Notes under the pieces: generated by a model
Databases searched by the model: none
Seen by the model: only the letters and a program-made list of their open reading frames with translations
What the model was told of the DNA's origin: nothing
Assembly: GCF_009557235.1 (NCBI RefSeq)
Contig: NZ_CP045650.1
Location: forward strand, 900,001-932,000
Origin: Acinetobacter wanghuae
GTDB taxonomy: Bacteria > Pseudomonadota > Gammaproteobacteria > Pseudomonadales > Moraxellaceae
Direction of reading: 5' to 3'
DNA length: 32,000 nucleotides
Program-made: the position numbers and the translations under genes
Shown here: positions 1 through 32,000 of the stretch, one piece after another
Layout of the letters: each line of letters starts with the position of its first letter
Position numbering within the stretch: the stretch's first letter is position 1

Positions 1-449
<449 letters not shown>

Positions 450-466
450 GTCCTGAGCTATTTAAT

Positions 467-498
467 AAAAAAACCGATGCCTAGGCATCGGTTTTTTT
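467..498. terminator. Bidirectional rho-independent terminator between convergent genes
   Basis: A-run, stem CCGATGCC / GGCATCGG with a 3-nt loop, then a T-run (aaaaaaaccgatgcctaggcatcggttttttt). It sits between the gdhA stop and the stop of the minus-strand lipoprotein gene. Confidence 0.85.
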
Positions 499-536
499 AT
501 ATCAGTCGATAAGTTTTGTTGTTTTCTATAATTTAA

Positions 537-1307
537 CTAGAGTGAACCTTTAATCGCTTCACGTTCTACTGCCATATCATAAATATAAGCATATTTAGAT
601 TGATCTGCTGCTGGGTTCTTAATTTCAAAACGTTTTACGCGAATGATTTGACGTTCATTCGGCGTATGTTGGAAGCCTTGAATTTGGTCGTAAAATAAAG
701 TCCAGTCTTTATCGACTTGGGTTTTAATGCCTGATTCATTGTATTTAATTTCTTTGACTTGCAAGCAGGTTTGTCGTGCGACACCCGTGCATTGCTTGGT
801 CTGAGGTGAGATCTCGAGGAAAATGGTGTCTGCCTGACCTTGGTATTGCGTTTCAGATGTCATTTTACCTGTGAAGACATAACGCTGACCATTGGTAGTC
901 ATGAGGGTTAAGGTCGGTGCATTGGCATTAGCGGTCTCTAGCACAAAAGGCACAGTCTTGTTAAAAATTTGTCCAGCAAGCTGTTCTTGCTTCATGGCTT
1001 CATTATTACACGCCATCATGCTCGACATCAGATTACCGATGACCAATTGATTTGAGTCTACTTTCCAAGCGCCACCGAGCGTATTACACGTGGTTGCAAC
1101 ACTAAAACGCCCCTCAGCATCAAACTTCGCGATCATATGCTTCGCGGCACCCGTATCTAAATGCCACTCATATGCGCTTAATGTTTTAGACGGATTTTGT
1201 TGCTGGAGAATAGTCACAACATTGTCTCCAAATTTTTGCATATCTGAACTTTGACATGCAGCGAGACCTAAAGGGAGGAGGGCTAAAATAAGGTATTTGA
1301 ATTTCAT
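537..1307 (-). CDS. Lipoprotein with a META (HslJ-like) domain
   Basis: 256-aa ORF. The N-terminus MKFKYLILALLPLGLAAC is a signal peptide plus lipobox (L-A-A-C). The body resembles META/HslJ-type proteins from memory. The domain call was not verified by search. Confidence 0.7.
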   Translation of the reverse strand: MKFKYLILALLPLGLAACQSSDMQKFGDNVVTILQQQNPSKTLSAYEWHLDTGAAKHMIAKFDAEGRFSVATTCNTLGGAWKVDSNQLVIGNLMSSMMACNNEAMKQEQLAGQIFNKTVPFVLETANANAPTLTLMTTNGQRYVFTGKMTSETQYQGQADTIFLEISPQTKQCTGVARQTCLQVKEIKYNESGIKTQVDKDWTLFYDQIQGFQHTPNERQIIRVKRFEIKNPAADQSKYAYIYDMAVEREAIKGSL

Positions 1308-1369
1308 TGATATAAAAATCGTCTGAGTGGATCAGATTTAAATATAAACGAATGTTTTTATTAAAGAAT

Positions 1370-1406
1370 GGATACATTTTGAGGATTTAGGTATCAAAAT
1401 GTATCC
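1370..1406. promoter_or_regulatory. Perfect 13-bp inverted repeat (GGATACATTTTGA - 11 nt - TCAAAATGTATCC)
   Basis: Read directly from the sequence: arms at 1370-1382 and 1394-1406. It lies downstream of the dioxygenase stop (1470, minus) and upstream of the lipoprotein start (1307, minus). It could be a terminator hairpin or an operator. Confidence 0.4.
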
Positions 1407-1469
1407 AATGAGGTTTTACAACGTTTGGTCAGGTGTTGAGACGGGTAGAATTATCTGTGTCGAGAGCAC

Positions 1470-2246
1470 TTAATCGAAGCGGTAAATATCCATGCCCAAA
1501 GAACCCATAGTGAAACTGCTATGTACCAAGCTAAAACGTTCACCGGTGCCCATTGAGAAGAACAGTGGGGCAAAGTGTTCAAGGGTTGGATGATTACGCT
1601 CGACGTAAGGAATGTTCTTCCAATCCAGTACGGCATCAAAATCACGATGACTCAGTTTTTGAACCACATAATTTCTAAATGTAGATGCCCACTCAGGCAC
1701 AGCACTCTCGCCACCATGACGATTAAGTTCACGCAGATTATGTGTAATGCTGCCTGAACCAATCAATAAAATTTGCTGCTCACGTAACACGCTAAGCGTT
1801 CGACCAATCTTAAAGATGTCATCTGCTGTCATGGAAATCGGAAGCGAAATTTCAACCACAGGAATATCGGCTTCAGGATACATATGCAATAACGGCATCC
1901 ATACGCCATGATCGCGGGGGCGTGAATTATTGGCATACGCTGTCAAATTGGCATCAGCAAATCGTTTTAAAATCTGCTCTGCCAGTTCAGGTTGACCCGG
2001 TGCAGGATAGCGCATCTGATACAGTTCTTCTGGGAAGCCGCGAAAGTCATGCCAAGTCTCAGGGCGGATACTTGTACTTACTTCTAGTGCGTTACTTTCC
2101 CAGTGTGCGGACATGACAATAATTGCTTTTGGCTTTGGTAAGTTTTCACCCAAACGCTCCAAGGCTGGACCCACTTGTTCAGGGTTCAATGCCAACATTG
2201 GTGAGCCGTGAGAAATATAAAGGCCAGGGAGTGTTTGTAAGTTCAT
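1470..2246 (-). CDS. ygiD: Class III extradiol ring-cleavage dioxygenase (YgiD / 4,5-DOPA dioxygenase-like)
   Basis: 258-aa ORF. MNLQTLPGLYISHGSPMLAL..., the MSAHWE motif and HGVWMPL are typical of the YgiD/LigB superfamily as I recall it. Confidence 0.75.
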   Translation of the reverse strand: MNLQTLPGLYISHGSPMLALNPEQVGPALERLGENLPKPKAIIVMSAHWESNALEVSTSIRPETWHDFRGFPEELYQMRYPAPGQPELAEQILKRFADANLTAYANNSRPRDHGVWMPLLHMYPEADIPVVEISLPISMTADDIFKIGRTLSVLREQQILLIGSGSITHNLRELNRHGGESAVPEWASTFRNYVVQKLSHRDFDAVLDWKNIPYVERNHPTLEHFAPLFFSMGTGERFSLVHSSFTMGSLGMDIYRFD

Positions 2247-2355
2247 AATTCCAAACCAGTTGAAGAGATTTAGTGATAATGCACTAAAAAGAACGTGAAT
2301 AAGAGAGGGTTAAACTCAACAGATCGTTGCATTTAAGCAACGACTTCAGAATTTT

Positions 2356-2838
2356 TTAGCCTGCACGATGGTAAGGGTGATTATTATTAATACTCATTGC
2401 ACGATATAGCTGCTCAATGAGCATTACACGTACCATCGGGTGTGGGAGTGTGAGTTTAGACAGTGACCAATGCCATGCCGCAGCTTTACGAACGGCTTCT
2501 GAGTGACCGTCTGGACCGCCAATCGCCAACACGACATCATTGCCTTCTAGCATCCACTCTTTCATAGTATCAGCTAGTTTTTCTGTGCTAAATTCGCGAC
2601 CACCGACTTCAAGGGCAATTAAGACTTCATTATGCTTCATTGCATTTAAAATGCTATCACCTTCGATATTTCGGTATTTTAAAATATCGGCTTCTGAATC
2701 ATTTTTGCCACGTTTTGCCATCGGTAACTCAATGATTTGAGTTTGTACAAAGGGCTGAATACGTTTGAAATAATCTTCAAAACCTGTCAGCACCCATGCA
2801 GGCATTTTTTGACCGATGGTCAGAATACGAATTTTCAT
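2356..2838 (-). CDS. rlmH: 23S rRNA (pseudouridine1915-N3)-methyltransferase RlmH (SPOUT family)
   Basis: 160-aa ORF. MKIRILTIGQKMPAWV... with C-terminal ...NNHPYHR matches the RlmH size and hallmarks. Confidence 0.9.
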   Translation of the reverse strand: MKIRILTIGQKMPAWVLTGFEDYFKRIQPFVQTQIIELPMAKRGKNDSEADILKYRNIEGDSILNAMKHNEVLIALEVGGREFSTEKLADTMKEWMLEGNDVVLAIGGPDGHSEAVRKAAAWHWSLSKLTLPHPMVRVMLIEQLYRAMSINNNHPYHRAG

Positions 2839-3006
2839 AATTTACAAATTTTTAAAGCTTATGTGAATTATACCTTGAATTAAGAGTGCGCTTGCATAAT
2901 TGTGTACGCCAGCTTTATTTTCTTATGTGAACAAATAATCGGGAATGGTGACATAATTTCAATTTCCTCAACGTATTGTTAACTCAGTATTTTAGATTTT
3001 TGACAT

Positions 3007-3036
3007 AAAAAAAAGAGTGCCGAAGCACTCTTTTTT
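3007..3036 (-). terminator. Rho-independent terminator downstream of lon
   Basis: aaaaaaaagagtgccgaagcactctttttt: stem GAGTGC/GCACTC, loop CGAA, flanked by A and T runs, 13 nt after the lon stop codon. Confidence 0.85.
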
Positions 3037-3048
3037 ATTGAGTTAAAC

Positions 3049-5475
3049 TTAGTGACGAGCAGCTTTGCCTTCATCAACAGCTTTAACAATCGGCGCTTTC
3101 ACCAAGGGTTTTGGTACCGAAACCAACGCAAGTGGTAAAATGTCATCAATTGATTTCACTGCTTTGATTTCCAAGCCTTCCTTCACATTGTCAGGAATCT
3201 CAGATAAATCACGCACATTCTCTTGTGGAATAAACACAAGTTTCACACCACCACGATGTGCAGCGAGCAGTTTCTCTTTTAAACCACCAATACGCATGGC
3301 ACGACCACCAAGACTGGTTTCACCGGTCATTGCAATGTCAGGACGAATCGCAATTCCTGTAAATGCAGAGACAAGGGCAGTCGTTAGAGCAAGACCAGCA
3401 GACGGACCATCTTTTGGTGTTGCACCTTCAGGTAAATGCACATGCACGTCAGTTTCTTCAAAACGTGATGCTTCAATACCAAGTTCATCCGCGCGTGTGC
3501 GTACTACAGTCAAGGCAGCGGTAATCGATTCTTTCATTACATCACCGAGCGAACCCGTCGTAATGAATTTACCTTTACCTTTCACAGCTGCAACTTCAAT
3601 CGTGAGCAGTTCACCACCCACAGAGGTCCACGCTAAACCATTGACACGACCCACTTGCGCTTCATCTTCCGCAATACCGAAGTCGAATTTGTGTGGACCA
3701 AGGTAGTCAGGTAGATTTTTCGAGGTCACTTCAATTTGAAGATTTTTCGCTTTTTTGCTGACGGCTTCTTTGACCACTTTACGCGCAATCTTCGATACTT
3801 CACGTTCAAGACTACGCACACCCGCTTCGCGTGTATAACGCTGTACGATGTCGCGAATCGCTTCTTCATGCACAGTTAATTCTTTTGCACGTAGACCATT
3901 GTTCTTAATTGCTTTTGGCACTAAGTAACGGTCTGCAATATTCACTTTTTCATCTTCGGTATAACCCGGTAGACGAATCACTTCCATACGGTCAAGCAAT
4001 GCTTCAGGAATGTTCATGCTGTTTGCAGTACAAATGAACATCACTTCAGATAAGTCGAGATCAAGATCGAGATAATGATCGCTGAACTTACTGTTTTGTG
4101 ATGGATCCAAGACTTCAAGTAATGCAGACGCTGGGTCACCACGGTAATCTTGTGCCATCTTGTCGATTTCATCGAGCAAGAACAGTGGGTTTTTCACACC
4201 AACTTTTGTCAAAGATTGCACGATTTTACCTGGCATTGCGCCAATGTAAGTACGACGATGACCACGGATTTCCGCTTCATCACGTACGCCACCAAGCGCC
4301 ATACGCACAAACTCACGACCTGTTGCTTTCGCCACAGATTCACCTAGCGATGTTTTACCTACACCCGGAGGACCAACCAAGCACAGAATAGGACCACGCA
4401 GTTTTTTCACACGTGATTGCACGGCTAGGTATTCCACAATGCGATCTTTCACATCATCGAGACCATAATGATCGGCATCTAAAATATCTTGCGCTTTCGC
4501 CAAATTGATGCTGACTTTGCTGGCTTTATTCCAAGGTGTATCTAAAATCGCCTCGATATAGTTACGCACCACAGCCGCTTCACTTGAAGCAGGTTGCATC
4601 GCTTTTAACTTACGGAATTCAGCTTCGGCTTTCTTACGCACATGTTCTGGTAAATCCGCTTCAGCAAGACGTTTTTCAATTTCTTGAATATCATCTTCAG
4701 CGCCACCATTCATGTCAGAAAGTTCGCGTTGAATGACTTTCATCTTTTCATTGAGGAAGTATTCGCGCTGATTTTTTTCCATCTGACGCTTCACAGAGTC
4801 ATGCAAGGTTTGCTCAATCTGTTGTTCTTCAGATTGTTGCAATAAATAGGTCATGACTTCAGTTAAATGCGCTTCAAATGCATCGTGCTCAAGGAACTTT
4901 TGTTTTACATCAATGTTCAGCGGCACACGCGTTGCGACAAAGAACAATAATTGCAATAAGTCTTCAATTTTATTGGCAGCTGTAATGAGTTCGCGTGCAT
5001 TACGTAATTTTGCTTCTGCATATTGAGCGAAAAGAGCACGAAGTTCTTGTAGACGTGTTTCTTGTGCATCTTCATCGACAGTCACAGTCATTGGGCTAAG
5101 TTCATGCTCAGCAGTCAAATATTCTGTTTGATCAATAATTTTAGTCAGTTTTGCACGATGCAAACCTTCGATCAGAACTTTTATACAGGTATCGTCATTT
5201 TCATGATTTACAACTTGCACAATCTTAGCGACTGTACCGTATTGATAAAGATTATCGTGGTCAATTTCTTCTGTAAGGGAATCTTTTTGTGCAACTACAA
5301 ATACCAGATTGTCACTGTTACGAGCCACATCAACTGCATTGATCGATTTTTCACGACCAACGAACAGCGCAATTTGCATGTGTGGATAAACAACAACATC
5401 ACGTAGCGCTAAAAGGGGTAGTACGCTTGGAATCTCAAGTTCTAAGCTTTGTTCATTCATCATATTCTCAGACAT
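3049..5475 (-). CDS. lon: ATP-dependent Lon protease
   Basis: ORF of ~808 aa with Walker A GPPGVGKTS and the catalytic-serine motif PKDGPSAG. I prefer the ATG at 5475 (MSENMMNEQ...), which is preceded by AGGAG with a 5-nt spacer, over the GTG at 5481 used in the ORF track. Confidence 0.95.
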   Translation of the reverse strand: MSENMMNEQSLELEIPSVLPLLALRDVVVYPHMQIALFVGREKSINAVDVARNSDNLVFVVAQKDSLTEEIDHDNLYQYGTVAKIVQVVNHENDDTCIKVLIEGLHRAKLTKIIDQTEYLTAEHELSPMTVTVDEDAQETRLQELRALFAQYAEAKLRNARELITAANKIEDLLQLLFFVATRVPLNIDVKQKFLEHDAFEAHLTEVMTYLLQQSEEQQIEQTLHDSVKRQMEKNQREYFLNEKMKVIQRELSDMNGGAEDDIQEIEKRLAEADLPEHVRKKAEAEFRKLKAMQPASSEAAVVRNYIEAILDTPWNKASKVSINLAKAQDILDADHYGLDDVKDRIVEYLAVQSRVKKLRGPILCLVGPPGVGKTSLGESVAKATGREFVRMALGGVRDEAEIRGHRRTYIGAMPGKIVQSLTKVGVKNPLFLLDEIDKMAQDYRGDPASALLEVLDPSQNSKFSDHYLDLDLDLSEVMFICTANSMNIPEALLDRMEVIRLPGYTEDEKVNIADRYLVPKAIKNNGLRAKELTVHEEAIRDIVQRYTREAGVRSLEREVSKIARKVVKEAVSKKAKNLQIEVTSKNLPDYLGPHKFDFGIAEDEAQVGRVNGLAWTSVGGELLTIEVAAVKGKGKFITTGSLGDVMKESITAALTVVRTRADELGIEASRFEETDVHVHLPEGATPKDGPSAGLALTTALVSAFTGIAIRPDIAMTGETSLGGRAMRIGGLKEKLLAAHRGGVKLVFIPQENVRDLSEIPDNVKEGLEIKAVKSIDDILPLALVSVPKPLVKAPIVKAVDEGKAARH

Positions 5476-5622
5476 GGGCACTCCTAATGAGTGACAAAAA
5501 AATTTGTCATATTTTTATAGTGATGGGTAATTTAAAAATTACAAGGGCAGCACAAAGTAAATTGTTTAAAAACTGAATCATTATGTGAATTTAAGCATGA
5601 CGCACTCTTAGAAACTAGCAAA

Positions 5623-6210
5623 TCAACGTTTAAAACGCAAAGATGTTTCGGGTGTAATCAAGGCATCTAATGGCTGATCCCATGGTTGACGAATAAATGT
5701 TTGCTGCACAAGTTGAAAATGATGTGCGATCCCGAGTCGATAAGGACGATAAGGCGCGCTTGCTAGGGTACGATCATAATAACCACCACCCATTCCAATA
5801 CGTGAGCCTAAAGTATCACATGCCAATAACGGTAGAATTAACAGGTCTAAATGAGAAACGTGTAAACCCCGTGTTGCCATGGCTTGCTGCATACCTAAAC
5901 GATGATAGGCAAAACGTCGATTTCGGTATTGTTGTTTTGAAATTTCCACCCAAACAAGACGTTGATTCATATTACAAATTAAAGGTAAAAAAACTTTTTT
6001 ATGTTGTTTAAAACAATGTTCGATGATCGCTTGAGTTTGAATTTCTCCGAAGGCGTCAAGATAGATTCCAATCGCATGACTCTGCTTAAAAATAGCATTT
6101 TCTCTTAATTGATGAAGTACTTTTGTAGCCGATTGCTTTTGCTGAAATGTAGACAATTTACGACGTTGCTTACGTATTTTTTTTCTTAGCGTTTGGAAAG
6201 TTTCAGACAT
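5623..6210 (-). CDS. ygfA: 5-formyltetrahydrofolate cyclo-ligase
   Basis: ORF with the family motif GMGGGYYDR near the C-terminus and the right size (~195 aa). The ATG at 6210 (MSETFQ...) is more likely than the TTG at 6225. No clear Shine-Dalgarno sequence precedes either. Confidence 0.8.
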   Translation of the reverse strand: MSETFQTLRKKIRKQRRKLSTFQQKQSATKVLHQLRENAIFKQSHAIGIYLDAFGEIQTQAIIEHCFKQHKKVFLPLICNMNQRLVWVEISKQQYRNRRFAYHRLGMQQAMATRGLHVSHLDLLILPLLACDTLGSRIGMGGGYYDRTLASAPYRPYRLGIAHHFQLVQQTFIRQPWDQPLDALITPETSLRFKR

Positions 6211-6793
6211 AGTTAGGTGTAACAAGGAGTTTATTTTAGTGTAACGCTTCTTTGATTAAATTCAATTCTGACAAATTAAAATTAGACTCAAATAATTATA
6301 TATAAAACTTAAAATTAATTAGAAAATCTTAATTATAGTTTGCGAAAGTATTCGGTTGTTACCTGCAGATTCTATCCTGAATATCAGTTATCACCAGTTA
6401 GAAATTAGAGGTTAAGTACTTATACGCATATCGCATACATATATTACAAATAGATAATACTAAAAATAGGATATTGATTAATATAACTACATAAATCAAC
6501 TATATCATCATTTTTTTATGATTATTAAAATATTGAAAAATAAATATTTATGGTTAAAACATCATCATTTTTAATCAATTTGGTTAAATTCTAATTAATT
6601 GTATTAATTGTGTGAAAAACCCACCAATTAGCTAGATATACAATTAAAAGAAAAAGAGATAATTATACGTGGTTCATATTTAATAGTGTGATAAGTATCA
6701 CGTTATTTATTTTAAGGCATGAGTATAAAGTTAATCGGATTTTATACATTTAATATTTTCTAAACTTTTAAGTTTATTGGGCGGATTTTTGAT

Positions 6794-8086
6794 ATGCAGA
6801 AGCAAGTCATTTCTAAAAGTACATGGGTAAGTAAATTAGTGGATGACAACATCATTCAATTAACTGAAAACTCAGTTGTCATGATTGATGTAACAGAAGA
6901 TCAAATTGAAAAAATTGAAATGGTTGGTAACCAACTTAAAATTACTTTAAAAAATGGTGAAGTGATTATTGTTGATAGTTTTGATCCATCATTCAATGAT
7001 ATTGTCATTCGTACAAGTGATTCAGAATTATTTTTATATGATTTTCCAACAGCAAAATATAATGCGCTAGAAAAATTAGAATTATTAATGGAAAGTGTTC
7101 CAAGCTCAGCAAGTTTTGTGGACGTTTGGCCGTTGGCTGGAATGGGTTTAGGAGCGATTGCACTTGGATTAGCAGCAAAAGAAGGTTCTGATTCAAAAGA
7201 AGAAAACGAGAATGCTTTAAATGAAGCAAAAGATGCGCTAGAACAAGCAATTACTGATGCTGAATCAACACTTGACAGCTTAACTGGTGCAGAAAAAGAA
7301 GCAGCAGAACAAGCGATTGAAGATGCACAAAATGCATTGGCAGACGAAACAGCAACAGCTGAAGATCTAGCACAAGCTCAAAAAGACCTTGACGCAGCAA
7401 TCAAAGAAGCTGAAACAGCACAAGCTGATAAAGATGCTGCGCAAGTTGAAGCAGAACAAGCTCTTGATGAAGCAAAAGATGCGCTAGAACAAGCGATTGT
7501 CGATGCTGAATCAACACTTGATAGCTTAACTGGTGCAGAAAAAGATGCAGCAGAACAAGCGATTGCTGATGCAAAAGATGCCTTAACAGCAGAAGATGCA
7601 ACCGTAGATAGCCTAGAGCAAGCAGCGCAAGATCTTGAATCAGCAATCAAAGAAGCTGAAACAGCACAAAAGGACAAAGACACTGCGCAAGTGGAAGCAG
7701 AACAAGCCCTTGATGAAGCAAAAGATGCACTTGAAAAAGCCATCAAAGATGCTGAATCAACACTTGATAGCTTAACTGGTGCAGAAAAAGAAGCAGCAGA
7801 ACAAGCGATTGCTGATGCAAAAGAGGCCTTAACAGCAGAAGATGCAACGGTAGATGGCCTAGAGGAAGCTCAGACTGATCTTGAATCAGCAATCAAAGAA
7901 GCTGAAACAGCACAAGCTGATAAAGAAGCAGCACAAGTTGAAGCAGAACAAGCTCTTGATCAAGCAAAAGATGCACTTGAAAAAGCCATCAAAGATGCTG
8001 AATCAACACTTGATAGCTTAACTGGTGCAGAAAAAGAAGCAGCAGAACAAGCGATTGCTGATTGCAAAAGATGCCTTAACGCATGA
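6794..8086 (+). CDS. Adhesin N-terminal fragment as assembled (prefix domain, hydrophobic segment, first 3.5 family-A repeats)
   Basis: 430-aa ORF from the track. It ends at a TGA created by local indels in repeat copy 4, seen by comparing 8061-8120 with the equivalent stretch at 7815-7875. Confidence 0.7.
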   Translation: MQKQVISKSTWVSKLVDDNIIQLTENSVVMIDVTEDQIEKIEMVGNQLKITLKNGEVIIVDSFDPSFNDIVIRTSDSELFLYDFPTAKYNALEKLELLMESVPSSASFVDVWPLAGMGLGAIALGLAAKEGSDSKEENENALNEAKDALEQAITDAESTLDSLTGAEKEAAEQAIEDAQNALADETATAEDLAQAQKDLDAAIKEAETAQADKDAAQVEAEQALDEAKDALEQAIVDAESTLDSLTGAEKDAAEQAIADAKDALTAEDATVDSLEQAAQDLESAIKEAETAQKDKDTAQVEAEQALDEAKDALEKAIKDAESTLDSLTGAEKEAAEQAIADAKEALTAEDATVDGLEEAQTDLESAIKEAETAQADKEAAQVEAEQALDQAKDALEKAIKDAESTLDSLTGAEKEAAEQAIADCKRCLNA

Positions 8087-8660
8087 ATCAACGGTAGATG
8101 GCCTAGAGGAAGCTCAACTGATCTTGAATCAGCAATCAAAGAAGCTGAAACAGCACAAGCTGATAAAGAAGCAGCACAAGTTGAAGCAGAACAAGCTCTT
8201 GATCAAGCAAAAGACGCGCTAGAACAAGCAATTACTGATGCTGAATCACAACTTGACAGCTTAACTGGTGCAGAAAAAGATGCAGCAGAGCAAGCGATTG
8301 CAGATGCAACAGATGCCTTAACAGCAGAAGATGCAACCGTAGATAGCCTAGAGCCAGCACAAACTGAGCTTGAATCAGCGATCAAAGATGCTGAAACAGC
8401 ACAAGCTGATAAAGACACTGCGCAAGTGGAAGCAGAACAAGCATTAGATGAAGCAAAAGATGCGCTAGAACAAGCGATTGTCGATGCTGAATCAACACTT
8501 GACAGCTTAACTGGTGCAGAAAAAGGTGCAGCAGAGCAAGCGATTGAAGATGCACAAAATGCATTGGCAGACGAAACAGCAACAGCTGAAGATCTAGCAC
8601 AAGCTCAAAAAGACCTTGACGTAGCAATCAAAGAAGCTGAAACAGCACAAGCTGATAAAG
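7205..8660 (+). repeat. Coding tandem repeat family A: ~6 units of 246 bp (82 aa)
   Basis: The anchor GAAGCAAAAGATGC (caagc variant in some copies) recurs at 7223, 7469, 7715, 7961, 8204 and 8450, a spacing of 246 bp with one 243-bp unit. Unit: EAKDALEQAI.DAESTLDSLTGAEKEAAEQAI.DA..AL...ATV..L..AQ.DL..AIKEAETAQADKDAAQVEAEQALD. Confidence 0.9.
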
Positions 8661-11600
8661 AAGAAGCAAAAGGCGCGCTTGAACAAGCGATTGCGAAAGC
8701 AGATGCAGCATTAACTTCAGAATTACCAAGATTAGATGGTGCAGAACGTGAAGCTGTAATTGCAGAGAAAGCAAAAGCTGAAGCGGCATTAGATAATGCG
8801 TCTTTAACTGCGGATGAATTGCAGGTTGCGGCAGATACATTAGTTAAAGTTGTAGAAGATGCTGTTAAAGCTGAGCAAGTTGAAGATGCAGCAGAAGAAG
8901 CACAAGCCTTAGCTGAAGCAAAAGCAGCATTAACTGATGCGATTGCGAAAGCAGATGCAGCATTAACTTCAGAATTACCAAGATTAGATGGTGCAGAACG
9001 TGAAGCTGTAATTGCGAGAAAGCAAAAGCTGAAGCGCATTAGATATGCGTCTTTACTGCGGATGAATTGCAGGTTGCGGCAGATACATTAGTTAAAGTTG
9101 TAGAAGATGCTGTTAAGCTGAGCAAGTTGAAGATGCAGCAGAAGCGGCTGCAGCAGCAGATAAATTAGCAGCAGAAGACACAAGCCTTAGCTGAAGCAAA
9201 AGCAGCATTAACTGACGATTGCGAAAGCAGATGCAGCATTAACTTCAGAATTACCAAGATTAGATGGTACAACGTGAGCCGTATTAGTTTGAGAAAGGCA
9301 AAAGCTGAAGCGGCATTAGATAATGCGTCTTTAACTGCGGATGAATTGCAGGTTGCGGCAGATACATTAGTTAAAGTTGTAGAAGATGCTGTTAAAGCTG
9401 AGCAAGTTGAAGATGCAGCAGCAGATATTAGCAGCAGAAGAAGCACAGCCTTAGCTGAAGCAAAAGCAGCATTAACTGATGCGATTGCGAAAGCAGATGC
9501 AGCATTAACTTCAGAATTACCAAGATTAGATGGTGCAGAACGTGAAGCTGTAATTGCAGAGAAAGCAAAAGCTGAAGCGGCATTGGATAATGCGTCTTTA
9601 ACTGCGGATGAATTGCAAGTTGCGGCAGATACATTAGTTAAAGTTGTAGAAGATGCTGTTAAAGCTGAGCAAGTTGAAGATGCAGCAGAAGCGGCTGCAG
9701 CAGCAGATAAATTAGCAGCAGAAGAAGCACAAGCCTTAGCTGAAGCAAAAGTAGCATTAACTGATGCGATTGCGAAAGCAGATGCAGCATTAACTTCAGA
9801 ATTACCAAGATTAGATGGTACAGAACGTGAAGCCGTATTAGTTGAGAAAGCAAAAGCTGAAGCGGCATTGGATAATGCGTCTTTAACTGCGGATGAATTG
9901 CAAGTTGCGGCAGATACATTAGTTAAGTTGTAGAAGATGCTGTTAAACGCTGAGCAAGTTGAAGATGCAGCAGAAGCGGCTGCAGCAGCAGATAAATTAG
10001 CAGCAGAAGAAGCACAAGCCTTAGCTGAAGCAAAAGCAGCATTAACTGATGCGATTGCGAAAGCAGATGCAGCATTAACTTCAGAATTACCAAGATTAGA
10101 TGGTGCAGAACGTGAAGCTGTAATTGCAGAGAAAGCAAAAGCTGAAGCGGCATTAGATAATGCGTCTTTAACTGCGGATGAATTGCAGGTTGCGGCAGAT
10201 ACATTAGTTAAAGTTGTAGAAGATGCTGTTAAAGCTGAGCAAGTTGAAGATGCAGCAGAAGCGGCTGCAGCAGCAGATAATTAGCAGCAGAAGAAGCACA
10301 AGCCTTAGCTGAAGCAAAAGCAGCATTAACTGATCGATTGCGAAAGCAGATGCAGCATTAACTTCAGAATTACCAAGATTAGATGGTGCAGAACGTGAAG
10401 CTGTAATTGCAGAGAAAGCAAAAGCTGAAGCGGCAGTTAGATAATGCGTCTTTAACTGCGGATGAATTGCAGGTTGCGGCAGATACATTAGTTAAAGTTG
10501 TAGAAGATGCTGTAAAGCTGAGCAAGTTGAAGATGCAGCAGAAGCGGCTGCAGCAGCAGATAAATTAGCAGCAGAAGAAGCACAAGCCTTAGCTGAAGCA
10601 AAAGCAGCATTAACTGATGCGATTGCGAAAGCAGATGCAGCATTAACTTCAGAATTACCAAGATTAGATGGTGCAGAACGTGAAGCCGTATTAGTTGAGA
10701 AAGCAAAAGCTGAAGCGGCATTAGATAATGCGTCTTTAACTGCGGATGAATTGCAAGTTGCGGCAGATACATTAGTTAAGTTGTAGAAGATGCTGTTAAA
10801 GCTGAGCAAGTTGAAGATGCAGCAGAAGCGGCTGCAGCAGCAGATAATTAGCAGCAGAAGAAGCACAAGCCTTAGCTGAAGCAAAAGCAGCATTAACTGA
10901 TGCGATTGCGAAAGCAGATGCAGCATTAACTTCAGAATTACCAGATTAGATGGTGCAGAACGTGAAGCTGTAATTGCAGAGAAAGCAAAGCTGAAGCGGC
11001 ATTAGATAATGCGTCTTTAACTGCGGATGAATTGCAGGTTGCGGCAGATACATTAGTTAAAGTTGTAGAAGATGCTGTTAAGCTGAGCAAGTTGAAGATG
11101 CAGCAGAAGCGGCTGCAGCAGCAGATAAATTAGCAGCAGAAGAAGCCACTTAGCTGAAGCAAAAGCAGCATAACTGATGCGATTGCGAAAGCAGATGCAG
11201 CATTAACTTCAGAATTACCAAGATTAGATGGTGCAGAACGTGAAGCTGTAATTGCAGAGAAGCAAAAGCTGAAGCGCATTAGATAATGCGTCTTTAACTG
11301 CGGATGAATTGCAGGTTGCGGCAGATACATTAGTTAAAGTTGTAGAAGATGCTGTTAAGCTGAGCAAGTTGAAGATGCAGCAGAAGCGGCTGCAGCAGCA
11401 GATAAATTAGCAGCAGAGAAGACACAGCCTTAGCTGAAGCAAAAGCAGCATTAACTGATGCGATTGCGAAAGCAGATGCAGCATTAACTTCAGAATTACC
11501 AAGATTAGATGGTGCAGAACGTGAAGCCGTATTAGTTGAGAAAGCAAAAGCTGAAGCGGCATTAGATAATGCGTCTTTAACTGCGGATGAATTGCAGGTT

Positions 11601-14169
11601 GCGGCAGATACATTAGTTAAAGTTGTAGAAGATGCTGTTAAAGCTGAGCAAGTTGAAGATGCAGCAGCAGATAAATTAGCAGCAGAAGAAGCACAAGCCT
11701 TAGCTGAAGCAAAAGCAGCATTAACTGATGCGATTGCGAAAGCAGATGCAGCATTAACTTCAGAATTACCAAGATTAGATGGTGCAGAACGTGAAGCTGT
11801 AATTGCAGAGAAAGCAAAAGCTGAAGCGGCATTAGATAATGCGTCTTTAACTGCGGATGAATTGCAGGTTGCGGCAGATACATTAGTTAAAGTTGTAGAA
11901 GATGCTGTTAAAGCTGAGCAAGTTGAAGATGCAGCAGAAGCGGCTGCAGCAGCAGATAAATTAGCAGCAGAAGAAGCACAAGCCTTAGCTGAAGCAAAAG
12001 CAGCATTAACTGATGCGATTGCGAAAGCAGATGCAGCATTAACTTCAGAATTACCAAGATTAGATGGTACAGAACGTGAAGCCGTATTAGTTGAGAAAGC
12101 AAAAGCTGAAGCGGCATTAGATAATGCGTCTTTAACTGCGGATGAATTGCAGGTTGCGGCAGATACATTAGTTAAAGTTGTAGAAGATGCTGTTAAAGCT
12201 GAGCAAGTTGAAGATGCAGCAGCAGATAAATTAGCAGCAGAAGAAGCACAAGCCTTAGCTGAAGCAAAGCATTAACTGATGCGATTGCGAAAGCAGATGC
12301 AGCATTAACTTCAGAATTACCAAGATTAGATGGTGCAGAACGTGAAGCTGTAATTGCAGAGAAAGCAAAAGCTGAAGCGGCATTGGATAATGCGTCTTTA
12401 ACTGCGGATGAATTGCAAGTTGCGGCAGATACATTAGTTAAGTTGTAGAAGATGCTGTTAAAGCTGAGCAAGTTGAAGATGCAGCAGAAGCGGCTGCAGC
12501 AGCAGATAAATTAGCAGCAGAAGAAGCACAAGCCTTAGCTGAAGCAAAAGTAGCATTAACTGATGCGATTGCGAAAGCAGATGCAGCATTAACTTCAGAA
12601 TTACCAAGATTAGATGGTGCAGAACGTGAAGCTGTAATTGCAGAGAAAGCAAAGCTGAAGCGGATTAGATAATGCGTCTTTAACTGCGGATGAATTGCAG
12701 GTTGCGGCAGATACATTAGTTAAAGTTGTAGAAGATGCTGTTAAAGCTGAGCAAGTTGAAGATGCAGCAGAAGCGGCTGCAGCACAGATAAATTAGCAGC
12801 AAGAAGCACAAGCCTTAGCTGAAGCAAAAGCATTAACTGATGCGATGCGAAAGCAGATGCAGCATTAACTTCAGAATTACCAAGATTAGATGGTGCAGAA
12901 CGTGAAGCCGTATTAGTTGAGAAAGCAAAAGCTGAAGCGGCATTAGATAATGCGTCTTTAACTGCGGATGAATTGCAGGTTGCGGCAGATACATTAGTTA
13001 AAGTTGTAGAAGATGCTGTTAAAGCTGAGCAAGTTGAAGATGCAGCAGCAGATAAATTAGCAGCAGAAGAAGCACAAGCCTTAGCTGAAGCAAAAGCAGC
13101 ATTAACTGATGCGATTGCGAAAGCAGATGCAGCATTAACTTCAGAATTACCAAGATTAGATGGTGCAGAACGTGAAGCTGTAATTGCAGAGAAAGCAAAA
13201 GCTGAAGCGGCATTAGATAATGCGTCTTTAACTGCGGATGAATTGCAGGTTGCGGCAGATACATTAGTTAAAGTTGTAGAAGATGCTGTTAAAGCTGAGC
13301 AAGTTGAAGATGCAGCAGAAGCGGCTGCAGCAGCAGATAAATTAGCAGCAGAAGAAGCACAAGCCTTAGCTGAAGCAAAAGCAGCATTAACTGATGCGAT
13401 TGCGAAAGCAGATGCAGCATTAACTTCAGAATTACCAAGATTAGATGGTACAGAACGTGAAGCCGTATTAGTTGAGAAAGCAAAAGCTGAAGCGGCATTA
13501 GATAATGCATCTTTAACTGCGGATGAATTGCAGGTTGCGGCAGATACATTAGTTAAAGTTGTAGAAGATGCTGTTAAAGCTGAGCAAGTTGAAGATGCAG
13601 CAGAAGCGGCTGCAGCAGCAGATAAATTAGCAGCAGAAGAAGCACAAGCCTTAGCTGAAGCAAAAGCAGCATTAACTGATGCGATTGCGAAAGCAGATGC
13701 AGCATTAACTTCAGAATTACCAAGATTAGATGGTGCAGAACGTGAAGCTGTAATTGCAGAGAAAGCAAAAGCTGAAGCGGCATTAGACAATGCGTCTTTA
13801 ACTGCGGATGAATTGCAAGTTGCGGCAGATACATTAGTTAAAGTTGTAGAAGATGCAGTGAATGCTGAATCTGTGGAAGATGCAGCAGAAGCGGCTGCAG
13901 CAGCAGATAAATTAGCAGCAGAAGAAGCACAAGCCTTAGCTGAAGCAAAAGCAGCATTAACTGATGCGATTGCGAAAGCAGATGCAGCATTAACTTCAGA
14001 ATTACCAAGATTAGATGGTGCAGAACGTGAAGCTGTAATTGCAGAGAAAGCAAAAGCTGAAGCGGCATTAGACAATGCGTCTTTAACTGCGGATGAATTG
14101 CAAGTTGCGGCAGATACATTAGTTAAAGTTGTAGAAGATGCAGTGAATGCTGAATCTGTGGAAGATGCA
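8661..14169 (+). repeat. Coding tandem repeat family B: ~19-20 units of 285 bp (95 aa), with 270-bp and one 252-bp length variants
   Basis: The anchor GCAGATACAT recurs at 8831, 9079, 9358, 9625, 9910, 10195, 10479, 10763, 11044, 11321, 11604, 11874, 12159, 12425, 12707, 12985, 13255, 13540, 13825 and 14110 (hand count). Unit: AKADAALTSELPRLDG(A/T)EREAV(IA/LV)EKAKAEAALDNASLTADELQVAADTLVKVVEDAVKAEQVEDAA(EAAAA)DKLAAEEAQALAEAKAALTDAI. Confidence 0.9.
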
Positions 14170-14799
14170 GCAGAGGCACAAGCACAAGCTGAAGCAGCAG
14201 CAAAAGCGGAATCAGAAGCACTAGAAGCAGCGAAAGCAGCATTGGGTAAAGCAATTCAAGCTGCAGAAGATGCGTTAAGTACAACAGCTAAGCCACAATT
14301 GGATGGCGATGAACTTAAAGCTGTGTTGATTGAAAAAGCCAAAGCTGAAGTGGCATTTGAAAATGAAGCTTTAACTGCAGCGCAATTAAAAACTGCAGCA
14401 GATACATTAAATAAAGTTGTAGAAGATGCAGTGAATGCTGAATCTGTGGAAGATGCAGCAGAGGCACAAGCACAAGCTGAAGCAGCAGCAAAAGCGGAAT
14501 CAGAAGCACTAGAAGCAGCGAAAGCAGCATTGGGTAAAGCAATTCAAGCTGCAGAAGATGCGTTAAGTACAACAGCTAAGCCACAATTGGATGGTGATGA
14601 ACTTAAAGCTGTGTTGATTGAAAAAGCCAAAGCTGAAGTGGCATTTGAAAATGAAGCTTTAACTGCAGCGCAATTAAAAACTGCAGCAGATACATTAAAT
14701 AAAGTTGTAGAAGATGCAGTGAATGCTGAATCTGTGGAAGATGCAGCAGAGGCACAGCACAAGCTGAAGCAGCAGCAAAAGCGGAATCAGAAGCACTAG
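12973..14799 (+). CDS. Adhesin internal fragment as assembled (clean family B units plus the first family C units)
   Basis: 608-aa ORF from the track. It ends because of a single missing base near 14757, where ggcacagcacaagctg replaces ggcacaagcacaagctg of the other copies. Confidence 0.6.
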   Translation: MQVAADTLVKVVEDAVKAEQVEDAAADKLAAEEAQALAEAKAALTDAIAKADAALTSELPRLDGAEREAVIAEKAKAEAALDNASLTADELQVAADTLVKVVEDAVKAEQVEDAAEAAAAADKLAAEEAQALAEAKAALTDAIAKADAALTSELPRLDGTEREAVLVEKAKAEAALDNASLTADELQVAADTLVKVVEDAVKAEQVEDAAEAAAAADKLAAEEAQALAEAKAALTDAIAKADAALTSELPRLDGAEREAVIAEKAKAEAALDNASLTADELQVAADTLVKVVEDAVNAESVEDAAEAAAAADKLAAEEAQALAEAKAALTDAIAKADAALTSELPRLDGAEREAVIAEKAKAEAALDNASLTADELQVAADTLVKVVEDAVNAESVEDAAEAQAQAEAAAKAESEALEAAKAALGKAIQAAEDALSTTAKPQLDGDELKAVLIEKAKAEVAFENEALTAAQLKTAADTLNKVVEDAVNAESVEDAAEAQAQAEAAAKAESEALEAAKAALGKAIQAAEDALSTTAKPQLDGDELKAVLIEKAKAEVAFENEALTAAQLKTAADTLNKVVEDAVNAESVEDAAEAQHKLKQQQKRNQKH

Positions 14800-15600
14800 A
14801 AGCAGCGAAAGCAGCATTGGGTAAAGCAATTCAAGCTGCAGAAGATGCGTTAAGTACAACAGCTAAGCCACAATTGGATGGTGATGAACTTAAAGCTGTG
14901 TTGATTGAAAAAGCCAAAGCTGAAGTGGCATTTGAAAATGAAGCTTTAACTGCAGCGCAATTAAAAACTGCAGCAGATACATTAAATAAAGTTGTAGAAG
15001 ATGCAGTGAATGCTGAATCTGTGGAAGATGCAGCAGAGGCACAAGCACAAGCTGAAGCAGCAGCAAAAGCGGAATCAGAAGCACTAGAAGCAGCGAAAGC
15101 AGCATTGGGTAAAGCAATTCAAGCTGCAGAAGATGCGTTAAGTACAACAGCTAAGCCACAATTGGATGGTGATGAACTTAAAGCTGTGTTGATTGAAAAA
15201 GCCAAAGCTGAAGTGGCATTTGAAAATGAAGCTTTAACTGCAGCGCAATTAAAAACTGCAGCAGATACATTAAATAAAGTTGTAGAAGATGCAGTGAATG
15301 CTGAATCTGTGGAAGATGCAGCAGAGGCACAAGCACAAGCTGAAGCAGCAGCAAAAGCGGAATCAGAAGCACTAGAAGCAGCGAAAGCAGCATTGGGTAA
15401 AGCAATTCAAGCTGCAGAAGATGCGTTAAGTACAACAGCTAAGCCACAATTGGATGGCGATGAACTTAAAGCTGTGTTGATTGAAAAAGCCAAAGCTGAA
15501 GTGGCATTTGAAAATGAAGCTTTAACTGCAGCGCAATTAAAAACTGCAGCAGATACATTAAATAAAGTTGTAGAAGATGCAGTGAATGCTGAATCTGCGG
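14170..15600 (+). repeat. Coding tandem repeat family C: 5 units of 288 bp (96 aa)
   Basis: The anchor GCAGATACATTAAATAAAG recurs at 14398, 14686, 14973, 15261 and 15549. Unit: AQAQAEAAAKAESEALEAAKAALGKAIQAAEDALSTTAKPQLDGDELKAVLIEKAKAEVAFENEALTAAQLKTAADTLNKVVEDAVNAESVEDAAE. The copies are almost identical at the DNA level. Confidence 0.9.
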
Positions 15601-18600
15601 AAGATTTAGCATTAGCAAAAGCTCAATTACAACAACTATTGGCAAAAGCAGTTTTAGCTTTAGATGATTCAACATTAGAAATGGATCGAGATAAGCTAAT
15701 AGTTGAAACAGCTTTAGCGCAACAACTACTGGAAGCTAATTCGTCAACAGTTGAAGAAATTCAAAGTGCCTCTAAAAACTTAGAAACATTACTATCGAAT
15801 ATTTCTAATCCTTATCTTGGTGATGTAACCATTGCGGATGATGGATTGTCAATATCTGGTCAATTGACACCGGGTAGTAAAGTAGTCATTGAATATGAGG
15901 GCAATTCACAAGTTGTAACGAGTAATCTTGATGATGGTCGTTTCAATATCATATTGACCGCACCACTTGTAGATGGTCAAGAAGTAATAGTTACAGAGTT
16001 AAACGGTAAAGAAGTTCTAGGAACAACAGATCTTATCTATGAAGATGGTGCGGTTGTTGTTGGAGAGACGATTATCGCCGATGATGGTAAATCAGTATTA
16101 GTACAAGGTGAACCGGGTGCTTCTGTAGAAATTAAACATGAGGGTAAACTTATCGGTCATGGTGTAATGAGCAAAGATGGCACAGTTAATATTGTATTAG
16201 ATAAAGCATTGCTAAACGGTAATCAAATCACTTTATCTTATGAAGATATTAAAGGTAATACAGCAACTAATACTGCAGTCTATACAGATAATATAGATCC
16301 AGACTTGAATGAAGTTGAGTTTGTACTAGTTGATGAAACTAATTTATCTATTTACGATGATACGCTTGCAAATCAAGTCGTAGAGTTTGAGTTACTTAAC
16401 TTACCATTGGATTCTCAACAAGTTAAAGTCTTTGTTGGTGGAGTTCAGGCGACCAACTACGGTGATATTTATGGTAAATGGACAGTTACATTACCAAGTG
16501 ACTTGATCATGAAGCAAGATGGTAGCTTGCCAGTTGTTATTTCAGTCACTGAAACATCAGGAAATAGCACACAAGATTATCAGTTAGATAACTTAAGTTA
16601 TGAAATACTATCTTCATATCCAACAGATATTCTTGAACATGAAATATTTGCACGAGTAGACATCACACCACAGTCTAGTCCACTCTTTATTTCAGGTGAT
16701 AATCCATACAAAAACTTAGAGGCTAAAGTTGTTGGACTCACCTTGGGTGGTGTTCTATCTGCTGATGTAATTCAAACGCTTAATGGTATTGATTTCAATA
16801 TCGAAGAGGGTAAAACGTGGAGTTTCGACTTCGATTATACCTTGCATAGCTTATTAGGTGTCAGCGCAATCAACGTTGTGCTTTATAAAGAGCAAGTGAA
16901 TGCAGATGGAACAATCTCTTGGGTATCTGAAACTGTCGGTGGCGGTGTTGTCGGTGGCGGTCTATGGATTGGGTCTACAGAAACTCTTCACATTTCTAAT
17001 TTGACTTCGGGTACCTATAAGTTAGTCGCAGGTACAGGTAAAGCAGGAATTAGTGTTCTTGGTGCGATTTCTACAGAAATGAAAAATATTGAAGTAGAAA
17101 CTTGGACAGATCCTGCGTCAAATATATATGAGGCTTTAGCGTATACAGGTAATGCTTTCCTTGATTTATTAGAAAAGACGAATGATCTAAACTTCAATCC
17201 TACAAATAATAACGGGCTTACCATTACCAAGGTCTACTTCGGTAAAGAAAATCCTAATTTAACTGTAGTGGCAGAAGAAGGTTATACTGAAGTAGTAGGT
17301 CAGTACGGATCATTATTCGTTGCTGCAAATGGTGATTATTATTACCAAGCGAAAGCAGAAGCGAAGGGTTTAGGTCTATATGATGAACCATTTACATTAG
17401 TGTATGGTAATGATCGTGACCATGATGGCAAAGCTGACCAAAATGGGACTAAAGTAATTACAGGTGGTATTCAATTAACGGTGGGGATTGATAGCCCAGA
17501 TATGGACTATGAGTGGAACAAAAATGAAATTCCTGTTGGAACCACTTATGCGCTAGATGATGTAAATCAAGTAGATGTTGCATTAGGTAATAATTATTCT
17601 ACTGATGTACACGATAGCGCTAATTTACTTGAATCTAAAAAACAAATTGGATCGTATACTCAAGATAAGCAGTATTCGACAGTAGCTTACTCAAGTGATG
17701 CGCATGGTTTTAAATTTACTGTCAAAGATCATACACTTGAAAAATTAAGTAATCCCACTTTTGAAATTACATCTCTAGACAGTAAGCCATATAGCTACGT
17801 TATTTATAAATTAAATCAACTTAATACAAGTGAGACTGTGTTTGAAATTGTTGATCAAGGAGTGATTGAGGACAAACAAAGCTTTGGTAAAAATTTAATT
17901 TTAAGTGGTGGGGATTATGAAGTCATTATGTACAATGGTTCTTCAACACCTGACTTCAAGGTAAATTTTGATAAAGAATTAATTTCACAAGTAATTCACT
18001 CAGAGGTTGACCTAAAATCTTACAAATCATTTAACTTTAATTTTGATTTAAATCCAAACGAGTATGGTGTAATTGAAATTCAGCAAGTTGATATTGATAC
18101 AATTCTTACTAATTCTTCAACGAATTGGACACTTTACAAGAATGTCAACGGTATTGAAACTAAACTTAGTTCTGGAGTTGTTAAGGACTTAGATGGTTTA
18201 AATATTTTTGAATGGGATAACAAAGGCAAAAGTGAATATCTAAGTAGTGGTATTTATCGATTAGAATTTGATAAAGATATCCAAACACTATCAGTTGTTA
18301 GTAAAGCCGTTAATCAATATGAGTTTAGTATTCTTAAAGAAGAAGGGACCTATACTCAAGCCAAAGGTGTATTGCTCGCTAATGATAAATACGATGTAAG
18401 AACCGTTAAGCTTCAAATTGAAGTGAACGGTGAAATGCAGCGTGTGAACACGGTTCCGCTGTCAACTACTGATGGTGTAACAACTGTTCAAGGTGAGTTT
18501 GGTCAACTTCAACTTTGGTCAAATGGTTACTATATCTATACACCTGATGTAAACAAAATTGGCATTAATGCAATTGGTCAGTCAGATAAATTTGACTATG

Positions 18601-19133
18601 CATTTACAGATCTCACAGGACAAATGAAAGAGGCAACACTGACTATTAATATTGGTGGTATAGGTGCTGTGATCAAACCTGCTGGTGAAACTGACATCCT
18701 TTTAGAAGGTACAGCCAATAGCGAAATGTTGGTAGCTAACGAATTCAATAATGTAATTCATGGTAATGGTGGTTCAGATACCTTAGTTTACAAATTATTG
18801 AATGAAGCAAGTGTAACTGGTGGTAATGGTCAAGATATTTGGACTGATTTTGCAGTAGGTAATGTCATAGAAGATGATGCTGATGCGATTAATGTGCAAG
18901 AATTACTCATTGATCAAACAGTTGCTAATATTAATGACTTTATTGAAGTACGTTATGATTATCAAAAGGATGCAGTAACTGTATCTATTGACCGAGATGG
19001 TGCAGGGACTGGATATGAACAAACTGATCTAGTTACTCTAACGGACTTTAAGAAACAGAATGCGGATGTAGTATTCACATCGAATGATGATCTTCTCAAT
19101 CTGTTAATTGCAAATGGTCAAATTATTTATTAA
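14817..19133 (+). CDS. Adhesin C-terminal fragment as assembled (last family C repeats, Ig-like modules, large non-repeat beta-rich region, T1SS signal)
   Basis: 1438-aa uninterrupted ORF ending at TAA 19131-19133, followed by a strong terminator. The true frame is open upstream of the nominal start, so this is not an independent gene. Confidence 0.75.
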   Translation: MGKAIQAAEDALSTTAKPQLDGDELKAVLIEKAKAEVAFENEALTAAQLKTAADTLNKVVEDAVNAESVEDAAEAQAQAEAAAKAESEALEAAKAALGKAIQAAEDALSTTAKPQLDGDELKAVLIEKAKAEVAFENEALTAAQLKTAADTLNKVVEDAVNAESVEDAAEAQAQAEAAAKAESEALEAAKAALGKAIQAAEDALSTTAKPQLDGDELKAVLIEKAKAEVAFENEALTAAQLKTAADTLNKVVEDAVNAESAEDLALAKAQLQQLLAKAVLALDDSTLEMDRDKLIVETALAQQLLEANSSTVEEIQSASKNLETLLSNISNPYLGDVTIADDGLSISGQLTPGSKVVIEYEGNSQVVTSNLDDGRFNIILTAPLVDGQEVIVTELNGKEVLGTTDLIYEDGAVVVGETIIADDGKSVLVQGEPGASVEIKHEGKLIGHGVMSKDGTVNIVLDKALLNGNQITLSYEDIKGNTATNTAVYTDNIDPDLNEVEFVLVDETNLSIYDDTLANQVVEFELLNLPLDSQQVKVFVGGVQATNYGDIYGKWTVTLPSDLIMKQDGSLPVVISVTETSGNSTQDYQLDNLSYEILSSYPTDILEHEIFARVDITPQSSPLFISGDNPYKNLEAKVVGLTLGGVLSADVIQTLNGIDFNIEEGKTWSFDFDYTLHSLLGVSAINVVLYKEQVNADGTISWVSETVGGGVVGGGLWIGSTETLHISNLTSGTYKLVAGTGKAGISVLGAISTEMKNIEVETWTDPASNIYEALAYTGNAFLDLLEKTNDLNFNPTNNNGLTITKVYFGKENPNLTVVAEEGYTEVVGQYGSLFVAANGDYYYQAKAEAKGLGLYDEPFTLVYGNDRDHDGKADQNGTKVITGGIQLTVGIDSPDMDYEWNKNEIPVGTTYALDDVNQVDVALGNNYSTDVHDSANLLESKKQIGSYTQDKQYSTVAYSSDAHGFKFTVKDHTLEKLSNPTFEITSLDSKPYSYVIYKLNQLNTSETVFEIVDQGVIEDKQSFGKNLILSGGDYEVIMYNGSSTPDFKVNFDKELISQVIHSEVDLKSYKSFNFNFDLNPNEYGVIEIQQVDIDTILTNSSTNWTLYKNVNGIETKLSSGVVKDLDGLNIFEWDNKGKSEYLSSGIYRLEFDKDIQTLSVVSKAVNQYEFSILKEEGTYTQAKGVLLANDKYDVRTVKLQIEVNGEMQRVNTVPLSTTDGVTTVQGEFGQLQLWSNGYYIYTPDVNKIGINAIGQSDKFDYAFTDLTGQMKEATLTINIGGIGAVIKPAGETDILLEGTANSEMLVANEFNNVIHGNGGSDTLVYKLLNEASVTGGNGQDIWTDFAVGNVIEDDADAINVQELLIDQTVANINDFIEVRYDYQKDAVTVSIDRDGAGTGYEQTDLVTLTDFKKQNADVVFTSNDDLLNLLIANGQIIY
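15820..16290 (+). other. Two tandem Ig-like (bacterial Ig / BapA-type) modules inside the adhesin
   Basis: Two paralogous ~75-80 aa segments. The first is DVTIADDGLSISGQLTPGSKVVIEYEGNSQVVTSNLDDGRFNIILTAPLVDGQEVIVTEL. The second is ETIIADDGKSVLVQGEPGASVEIKHEGKLIGHGVMSKDGTVNIVLDKALLNGNQITLSY. The pattern is typical of Ig-like adhesin modules. The domain family was not verified. Confidence 0.5.
18700..19130 (+). other. T1SS C-terminal secretion target domain (degenerate RTX-like GG repeats plus C-terminal signal)
   Basis: The sequence ...LEGTANSEMLV...VIHGNGGSDTLVYKL...VTGGNGQDIWTDFAVGN...DAINVQELLID...VTVSIDRDGAGTGYEQTDLVTLTDF... resembles the VC_A0849-type T1SS C-terminal target domain as I remember it. 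Confidence 0.65.
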
Positions 19134-19150
19134 TTTAAGCTAAATAAAAA

Positions 19151-19177
19151 AATGGTGCTTAATGCACCATTTTTTTC
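19151..19177 (+). terminator. Rho-independent terminator of the adhesin gene
   Basis: Stem AATGGTGC/GCACCATT, loop TTAAT, then a T7 run. It is preceded by an A-run, so it could work in both directions. Confidence 0.9.
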
Positions 19178-19400
19178 GTCTTATGATTTTGATAGTTAGA
19201 CATGGATGATATATTCATGATGAATTAGCTTTTAGCATGATATGACTGTAGCTATTGGAATAGCGAATAAACAGCAAAGCTTAGCAATTTTTGTTAAATA
19301 TAAAAAAAGAATAAACATTGTGGATTTAGTTATTTTTGTCGAAAATGGAATTGCACAATAATGTGAATAATCAAGTAATTAATAGGGTCGTAATGTTGCC

Positions 19401-20252
19401 ATGACGAGCACCAATCAAATTCCGACAATCGCCTCAATTATTCAAGCACATCAGTCACTTAAACAATCTAAACCTTTGGTGCAATGTATTACCAATAGTG
19501 TCTCTGTGAATTTTATGGCGAATGTACTGTTGAGTGCAGGAGCGTCACCCGCAATGGTCGATAATCCTGAAGAAGCAGCTGAATTTGTGCATTTTGCAAA
19601 TAGCGTGGTCGTAAATTTGGGAACACCGACCAGTGCTTTAGTAGAAGCGATGAAACTTGCGATTCAGGAAGCCAATAGCATTCAAAAGCCTTGGGTACTT
19701 GATCCGATTGCAGCAGGTGCATTGTCTTGGCGTGGTCAGTTGGCAGCAGAGTTCTTAAAATCAAAGCCAACAGTTGTGCGTGGTAATGCTTCAGAAATTA
19801 TTGGTTTGGCAGGCTTAGGTTCGAATAGCAAAGGGTTTGATAGCTCGAATGACCCTGCCCATGCAGTTGGTGCAGCACGGTCTTTGCTTGAGCATACTCA
19901 TGTGGTTTCAGCATCGGGAGAAGTCGATCATATTGTTGCCAAAACCCAAGTTAATGATAAAGAAAAATATTGGCTGGCTAAGATTAAAGGCGGCAGTTTC
20001 TTCTTCCCCTTAGTAACGGCATCAGGCTGTTCGCTCGGTGCTTTGGTGGCAGCTTATACAGCAGTGACCAACCCATTTAATGCAGTGGTCAGTGCCCATG
20101 CGCACTATGCGGTGGCAGGTAAAAAAGCGCATTTAAAAGTCGATGCACCGGGTGATTTTCAACGTGAATTTTTAAATGAATTATATAAAGTGACTGCGGA
20201 AGATTTTGAGACGTATTTAGAATTCAGTATTGAAGAACTCGATGTCGCATGA
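19401..20252 (+). CDS. thiM: Hydroxyethylthiazole kinase family protein
   Basis: 283-aa ORF with PLVQCITNSVSVNFMANVLLSAGASPAMV and PTVVRGNASEI motifs typical of ThiM. Its TGA overlaps the next ATG (ATGA at 20249-20252). Confidence 0.85.
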   Translation: MTSTNQIPTIASIIQAHQSLKQSKPLVQCITNSVSVNFMANVLLSAGASPAMVDNPEEAAEFVHFANSVVVNLGTPTSALVEAMKLAIQEANSIQKPWVLDPIAAGALSWRGQLAAEFLKSKPTVVRGNASEIIGLAGLGSNSKGFDSSNDPAHAVGAARSLLEHTHVVSASGEVDHIVAKTQVNDKEKYWLAKIKGGSFFFPLVTASGCSLGALVAAYTAVTNPFNAVVSAHAHYAVAGKKAHLKVDAPGDFQREFLNELYKVTAEDFETYLEFSIEELDVA

Positions 20253-21085
20253 ACGATTTAATCCAGCCAGAAACGCTATTAAGACAACTGAATACTGTGC
20301 AGATTTTTGAAGTTGGTGCTAAAACTGCGCAACCTATTCAAGCTGAAAAGGCAAGCGCCTTGTATAAACACGCCCATATTCCAACCGCACAGTATGTGGA
20401 TTTAAACCAAGACTTTTGCAATTTAAGAACAGCGCTTGAATATCAATATCCGAATAAAACCGAGATGTTGGATTCACTGAAAAAGTTTCAGGTGGATTGG
20501 CACAAGCCCATCGTGATTTATGACCGAGAAAATCATATTTGGGCAGCGCGACTGTTTTGGATTTTGAAAGCATTTGGGCATCCGCAAGTTCAGGTCTTAC
20601 ACGGTGGATTTAAGGCATGGCAACAACAGAACTTAAGCGTATCTGATCAGATCAAAAAGCCAATCGCATCTTTCAATGTCGCAGCGTTGACATTTGATTC
20701 GACTTATTTTGCAGACATTAATGATGTCAAAAATGTCGTTGTAGGGCATTCGAATGTACAACTCTTAAATGTATTAAGAGCAGAAGTTTTTCGTGGTGAT
20801 GAATTGCGCTACTCGCGTGCAGGGCATATCCCGAAAAGTATCAATATTCCATTTGCCCAATTTTTAGATGAAAACGGCAAATTTAAAGCGTCAATTTTCA
20901 ATTTTGTTGCCCAATTTGGGCTCGATTTAAACCGAGAAATCATTGTCTATTGTGGCAGTGGGATTACTGCAAGCGGAGCCGCATTGGCTTTGCGTCAGGC
21001 TCAGGCAACATCCATTAAAATTTATGATGGTTCGATGTCAGAGTGGAGTGCAGATCCCGATTTACCCCTTCAAATAATGGTGTGA
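20249..21085 (+). CDS. Two-domain rhodanese sulfurtransferase (3-mercaptopyruvate/thiosulfate sulfurtransferase type)
   Basis: 278 aa. The active-site loop VYCGSGITASGAAL matches the CG(S/T)G(V/I)TA signature of SseA-type enzymes. It is translationally coupled to thiM. Confidence 0.8.
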   Translation: MNDLIQPETLLRQLNTVQIFEVGAKTAQPIQAEKASALYKHAHIPTAQYVDLNQDFCNLRTALEYQYPNKTEMLDSLKKFQVDWHKPIVIYDRENHIWAARLFWILKAFGHPQVQVLHGGFKAWQQQNLSVSDQIKKPIASFNVAALTFDSTYFADINDVKNVVVGHSNVQLLNVLRAEVFRGDELRYSRAGHIPKSINIPFAQFLDENGKFKASIFNFVAQFGLDLNREIIVYCGSGITASGAALALRQAQATSIKIYDGSMSEWSADPDLPLQIMV

Positions 21086-21102
21086 AAAAGTAGGAACATG
21101 TT

Positions 21103-22215
21103 ATGGCGATTAAAGCATTATGGTATTTGAGCACTGCGGATGGGCAATACCCGTGGATGTCTGAAGGGTTTTATCCAGTTGATTTTCAGCGCTATAAAAA
21201 ATTAGCTCAGACCATTGATCAAGGCGGATTTTATGGTGCTTTGGTTGCAACATGGCCGAACGATCCTTTAACCTCGGCATCGTCTGTCGCGGGTTCTACC
21301 GAAAATATGAAGTTTTTGGTGGCTGAATATGCAGGGTTAACCCCCGCTAAACTTTTAGCAGAACAAGCCCTGACCTTTGAGAAATTCCATGGCAGCCGTT
21401 TGTTGTTTAATCATATTAATGGTACGCCACAGCGTATTGGTACCTATGGGGTCGACTTAACACCTGAGACGCGTTATGCACTCGGTCAAAGTTACTGGGA
21501 AGAATTCCAAACCCATTATAACAAAGGCAATAAATCACTGTTCCCGAACACAGATTTTACCATTGAACCGACAACACCAAATGGTATTCCGCTTTGGGGC
21601 ACAGGAGATTCCGCAGCAGGTATTCAACATGCAGGGCAAGTGGTCAACGTATACTTACTGATGATTCGTGAATTGCATCGTGTGAAAGATCAATTCTCAC
21701 GTGCTGTTGCGGCAGCCAAAGATAATGGTCGTACATTTAGTGACTTGGGTGCATTGACCAGTGTCACTGTACGTACATCACAAGCTGAAGCTGAAAAACA
21801 GTTCTATCAAATTTTTGAAAAAACTGGCGCTGAATTGTTGAAGCAAAAATTAGATGTATCCATCAAACGTAAAACGGGTGGTGAGCAAAGTATTCATGAC
21901 TTTAAAGCACCCGATGCGCAGCGCCAAGAATGGGTGGATTACATCCGTAAAGGTCAGTTGCCACCGCTTGAATCGTTACGTTTAGAAGATAATTTATTTG
22001 CCGGCATGAGTGCTTGGTCATCGTTGGACATTTTCGGGTTTGCATCTTCAGCAGCATATTTGGTCGGTAGCCCTGAAAATATCGCAGCACAAGTCGAAAC
22101 TTATCATAAAGAAGCCGGTTTAAGCGCCTTAATTATGTCGGGCTGGCCTCTGATTGAAGAAGCAGAATATACCGCGAAGTTGCTCTTGCCCTTGTTAAAA
22201 GACATTGGTGAATAA
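21103..22215 (+). CDS. LLM-class flavin-dependent monooxygenase, SsuD (alkanesulfonate monooxygenase)-like
   Basis: 370 aa. The N-terminus ALWYLSTADGQYPW...GFYPVDFQRYKKLAQTIDQGGFYGALV parallels the SsuD N-terminus (FWFLPTHGDG...RPVD...IAQ.AD.LG..GVL) from memory. The substrate is unknown. Confidence 0.65.
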   Translation: MAIKALWYLSTADGQYPWMSEGFYPVDFQRYKKLAQTIDQGGFYGALVATWPNDPLTSASSVAGSTENMKFLVAEYAGLTPAKLLAEQALTFEKFHGSRLLFNHINGTPQRIGTYGVDLTPETRYALGQSYWEEFQTHYNKGNKSLFPNTDFTIEPTTPNGIPLWGTGDSAAGIQHAGQVVNVYLLMIRELHRVKDQFSRAVAAAKDNGRTFSDLGALTSVTVRTSQAEAEKQFYQIFEKTGAELLKQKLDVSIKRKTGGEQSIHDFKAPDAQRQEWVDYIRKGQLPPLESLRLEDNLFAGMSAWSSLDIFGFASSAAYLVGSPENIAAQVETYHKEAGLSALIMSGWPLIEEAEYTAKLLLPLLKDIGE

Positions 22216-22847
22216 TGCAGATTTTAATTCAAGATCAGCCGTTTGAGAAAATTGAATTTCAAGCGGTGTTATTTGATTTAGATGGTACTTTGGTTGAATC
22301 AACAGGGCTCATTAGAGATATTTTATCGCACTGGGCGGTTGAGCAAGGTTTAGATGCTGACGCTGTATTGAACTTTTCGCATGGCAAGCGGACTCAAGAT
22401 ATTGTGGCGAACTTTATTCACGATGAATCTTGTTCGTTGCATTATCAAAAGTTAACCGAGAAATTTTTAGCAGCATCAGTTCATACGCAAGCCATTCAAG
22501 CTGCTGCAACATTTATTCAGGTTTTAAATCAACATCATGTACCTTGGGCAGTGGTCAGTTCTTCTGAACGCGAGTTGATTTTTGCACGTATGCAAGCAGC
22601 AGATTTACCGATGCCAGAATATGTGGTCGCAGCGGAAGATATTGTTCAGGGGAAACCCAATCCCGAAGGTTATTTAAACGGGGCGAAGCTACTTCATATC
22701 CCGCTTGAGCAATGTGTAGTGTTTGAAGATTCAGCAGCAGGTATTCAGGCAGCACAGGCCGCTGGTGCTCAAGTTATTGTTGTGGGTGCTGAAGACGCTG
22801 CATATACGCATATCTCAGACTTTGGTCAGATCAAATATCTGGACTAA
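22215..22847 (+). CDS. HAD-superfamily phosphatase (beta-phosphoglucomutase / sugar-phosphatase-like subfamily IA)
   Basis: 210 aa with HAD motif I LFDLDGTLVES, GKPNPEGY and FEDSAAG. Its start overlaps the upstream stop (TAATG). Confidence 0.8.
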   Translation: MQILIQDQPFEKIEFQAVLFDLDGTLVESTGLIRDILSHWAVEQGLDADAVLNFSHGKRTQDIVANFIHDESCSLHYQKLTEKFLAASVHTQAIQAAATFIQVLNQHHVPWAVVSSSERELIFARMQAADLPMPEYVVAAEDIVQGKPNPEGYLNGAKLLHIPLEQCVVFEDSAAGIQAAQAAGAQVIVVGAEDAAYTHISDFGQIKYLD

Positions 22848-22871
22848 ATACTCTTAATGTGTTGTAAAAAA

Positions 22872-22899
22872 ATTAGATCCCGCGGGGTCTAATTTTTTA
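22872..22899 (+). terminator. Rho-independent terminator of the thiM operon
   Basis: attagatcccgcggggtctaat hairpin with one bulge, followed by TTTTTT. It begins about 25 nt after the HAD stop. Confidence 0.75.
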
Positions 22900-23063
22900 T
22901 GTCCAATATTTAAAGCTTAGCACGTCATGTTCTGAAGGCGCATACATTTTCATTCATCGGATTATTCAGCAGAGTTGCTGAGAGCTTTGTATATTAAATC
23001 GCCGTCTATCATGGAAAAGATAAAGGGCGATAAAGAAGCACAATAATAAAATGAGGAATAAAA

Positions 23064-24311
23064 ATGATAAACAATAAGATGATGATACAGTTAACGGCTT
23101 TGGTTATGGGGCTATCCGCTTGCAGTATTGGGTCGATTCATGCCGCTTCAGCAACCCCAATACAACCTGCAAATACGCAACAAGTCTTTTTTGTCGGAAA
23201 TAACTGGGATGGTACAGTCACGGTGATTCGATCTGGCGGTGATTTTTCTAAAGTAGGTGTCATTAATATGATTCCTGATCGAAAAGAACGCTTAAAAGAA
23301 ATTCATCTAAATCCAATTCAGCTGATTGCCTACACCTATATTCAAGCGACTGCTGGACAGGGTAATGATCAGTTGGTCGATGATATGTATTCAACTCCAG
23401 ATGGTCAGTCGGTTGTGGCATCTCGTCCAAGTTTTGCCGATGTTGTATCGATTAATATTAAGACAGGAAAAATAAACTGGCGTAGCAAGGTTGAAGGTTT
23501 CCGTGCTGATCATATGGCAGTCTCACCAGATGGTCAGCGTGTGGCTGTATCGGCATCCTCAGGTAATGTCGTTCATGTGTTAGATATCAATACAGGGAAG
23601 GAATTGGGACGTTTTCCAACAGGCGACAAACCACATGAAAATATTTACTTTGCGGGCGGGAATAAAATCTTAAATTCGTCGATTGGTAATGTTGAAACAC
23701 CATTAGATGCATCTTGGCAAGATTTCACCAAGGGTAAGCGCATGATCACGATTGCAGATGCCAATAATTATAGCGTGTTAAAGAAAATTGATTTTCGTCC
23801 TGCACTAGACAAGTTTGGTCGTAAAGATTTATCTAATTCAGTACGCCCAATGGTCTTTAGCAATGATGAAACCAAACTGTATGCACAAGTTTCATTTTTC
23901 AATGGCTTGGTCGAATACGACTTAATCAATGATAAAGTGACACGTATTGGTCAATTACCGGGCAGCACTAAAATTCCGAAAGATCGCACCAAATGGGTTA
24001 ATGACTCACGTCATCATGGTTTATCTATCAGCGCTGATGGAGAAAAACTCTGTGTTGCAGGCACAATGGATGACTATGCCACCATTGTCGATCGTAAAAC
24101 CCTGCAAGCTGGAAAATTGATTCCCGCAGGAAAACCCTATTGGGCAACCCGTAGTCCAGATGGCAAAAGCTGCTTAATTTCAGAAAGTGATACGGATGTT
24201 GTGACCGTGATTGATTTTGCTACAGGCAATAAAGTGTTGAGCGTGCCTGTTGGAAATCATCCACAACGCGTACGTTTGGGTTATGCACCAGCAGATTGGT
24301 CTACAAAATAA
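23064..24311 (+). CDS. Secreted or lipid-anchored YncE-like beta-propeller protein
   Basis: 415 aa. GAGGA lies 7 nt upstream of the ATG. The signal peptide has a possible lipobox (VMGLSAC). Repeated motifs of the type VSPDG(Q/K).V.VS....V.V.D are typical of YncE/lactonase-type 7-bladed propellers. Confidence 0.65.
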   Translation: MINNKMMIQLTALVMGLSACSIGSIHAASATPIQPANTQQVFFVGNNWDGTVTVIRSGGDFSKVGVINMIPDRKERLKEIHLNPIQLIAYTYIQATAGQGNDQLVDDMYSTPDGQSVVASRPSFADVVSINIKTGKINWRSKVEGFRADHMAVSPDGQRVAVSASSGNVVHVLDINTGKELGRFPTGDKPHENIYFAGGNKILNSSIGNVETPLDASWQDFTKGKRMITIADANNYSVLKKIDFRPALDKFGRKDLSNSVRPMVFSNDETKLYAQVSFFNGLVEYDLINDKVTRIGQLPGSTKIPKDRTKWVNDSRHHGLSISADGEKLCVAGTMDDYATIVDRKTLQAGKLIPAGKPYWATRSPDGKSCLISESDTDVVTVIDFATGNKVLSVPVGNHPQRVRLGYAPADWSTK

Positions 24312-24371
24312 TAATTGAAAGAAGATACTGATTGAGCAATTCATCAGTATCTTTTAAACAAAAGAAAAATT

Positions 24372-24830
24372 ATGTCTAAGTTTTCTAAAATAAGTTTTTT
24401 GTTTATAGCGATGATTCTGAGTTTGGCAGCCTTGGTATTTTTGCTGAAACCAAATAATGCTGAACTGCATCAAAGCAATTCAACTCATCCAATCGTATTG
24501 AAGCAAAACGTATCTCAACTTAATCCACAAACCACGACAGTGGAAATATCTTCGGATACTCAAAAAGATGAAGCATTCTTAGAGCAGCGAACAAGATTGT
24601 ATGAATTTTTAGGTGAACTTTCGTTTGATATGATTGAAGGGCAAAAGCCAGATTTAAGACAAGTCACAGACATGATGAGATCGCAAAATGAATTGGTCAG
24701 ACAAGGGCTTGTCGAGCCGCAAGAAGCATTGAATTACTTAGAATTTTTGAAACAGATTTTTCCAGAAATGGAAACTGAATTGGTCGCATTTATTGAAGAA
24801 ATAAATGCTGAAAATGATTTGAAAAAATAA
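24372..24830 (+). CDS. Hypothetical protein with an N-terminal membrane anchor and an acidic helical C-terminal part
   Basis: 152-aa ORF. The hydrophobic segment is ISFLFIAMILSLAALVFLL. I recognise no family. Its stop codon directly abuts the ssrS-derived repeat. Confidence 0.5.
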   Translation: MSKFSKISFLFIAMILSLAALVFLLKPNNAELHQSNSTHPIVLKQNVSQLNPQTTTVEISSDTQKDEAFLEQRTRLYEFLGELSFDMIEGQKPDLRQVTDMMRSQNELVRQGLVEPQEALNYLEFLKQIFPEMETELVAFIEEINAENDLKK

Positions 24831-24888
24831 ACACTCCGACGATGCCGCTGCAATATTATTACCCTGAACCCGATGAATTTAAAGATGA
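24829..24888 (-). repeat. Displaced partial copy of the 3'-terminal 60 nt of the 6S RNA gene (candidate attR-type island boundary)
   Basis: Hand alignment with 31874-31933 gives 52/60 identical positions, with perfect blocks of 26 nt (aaacactccgacgatgccgctgcaat) and 18 nt (ttaccctgaacccgatga). Both copies are in the same orientation. Similarity ends abruptly at 24889. Confidence 0.8.
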
Positions 24889-24969
24889 TTACATCAATTA
24901 AGCAACATTAAAATGTATTGAACAATAAAAATAATTCTATAATGCATCTTAATTTCTTTAAAAATAAAA

Positions 24970-24993
24970 AGCCGATCCCAAGATCAGCTTTTT
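24970..24993 (-). terminator. Terminator of the minus-strand PepSY operon (hairpin with one mismatch, T-run on the minus strand)
   Basis: The minus strand reads aaaaagctgatcttgggatcggcttttta, about 24 nt after the stop at 25017. Confidence 0.65.
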
Positions 24994-25016
24994 ATTGCAT
25001 ATTAAAACTCAATCAC

Positions 25017-25355
25017 TTAAATACTGCACATGATTCCAGTGATGAGTGCAACCACCGCACACGCAATGACAATAAGTTTAATTTTGTTTTGCGCGTAGCT
25101 CAGACTTAGTCCTACCAAAATGGCAGCAAAACTCAAGCTACCGACCCAATAACTGATCATATTACTAAGTGCACCAGTGATAGCACAAAGTCCTAAAGCA
25201 ACGGCTAAAATGATCCAACCCAAAATTGTGGCAAGTCGGGTTTTAGGGGCAGCTAATATTTGTCCAAATATTTGTTTTTGATGTTTTTGCATAGATGCTG
25301 CTAGTGCAAAGAATCCAAGCGAGGTAATAGACCAAATCAGTAAAAAGAACATCAT
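25017..25355 (-). CDS. Small polytopic membrane protein (of the kind annotated DUF3325 next to PepSY-TM genes)
   Basis: 112 aa, 3-4 hydrophobic helices. Its start overlaps the PepSY stop (ATGA). The DUF name is from memory of this conserved gene trio and is unverified. Confidence 0.6.
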   Translation of the reverse strand: MMFFLLIWSITSLGFFALAASMQKHQKQIFGQILAAPKTRLATILGWIILAVALGLCAITGALSNMISYWVGSLSFAAILVGLSLSYAQNKIKLIVIACAVVALITGIMCSI

Positions 25356-27202
25356 GATACAGACTCCTCTATCGCCACTTTACCTTTCTTCGTAGCCAAG
25401 CCTTTATGACTTTTCACTCGTTTGAATGCAAATAAGAAGATGAGTGCCATGACCCACATTGCAAGATCAAAAGAGGCAATCATCCATTGACCATTCGTTA
25501 TGGTATTCCAAAGGGCTTGCCCACCTGTTAAGACATTTACAATGGGGAGGAGTGCAAAAGCAATCGTTGCAAAGGCTAAAAGTTCTAACCATGCTTGACG
25601 ATGATTTCGGATAATTGCATAAACCAATACCAATGCCCAGACGATAAAGAAGCTTCGGATTTCCCAATTTAGACGCATCGCCATATCCGCAGGAATGAAA
25701 CGATTGGCGTAGAAATATGCAGCACATGCGATCGGTAAACCGATAATGGCGGCAATGTTTGTGACTTCCACCAGACGGTAACCAAATGATTTATAGCCTT
25801 GCTTCTGCTGTTGTGGCGCACGTTTGATACACCATAAAATCAAGCCTGTTGCAATCATTAAGGTGCCCACTACACCTGACATAAACAGTAACCAACGTAA
25901 GGCTAAGTCAACGCCACGTGCTTCATGCAACGAGGTAAAGACGTTATAAATGCCATTGGCGACAGAAGGGGTTTTGAATACAGTTTGATCGGTCTTCAAT
26001 TCACCATTTACGCCATTGAACGCTAAGCTTGGGTAAACATTACGATAGGCAACACTGACACCATTTAGCGCTTTCAGCTCGATTTCTGCTTTACTCGTAT
26101 TTGGTTTAATAATGGTGATGGTTGCGACTTCATTTTTAGGCCATTCTTTTTGCGCCGTTGCAAAAATCGGTTCGAAATCTGTCAATGCTGCAGGGCGTTC
26201 ACGACGACCTTCGTCACGACCACGTCTGCCTTCACCGTCACCACGTACATTCATAGCAGCATGTTCGTTTTTTCCACGTGGGCGACCTTCACCTTTAGAA
26301 CGTTCTTGACGACCTTCTGCATGATCACCGCGTGCTTGCATATTCCCACGTTCAGCGTGACCTTCGCTATTACGTAAGCCACGTTCTTCGCCGTCACCAC
26401 GCGCAGACATGCCACCGCGTTCATCACGACCTTCCTTCGATTCAGCTTTGTTGCCATTGTCTTGAATCAGGCTTTTACGTTGCTCTTGTAAAAATGCACC
26501 GCGATTCTCATAAATCTGGTTGACCCCCCAAGGCATGATCGTAAATAGAAGTAATAATAAACCACTGAAAGTAATCATGATATGGAAGGGGAGTGCAAAT
26601 ACAGCAGTCGCATTATGTGCATCGAGCCATGAGCGTTGCCCCTTACCAGGGCGGAAGGTGAAGAAATCTTTAAAAATTTTCTTATGGGTAATGACACCAC
26701 TAATGATGGCAACCAACATGAGTAAAGTTGCGATACCCACAATCCAGCGTGCCCACATGCGCGGTAAGCCATACAATTCAAAATGAAAACGATACAAGAA
26801 GCTACCGCCACGTGTTTCGCGAGCTTCTAATACTTCACCTGTTGCACTATCAAGGGTAATTCGCGTGCCACCGCGACGTGCACGTGGGTCTTCGTCGACA
26901 CCACGCACACTAATTGTTGTCACATTTTGACGAGAATTGGGGAGTTGAATTGACCAACTGCCTGCATCGGCATGATGTTGTTGTAAGTAGTCTAATGCAA
27001 CACGGGTTTGTTCAATTTGAGAGGGTTGAGGCACAGATTGATGAAATTCTGGCTTCATCCATGTACTAATTTCATTTTGGAAAAAGCTTAAAGTGCCTGT
27101 TAAAAAGATGGCATACAACAGCCAACCTAAAATTAGACTTGCCCATGTATGTAGCCATGACATCGATTGGCGTGGACCTTCTGGTTTTGCATCGGGTCTC
27201 AT
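25352..27202 (-). CDS. PepSY-associated transmembrane protein (PiuB/FoxB-like putative ferric-siderophore reductase family) with an Arg/Gly/Glu-rich insertion
   Basis: 616 aa. The N-terminal WLHTWASLILGWLLYAIFLTGTLSFF is the typical PepSY-TM helix motif, and several more TM helices follow. It sits next to a TonB-dependent receptor and Fur boxes. Confidence 0.75.
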   Translation of the reverse strand: MRPDAKPEGPRQSMSWLHTWASLILGWLLYAIFLTGTLSFFQNEISTWMKPEFHQSVPQPSQIEQTRVALDYLQQHHADAGSWSIQLPNSRQNVTTISVRGVDEDPRARRGGTRITLDSATGEVLEARETRGGSFLYRFHFELYGLPRMWARWIVGIATLLMLVAIISGVITHKKIFKDFFTFRPGKGQRSWLDAHNATAVFALPFHIMITFSGLLLLLFTIMPWGVNQIYENRGAFLQEQRKSLIQDNGNKAESKEGRDERGGMSARGDGEERGLRNSEGHAERGNMQARGDHAEGRQERSKGEGRPRGKNEHAAMNVRGDGEGRRGRDEGRRERPAALTDFEPIFATAQKEWPKNEVATITIIKPNTSKAEIELKALNGVSVAYRNVYPSLAFNGVNGELKTDQTVFKTPSVANGIYNVFTSLHEARGVDLALRWLLFMSGVVGTLMIATGLILWCIKRAPQQQKQGYKSFGYRLVEVTNIAAIIGLPIACAAYFYANRFIPADMAMRLNWEIRSFFIVWALVLVYAIIRNHRQAWLELLAFATIAFALLPIVNVLTGGQALWNTITNGQWMIASFDLAMWVMALIFLFAFKRVKSHKGLATKKGKVAIEESVS

Positions 27203-27203
27203 A

Positions 27204-27560
27204 TTATCGTCCTAAAAAGCGGTAGATGATGTAGAACAAAACACATGGAATCATGATGCCTAAACTTGCTTTTAATGTTTTATTCACCATAAATACCCAA
27301 ATAAATGCACAGGCTTGCAAGGTAAAAGCTATTAATGTCGCAGACATCGCTGCACTCGTACCAAAATCAGAAAATAATTGTGCAATTACAATGGCAACAA
27401 GGGATGCCAATATATACCCACCTAAAGCTGCTAATAGAAAACGATAAAAAATCATGAAACGATAAGACATTATTTTTGGCTTATATTTAGTTTCGGACGA
27501 TGTTTTAGATGTAAGAACCTGATCAGCGGCTACAACATCCATATTCGGACTACTCATCAT
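27204..27560 (-). CDS. Small membrane protein, first gene of the PepSY operon (DUF3649-like)
   Basis: The ORF track starts at a TTG at 27578. The ATG at 27560 has GGAG 10 nt upstream. There are two or three hydrophobic helices. Its stop lies 1 nt from the PepSY ATG (TAATATG). Confidence 0.55.
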   Translation of the reverse strand: MMSSPNMDVVAADQVLTSKTSSETKYKPKIMSYRFMIFYRFLLAALGGYILASLVAIVIAQLFSDFGTSAAMSATLIAFTLQACAFIWVFMVNKTLKASLGIMIPCVLFYIIYRFLGR

Positions 27561-27600
27561 TGAAAATTCGCTCCACAACTATTGGGAATTTTATTGTTGC

Positions 27601-27639
27601 GAATGATAACAATTATTATTTATATTTTGAATCATTATC
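27601..27639. promoter_or_regulatory. Fur box pair upstream of the minus-strand PepSY operon
   Basis: AATGATAACAATTATT (27602-27617) matches AATGATAATCATTATC of the Fur consensus GATAATGATAATCATTATC at 13/16 positions. TGAATCATTATC (27628-27639) matches the consensus 3' half. Confidence 0.7.
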
Positions 27640-27772
27640 TTAAAATATTATTTTATGAGCATGTGAGATAGTTAATTATTAATTAACTCATTGTTTATAA
27701 ACTAAAATAAATCAGAAATAGAGTTTTAAAAAACACATATATGAAGAAAAATTTAGCAATCCACGCCTCTAC

Positions 27773-27794
27773 ATTAATGATAATAATTATCATT
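27773..27794. promoter_or_regulatory. Fur box upstream of the TonB-dependent receptor gene
   Basis: attAATGATAATAATTATC (27773-27791) matches the 19-bp Fur consensus at 16/19 positions, and the core 16-mer at 15/16. It lies about 85 nt upstream of the ATG at 27877. Confidence 0.8.
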
Positions 27795-27876
27795 TGCTAT
27801 TGAATTCTCATTTGTTTTGACTACAATGAGCCAAAATCTACATATTTACTCCATAATTATGGATGGGAAATTTATA

Positions 27877-30048
27877 ATGAATAGCCGTTTTTTGAAATCA
27901 ACATTGGCTTTTGCTGTACTTACAGCAATGGGTTTACCTACTCAAGCACAAGAACAAACAGCAAAGCTAGATACGATTGTGGTCACAACGGCAGGTGGAT
28001 ACGAACAGAATATTGCAGATGCTGCAGCAACGATATCGGTGATTACAGCCGAAGAACTTCAAAAAAAATCATATAGTGATGTCACGGATGCCTTAAAAAA
28101 TGTACCTGGTGTATTTGTACAGGGTGGTGGTACAAACCAAACTGTTTCTATTCGTGGTATGGGCTCAGCATATACACTATTTTTAATTGATGGTCGTCCT
28201 ATGAATGATGGAAGTCTGTTGACAACCAACGGCGGTATTCAAGGTGCATCGGTTAACTTCTTACCACCCATTGAGTCGATTGAGCGTATTGAAATTATTC
28301 GTGGCCCATCGTCTTCACTTTATGGTTCAGATGCCATGGGTGGTGTGATCAATATCATCACGAAGAAACATCAAGATCGTTTGACTGCAAGTATTCGTAC
28401 CGAATATATCAAAGCGGATAAGTCCAATGATGTGAACAATGATGCAACCAATACCAGCCTTTATGTCAATGCACCGTTAATTGATAACTTGTTGTCTTTA
28501 CAAGTGACGGCAGGTCTTCAAACGATTGATGAAAGTTCACTGCAAAAGAACACTGCTGAAACGGGTGAAAGTGAGCCTGATTTCCAAAAAACAAACATCG
28601 GAACCAAGTTTGTATATACCCCGGATGATAAAAATACCATCACAGCTGAATATAAACGTACGCAACAAGAGCGTACCCATAACCCCGGTAAAAGTTATAC
28701 GAAGTACGTTTCTGCCACAGGTTCTAAAGTTGACATAGGGGGTGAAGACTTTATTTTATCTAATAATAACTATTATCCCGCTTTTGATACGGGTGAAAAG
28801 GATAAAAATGGAAATGCGATTTATCAATCTGATGTAGTGCCAAATACACGTACATATTCTGAGCTTGAAAAAAATAGCTATAGCCTGACCCATGATGGTG
28901 ATTACGATAATTTAAAACTTACGTCATATATTCAGTATGATAAAGACGAAAATAATGCAATTACAGGCCGTACAGTGAATGGCATTACCAATCCAGGCGG
29001 TATTTTATTTGAAACTTTAACGGCTAACACTCAAGGGACTTATTTCTTTGATCAGCATACTTTAACCGTGGGTGGTCGTTACTTAAAAGAAAACTTAGAA
29101 GATGGTACATCTAACCAAAATGTCGAAATGGCAGGTCAGGTCACCAAGATGGATCGTTACCAATGGTCGTTATTTGCTGAAGATACATGGAGTGTAACGG
29201 ACAAACTAGCACTGACGCTCAGTGGTCGTTTAGATGAAAACGAATTCTTTGGAGATAACTTCAGTCCTAAAGCTTATGCCGTGTATAAAGCCACAGACAG
29301 CTTTACCTTTAAAGGCGGGGTGATCTCTGGATATAAAGCACCCAGTCTGCGTAATTCATCGCCTGAATATATGTTGAACTCAATGGGTGGGGCAATCATG
29401 CCAAATCCAGATTTAAAACCTGAAACAAGCCTAACCTACGAAACAGGCTTTGCTTATGAAAATCAAGATTTAGGTCTACTCGCGAGTTTGATGTTCTACC
29501 AAACCGACTTTAAAGACAAAATTACCCGTTCGTCACGTATGCAAGGGAGTCAAGACGCGGACAGCGATTTCTATAAGGAACATCCTGAGCTACCCTACAA
29601 TGCCAATGGTTATACCTATAACTATAACGTGGATGAAGCACAAATTCGTGGCATTGAACTCACCACAGATTATCAAATCACGGACAATGTGAAATATCGT
29701 CATTCGTATACATATACCAACAGTGAGCAAAAGTCTGGTCAGTATGAAGGCAAACCATTAAATGATATCCCTAAGCATATGTTTAATGCAGGGCTAGATT
29801 GGGATGTAAATGACAAATTGCTGTTATGGAGCCAACTGAACTATCGTGGTAAGACAGTCGGGAATACATCCGACGTACAAACCCCTGAATATACTTTTGT
29901 GGACGTAGGCGCAGTCTATAAGCACGACGAAAAGCTTCAATTCTCAACAGGTATTTATAACCTGACCAATAAGAACGTCCTTGAAGATGGCAACTCGTGG
30001 GTATTGGACGGTCGACGATATAATTTCGCTTTAAATTATAAATTCTAA
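27877..30048 (+). CDS. TonB-dependent siderophore/iron receptor
   Basis: MNSRFLKSTLAFAVLTAMGLPTQAQE is a signal peptide. It has a TonB box LDTIVVTT, plug motifs (IRGMGS..., LIDGRPM, IEIIRGPSSSLYGSDAMGGVINIIT) and a C-terminal ...YNFALNYKF with terminal Phe. I prefer the start at ATG 27877 to the TTG at 27817. Confidence 0.9.
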   Translation: MNSRFLKSTLAFAVLTAMGLPTQAQEQTAKLDTIVVTTAGGYEQNIADAAATISVITAEELQKKSYSDVTDALKNVPGVFVQGGGTNQTVSIRGMGSAYTLFLIDGRPMNDGSLLTTNGGIQGASVNFLPPIESIERIEIIRGPSSSLYGSDAMGGVINIITKKHQDRLTASIRTEYIKADKSNDVNNDATNTSLYVNAPLIDNLLSLQVTAGLQTIDESSLQKNTAETGESEPDFQKTNIGTKFVYTPDDKNTITAEYKRTQQERTHNPGKSYTKYVSATGSKVDIGGEDFILSNNNYYPAFDTGEKDKNGNAIYQSDVVPNTRTYSELEKNSYSLTHDGDYDNLKLTSYIQYDKDENNAITGRTVNGITNPGGILFETLTANTQGTYFFDQHTLTVGGRYLKENLEDGTSNQNVEMAGQVTKMDRYQWSLFAEDTWSVTDKLALTLSGRLDENEFFGDNFSPKAYAVYKATDSFTFKGGVISGYKAPSLRNSSPEYMLNSMGGAIMPNPDLKPETSLTYETGFAYENQDLGLLASLMFYQTDFKDKITRSSRMQGSQDADSDFYKEHPELPYNANGYTYNYNVDEAQIRGIELTTDYQITDNVKYRHSYTYTNSEQKSGQYEGKPLNDIPKHMFNAGLDWDVNDKLLLWSQLNYRGKTVGNTSDVQTPEYTFVDVGAVYKHDEKLQFSTGIYNLTNKNVLEDGNSWVLDGRRYNFALNYKF

Positions 30049-30052
30049 GGAA

Positions 30053-30074
30053 ATAGGGCGAAAGCCCTATTTTT
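30053..30074 (+). terminator. Rho-independent terminator after the receptor gene
   Basis: Stem ATAGGGC/GCCCTAT with a GAAA loop, then TTTT, immediately after the TAA at 30046-30048. Confidence 0.8.
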
Positions 30075-30101
30075 AAATCGCTACAGTTCCAAAGGTGAAG
30101 T

Positions 30102-31391
30102 ATGAAAAGAAATCAGGGCTACGTCACTGATACCGTTTTTCCAGCATTCTTTTATAAGGAAATGCAACCTGAGTGGTTAAATACGATCACTCAGTTTTTA
30201 GGATTTAAAGGTGTCGATTTTACCGCTCCTTTTTCTTATTTAGAGTTAGCTTGCGGAACGGGTATCAATTTAATTGTCGCGGCAATGAATCATCCACAAA
30301 GTTACTTTGTAGGTGTAGATTTCAACTCGCAGCATATACGTGAGGCGCAAGCGTTCGCTGAGCAATTAGAGCTTAAAAACATAGCGTTTATTGAAGCGGA
30401 TTTTCAAACCTTTTATGAGTGCAATCAAACTCAGTTTGATTTTATTACGGTGCATGGCGCGTATTCGTGGGTCGCACCAATACAACAACAAGAAATTTTA
30501 GCCATAACGGCAAAATTCCTTAAATCACAGGGGATTTTTTATTTACATTATATGTGCTATCCAGGCTCGTTACATTTACAACCTGTACAAAAGTTATTTA
30601 ACTTAATTGATCAGCACGTGCCCACAGCATCTACTGAAAGTATTCAACTTGGAAAAGCCTTATTTAACGATTTGCATGAACATGGTGCCTTTGTTGATCA
30701 ACCACAAATGGAGGCATTGCTGAATACGTTGAACAATAGTTCTGACTATTTGACACATGAACTTCTCACCGATCACTGGCAACCTTTATATAGTGTCGAT
30801 GTTCATCAACAGGCACATCAATTAAGTGGCTTAACCTATATTGGAAGTGCAGAGCCGACTGAAAATTTGGACAGCATTAGTATTCCAAATGCGCTGCAAC
30901 CCATGGTGAGTAAAGTAAAAATACCTGAGCTAAAAGAATACTTAAAAGATCTGGCTCGAAATAGTAAACAACGCACCGACATTTACCAAAAACATCCGAT
31001 TCAACTTCAGCAAAATGAACATTTAGAAGTGCTGAAGCAAATGAAATTTGAATTAGTGCATTTAGGAGCAAACGCCAACGTTACAAAGTTCCAAACACCA
31101 ATTGGAGAGATGATTGCATCCGAAAAGTTGATCGAAAAAATGCTAACTGCCTTTGCCCATGAAAAACGGGGTTTTAACGACTTTATACAGTTAACAGAAT
31201 TTCAGCAGAATCCTATTTATTTAATTGAAACTTTATTCTTGCTGTTGAGTAATCAATATATTTATCCAGTGAAAAGTTCAGGAAATAAGAGAAATCAAAT
31301 TCATTCGGATCAATTTAATCAGTTTATGGAAGTAAAAAAAATTGCGTTAAGATTTAAAGAAAATTCACCCATTCCAATCTATGTCAGTTAA
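30102..31391 (+). CDS. Class I SAM-dependent methyltransferase with a long C-terminal extension
   Basis: 429 aa. SAM-binding motif I is YLELACGTGINLIV, with an acidic residue in VGVDFN and IEADF downstream. The ~250-aa C-terminal part is unassigned and may be the methyltransferase regulatory domain type. Confidence 0.7.
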   Translation: MKRNQGYVTDTVFPAFFYKEMQPEWLNTITQFLGFKGVDFTAPFSYLELACGTGINLIVAAMNHPQSYFVGVDFNSQHIREAQAFAEQLELKNIAFIEADFQTFYECNQTQFDFITVHGAYSWVAPIQQQEILAITAKFLKSQGIFYLHYMCYPGSLHLQPVQKLFNLIDQHVPTASTESIQLGKALFNDLHEHGAFVDQPQMEALLNTLNNSSDYLTHELLTDHWQPLYSVDVHQQAHQLSGLTYIGSAEPTENLDSISIPNALQPMVSKVKIPELKEYLKDLARNSKQRTDIYQKHPIQLQQNEHLEVLKQMKFELVHLGANANVTKFQTPIGEMIASEKLIEKMLTAFAHEKRGFNDFIQLTEFQQNPIYLIETLFLLLSNQYIYPVKSSGNKRNQIHSDQFNQFMEVKKIALRFKENSPIPIYVS

Positions 31392-31873
31392 CAAAAAAGT
31401 TTCTATAGGAGTGATGCTCATCGTTTAAGCGTTTTAGAACTAAAATAAGTGGTTATGCAGATTGTAGTCAATTCACAGGAATAAATAGGCTTAAATGTAT
31501 ATGCTCAATTTATTCCTATAGAGCAATTCTAAGGGAGGAGAGGCTAGGTCAAAAAATATCTATAGCTGATGGATATATAGAAAGTGCATTTACTCATATA
31601 TATAGCTTTGATCGAGTAACCATGACAGGCATGAGATTAAAATAGGACAATAGCTTTGTAGTGGTTTGAGGCTAGACATAATGAGAGCCAGCAAAGTAGA
31701 AAAAAGCGCTGACATTTATAGGAAATATTGAGTTATTTTTGAAACTTTCATTTTTCTATCAAGATAAGATTGATAGACCATTTTTGGGTATACATGGCGT
31801 ATACAAAGAGCTAAAAATGATTTGGCGGGGAATTTTGAAATTTTATTTGTGACGGTTAGAACACAATCATTAA

Positions 31874-32000
31874 AAACACTCCGACGATGCCGCTGCAATG
31901 TCGTTACCCTGAACCCGATGAGTTCAAGGTGGACGCGACGCATACTTGCTGGGTTTCCTGCACGAAGGCAGGCATACACTCTAAATATACAGAACACATC
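31874..32000 (-). ncRNA. ssrS: 6S RNA gene, 3' ~127 nt (5' end beyond the window edge)
   Basis: The minus strand reads ...GCGTCGCGTCCACCTTGAACTCATCGGGTTCAGGGTAACGACATTGCAGCGGCATCGTCGGAGTGTTT. This is collinear with the E. coli 6S RNA 3' part ...GCGACGACACAUUCACCUUGAACCAAGGGUUCAAGGGUUACAGCCUGCGGCGGCAUCUCGGAGAUU (from memory). An internal hairpin CCTGCCTTCGTGCAGG lies upstream. Confidence 0.8.

Follow-up and report, generated by a model that had tools for sequence, protein, structure and literature searches.

In E. coli and many gamma-proteobacteria, the 6S RNA gene ssrS lies immediately upstream of ygfA, the gene for 5-formyltetrahydrofolate cyclo-ligase, and the pair is co-transcribed. Oliveira, Touchon and Rocha reportedly described, in 2017, hotspots in chromosomes where horizontally transferred genes gather between conserved core genes. 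In Acinetobacter, prophage Phi19606 is flanked by a 60-nt ssrS repeat ('N60') (PMC8914354), and ssrS is the top prophage hotspot of A. baumannii (PMC11998280).

The window analyzed here, a 32,000-bp stretch of the Acinetobacter wanghuae chromosome, retains zapA, ssrS and ygfA in their canonical order and strand. Rfam and Pfam matches agree with the sequence-only reading that ssrS and ygfA both lie on the minus strand about 25.6 kb apart. Direct adjacency is lost, as 25,648 bp (6226-31873) of mostly plus-strand genes lie between them (Table 1). The full ssrS gene occupies chromosomal positions 931875-932056 (RF00013, 95.6 bits) and runs 56 nt past the window end. ygfA has an internal ATG at 6210. 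zapA (PF05164) and a UPF0149/YgfB-like gene are still found upstream of ssrS, so the canonical neighborhood is otherwise intact. Co-transcription of ssrS and ygfA in this genome is implausible because both genes point away from almost all intervening genes. ygfA would thus require its own promoter, presumably inside the AT-rich spacer, and its expression would be independent of ssrS.

Table 1. Features of the ssrS-ygfA interval and its borders, in window coordinates.
Feature	Position	Strand	Basis or remark
lon	3049-5481		next gene after ygfA
ygfA (5-formyltetrahydrofolate cyclo-ligase)	5623-6225	-	PF01812, E 5e-34; core gene bounding the slot
AT-rich spacer, 568 bp, 22.5% GC	6226-6793	.	between the divergent ygfA and adhesin starts
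Bap/LapF-type giant adhesin region	6794-19133	+	Pfam, NCBIfam
Four-gene accessory operon	19401-22847	+	Pfam, NCBIfam
Beta-propeller lipoprotein, weak YncE match	23064-24311	+	
152-aa secreted or membrane protein	24372-24830	+	
Displaced ssrS 3' remnant (putative attR scar)	24829-24882	-	54 nt, 49/54 match
Iron-uptake island, 6,991 bp, without integrase	24883-31873	.	Pfam, NCBIfam
DUF3325	25017-25355	-	
PepSY_TM	25352-27202	-	
Small membrane protein	27204-27578	-	
TonB-dependent siderophore-type receptor	27817-30048	+	
Methyltransferase with regulatory domain	30102-31391	+	
Island-side arm directly downstream of ssrS	31784-31873	-	blastn, G000 vs G013, 79% identity
Putative attL, last 54 nt of ssrS	31874-31927	-	direct repeat with 24829-24882
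ssrS (6S RNA), 3' two-thirds in window	31874-32000	-	Rfam 6S/SsrS (RF00013), 58.6 bits

In 11 other Moraxellaceae genera, only 14-322 bp separate ssrS from ygfA, which indicates that the family ancestrally had the two genes side by side. Order and strand are also kept in 79 of the 87 Acinetobacter species that have both genes on one contig, with gaps ranging from 285 bp to 62 kb. We retrieved and compared 77 Acinetobacter intervals, comprising that of this genome (G000) and 76 others. They encode 428 ORF families in 54 architectures, and 329 of these families occur in a single genome. Even genomes with near-identical ygfA genes differ widely, as seen for G107 (2.2 kb) versus G092 (17 kb) and for G004 and G119 (1.3 kb) versus G052 (42 kb). 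The lon-ygfA flank is conserved in all 18 relatives inspected. The interval thus combines conserved flanking core genes, many unrelated gene families and differences between close relatives, as in a hotspot of horizontal gene transfer. The synteny comparison supports an interval that is hypervariable although the linkage itself is kept in most Acinetobacter species; the intervening 25 kb is not core synteny of the genus. The adhesin, the thiM-family operon and the iron module of A. wanghuae occur in none of the other 76 intervals.

The nearest compared relative shares about 80% identity with G000 in core DNA. A ygfA tree was set aside for polarizing events since it does not resolve the deep nodes and G000 sits on a long branch. 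Base composition was likewise uninformative as a sign of foreign origin, with blocks at 0.39-0.43 GC and a genome value of 0.406. Only the C-terminal part of the adhesin (0.35) and the spacer fall outside this range; for the spacer, the measured value bears out its earlier description as very AT-rich. We consider it probable that the ssrS-ygfA interval is a genus-wide gene-turnover slot in Acinetobacter that here holds at least three independently derived blocks. The use of this interval as a fast-changing insertion slot would explain why ssrS and ygfA are held 25.6 kb apart.

Of the inserted blocks, only the iron module is marked by a scar from insertion into the 6S RNA gene. The segment at 24829-24882 matches the 3' end of ssrS at 31874-31927 over 54 nt with 91% identity, and an nhmmer match to it (E 5e-10) spans 24820-24885. 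This substantiates the internal ssrS remnant that the sequence-only reading had placed at 24829-24888 and taken to mark a junction. The scar overlaps the stop codon of the neighboring small gene and has lineage-specific features in common with the intact ssrS 3' end. Its left boundary (TCATCGGG...) is the same as in G052, G081, G086 and G091, and all five remnants start at ...TCATCGGGTTCAGGG. In those four genomes, ssrS 3'-end repeats of 54-59 nt bound elements of 13-41 kb. The prophage-carrying G052 and G086 encode an integrase with Arm-DNA-bind_3 and Phage_integrase domains about 150 bp after ssrS, and integrase fragments occur at the same position in G081, G013 and G082. Among further public Acinetobacter loci with an integrase at least 56% identical, there are six in which the 6S RNA ends some 150 bp upstream. 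Of 121 species, 10 carry a second copy of the ssrS 3' end.

The proposal that ssrS repeats bound the iron module therefore holds, as its att-type scar matches the boundary of integrase-bearing elements elsewhere. A tblastn search with three ssrS-linked integrases (E<=10) found no integrase or fragment within 24883-31873, so the involvement of an integrase is suggested by the scar and the comparison with other species. In G013, an integrase fragment follows an ssrS-proximal arm homologous to 31784-31873. Homologs of the iron module in relatives are found at other loci. In the distant species G107, which served as an empty-site analog, the small gene and the propeller gene directly follow ssrS. 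We conclude from these alignments that the iron module is most plausibly an island at the att site of the ssrS 3' end that has decayed and no longer has an integrase. Entry would have been through recombination by a tyrosine integrase at the terminal ~54-60 nt of ssrS. This step would have rebuilt the ssrS 3' end (attL) and displaced the earlier copy by 7 kb (attR), where it abuts the former downstream neighbor of ssrS. Afterwards, the island may have lost its integrase while the scar gained several substitutions, leaving a fixed, immobile remnant.

Next to the scar is a two-gene unit with a wider distribution. The YncE-like lipoprotein that had been noticed is present as a beta-propeller lipoprotein, and it is paired with a small secreted or membrane protein. 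Homologs of the pair occur in the intervals of G013, G054, G107 and G120 (81-84% identity, tblastn). The pair is found in about 37 of 121 species, adjoins ygfA in five others, and is the sole content between ssrS and ygfA in G107. It is not private cargo but probably an older resident.

The thiM-family operon and the adhesin are located between the propeller pair and ygfA, and they lie off the ssrS att site because the propeller pair is ygfA-adjacent in other species. Pfam and NCBIfam agree with the operon contents read from the sequence, namely a ThiM-family kinase, a rhodanese/3-mercaptopyruvate sulfurtransferase-like protein, an SsuD-like luciferase-type monooxygenase and a HAD phosphatase. 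An orthologous operon occurs in just three of 121 species (monooxygenase amino-acid identity at least 83%), and seven more species carry only monooxygenase paralogs of about 36-37% identity. The G042 operon resides at another locus, shows 84% nucleotide identity and is neighbored by a tyrosine-recombinase-like ORF and an IS6-type transposase. Its monooxygenase is 98% identical at the protein level, but a recent transfer was rejected because the DNA identity of only 84% is close to core divergence. To place the point at which the thiM and adhesin blocks were inserted, the stretches between the propeller gene and ygfA in G107, G054 and G120 were aligned with the G000 junctions, but they proved too diverged. 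The sole recurring motif in these alignments is a 12-nt TTAATATACAAA-like sequence upstream of the propeller gene.

The giant adhesin region encodes BapA_N, FIVAR, Big_6, adhes_GNV_Cterm and Ig-like domains and an ABSDF2314-type C-terminus. A BapA prefix-like N-terminal domain is present (PF22783, E 1e-15; NF033677, E 2e-11). The C-terminal region scores 141.6 bits with NF045619 against a cut-off of 180, and the C-terminal part also matches NF045618 (E 2e-20) below the cut-off of that model. An RTX repeat match has an E of 0.002. The tandem repeats are helical and FIVAR-like, with units of 246 bp and 285 bp. The region described earlier as a 12.3-kb adhesin gene is real, but it is not one gene as assembled, since about 20 breaks interrupt its reading frame between 8084 and 14800. 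A frame map and unit alignment attribute the breaks to 1-bp indels in near-identical repeats, and they are probably an assembly artefact or consensus errors. No adhesin ortholog was found in the intervals of other species (0/76), and elsewhere in the genus there are only C-terminal matches (37-47%). The adhesin is thus accessory, as had been supposed, but there is no sign that an island delivered it.

The chief alternative is full serial accretion, in which every block entered at the ssrS 3' att site, older blocks were pushed toward ygfA, and all scars but the youngest have been lost. Across the genus the att site is active, tandem arrays are known at tRNA-type att sites, and scars decay, with 5 of 54 positions already changed in that of the iron island. 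Yet a genus-specific nhmmer profile (--max, E<=1) gave no further ssrS remnant at the other junctions, and neither self-blastn-short nor Rfam (E<=10) revealed further scars across the spacer and other junctions. A decayed ssrS 3' fragment, for which the sequence-only reading had proposed searching the spacer, was not detected there by nhmmer --max or Rfam (E<=10). When the intergenic spacers were compared with the whole genome by blastn, no repeats, MITEs or IS fragments emerged, and the 568-bp spacer shares no repeat with the rest of the genome. Moreover, the propeller pair sits directly beside ygfA in G107, G054, G120 and G041 without a trace of adhesin or thiM genes, and in G042 the thiM operon is associated not with ssrS but with another recombinase and an IS6 element. 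Accretion at ssrS, as first suggested for the entire interval, fits the iron module but lacks support in the case of the thiM operon and the adhesin given that the sensitive search returned no second remnant, and we regard the full version as unlikely. Under the favored turnover-slot reading, the thiM-family operon and the Bap-like adhesin would have arrived without leaving an ssrS scar, most likely through homologous recombination in the conserved flanks or on mobile elements that have since decayed.

The repeat itself might not derive from integration in this lineage if the whole arrangement was imported by transformation and homologous recombination or arose by local duplication. Acinetobacter species are naturally competent, the island is devoid of an integrase, and both copies share lineage-specific bases. 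However, the repeats generated by integrases elsewhere have exactly the same boundary base, and the ssrS-proximal arm is homologous to the G013 arm that precedes an integrase fragment. An arrangement imported ready-made would still owe its origin to an integrase acting in the donor. Import or local duplication seems very unlikely. Least probable is that the 25.6 kb represent old core content lost by most other species. Most blocks do have a GC content near the genome mean, but three of the four are missing from every one of the 76 other intervals, thiM-operon orthologs are confined to the three species above, and ssrS and ygfA are adjacent in outgroup genera.

Taken as a turnover slot, the locus illustrates how a conserved RNA-gene neighborhood can turn into a hotspot, with 14-322 bp in the sister genera and up to 62 kb in Acinetobacter. 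The 6S RNA gene serves as an att site comparable to tRNA and tmRNA genes, and the iron island exemplifies how integrase loss may yield fixed cargo. The iron-uptake module, the thiM-family operon and the adhesin can be annotated as lineage-specific accessory genes, whereas a 'pseudogene' label for the adhesin warrants caution because that state is probably an assembly artefact. The slot holds different adhesin types, a T1SS Bap-like one here and the trimeric-autotransporter type elsewhere, and metal genes including TonB receptors, PepSY reductases and copA-cueR. We speculate, with considerable doubt, that the loss of close coupling between ssrS and ygfA in the Acinetobacter ancestor gave rise to a dual-mode plasticity zone, combining an integrase att site in ssrS with core-flank recombination, that is preferentially used to swap surface adhesins and metal-uptake genes. 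In the same tentative scenario, the adhesin would be intact, functional and unusual in its all-helical repeats, and its frame breaks would be sequencing errors.

Compared with the E. coli zapA-ssrS-ygfA transcription unit, the locus has the same gene order and strand with zapA upstream, but 25.6 kb of mostly opposite-strand genes separate ssrS from ygfA. As in the hotspots attributed to Oliveira and colleagues, conserved flanks (zapA-ssrS and ygfA-lon) enclose diverse gene families with fast turnover between close relatives, and recognizable mobile-element genes occur in a minority of intervals. It differs from them in that one flank is itself a site-specific att site, so that two insertion routes coexist. 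P4-type islands at tRNA and tmRNA 3' ends, like the ssrS elements, encode an Arm-DNA-binding and Phage_integrase protein beside the intact RNA gene, restore the 3' end of the target and leave a displaced part of it at their other end; here, it is the 6S RNA gene that is targeted, and the integrase is gone from the window. The A. baumannii ssrS prophages resemble the island most closely in targeting the 3' end of the same gene, duplicating a segment of 54-60 nt and inserting on the ygfA side of ssrS (PMC8914354, PMC11998280). In contrast to these prophages, the A. wanghuae island is a 7-kb, cargo-only iron-uptake remnant without phage genes or integrase, its scar is decayed, and its host is a different, small-genome Acinetobacter species. 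As ssrS has already been published as a prophage hotspot of A. baumannii (PMC11998280), the current understanding of this site stands.

The window keeps ssrS (the 6S RNA gene) and ygfA (5-formyltetrahydrofolate cyclo-ligase) in canonical order on the minus strand, separated by 25,648 bp, as the sequence-only reading had noted. Rfam and Pfam matches confirm this observation, and all of the accessory contents listed in that reading are found between the two genes. Its interpretation, that every block entered in turn at the 3' end of ssrS, is partly supported. The complete ssrS lies at C1:931875-932056 (whole-genome Rfam match, 95.6 bits) on the single 2.77 Mb contig of the genome (G000, 40.6% GC). 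The core DNA of the nearest species compared is ~80% identical to that of G000. Positions 465-500, just after the truncated first gene of the window, form a perfect 36-nt palindrome. It aligns to itself on the opposite strand, several relatives carry similar copies of it, and its likely role is that of a bidirectional terminator or REP-like element.

Features of the ssrS-ygfA interval and of comparison loci (window coordinates unless a genome or fetched locus, L, is named)
Feature	Position	Strand	Content or match
ygfA	5623-6225	-	PF01812, E 5e-34
Spacer	6226-6793		568 bp, 22.5% GC
Bap-type adhesin region	6794-19133	+	BapA_N, FIVAR, Big_6, adhes_GNV_Cterm, ABSDF2314-type C-terminus
thiM operon	19401-22847	+	thiM, rhodanese, SsuD-like monooxygenase, HAD
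Propeller pair	23064-24830	+	beta-propeller lipoprotein, then 152-aa protein
ssrS remnant	24829-24882		54 nt, 91% identity to 31874-31927
Iron module	24883-31873		DUF3325, PepSY_TM, small membrane protein, TonB-dependent receptor, methyltransferase
ssrS (6S/SsrS RNA)	31874-32000	-	Rfam; match cut by window end
zapA and UPF0149/YgfB-like gene	upstream of ssrS		PF05164 (zapA)
Tandem 6S RNA triplets	G027:C16:296323-297159; G101:C12:6235-7072; L121:1516-2352; L124:1521-2353
Large-surface-protein intervals	G017 L054; G024 L064-65; G027 L038; G072 L076-77; G103 L078-79

Of 20 other genera sampled from the family, 11 have ssrS and ygfA on one strand with a gap of 14-322 bp. The genes are unlinked in three of the 20, and a 7-8 kb insert separates them in three of four genomes of one other genus. 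Adjacency of the two genes is therefore the ancestral state.

Both genes occur on one contig in 87 of 121 Acinetobacter species representatives, and 79 of these keep order and strand with gaps ranging from 285 bp to 62 kb. Seventy-six intervals fetched from these species, together with that of the window, encode 835 ORFs in 428 families, 329 of which occur in one genome only, and display 54 distinct architectures. The slots of genomes with near-identical ygfA can differ in length by tens of kb: 2.2 kb in G107 versus 17 kb in G092, 1.3 kb in G004 and G119 versus 42 kb in G052, and 14 kb in G116 versus 54 kb in G086. The commonest resident pair beside ygfA (27 of 77 intervals) is copA-cueR-like and comprises a heavy-metal P-type ATPase, whose N-terminus has Cys-rich repeats, together with a regulator of the MerR family; an AdeT-type solute-binding protein is another recurrent resident. 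This neighbourhood comparison, which had been proposed as a check, marks the interval, flanked by core genes, as a hotspot of gene turnover.

Five species (G017, G024, G027, G072 and G103) encode very large surface proteins (ORFs of up to 6,356 aa) in this slot, next to a protein with an OmpA/BamE domain. The C-termini of these surface proteins resemble the anchors of trimeric autotransporters, and the slot would therefore host adhesins of different secretion types across species. Four species, including A. genomosp. 15BJ and A. colistiniresistens, carry three full-length 6S RNA genes in tandem, ~330 bp apart. Copies 1 and 2 carry an 8-nt insertion and form a sequence variant of their own, and copy 3, beside the integrase, is of the usual genus type.

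The ssrS remnant inside the window's interval is real. Self-comparison and a genus-specific nhmmer profile detect displaced ssrS 3' copies inside the intervals of G000, G052, G081, G086 and G091; G092 has a weak 36-nt match. With a 68-nt probe, 10 of 121 species show a second ssrS 3' copy. The repeat-bounded elements of G052 (41 kb) and G086 (35 kb) are prophages, in which a gene for a 450-460-aa protein with Arm-DNA-bind_3 and Phage_integrase domains begins ~150 bp after ssrS. G081, G013 and G082 retain only fragments of this integrase in the same place, and the 13-kb element of G081 carries an IS together with TonB/ExbBD-like genes and ORFs of receptor size. Public genomes, when scanned for relatives of the integrase, yielded 12 Acinetobacter loci. 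Nine of them encode proteins that share at least 56% identity with it, and a 6S RNA gene ends ~150 bp upstream in seven of them (six besides that of G086 itself). No 6S RNA gene was found at this distance upstream of the other three, which are 44-46% identical; one of these adjoins a tRNA gene.

All remnants, including that of the window, start at a common base (...TCATCGGGTTCAGGG). The ~90 bp that follow ssrS on the island side (31784-31873) are 79% identical to the arm that precedes the integrase fragment in G013. Both lines of evidence uphold the proposal that the remnant marks a junction of the iron module. The two 3' copies of G000 share lineage-specific features that are absent from relatives and differ by five changes within 54 nt, three of which are G/C-to-A/T in the remnant. 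No trace of an integrase was found in the G000 island, even at E<=10. We conclude that the iron module is an old island that inserted at ssrS and has since lost its integrase.

Every protein of the window's interval was compared with the 76 other intervals by tblastn. Two of them alone gave matches, in G013, G054, G107 and G120: the propeller protein, at 81-84% identity, and the small protein next to it. The adhesin, thiM operon and iron module had no match in any of the 76. The whole G107 interval consists of ssrS, the small gene, the propeller gene and ygfA. Genus-wide, 37 of 121 species have the propeller gene (80-89% identity), which adjoins ygfA in five besides G000 and lies elsewhere in the chromosome in the remainder. 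Orthologues of the thiM-operon monooxygenase (at least 83% amino-acid identity) are restricted to three of 121 species, G000 included, and seven others have only paralogues of ~36-37% identity. G042 carries the whole operon on another contig (L112:6523-14460, contig C118), between a 1,021-aa Phage_integrase-domain ORF and a frameshifted IS6-type transposase. The monooxygenases of G042 and G000 are 98% identical in protein, whereas the operon DNA is 84% identical, which indicates strong purifying selection. Many relatives carry homologues of the PepSY part of the iron module, with 72-75% DNA identity, at unrelated loci, and the module's receptor-methyltransferase pair has a homologue in G001 only.

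Beyond the scar of the iron module, neither nhmmer (--max, E<=1) nor Rfam (E<=10) detected an ssrS fragment at the other junctions or in 6226-6793, where a decayed 3' fragment had been suggested as a target. No part of the spacers recurs elsewhere in the G000 genome, and they could not be aligned to the spacers between the propeller gene and ygfA in G107, G054 and G120. The thiM operon and adhesin are located between the propeller pair and ygfA; if the propeller-ygfA adjacency is older, their insertion would have taken place away from the att site. A tree of ygfA gives no polarity for this adjacency relative to the thiM/adhesin insertion, and because it cannot settle the order, serial accretion is retained as a minority possibility. 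We consider a three-block reading of the G000 interval quite probable.

As assembled, the adhesin is the sole disrupted gene in the window. Its frame, tracked by repeat motif, switches ~20 times between 8084 and 14800. The breaks are all 1-bp indels within repeat units of 246 bp and 285 bp that are nearly identical in other respects, and both apparent in-frame stops each arise from paired indels. Aligned 285-bp units have almost no substitutions and scattered single-base deletions, many in A-runs; four units are perfect. For a long tandem repeat, this pattern would fit errors in the long-read consensus better than decay. A relative has ~40 tandem 303-bp repeats at G008:C1:125228-137394, and a stretch of 47 nt is common to them and to the first repeat family of the adhesin; this suggests that an unrelated locus there encodes a further giant repeat protein.

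The use of ssrS as a prophage site is already known. Prophage Phi19606 is flanked by a 60-nt ssrS repeat, and other phages occupy the same site in other A. baumannii strains (PMC8914354); a 2025 survey puts ssrS first among the prophage integration hotspots of that species (PMC11998280). The window adds, within a genus-wide hotspot, an ssrS island that is cargo-only and integrase-less and resides in another Acinetobacter species.

Follow-up and report, generated by a model that had tools for sequence, protein, structure and literature searches.

The Acinetobacter wanghuae locus described here probably contains a gene for a giant cell-surface adhesin of ∼4,100–4,130 residues from the BapA/Bap/LapF (RTX-type, type I-secreted) family, and the stalk of this adhesin is likely to consist of ∼31 Ebh-like three-helix modules in place of the usual beta-sandwich domains. 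The gene lies at positions 6794–19133 of a 32-kb window, the whole stretch of DNA that was analysed, where the following features were recognized:

6226–6793, + strand: AT-rich upstream intergenic region, presumed promoter region of the adhesin gene (composition profile)
6794–7204, + strand: N-terminal module (aa 1–137), a BapA prefix-like domain followed by the hydrophobic Gly/Ala-rich segment VWPLAGMGLGAIALGLAA (Pfam, NCBIfam)
7205–8650, + strand: A array of six 82-aa units (246 nt each), three-helix modules of the FIVAR type (TRF, Pfam FIVAR, AF2)
8651–14289, + strand: B array, 20 units of 95 aa, in-frame variants of 90 and 84 aa included (anchor spacing, unit alignment)
14290–15596, + strand: C array of five 96-aa units (288 nt each) with KPQLDGDELKAV (anchors)
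15597–15815, + strand: degenerate last helical segment (AEDLALAKAQLQQLL...NLETLLSNISNPY) that bridges the helical array to the first Ig-like domain (translation)
15816–16600, + strand: Ig-like beta domains, two Big_6 and a Ca2+-tandemer-like match (Pfam, NCBIfam)
16794–18014, + strand: region like the C-terminal region of BapA/Bap/LapF large adhesins, with VCBS-like motif 1 (NCBIfam)
18456–18659, + strand: VCBS / Big_9 domain with motif 2 (GEFGQLQLWSNGYYIYTPD, 18492–18548) (NCBIfam, Pfam)
18708–19133, + strand: C-terminal export region, presumed T1SS secretion signal and stop codon (homology)
19146–19176, no strand assigned: palindromic 13-bp hairpin between A and T runs (terminator scan)

Adhesin ends and repeat arrays

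The BapA prefix-like character that the sequence-only reading had given to the N-terminus was confirmed by two curated models, Pfam BapA_N (57.6 bits, cut-off 27, aa 4–101) and NCBIfam biofilm_BapA_N (43.8 bits, cut-off 35). A single-sequence AF2 model of this module was beta-rich, with low confidence (pLDDT 40–70). The C-terminal Ig-like modules were likewise found, with Big_6 above the Pfam cut-off in two stretches (50.7 bits, cut-off 27.6); NCBIfam Ca_tandemer scored 43.4 bits on the same region, under its cut-off of 50. Both expected VCBS-like motifs were located, the first at 17298–17348 within the 16794–18014 region. This region, the presumed ligand-binding part of the protein, scored 141.5 bits with the NCBIfam model adhes_GNV_Cterm, under the cut-off of 180, and is only about 23% identical to the matching part of the homologue P0005. 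The domain that carries the second motif passed TIGR01965 VCBS (21.6 bits, cut-off 15.5) and stayed under the cut-off of Pfam Big_9 (19.1 bits, cut-off 23.6).

A T1SS C-terminal target domain had also been proposed, and this part of the reading held through homology only. The TIGR03661 target model gave no match on the adhesin's own C-terminus, and the single RTX nonapeptide match, GNGGSDTLVY, was weak (HemolysinCabind, 18.3 bits, under the cut-off of 23). On the other side, the last 219 aa are 36% identical to P0005 (E 1e-27) in an alignment that runs through the last residue, and the aligned part of P0005 passes TIGR03661 (T1SS_VCA0849) with 47.2 bits (cut-off 17.6); P0005 also passes adhes_GNV_Cterm, with 361 bits. 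The export region matches the C-end of the ABSDF2314 adhesin as well (E 1.7e-17). The T1SS target is thus presumed from homology to a passing relative, and the ends can be placed in the Bap/T1SS adhesin family, at the N-terminus directly and at the C-terminus through homologues that pass both models.

Between these ends, TRF and anchor spacing recovered the three tandem repeat families at the positions where they had been described. TRF reported the A array at 7221–8663 (period 246, 5.9 copies), the B array at 8650–14290 (about 20 copies of 285 nt, with 270- and 252-nt variants) and the C array with a period of 288 nt up to 15605. The copy number given for C, 6.4 rather than 5, arises because the last B units have a C-type distal half; the C anchors lie at 14290, 14578, 14865, 15153 and 15441, with spacings of 288, 287, 288 and 288. 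Each B unit carries LPRLDG(A/T)EREAV, the occurrence of 20 near-identical 285-nt B units is far above chance, and a C unit is 60% identical to a B unit. Composition counts bore out the description of the repeats as dominated by A, E, K, D and L and poor in Gly and Pro: Ala amounts to 27–34% and Asp plus Glu to 20–29%, and a unit has about one Gly and no more than one Pro. The adhesin is strongly acidic. Pfam gave no match on the degenerate segment at 15597–15815 ahead of the start of Big_6.

Upstream of the gene, GC content falls to 26.6% (positions 6001–7000); promoter-like hexamer pairs occurred there only at or below the shuffle expectation, and no promoter was assigned. Downstream, a hairpin begins 13 nt past the stop codon (1 found versus 0.1 expected in the terminator scan), a terminator-like site that may serve both directions. 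No T1SS, LapG or LapD genes are present within the 32-kb window.

A reading frame interrupted inside the repeats

One continuous adhesin ORF over 6794–19133 had been assumed, and this was not what the assembly contained. The + strand is split into at least 11 stop-free pieces spread over all three frames, which NCBI annotates as separate hypothetical proteins; the locus tags of the region are GFH30_04140 and GFH30_04170, the latter 100% identical to the ORF at 14817–19133. The frame is broken by about 46 small indels, most of which remove 1 nt from a homopolymer: 39 in the B array (8975–12876), six in one A unit (8062–8117), where an in-frame stop at 8084–8086 is also found, and one in the C array, a 1-nt deletion at about 14756. 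As assembled, the sequence cannot encode the full adhesin, and a single giant protein is obtained only after repair. The fragmentation, the internal stop and the piecemeal annotation are what a genuine pseudogene would display, in which real frameshifts and stops inactivated a once-functional adhesin gene and at most fragments are made, and large adhesins are commonly lost in Acinetobacter (De Gregorio 2015).

The pattern of the indels makes such a history improbable. All 46 are confined to the repeats, with each flanking gene intact, and they are deletion-biased and homopolymer-linked: 34 of the 39 in the B array are deletions, and 23 of its 28 single-base deletions adjoin an identical base. 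They cluster in a few units, whereas identical neighbouring units are perfect. Moreover, indel-bearing units differ from the nearest clean unit by 0–3 substitutions per 285 nt, so that the indels came with essentially no private substitutions, the reverse of neutral decay; one inactivating mutation suffices, and forty more without substitutions would be hard to explain. When the 39 B-array indels were undone, an open frame of 1,772 codons with zero stops returned, and the indels were therefore read as assembly errors. In a second A. wanghuae assembly the same C-terminal part is open as far as the contig end. Judged from these patterns, the ∼46 indels most likely arose as errors in the consensus of a long-read assembly, within repeats that are nearly identical, and the gene itself has probably not decayed; the number of repeats could be misassembled too. 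According to a 2026 preprint, long-read assemblies run into this problem with repetitive RTX adhesins.

Predicted helical fold of the repeat units

The likeness of family A to FIVAR-type repeats proved correct. The A units passed Pfam FIVAR (41.4 bits, cut-off 29.2), a domain that is itself already well described, and the top two matches of the A-unit profile among PDB sequences were Embp 6gv8 (E 0.0026) and Ebh 4kjm. AF2 models supported helical rather than beta units for all families. The model of B-B-C was all-helix with a pLDDT of 95.1 on an alignment of 6 rows only, and showed 18–19-residue helices alternating with 63–64-residue helices that cross the unit borders. The A array was also all-helix (pLDDT about 90–96), and its units, each with a 19-residue and a 54-residue helix, showed the same short/long pattern.

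The assignment of the B and C units is less direct. Pfam searches with these units alone gave no family above threshold (best FIVAR E-value among units, 0.22), the helical units of an Acinetobacter MAG reached a best FIVAR E-value of 0.007, and the B/C-unit profile found neither Ebh nor Embp among PDB sequences. The AEAAAAADKLAAEEAQ stretch of each long helix is poor in large hydrophobic residues, and with Ala/Glu-rich, low-complexity helical sequence, helix predictions and their AF2 confidence can come out too high, as can profile–profile scores such as those of hhalign. On these grounds the region might instead form a coiled coil between chains or an acidic brush that is largely unstructured, and the FIVAR resemblance of B/C would then be compositional. 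We consider this quite unlikely. The comparison of B/C with A units by hhalign (95.5%, E 1.4e-8, 68 columns) is in register, pairing LPRLDGAEREAV with LDSLTGAEKEAA motif to motif, and supports a probable relationship between the two. In every unit of the AF2 model of B-B-C, P.LDG falls exactly on a turn that contains Pro/Gly, and another turn follows the short helix. The positions L17, I21, L28, P33, L35, D36, G37 and L71 are invariant across three Acinetobacter lineages at ∼40% identity, and this conservation of hydrophobic and turn positions suits a fold, not a brush. Finally, the top PDB match of the B/C model in Foldseek was EbhA 2dgj (probability 1.00), with Ebh 4kjm and Embp 6gv5 also among the matches. 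These matches were weak (E-values 0.04, TM-scores 0.39–0.45); such values are expected of a flexible helical rod, yet they are not decisive.

An array of three-helix modules invites comparison with Ebh of S. aureus and Embp of S. epidermidis, giant Gram-positive matrix-binding proteins of FIVAR and FIVAR-GA repeats (PDB 2dgj, 4kjm, 6gv5, 6gv8). Pfam FIVAR units are common to these proteins and the A array, the predicted B/C structure has similar three-helix modules strung on continuous long helices, and dozens of tandem copies would form a presumed rod in both. The A. wanghuae adhesin differs in its Gram-negative host, its export route and its BapA_N and T1SS-type ends. Ebh and Embp have a Sec/YSIRK-type signal and a C-terminal wall or membrane anchor. 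In contrast to the staphylococcal proteins, the adhesin has no GA modules (no match to Pfam GA or GA_3), its B/C units fall under the FIVAR threshold, its 82–96-aa units have a longer connecting helix (54–64 residues), and its B/C model shares only 17% sequence identity with Ebh in the fold alignment.

Proposed export, function and relatives of the adhesin

We propose that the C-terminal signal region would lead export of the unfolded chain, C-terminus first. The route would be an ABC transporter of the LssB/LapB type with its membrane-fusion protein and TolC channel, whose genes would lie at another place in the genome. The usual view of T1SS substrates such as HlyA and the RTX adhesins is that they pass in the unfolded state and that Ca2+ sets off their folding once they are outside. 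Three-helix bundles often fold fast unaided, and an unfolded T1SS passage of the array is not readily explained. The BapA prefix-like module and hydrophobic segment would remain at the cell envelope and tether the adhesin. Once outside the cell, the ∼2,800 middle residues would adopt their fold of about 31 FIVAR-like modules, of which 6 belong to family A, 20 to B and 5 to C, with one degenerate unit in addition. From module to module, the final helix of one would continue unbroken as the first of the next, giving a helical string like that of Ebh/Embp. The product would be an acidic rod, estimated at roughly 0.2 micrometre, that may keep the Ig-like, VCBS and GNV-type C-terminal binding region at a distance from the cell.

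The array could also be, instead of or besides a passive spacer, a putative multivalent surface on which all 31 modules would make contact with host matrix, mucus or polysaccharide over its full length, as reported for the FIVAR modules of Embp with fibronectin and proposed for glycosidase-attached FIVAR domains. The A units are bona fide FIVAR, the titles of the best-matching PDB entries, 6gv5 and 6gv8, refer to Embp-mediated adherence to fibronectin, and the names of related species suggest gut or faecal habitats (A. faecalis). In addition, surface residues are nearly the same in all 20 B units, and binding would then be of high avidity; such near-identity, however, also results from a recent expansion of repeats and from gene conversion, with no selection for binding involved. 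This idea is tentative and compatible with the spacer role preferred here.

With the BapA/Bap/LapF-family adhesins (A. baumannii Bap and BLP1, Salmonella BapA and SiiE, Pseudomonas LapA/LapF, Marinomonas MpIBP) the A. wanghuae adhesin shares the BapA prefix-like domain, the layout of N-terminal anchor, tandem-repeat extender and diverged C-terminal binding region, the VCBS and Ig-like domains, a strongly acidic character and a C-terminal export region with homologues above the T1SS target threshold. Unlike them, it has ∼31 helical FIVAR-like modules as extender where they have Ca2+-binding beta-sandwich (BIg) domains, keeps only 2–3 Ig-like domains, C-terminal of the helical array, nearly lacks RTX nonapeptides and has no secretion or LapG/LapD genes nearby. 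Extenders in a 2026 survey of 35 RTX adhesins and in the Acinetobacter BAP/BLP survey are beta-sandwich or Ser/Asp-rich only, and no description of a helical FIVAR-like extender in T1SS adhesins was found in the literature, this 2026 survey included.

Outside A. wanghuae, B/C repeats were found only in two other Acinetobacter lineages, A. faecalis (WP_321088103.1 and WP_321095398.1, named 'BapA/Bap/LapF family large adhesin, partial') and an Acinetobacter sp. MAG (MBP8063464.1, named 'type I secretion C-terminal target domain-containing protein, partial'). These partial homologues have P.LDG.ER-type helical units, 37–44% identical to B/C with the same invariant positions, and share the layout of BapA_N, helical units, Ig-like domains, GNV-type C-terminus and export signal. 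On the MAG scaffold the order is BapA_N (60.7 bits), hydrophobic segment, helical P.LDG.ER units, Big_13/Big_6 and T1SS target. In A. faecalis, a TolC-family gene and an LssB-type T1SS ABC gene (788.6 bits vs 693.1) lie ∼6.5 kb away. Fewer units are assembled in these homologues because contig breaks or an N-gap fall inside the repeats. Unlike the A. wanghuae adhesin, they have clear RTX repeats and C-terminal matches above curated thresholds, and they sit at another chromosomal locus, followed by a 282-aa mini-protein of BapA_N plus T1SS target; A. faecalis has additional helical insert domains between some units, and the MAG a Gly/Asp/Ser linker (GTGDGS repeats) past the hydrophobic segment.

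An HMMER search with B/C units as query brought up a parallel design (E 1.2e-11) in Rodentibacter abscessus, a Gram-negative of another bacterial family, the Pasteurellaceae. This uncharacterised 'GA-like domain-containing protein' (WP_412763454.1, full-length, 2,427 aa) has, like the A. wanghuae adhesin, a hydrophobic segment, and its N-terminus resembles BapA_N, though weakly (21.6 bits). Its 16 tandem helical repeats of 88 aa (Pfam GA_3, PF22775, 1,051 bits, with an overlapping FIVAR match) belong to a different family and are joined by Pro-rich linkers (NPVAVPPISDP), not continuous helices; its C-terminus has FG-GAP and RTX nonapeptide repeats, the former unlike the A. wanghuae C-terminal region, and an OmpA-family gene lies directly upstream. 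The view that a helical extender is unusual in T1SS adhesins thus stands as far as published surveys go and is qualified by uncharacterised database proteins, the Rodentibacter one and the partial Acinetobacter homologues, and by a FIVAR domain already known. With the Rodentibacter protein as a second case, the A. wanghuae locus is not alone in having a helical-repeat extender on a T1SS-type adhesin.

Reading frame of the adhesin gene

Window 6794-19133 had been described, in the sequence-only reading, as a giant T1SS-type adhesin. Translation showed that the plus strand of this region is not one open reading frame but consists of at least 11 stop-free pieces distributed over all three frames and carries ~46 small indels; the rest of the observation holds. 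The stop-free pieces include the following.

Stop-free pieces obtained by translation
6794-8083, plus strand, stop-free piece
8087-9088, plus strand, stop-free piece
9169-9930, plus strand, stop-free piece
9934-10281, plus strand, stop-free piece
11406-12272, plus strand, stop-free piece
12841-14796, plus strand, stop-free piece
14730-19130, plus strand, stop-free piece

Translated one by one, the pieces clearly derive from a single coding sequence in which repeats of three families, A, B and C, stand in tandem. Indels in the B array were located by aligning each B unit to its nearest clean sibling unit. This unit alignment revealed 39 frameshifting events at 8975-12876, namely 28 one-base, five two-base and one four-base deletions, together with five one-base insertions. 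The same base adjoined 23 of the 28 one-base deletions, and the units that carried indels differed from the nearest clean unit by only 0-3 substitutions. One A unit (8062-8117) contained about six small indels and an in-frame stop, and the C array a 1-nt deletion at 14756. Most of the ~46 indels were 1-nt, homopolymer deletions, and all of them lay within the adhesin repeats. The flanking genes were all intact, with full-length Pfam matches (among them Lon, 5-formyl-THF cyclo-ligase, ThiM, rhodanese, luciferase-like oxygenase, HAD, PepSY_TM and a TonB-dependent receptor).

Because the events are biased towards deletions, linked to homopolymers, unaccompanied by substitutions and confined to near-identical repeats, their signature indicates long-read consensus errors and not gene decay. 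The same long-read assembly problem in repetitive genes has been described in a 2026 preprint on RTX adhesins (10.1101/2025.09.30.679566). If the frame breaks were real, the gene would be a true pseudogene in this strain; we regard this as a minor alternative, since the indels follow the pattern of assembly errors and undoing the 39 B-array events alone restored an open frame of 1,772 codons with zero stops. Phase variation was ruled out as the source of the frameshifts, which are 46 scattered events as opposed to one tract. As a consequence of the indels, the public annotation carries the gene as separate "hypothetical proteins": ORF 9274-9933 is GFH30_04140 of A. wanghuae, and ORF 14817-19133 is 100% identical to A. 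wanghuae GFH30_04170, on a 2.77-Mb contig. The restriction of indels to the adhesin repeats is a quality flag on the assembly at these repeats.

A second A. wanghuae assembly contains the same C-terminal part, which is cut off within the C repeats by the end of the contig, and the same genes downstream of the adhesin. In both strains the gene lies between 5-formyl-THF cyclo-ligase/Lon and thiM. Antisense ORFs also occur in the repeat arrays, the longest at 12741-14075 (minus strand, 444 aa) and others in 7378-10926; they were rejected as genes and are best taken as by-products of stop-poor, GC-skewed repeats. Further downstream, 23064-24830 encodes a 415-aa protein with a sub-threshold beta-propeller match only and a 152-aa protein without a Pfam match, both conserved in the second strain. 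At 25017-30048, DUF3325, PepSY_TM and a 124-aa ORF without a Pfam match (minus strand) are divergent from a TonB-dependent receptor gene (27817-30048), and this cluster looks like an iron/siderophore uptake and reduction module unrelated to the adhesin.

Predicted helical repeats related to FIVAR modules

The three repeat families of 82, 90/95 and 96 aa were found where they had been placed from the sequence.

Repeat arrays of the adhesin
7205-8650, plus strand, A array, 246-nt (82-aa) units, ~6 copies
8651-14289, plus strand, B array, 285-nt (95-aa) units with in-frame 270-nt and 252-nt variants, 20 copies by the LPRLDG anchor
14290-15596, plus strand, C array, 288-nt (96-aa) units, 5 copies by the KPQLDG anchor

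Their composition likewise agreed with the description of an Ala- and acid-rich, Gly/Pro-poor extender: the units contain 27-34% Ala and 20-29% Asp+Glu, while Gly occurs about once per unit and Pro no more than once. B units are 95, 90 or 84 aa long. The length variants, at 8888, 9414, 11660, 12215 and 13041, have lost 5 residues (EAAAA-type) or 11 residues in frame, in every case from the central, Ala/Glu-rich part of the long connecting helix. An 11-residue change preserves helical phase but a 5-residue one shifts it, so neighbouring modules may differ in rotation.

The proposed likeness of family A to DUF1542/FIVAR repeats was borne out, as A units passed Pfam FIVAR (PF07554) in 4 stretches (41.4 bits against a cut-off of 29.2). 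The best PDB sequence matches of the A-unit profile were Embp 6gv8 (E 0.0026) and Ebh 4kjm (E 0.04). B/C units matched no Pfam family; among the units the best FIVAR E-value was 0.22, and units of the B/C type from a homologue in an Acinetobacter MAG reached E 0.007. Neither the repeat proteins nor the B/C profile found a significant match among PDB sequences. A profile-profile comparison was made with a B/C-type profile built from units of three Acinetobacter lineages. It matched the A profile with 95.5% probability (E 1.4e-8, 68 columns), and the alignment was in register, with LPRLDGAEREAV facing LDSLTGAEKEAA.

AlphaFold2 (AF2) modelling of three consecutive units, B-B-C (13624-14487), gave a pLDDT of 95.1 from an alignment of only six rows, with helices at residues 2-29, 37-55, 61-124, 132-149, 156-218, 228-246 and 252-287. 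In this model a unit consists of a short helix of 18-19 residues and a helix of 63-64 residues, the latter spanning the unit border and also supplying the next module with its first helix, so that three helices per unit are predicted. The A array, modelled without an alignment, displayed the same pattern with 19- and 54-residue helices (pLDDT ~90-96). The 2,800-aa repeat region was predicted to be all-helical and not beta, in line with the helical reading of the extender. When the B-B-C model was compared with the PDB by Foldseek, the top match was S. aureus EbhA 2dgj (probability 1.00, E 0.04, 286 columns), and Ebh 4kjm and Embp 6gv5 were also among the matches; the scores were weak, as is usual with long flexible helical rods. 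A model of the N-terminus plus A array gave weak, mixed three-helix-bundle matches only (CAMP factor, Hsp70 lid). On the strength of the three helices predicted by AF2, EbhA as top Foldseek match and the B/C-to-A profile alignment, the modelled repeat modules have a three-helix fold related to the FIVAR structures of Ebh/Embp. Helix lengths suggest that each A unit adds ~5 nm and each B/C unit ~6.5 nm, so that a rod of ~31 units would be roughly 0.2 micrometre long.

Terminal domains and relatives

The N-terminus was recognised as BapA prefix-like by two models, both above cut-off (Pfam BapA_N, 57.6 bits against 27; NCBIfam biofilm_BapA_N, 43.8 against 35), as the sequence had suggested, and a hydrophobic Gly/Ala-rich segment follows. 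Within the C-terminal 1,170 aa, Big_6 (50.7 bits) and VCBS (21.6 against 15.5) scored above cut-off and Big_9 below it. The expected Ig-like modules are thus present at this end, as are the two VCBS-like motifs, located at 17298-17348 and 18492-18548. No Ig-type Pfam match was found inside the 2,800-aa repeat region, Big_6 appearing only after the repeats. The model adhes_GNV_Cterm ("BapA/Bap/LapF family large adhesin") matched with 141.5 bits (E 4.5e-41), the curated cut-off being 180, and the RTX nonapeptide model HemolysinCabind matched once, with 18.3 bits against 23. The far C-end matches that of ABSDF2314-family adhesins, and a terminator scan placed a terminator-like hairpin after the stop codon. 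As to the T1SS target domain, TIGR03661 gave no match in the window protein, not even when its last 110 aa were searched at E <= 10. Its last 219 aa align through the last residue (36% identity, E 1e-27) to the MAG homologue, which passes TIGR03661 in the aligned part (47.2 against 17.6 bits). The target domain at this end is a putative one, assigned by homology to this relative. No T1SS genes (ABC, MFP, TolC-like) were found within the 32-kb window.

A HMMER search with 652 aa of B/C repeats against 1.84 billion representative proteins returned only five proteins, and for this reason the family looks rare. Two of the five are pieces of the window gene, and the others are as follows.

Relatives found with the B/C repeats
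P0003, A. faecalis, "BapA/Bap/LapF family large adhesin, partial"
P0005, Acinetobacter MAG
P0004, Rodentibacter abscessus (WP_412763454.1), "GA-like domain-containing protein"

Both Acinetobacter homologues pass adhes_GNV_Cterm (P0003, 368 bits; P0005, 361 bits), and P0003 also passes HemolysinCabind (54.5 bits). The MAG scaffold (L003) carries the whole adhesin layout in one frame, an N-gap aside: BapA_N (60.7 bits), the hydrophobic segment, a GTGDGS linker, at least 8 P.LDG.ER helical units, Big_13/Big_6, the GNV C-terminus and the T1SS target. The (GTGDGS)n low-complexity linker occupies L003 6300-8114, between hydrophobic segment and helical units. The hydrophobic segment contains a TAAV motif where the window protein has LAAKE; TAAV looks similar to the di-alanine motif at which LapG cleaves LapA-type adhesins. 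Between the window protein and its MAG homologue, repeats and secretion end are conserved, but the C-terminal binding regions share only ~23% identity.

The A. faecalis and MAG adhesin genes lie upstream of cysS and the kdsD-lptCAB genes. Directly after each (A. faecalis locus L002 5800-6648; L003 12516-13364) is a gene for a 282-aa protein with only a BapA prefix-like domain (Blp2-like N-terminus) and a T1SS target, which from these domains looks like a minimal T1SS substrate; no gene of this type follows the adhesin in the window, where thiM is next. About 6.5 kb downstream, L002 carries a TolC-family gene (216.8 bits, just below the cut-off of 225) and an LssB-type T1SS permease/ATPase (788.6 against 693.1 bits).

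Searching with the C-terminal 1,177 aa returned the protein itself only, and metagenome contigs scanned with P[VRK]LDGAER[DE]-type patterns yielded no relative. Exact 8-residue peptides from the C-terminal region and the N-terminal 137 aa had no confirmed match in species-representative genomes, that of A. wanghuae included; either the representative assembly lacks or truncates the gene or the region is masked there.

The BapA_N retention domain, above both cut-offs, is shared with the T1SS adhesins BapA/Bap/LapF; these have tandem beta-sandwich (BIg) extenders, whereas the extender in the window is predicted to be all-helical. Only the repeat fold is shared with Ebh/Embp, which alternate FIVAR and GA modules and carry Gram-positive signals (Sec/YSIRK-type leader, C-terminal wall/membrane anchor). 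In contrast, the window protein has one module type per repeat, ends in BapA_N and a T1SS-type C-terminus, and belongs to an Acinetobacter host; membership of the Ebh/Embp group was rejected. GA-type Pfam families, including GA_3 at E <= 1, matched no part of it, and membership of the GA_3 (PF22775) repeat proteins was rejected too; P0004, by comparison, scores 1,051 bits for GA_3. The full-length Rodentibacter protein solves the problem in parallel but differently, with a weak BapA_N-like N-terminus, 16 GA_3 helical repeats with Pro-rich linkers between them, then FG-GAP and RTX repeats. It is encoded at L001 9075-17284 (2,427 aa); an OmpA-family gene precedes it by 18 nt on the same strand, and none of the genes within 10 kb belongs to a T1SS.

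A survey of Acinetobacter BAP/BLP proteins (PMC4647330) reports Ig-like or Ser/Asp-rich repeats and names FIVAR only for Embp, and a 2026 survey of 35 RTX adhesins has only beta-sandwich extenders in its models. We found no description in the literature of a helical or FIVAR extender in a T1SS/RTX adhesin. The parts, BapA_N, FIVAR, VCBS and the T1SS signal, are known; their combination is present, judging by domain matches, in a few uncharacterised database proteins. The suggestion that such an extender is unusual thus holds for the described adhesins and is qualified by these proteins.

Proposed export and significance of a predicted helical extender

All in all, the interpretation of the gene as a helical-extender T1SS adhesin was supported, and we consider it likely that it encodes a Bap-family T1SS adhesin with a FIVAR-like helical rod. 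A T1SS encoded elsewhere would export the protein C-terminus first, the N-terminal module would tether it to the cell, and the rod of FIVAR-like three-helix modules would keep the C-terminal Ig/VCBS/GNV binding region off the cell. Compatible with this model, the helical array could also bind ligands itself, as the titles of PDB 6gv5 and 6gv8 report for Embp FIVAR modules.

Such genes are missed by routine annotation, being split into "hypothetical proteins" or truncated at short-read contig ends, and helical-extender adhesins may therefore be under-counted. The present one is rare, and its helical extender is predicted with good confidence. As far as sequence can tell, it shows that the extender slot of T1SS adhesins can take a module otherwise known from the Gram-positive giants Ebh/Embp, an exchange of architecture between proteins that leave the cell by very different routes.

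In current descriptions, RTX/Bap adhesins consist of beta-sandwich extenders strung together and stiffened by Ca2+. On the usual view, T1SS substrates such as HlyA and RTX adhesins pass through the channel in an unfolded state and fold when they encounter extracellular Ca2+, and the RTX/Bap export model has the substrate unfolded in the low-Ca2+ cytoplasm and folded outside. A helical-bundle extender on the same chassis raises the question of how the substrate avoids folding before or during transport. Perhaps so acidic an array folds only when cations are present, or the helices pass the channel singly and pack outside. Tentatively, and at slightly less than an even chance, we propose that a T1SS exports, and the cell retains, a rod of ~0.2 micrometre made of ~31 three-helix modules in which no Ca2+-binding beta domains can be recognised. 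Were this the case, building or extending T1SS adhesins would not in general need beta-sandwich/RTX repeats to fold on a Ca2+ trigger; either single helices would thread the channel and pack after exit, or acidity (20-29% Asp+Glu) would tie folding to extracellular cations. For the module, this would imply one of two origins, transfer of an Ebh/Embp-type FIVAR array from Gram-positives or independent expansion of a FIVAR unit. A helical extender of this kind lends itself naturally to testing whether extracellular folding helps to drive export.

Follow-up and report, generated by a model that had tools for sequence, protein, structure and literature searches.

The window, the whole 32,000-nt stretch of Acinetobacter wanghuae DNA that was analysed, ends on its right within ssrS, the gene for 6S RNA. 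On the minus strand, 31874–32000 scores 58.6 bits (E = 2.4e-09) with the Rfam covariance model RF00013, above the gathering score of 46.4, which bears out the original prediction of a 6S RNA gene at this edge; model positions 60–187 are matched, and the 5′ part of ssrS lies beyond the window end. The gene ygfA was identified within the window by its PF01812 match, 25.6 kb from ssrS. In an A. baumannii-type contig (L030), which has one copy of the core sequence described below and was used as the empty-site reference, the order is zapA, ssrS and, after 1.3 kb, ygfA. The 25.6-kb interval between ygfA and ssrS in the window encodes a BapA-like adhesin, ThiM, a rhodanese, a monooxygenase, a HAD protein and YncE, followed by an iron-uptake cassette. 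The features of the locus are as follows.

5623–6225, minus strand: ygfA (5-formyltetrahydrofolate cyclo-ligase; PF01812), the usual downstream neighbour of ssrS
23064–24830, plus strand: yncE-like β-propeller gene and its 152-aa partner, host DNA beyond the scar
24829–24884: putative att scar, the displaced copy of the 3′-terminal part of ssrS, now in decay; its start falls within the 152-aa gene's stop codon
24885–24949: junction DNA of 65 nt between scar and cassette, outside the cassette
24950–31439: iron-uptake cassette, a conserved unit collinear with contig L129
24960–24994: hairpin between an A-run and a T-run, read from the sequence, that probably terminates transcription from both sides, of the 152-aa gene and of the PepSY operon
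25017–25355, minus strand: DUF3325 small membrane protein (PF11804, E = 2.5e-16)
25352–27202, minus strand: PepSY_TM inner-membrane protein (PF03929, E = 3.5e-69)
27204–27578, minus strand: 124-aa ORF from the ORF list, first gene of the minus-strand operon, with no Pfam family
27579–27816: divergent promoter region with Fur-box-like sites
27817–30048, plus strand: TonB-dependent receptor (Pfam Plug and TonB_dep_Rec_b-barrel domains)
30102–31391, plus strand: SAM-dependent methyltransferase with a MethyTransf_Reg domain (Pfam)
31440–31873: non-coding spacer from the cassette to ssrS, where an integrase would be expected, with stops in all six frames
31874–31929: gene-proximal repeat copy (the last ~56 nt of 6S RNA), inside the ssrS 3′ end
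31874–32000, minus strand: 3′ two-thirds of ssrS (6S RNA; RF00013)

The cargo genes that had been proposed for this segment (a small membrane protein, a PepSY-TM protein, a small ORF, a TonB-dependent receptor and a methyltransferase) are all present as judged by Pfam or the ORF list. Over 6520 nt, the nucleotide sequence of the cassette is 82.6% identical to that of L129, a 7-kb contig from another lineage, and the 124-aa ORF has a homologue there with 78.5% amino acid identity. The hairpin at 24960–24994 is kept in the alignment of the window, L004 and L129; a simple terminator scan did not flag it. Fur-box-like sites lie at 27773–27797 (two overlapping 16/19 matches to the consensus GATAATGATAATCATTATC) and at 27599–27639 (two 14/19 matches), and the whole window has nine sites matching at 14/19 or better, as compared with 1.95 expected in shuffles. 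The set of DUF3325, PepSY_TM, small ORF and receptor genes also occurs inside an iuc-like siderophore gene cluster of another Acinetobacter (L031), to which the window is similar in having the same four genes, here with Fur-box-like sites. In contrast with that cluster, the window set stands alone, without siderophore synthesis genes, and its genes are divergent and coupled to the methyltransferase. Presumably the cassette imports a ferric siderophore, whose iron would be reduced at the inner membrane and so set free. The methyltransferase, whose distribution is patchy, is 100% identical to an A. wanghuae protein; for the homologues that follow, mostly from Aliarcobacter, identity drops to 74%, 70% and then ~50%. 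Searches for the cassette on plasmids or in phages returned only short, distant PepSY matches. A comparison of composition between 24889–31873 and its flanks had been suggested as a check; the base composition does not differ from that of the flanks, with no GC shift.

The direct repeat and the ssrS attachment site of Acinetobacter phages

The last ~56–60 nt of 6S RNA are duplicated in the window in the same orientation, with ~7 kb between the copies. A repeat search returned 24829–24882 against 31874–31927 (54 nt, 91%), and counting by hand gave 50/56 identities over 24829–24884 and 52/60 over the 60-nt extent, including perfect blocks of 26 and 18 nt. The displaced copy had been reported at 24829–24888 with 52/60 identities and the 26- and 18-nt blocks, which the recount confirmed. 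With up to three mismatches allowed, the 24-mer ACACTCCGACGATGCCGCTGCAAT occurs exactly twice in the window, and none of 100 shuffles gave two occurrences. In a local-alignment scan of both strands, the 60-mer scored 44 at the distal site as compared with a maximum of 10–11 elsewhere and in shuffles; the repeat is not due to chance. The same scan gave no third, more ancient att copy, whether close to ygfA or in the rest of the window. A scan of genome contigs with the 20-mer TCCGACGATGCCGCTGCAAT gave only three chance matches, in unrelated MAGs, and none in Acinetobacter. Recounting also upheld the mismatch bias noted earlier: seven of the eight mismatches are G/C in ssrS and A/T in the distal copy.

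The original prediction knew of no case of ssrS as an integration target, which is contradicted by published work on A. baumannii prophages. Prophage Phi19606 is bordered by a 60-nt repeat ("N60") that overlaps ssrS and is reduced to a single copy once the phage is lost, and further phages integrate at the same site (PMC8914354); ssrS is among the top prophage hotspots in A. baumannii (PMC11998280). The use of ssrS as an integration target in Acinetobacter is therefore already known and not new. The Vieuvirus phages Ab1656-2 and phi9102 contain the homologous ssrS 3′ segment. In Ab1656-2 a tyrosine integrase gene, whose product has the domains PF00589 and PF13356, is located 155 nt from this segment of ~60 nt. 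The same core is present in 96 IMG/VR viral contigs with at least three different phage arms, and a 52.9-kb viral contig (L044/L070) begins and ends with it.

A single alignment was made of ssrS and the scar from the window, ssrS of the empty-site reference and attP of Ab1656-2. Identity between phage and host ends at ...AGTTCA, which is also the identity limit in all 96 IMG/VR cores, and the window repeat ends at the homologous ...GAGTTCAA(G/A)G. The inner limit of the window repeat is thus within ~4 nt of the attP/attB identity limit of the phages. The proposal of an attL/attR-like footprint at the ssrS 3′ end has held up: position, length and orientation fit, and the same segment is found in Ab1656-2 and the 96 viral contigs. 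On this sequence comparison, the interpretation of the repeat as a putative att footprint is well supported.

The window is similar to the A. baumannii Vieuvirus prophages (Phi19606, Ab1656-2 and phi9102) in the part of the target that is used, the last ~60 nt of 6S RNA, in having a direct repeat of equal length with the intact gene at one end, and in the agreement of the inner identity limit. It differs in several respects. The prophages are ~50 kb in size, have a tyrosine integrase close to the core, vary between strains and can be lost, whereas in the window the repeats are separated by 7 kb that contain an iron-uptake cassette but neither an integrase nor a phage gene, and the insertion is fixed and decaying. 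The core differs as well, with GCAAT in place of GCAT and CACTCCGAC in place of TGCTCCGAA; the GCAAT variant was absent from all IMG/VR viral contigs examined. Degenerate islands at tRNA and tmRNA genes lose the integrase and keep the distal partial copy of the gene. The window resembles these islands in its intact small-RNA gene with a displaced 3′ end, its possibly accessory cargo and its presumed loss of mobility genes, except that the target here is the 6S RNA gene.

Decay of the distal copy and search for mobility genes

Loci of a related MAG lineage, including L004 and L011, were used for comparison of both the scar and the ssrS 3′ end. The scar is present in 17 of 17 related contigs, and the first gene of the cassette is seen in the 14 that reach far enough. 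The 3′-terminal 60 nt of ssrS (31874–31933) are identical at 60/60 positions between the window and both L004 and L011, whereas the scar is identical at only 42/56 positions between the window and relatives (Fisher p = 1.4e-5); overall identity at 4-fold sites between the lineages is 0.90. Relative to ssrS, the scar has changed at 6/56 positions in the window and at 10/56 in the relatives, with only one change common to both. The relatives retain the ssrS base at five of the six positions changed in the window and have nine changes of their own, three of which are within the 26-nt block that is perfect in the window. Because the scar copies have mutated differently in the two lineages, the ancestral repeat was near-perfect, identical at 55 or more of its 56 positions, and the decay has been separate in each lineage. 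The scar appears to drift no more slowly than neutral sequence, and selection appears to maintain the copy in the gene.

This comparison separates the two explanations that the original prediction gave for the mismatch pattern. Later decay of the copy stands, and a crossover inside the identity block, between native ssrS and a divergent element-borne copy, is rejected on the distinct, independently acquired mutations of the relatives.

The junction at 24885–24949 could not be aligned with the relatives, which have ~110 nt of extra sequence there; this segment beside the relatives' scar gave no meaningful phage match. In the 17 relatives and in the more distant L021, a contig that ends 27 nt into its ssrS-like sequence, the scar has the same start as in the window, precisely at the 152-aa stop codon. 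A. indicus and A. pseudolwoffii have kept the yncE/152-aa pair, and no ssrS-like sequence follows it there. The yncE loci of these two species and of a close relative were considered as empty sites and rejected; their gene orders differ, and Rfam searches found no 6S RNA within 10 kb of yncE. The empty-site variant looked for among relatives was not found either, and there was no alternative occupant: all 17 related contigs have the scar. A metagenome search by alignment with the 152-aa protein yielded no further relatives.

No integrase ORF is present in the ORF list for the window, as had been stated for the module, and no phage genes were found in the window. In a tblastn search with the Ab1656-2 integrase, the best E value was 2.9 for the whole window and 0.16 for the spacer alone, and no integrase remnant was detected. 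There is no ORF of at least 50 aa within 31392–31715, and the only listed ORF that overlaps the non-coding stretch, 31716–31997 on the minus strand, is mostly inside ssrS. The suggestion that 31392–31873 is a decayed integrase or attP arm did not survive these searches, in which no similarity to integrases or prophage DNA was seen; by tblastx, the spacer at 31440–31873 has no similarity to any of the loci compared, among them the 96 viral contigs from IMG/VR. The 31392–31873 stretch is 91% identical to the relatives, about the neutral level. Neither the junction nor the spacer has homology to L129. Among 13 comparisons of the junction with attP arms of phages, a weak local similarity to one arm type was seen (z = 4.1, 0/500 shuffles); it comes from AT-rich, low-complexity sequence and is not relied on.

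Origin of the repeat and of the cassette

We consider it probable that the repeat represents a fossil attL/attR pair and that the segment which it encloses is what is left of an insertion at a known att site, without an integrase and no longer mobile. An integrative element with a tyrosine integrase of the kind found in Acinetobacter Vieuvirus would have carried a copy of the ssrS 3′ end in its attP, which would have recombined with the ssrS 3′ end. Through recombination, ssrS would have been made whole again at one end of the element, and the duplicate 3′ end would have come to lie directly after the 152-aa gene. The insertion would predate the split of the window's lineage from the related MAG lineage, with the integrase and any other mobility genes lost later; the duplicate would since have drifted at about the neutral rate or faster, and the copy in the gene would have been held by selection. 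Between the repeats there remains the 6.5-kb cassette with its Fur-box-like sites, flanked by 65 nt and 434 nt of unassignable DNA. In this account the repeat was probably made by an integrase, and the cassette would have arrived with the integrated element rather than later.

The arrival of the cassette is the only point at which a second account departs from this one. A Vieuvirus-like prophage may have made the repeat and been almost entirely deleted, the iron cassette then entering the leftover DNA by recombination without ever having been island cargo. We regard this as unlikely, yet as a serious alternative. The limits of the cassette (24950–31439) lie inside the repeats and leave 65 and 434 nt of unrelated DNA, and in L129 the cassette has different flanks on both sides and no scar within 304 nt. 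Because it has limits of its own and unrelated flanks in L129, the cassette may not be the original cargo. The PepSY/small-ORF/receptor core has fewer 4-fold-site mismatches between the lineages than the flanking genes (5.9% versus 14.5%, p = 2e-7), which suggests more recent recombinational exchange, and all known occupants of the ssrS att site are prophages of ~50 kb. Against a later replacement, neither the prophage loci nor the phage arms that were compared resemble the leftover DNA significantly, and the cassette ends have no terminal repeats, transposase or other insertion signature; moreover, L129 is only 7 kb in length. As to whether the cargo is accessory or foreign, the patchy methyltransferase and the L129 flanks speak for it, and the unshifted GC content and the lack of plasmid or phage matches speak against it.

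It is very improbable that the distal copy is a selected functional element, whether as 56 nt of plus-strand RNA that lie in the 3′ UTR of the yncE/152-aa transcript and are antisense to the 6S 3′ strand, or as a terminator or protein-binding site. Its constant start at the 152-aa stop codon and the perfect 26- and 18-nt blocks in the window are what such a function would favour, but the lineages differ at 14/56 positions for ~10% divergence at 4-fold sites with the genic copy unchanged, the changes are scattered and mostly from G/C to A/T, the blocks perfect in the window are mutated in the relatives, and a separate, conserved downstream hairpin is the likely terminator. Slightly less probable still is a duplicate made without an integrase, by local duplication or illegitimate recombination during insertion beside ssrS, which would fit the lack of an integrase and of any excision or empty-site polymorphism but would make coincidental a repeat that begins at the RNA 3′ end, has the 56–60-nt length of the published N60 (PMC8914354) and ends within ~4 nt of the attP/attB limit that three or more types of phage arm share in A. 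baumannii.

Returning to the fossil attL/attR pair, the 7-kb segment may be only the youngest layer of the locus, the whole ygfA–ssrS interval having grown as integrases inserted DNA again and again at the ssrS 3′ end, with the mobility genes lost each time. We think this rather doubtful. If it were true, ssrS would have served non-baumannii Acinetobacter over long periods as a place where cargo other than phages, siderophore-uptake cassettes included, enters and is domesticated.

No new mechanism is revealed by this locus. It extends a phage site known from ssrS of A. baumannii to an environmental Acinetobacter species, and it puts on view a late stage of an ssrS insertion that is integrase-less and fixed, with the distal att copy decaying and the genic copy intact. 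The ygfA–ssrS interval is a variable region worth a genus-wide survey, and the window offers a dated example of accessory iron-uptake genes permanently settled beside a conserved small-RNA gene.

The 6S RNA gene and the displaced copy of its 3′ end

The Rfam 6S model (RF00013) matches the minus strand at window 31874–32000 with 58.6 bits against a gathering score of 46.4, so that the 6S RNA gene (ssrS) proposed for the window edge in the original prediction is borne out. The match spans model positions 60–187, and the 5′ part of the gene is cut off by the window end. The last ~56–60 nucleotides of ssrS are found once more, in the same orientation, at 24829–24884/8. This distal copy is identical to ssrS at 50 of 56 positions, or at 52 of 60 across the span originally aligned by hand, and the perfect blocks of 26 and 18 nucleotides described there were recovered. 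When up to three mismatches are allowed, a 24-mer from the repeat block occurs exactly twice in the window, and none of 100 shuffled sequences contained two matches. A local-alignment scan of both strands with the 60-mer gave a score of 44 at the distal site and a maximum of 10–11 elsewhere and in shuffled sequence, and found no third copy in the window. The repeat is therefore confirmed.

In window 24372–24884, the distal copy starts within the stop codon of a 152-aa gene. It lies ahead of a hairpin terminator, and the 3′ UTR of the mRNA would therefore carry a 56-nucleotide stretch antisense to the 6S 3′ strand. Three independent assemblies, two from close relatives (L004 and L011) and one from a more distant relative (L021), all end within ssrS or a sequence resembling it, which is what one would expect if short-read assemblers fail at the repeat. 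In the L021 contig, which comes from read set SRR19576316, the 145-aa gene is followed immediately by ssrS-like sequence, of which 27 nucleotides are present before the contig ends. In L004, the last ~60 nucleotides of ssrS contain several transversions, and its Rfam score falls to 29.8 bits; these changes are probably contig-end errors.

The age of the distal copy was assessed with 17 contigs from close relatives, mostly metagenome-assembled genomes (MAGs), with ~95% nucleotide identity to the window in genes. All 17 carry the copy directly after the 152-aa gene, and no empty site was found among the relatives examined; one scan of a genome collection and one of metagenomes added no further relatives. 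The DUF3325 gene follows next in the 14 contigs that extend far enough, and two contigs reach ssrS. Relative to ssrS, the distal copy has 10 changes in the relatives and 6 in the window, out of 56 positions in each case; only one change, G to A at position 55, is common to both lineages, as is the TTACAT just beyond the repeat. Because the mutations are otherwise different, a single ancestral event that left a repeat at least 55/56 identical, followed by decay within each lineage, accounts for the two copies. Three of the changes in the relatives lie inside the perfect 26-nucleotide block of the window, and this block is therefore a chance survival and not the mark of a crossover. Of the two readings first offered for the mismatch pattern, the crossover within the block has thus to be given up, and later decay, independent in each lineage, stands.

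Between the lineages, the distal copy is identical at 42 of 56 positions versus 60 of 60 for the 3′-terminal 60 nucleotides of ssrS that contain the proximal copy (Fisher p = 1.4e-5). At 4-fold degenerate sites the lineages have an overall identity of 0.90, with single genes ranging between 0.81 and 0.96, and the divergence of the distal copy has a binomial p of 0.001 against the mean 4-fold rate and of 0.16 against the fastest genes. The copy therefore changes no more slowly than silent sites do, and this lack of sequence conservation argues against any function for it. Between the copy and the terminator, the relatives have ~110 extra, GC-richer nucleotides (L004 4480–4610 and the same place in the 16 others), for which the phage collection gave no meaningful match; the window has only about 30 AT-rich nucleotides at this place.

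The ssrS attachment site of Acinetobacter prophages

In A. baumannii, integration at ssrS has already been described. The 60-nucleotide repeat N60, which overlaps ssrS, flanks prophage Phi19606 of the genus Vieuvirus; strains that have lost Phi19606 have a single copy of N60, and in yet others the site is occupied by different phages (PMC8914354). In a survey of A. baumannii prophages, "ssrS and a hypothetical protein" is one of the top three hotspots (PMC11998280). The ssrS fragment of the window matches the Vieuvirus phages Ab1656-2 and phi9102 only in its 3′ ~48 nucleotides. In Ab1656-2, the ssrS-like segment is 155 nucleotides away from a 457-aa "recombinase" that is a tyrosine integrase, because it has Phage_integrase and Arm-DNA-bind_3 domains. 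A core-spanning pattern was found in 96 IMG/VR viral contigs, all with the A. baumannii-type core, which across the set is joined to at least three different phage arms; one contig of 52.9 kb has the core at both ends. At positions 1–90 of a metagenomic viral contig (L089, IMGVR_UViG_3300011912_000008), the A. baumannii-type core has another outer flank and another arm, a sequence arrangement that hints at use of the same site in another lineage.

We aligned ssrS and the distal copy of the window with ssrS of an A. baumannii-type contig (L030) and the attP of Ab1656-2. Phage and host are identical from just beyond the RNA 3′ end as far as ...AGTTCA, and the window repeat extends from the RNA 3′ end as far as the homologous ...GAGTTCAA(G/A)G. 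The two sites agree in position, orientation, and length (56–60 nucleotides in the window and 60 in the published repeat), and this agreement is the main reason for regarding the repeat as an integrase footprint and not as an accidental duplication. The attachment-site footprint of the original prediction thus coincides with a known site; the novelty claimed for the target does not hold, since the site had been published (PMC8914354, PMC11998280).

As first noted, the ORF list holds no integrase: no ORF within 31392–31715 reaches 50 aa, and the only listed ORF that overlaps the spacer between the iron-uptake genes and ssrS (31716–31997, minus strand) lies mostly inside ssrS. The suggestion that 31392–31873 is a decayed integrase found no support, as searches for a remnant were negative both by tblastn with the Ab1656-2 integrase and by tblastx against the comparison loci. 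This stretch is 91% identical to that of the relatives, about the neutral level.

The iron-uptake cassette and the ygfA–ssrS interval

The cargo comprises genes for DUF3325, PepSY_TM, a 124-aa ORF without a family, a TonB-dependent receptor, and a SAM methyltransferase with a MethyTransf_Reg domain, in agreement, gene by gene, with the list drawn up from the sequence. The divergent promoter region contains the following Fur-box-like sites.

Fur-box-like sites in the divergent promoter region
27599–27639: two sites, each matching at 14/19 positions
27773–27797: two overlapping sites, each matching at 16/19 positions

L129, a contig of another lineage that comes from read set SRR19414362, aligns collinearly with 24950–31439 of the window at 82.6% nucleotide identity (proteins: methyltransferase 74%, receptor 94%, PepSY 87%, and small ORF 78.5%), and the DNA on both of its sides is unrelated; no copy of the ssrS 3′ end was found within 304 nucleotides to the left of the L129 cassette. 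These limits divide the repeat-bounded segment into the cassette, 65 nucleotides on its left, and 434 on its right, and the two flanking pieces match neither the cassette nor any identifiable sequence. In base composition, the segment (24889–31873), proposed for comparison with its flanks, does not stand out. Compared with the MAG lineage (L004), the window has 5.9% 4-fold mismatches in the PepSY/small-ORF/receptor core (25352–30048) versus 14.5% in neighboring genes (luciferase-like, HAD, yncE, DUF3325, and methyltransferase; p = 2e-7), which suggests that the core was exchanged more recently by recombination. The methyltransferase (30102–31391) is 100% identical to an A. wanghuae protein, and its next homologues are at 74%, 70%, and then ~50%, the last mostly from Aliarcobacter, with only scattered matches in Acinetobacter, where by these searches it is rare. 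From the L129 flanks, the uneven silent divergence, and the distribution of the methyltransferase, the cassette appears to be accessory and exchangeable. Another Acinetobacter contig (L031) has the same DUF3325/PepSY/small-ORF/receptor set inside a siderophore cluster.

The gene run that occupies the left part of the window, namely gdhA, a META-domain gene, ygiD, rlmH, lon, and ygfA (5623–6225, minus strand), recurs in A. indicus and in L030. L030 continues from lon and ygfA through 1.3 kb with three small ORFs to ssrS and zapA, and its attachment core is single-copy. The distance from ygfA to ssrS is 25.6 kb in the window, and the DNA between them holds a BapA-like giant repetitive gene, thiM, a rhodanese gene, a luciferase-like monooxygenase gene, a HAD hydrolase gene, yncE with its 152-aa partner, the distal repeat, and the cassette. 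The yncE-like gene is 84–86% identical to its A. lwoffii, A. indicus, and A. pseudolwoffii counterparts; in the closest other species, the gene order around yncE is different and no ssrS lies within 10 kb. In A. indicus, yncE directly follows ygfA, again with no ssrS within 10 kb. By gene order, the ygfA–ssrS interval seems to vary across the genus. The widest reading, that all of it is a long-term accretion zone fed through the ssrS site, is unlikely.

The BapA-like surface-protein gene (6794–19133; BapA_N, FIVAR, and Big_6 domains) has tandem repeats of ~285 nucleotides and is split into at least seven ORFs in different frames, with otherwise identical repeat copies set apart by single-base indels; it could be a pseudogene or reflect homopolymer sequencing errors. 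The records to which L030 and L031 belong (CAKLQF02... and CAKLQH02...) bear the name "Acinetobacter phage MD-2021a", but their gene content (lon, ygfA, zapA, pepP, ubiH, and a siderophore cluster) marks them as whole-genome shotgun contigs from an Acinetobacter host and not as phage genomes.

Proposed origin of the insertion

The mechanism that we consider probable is insertion at ssrS by a Vieuvirus-type tyrosine integrase that was later lost. The attP of the element, with its copy of the ssrS 3′ end, would have recombined with the 3′ end of ssrS, rebuilding the gene and leaving the duplicate at the far junction. To judge from Ab1656-2, the integrase would once have lain beside the gene-proximal copy, at the present 434-nucleotide spacer, and would since have been deleted; the insertion would have been fixed before the split of the two sampled lineages. 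The cassette may be the original cargo of the element or may have entered its remnant later. Under Fur control, its products probably take up a ferric siderophore by way of the receptor, and the PepSY_TM protein presumably has a role in iron release, as in its family.

The locus is thus probably an old, immobilized, integrase-less insertion at the Acinetobacter ssrS attachment site that carries iron-uptake genes. As a target, ssrS was known from A. baumannii; what would be new is such an insertion in a species from which none had yet been reported.
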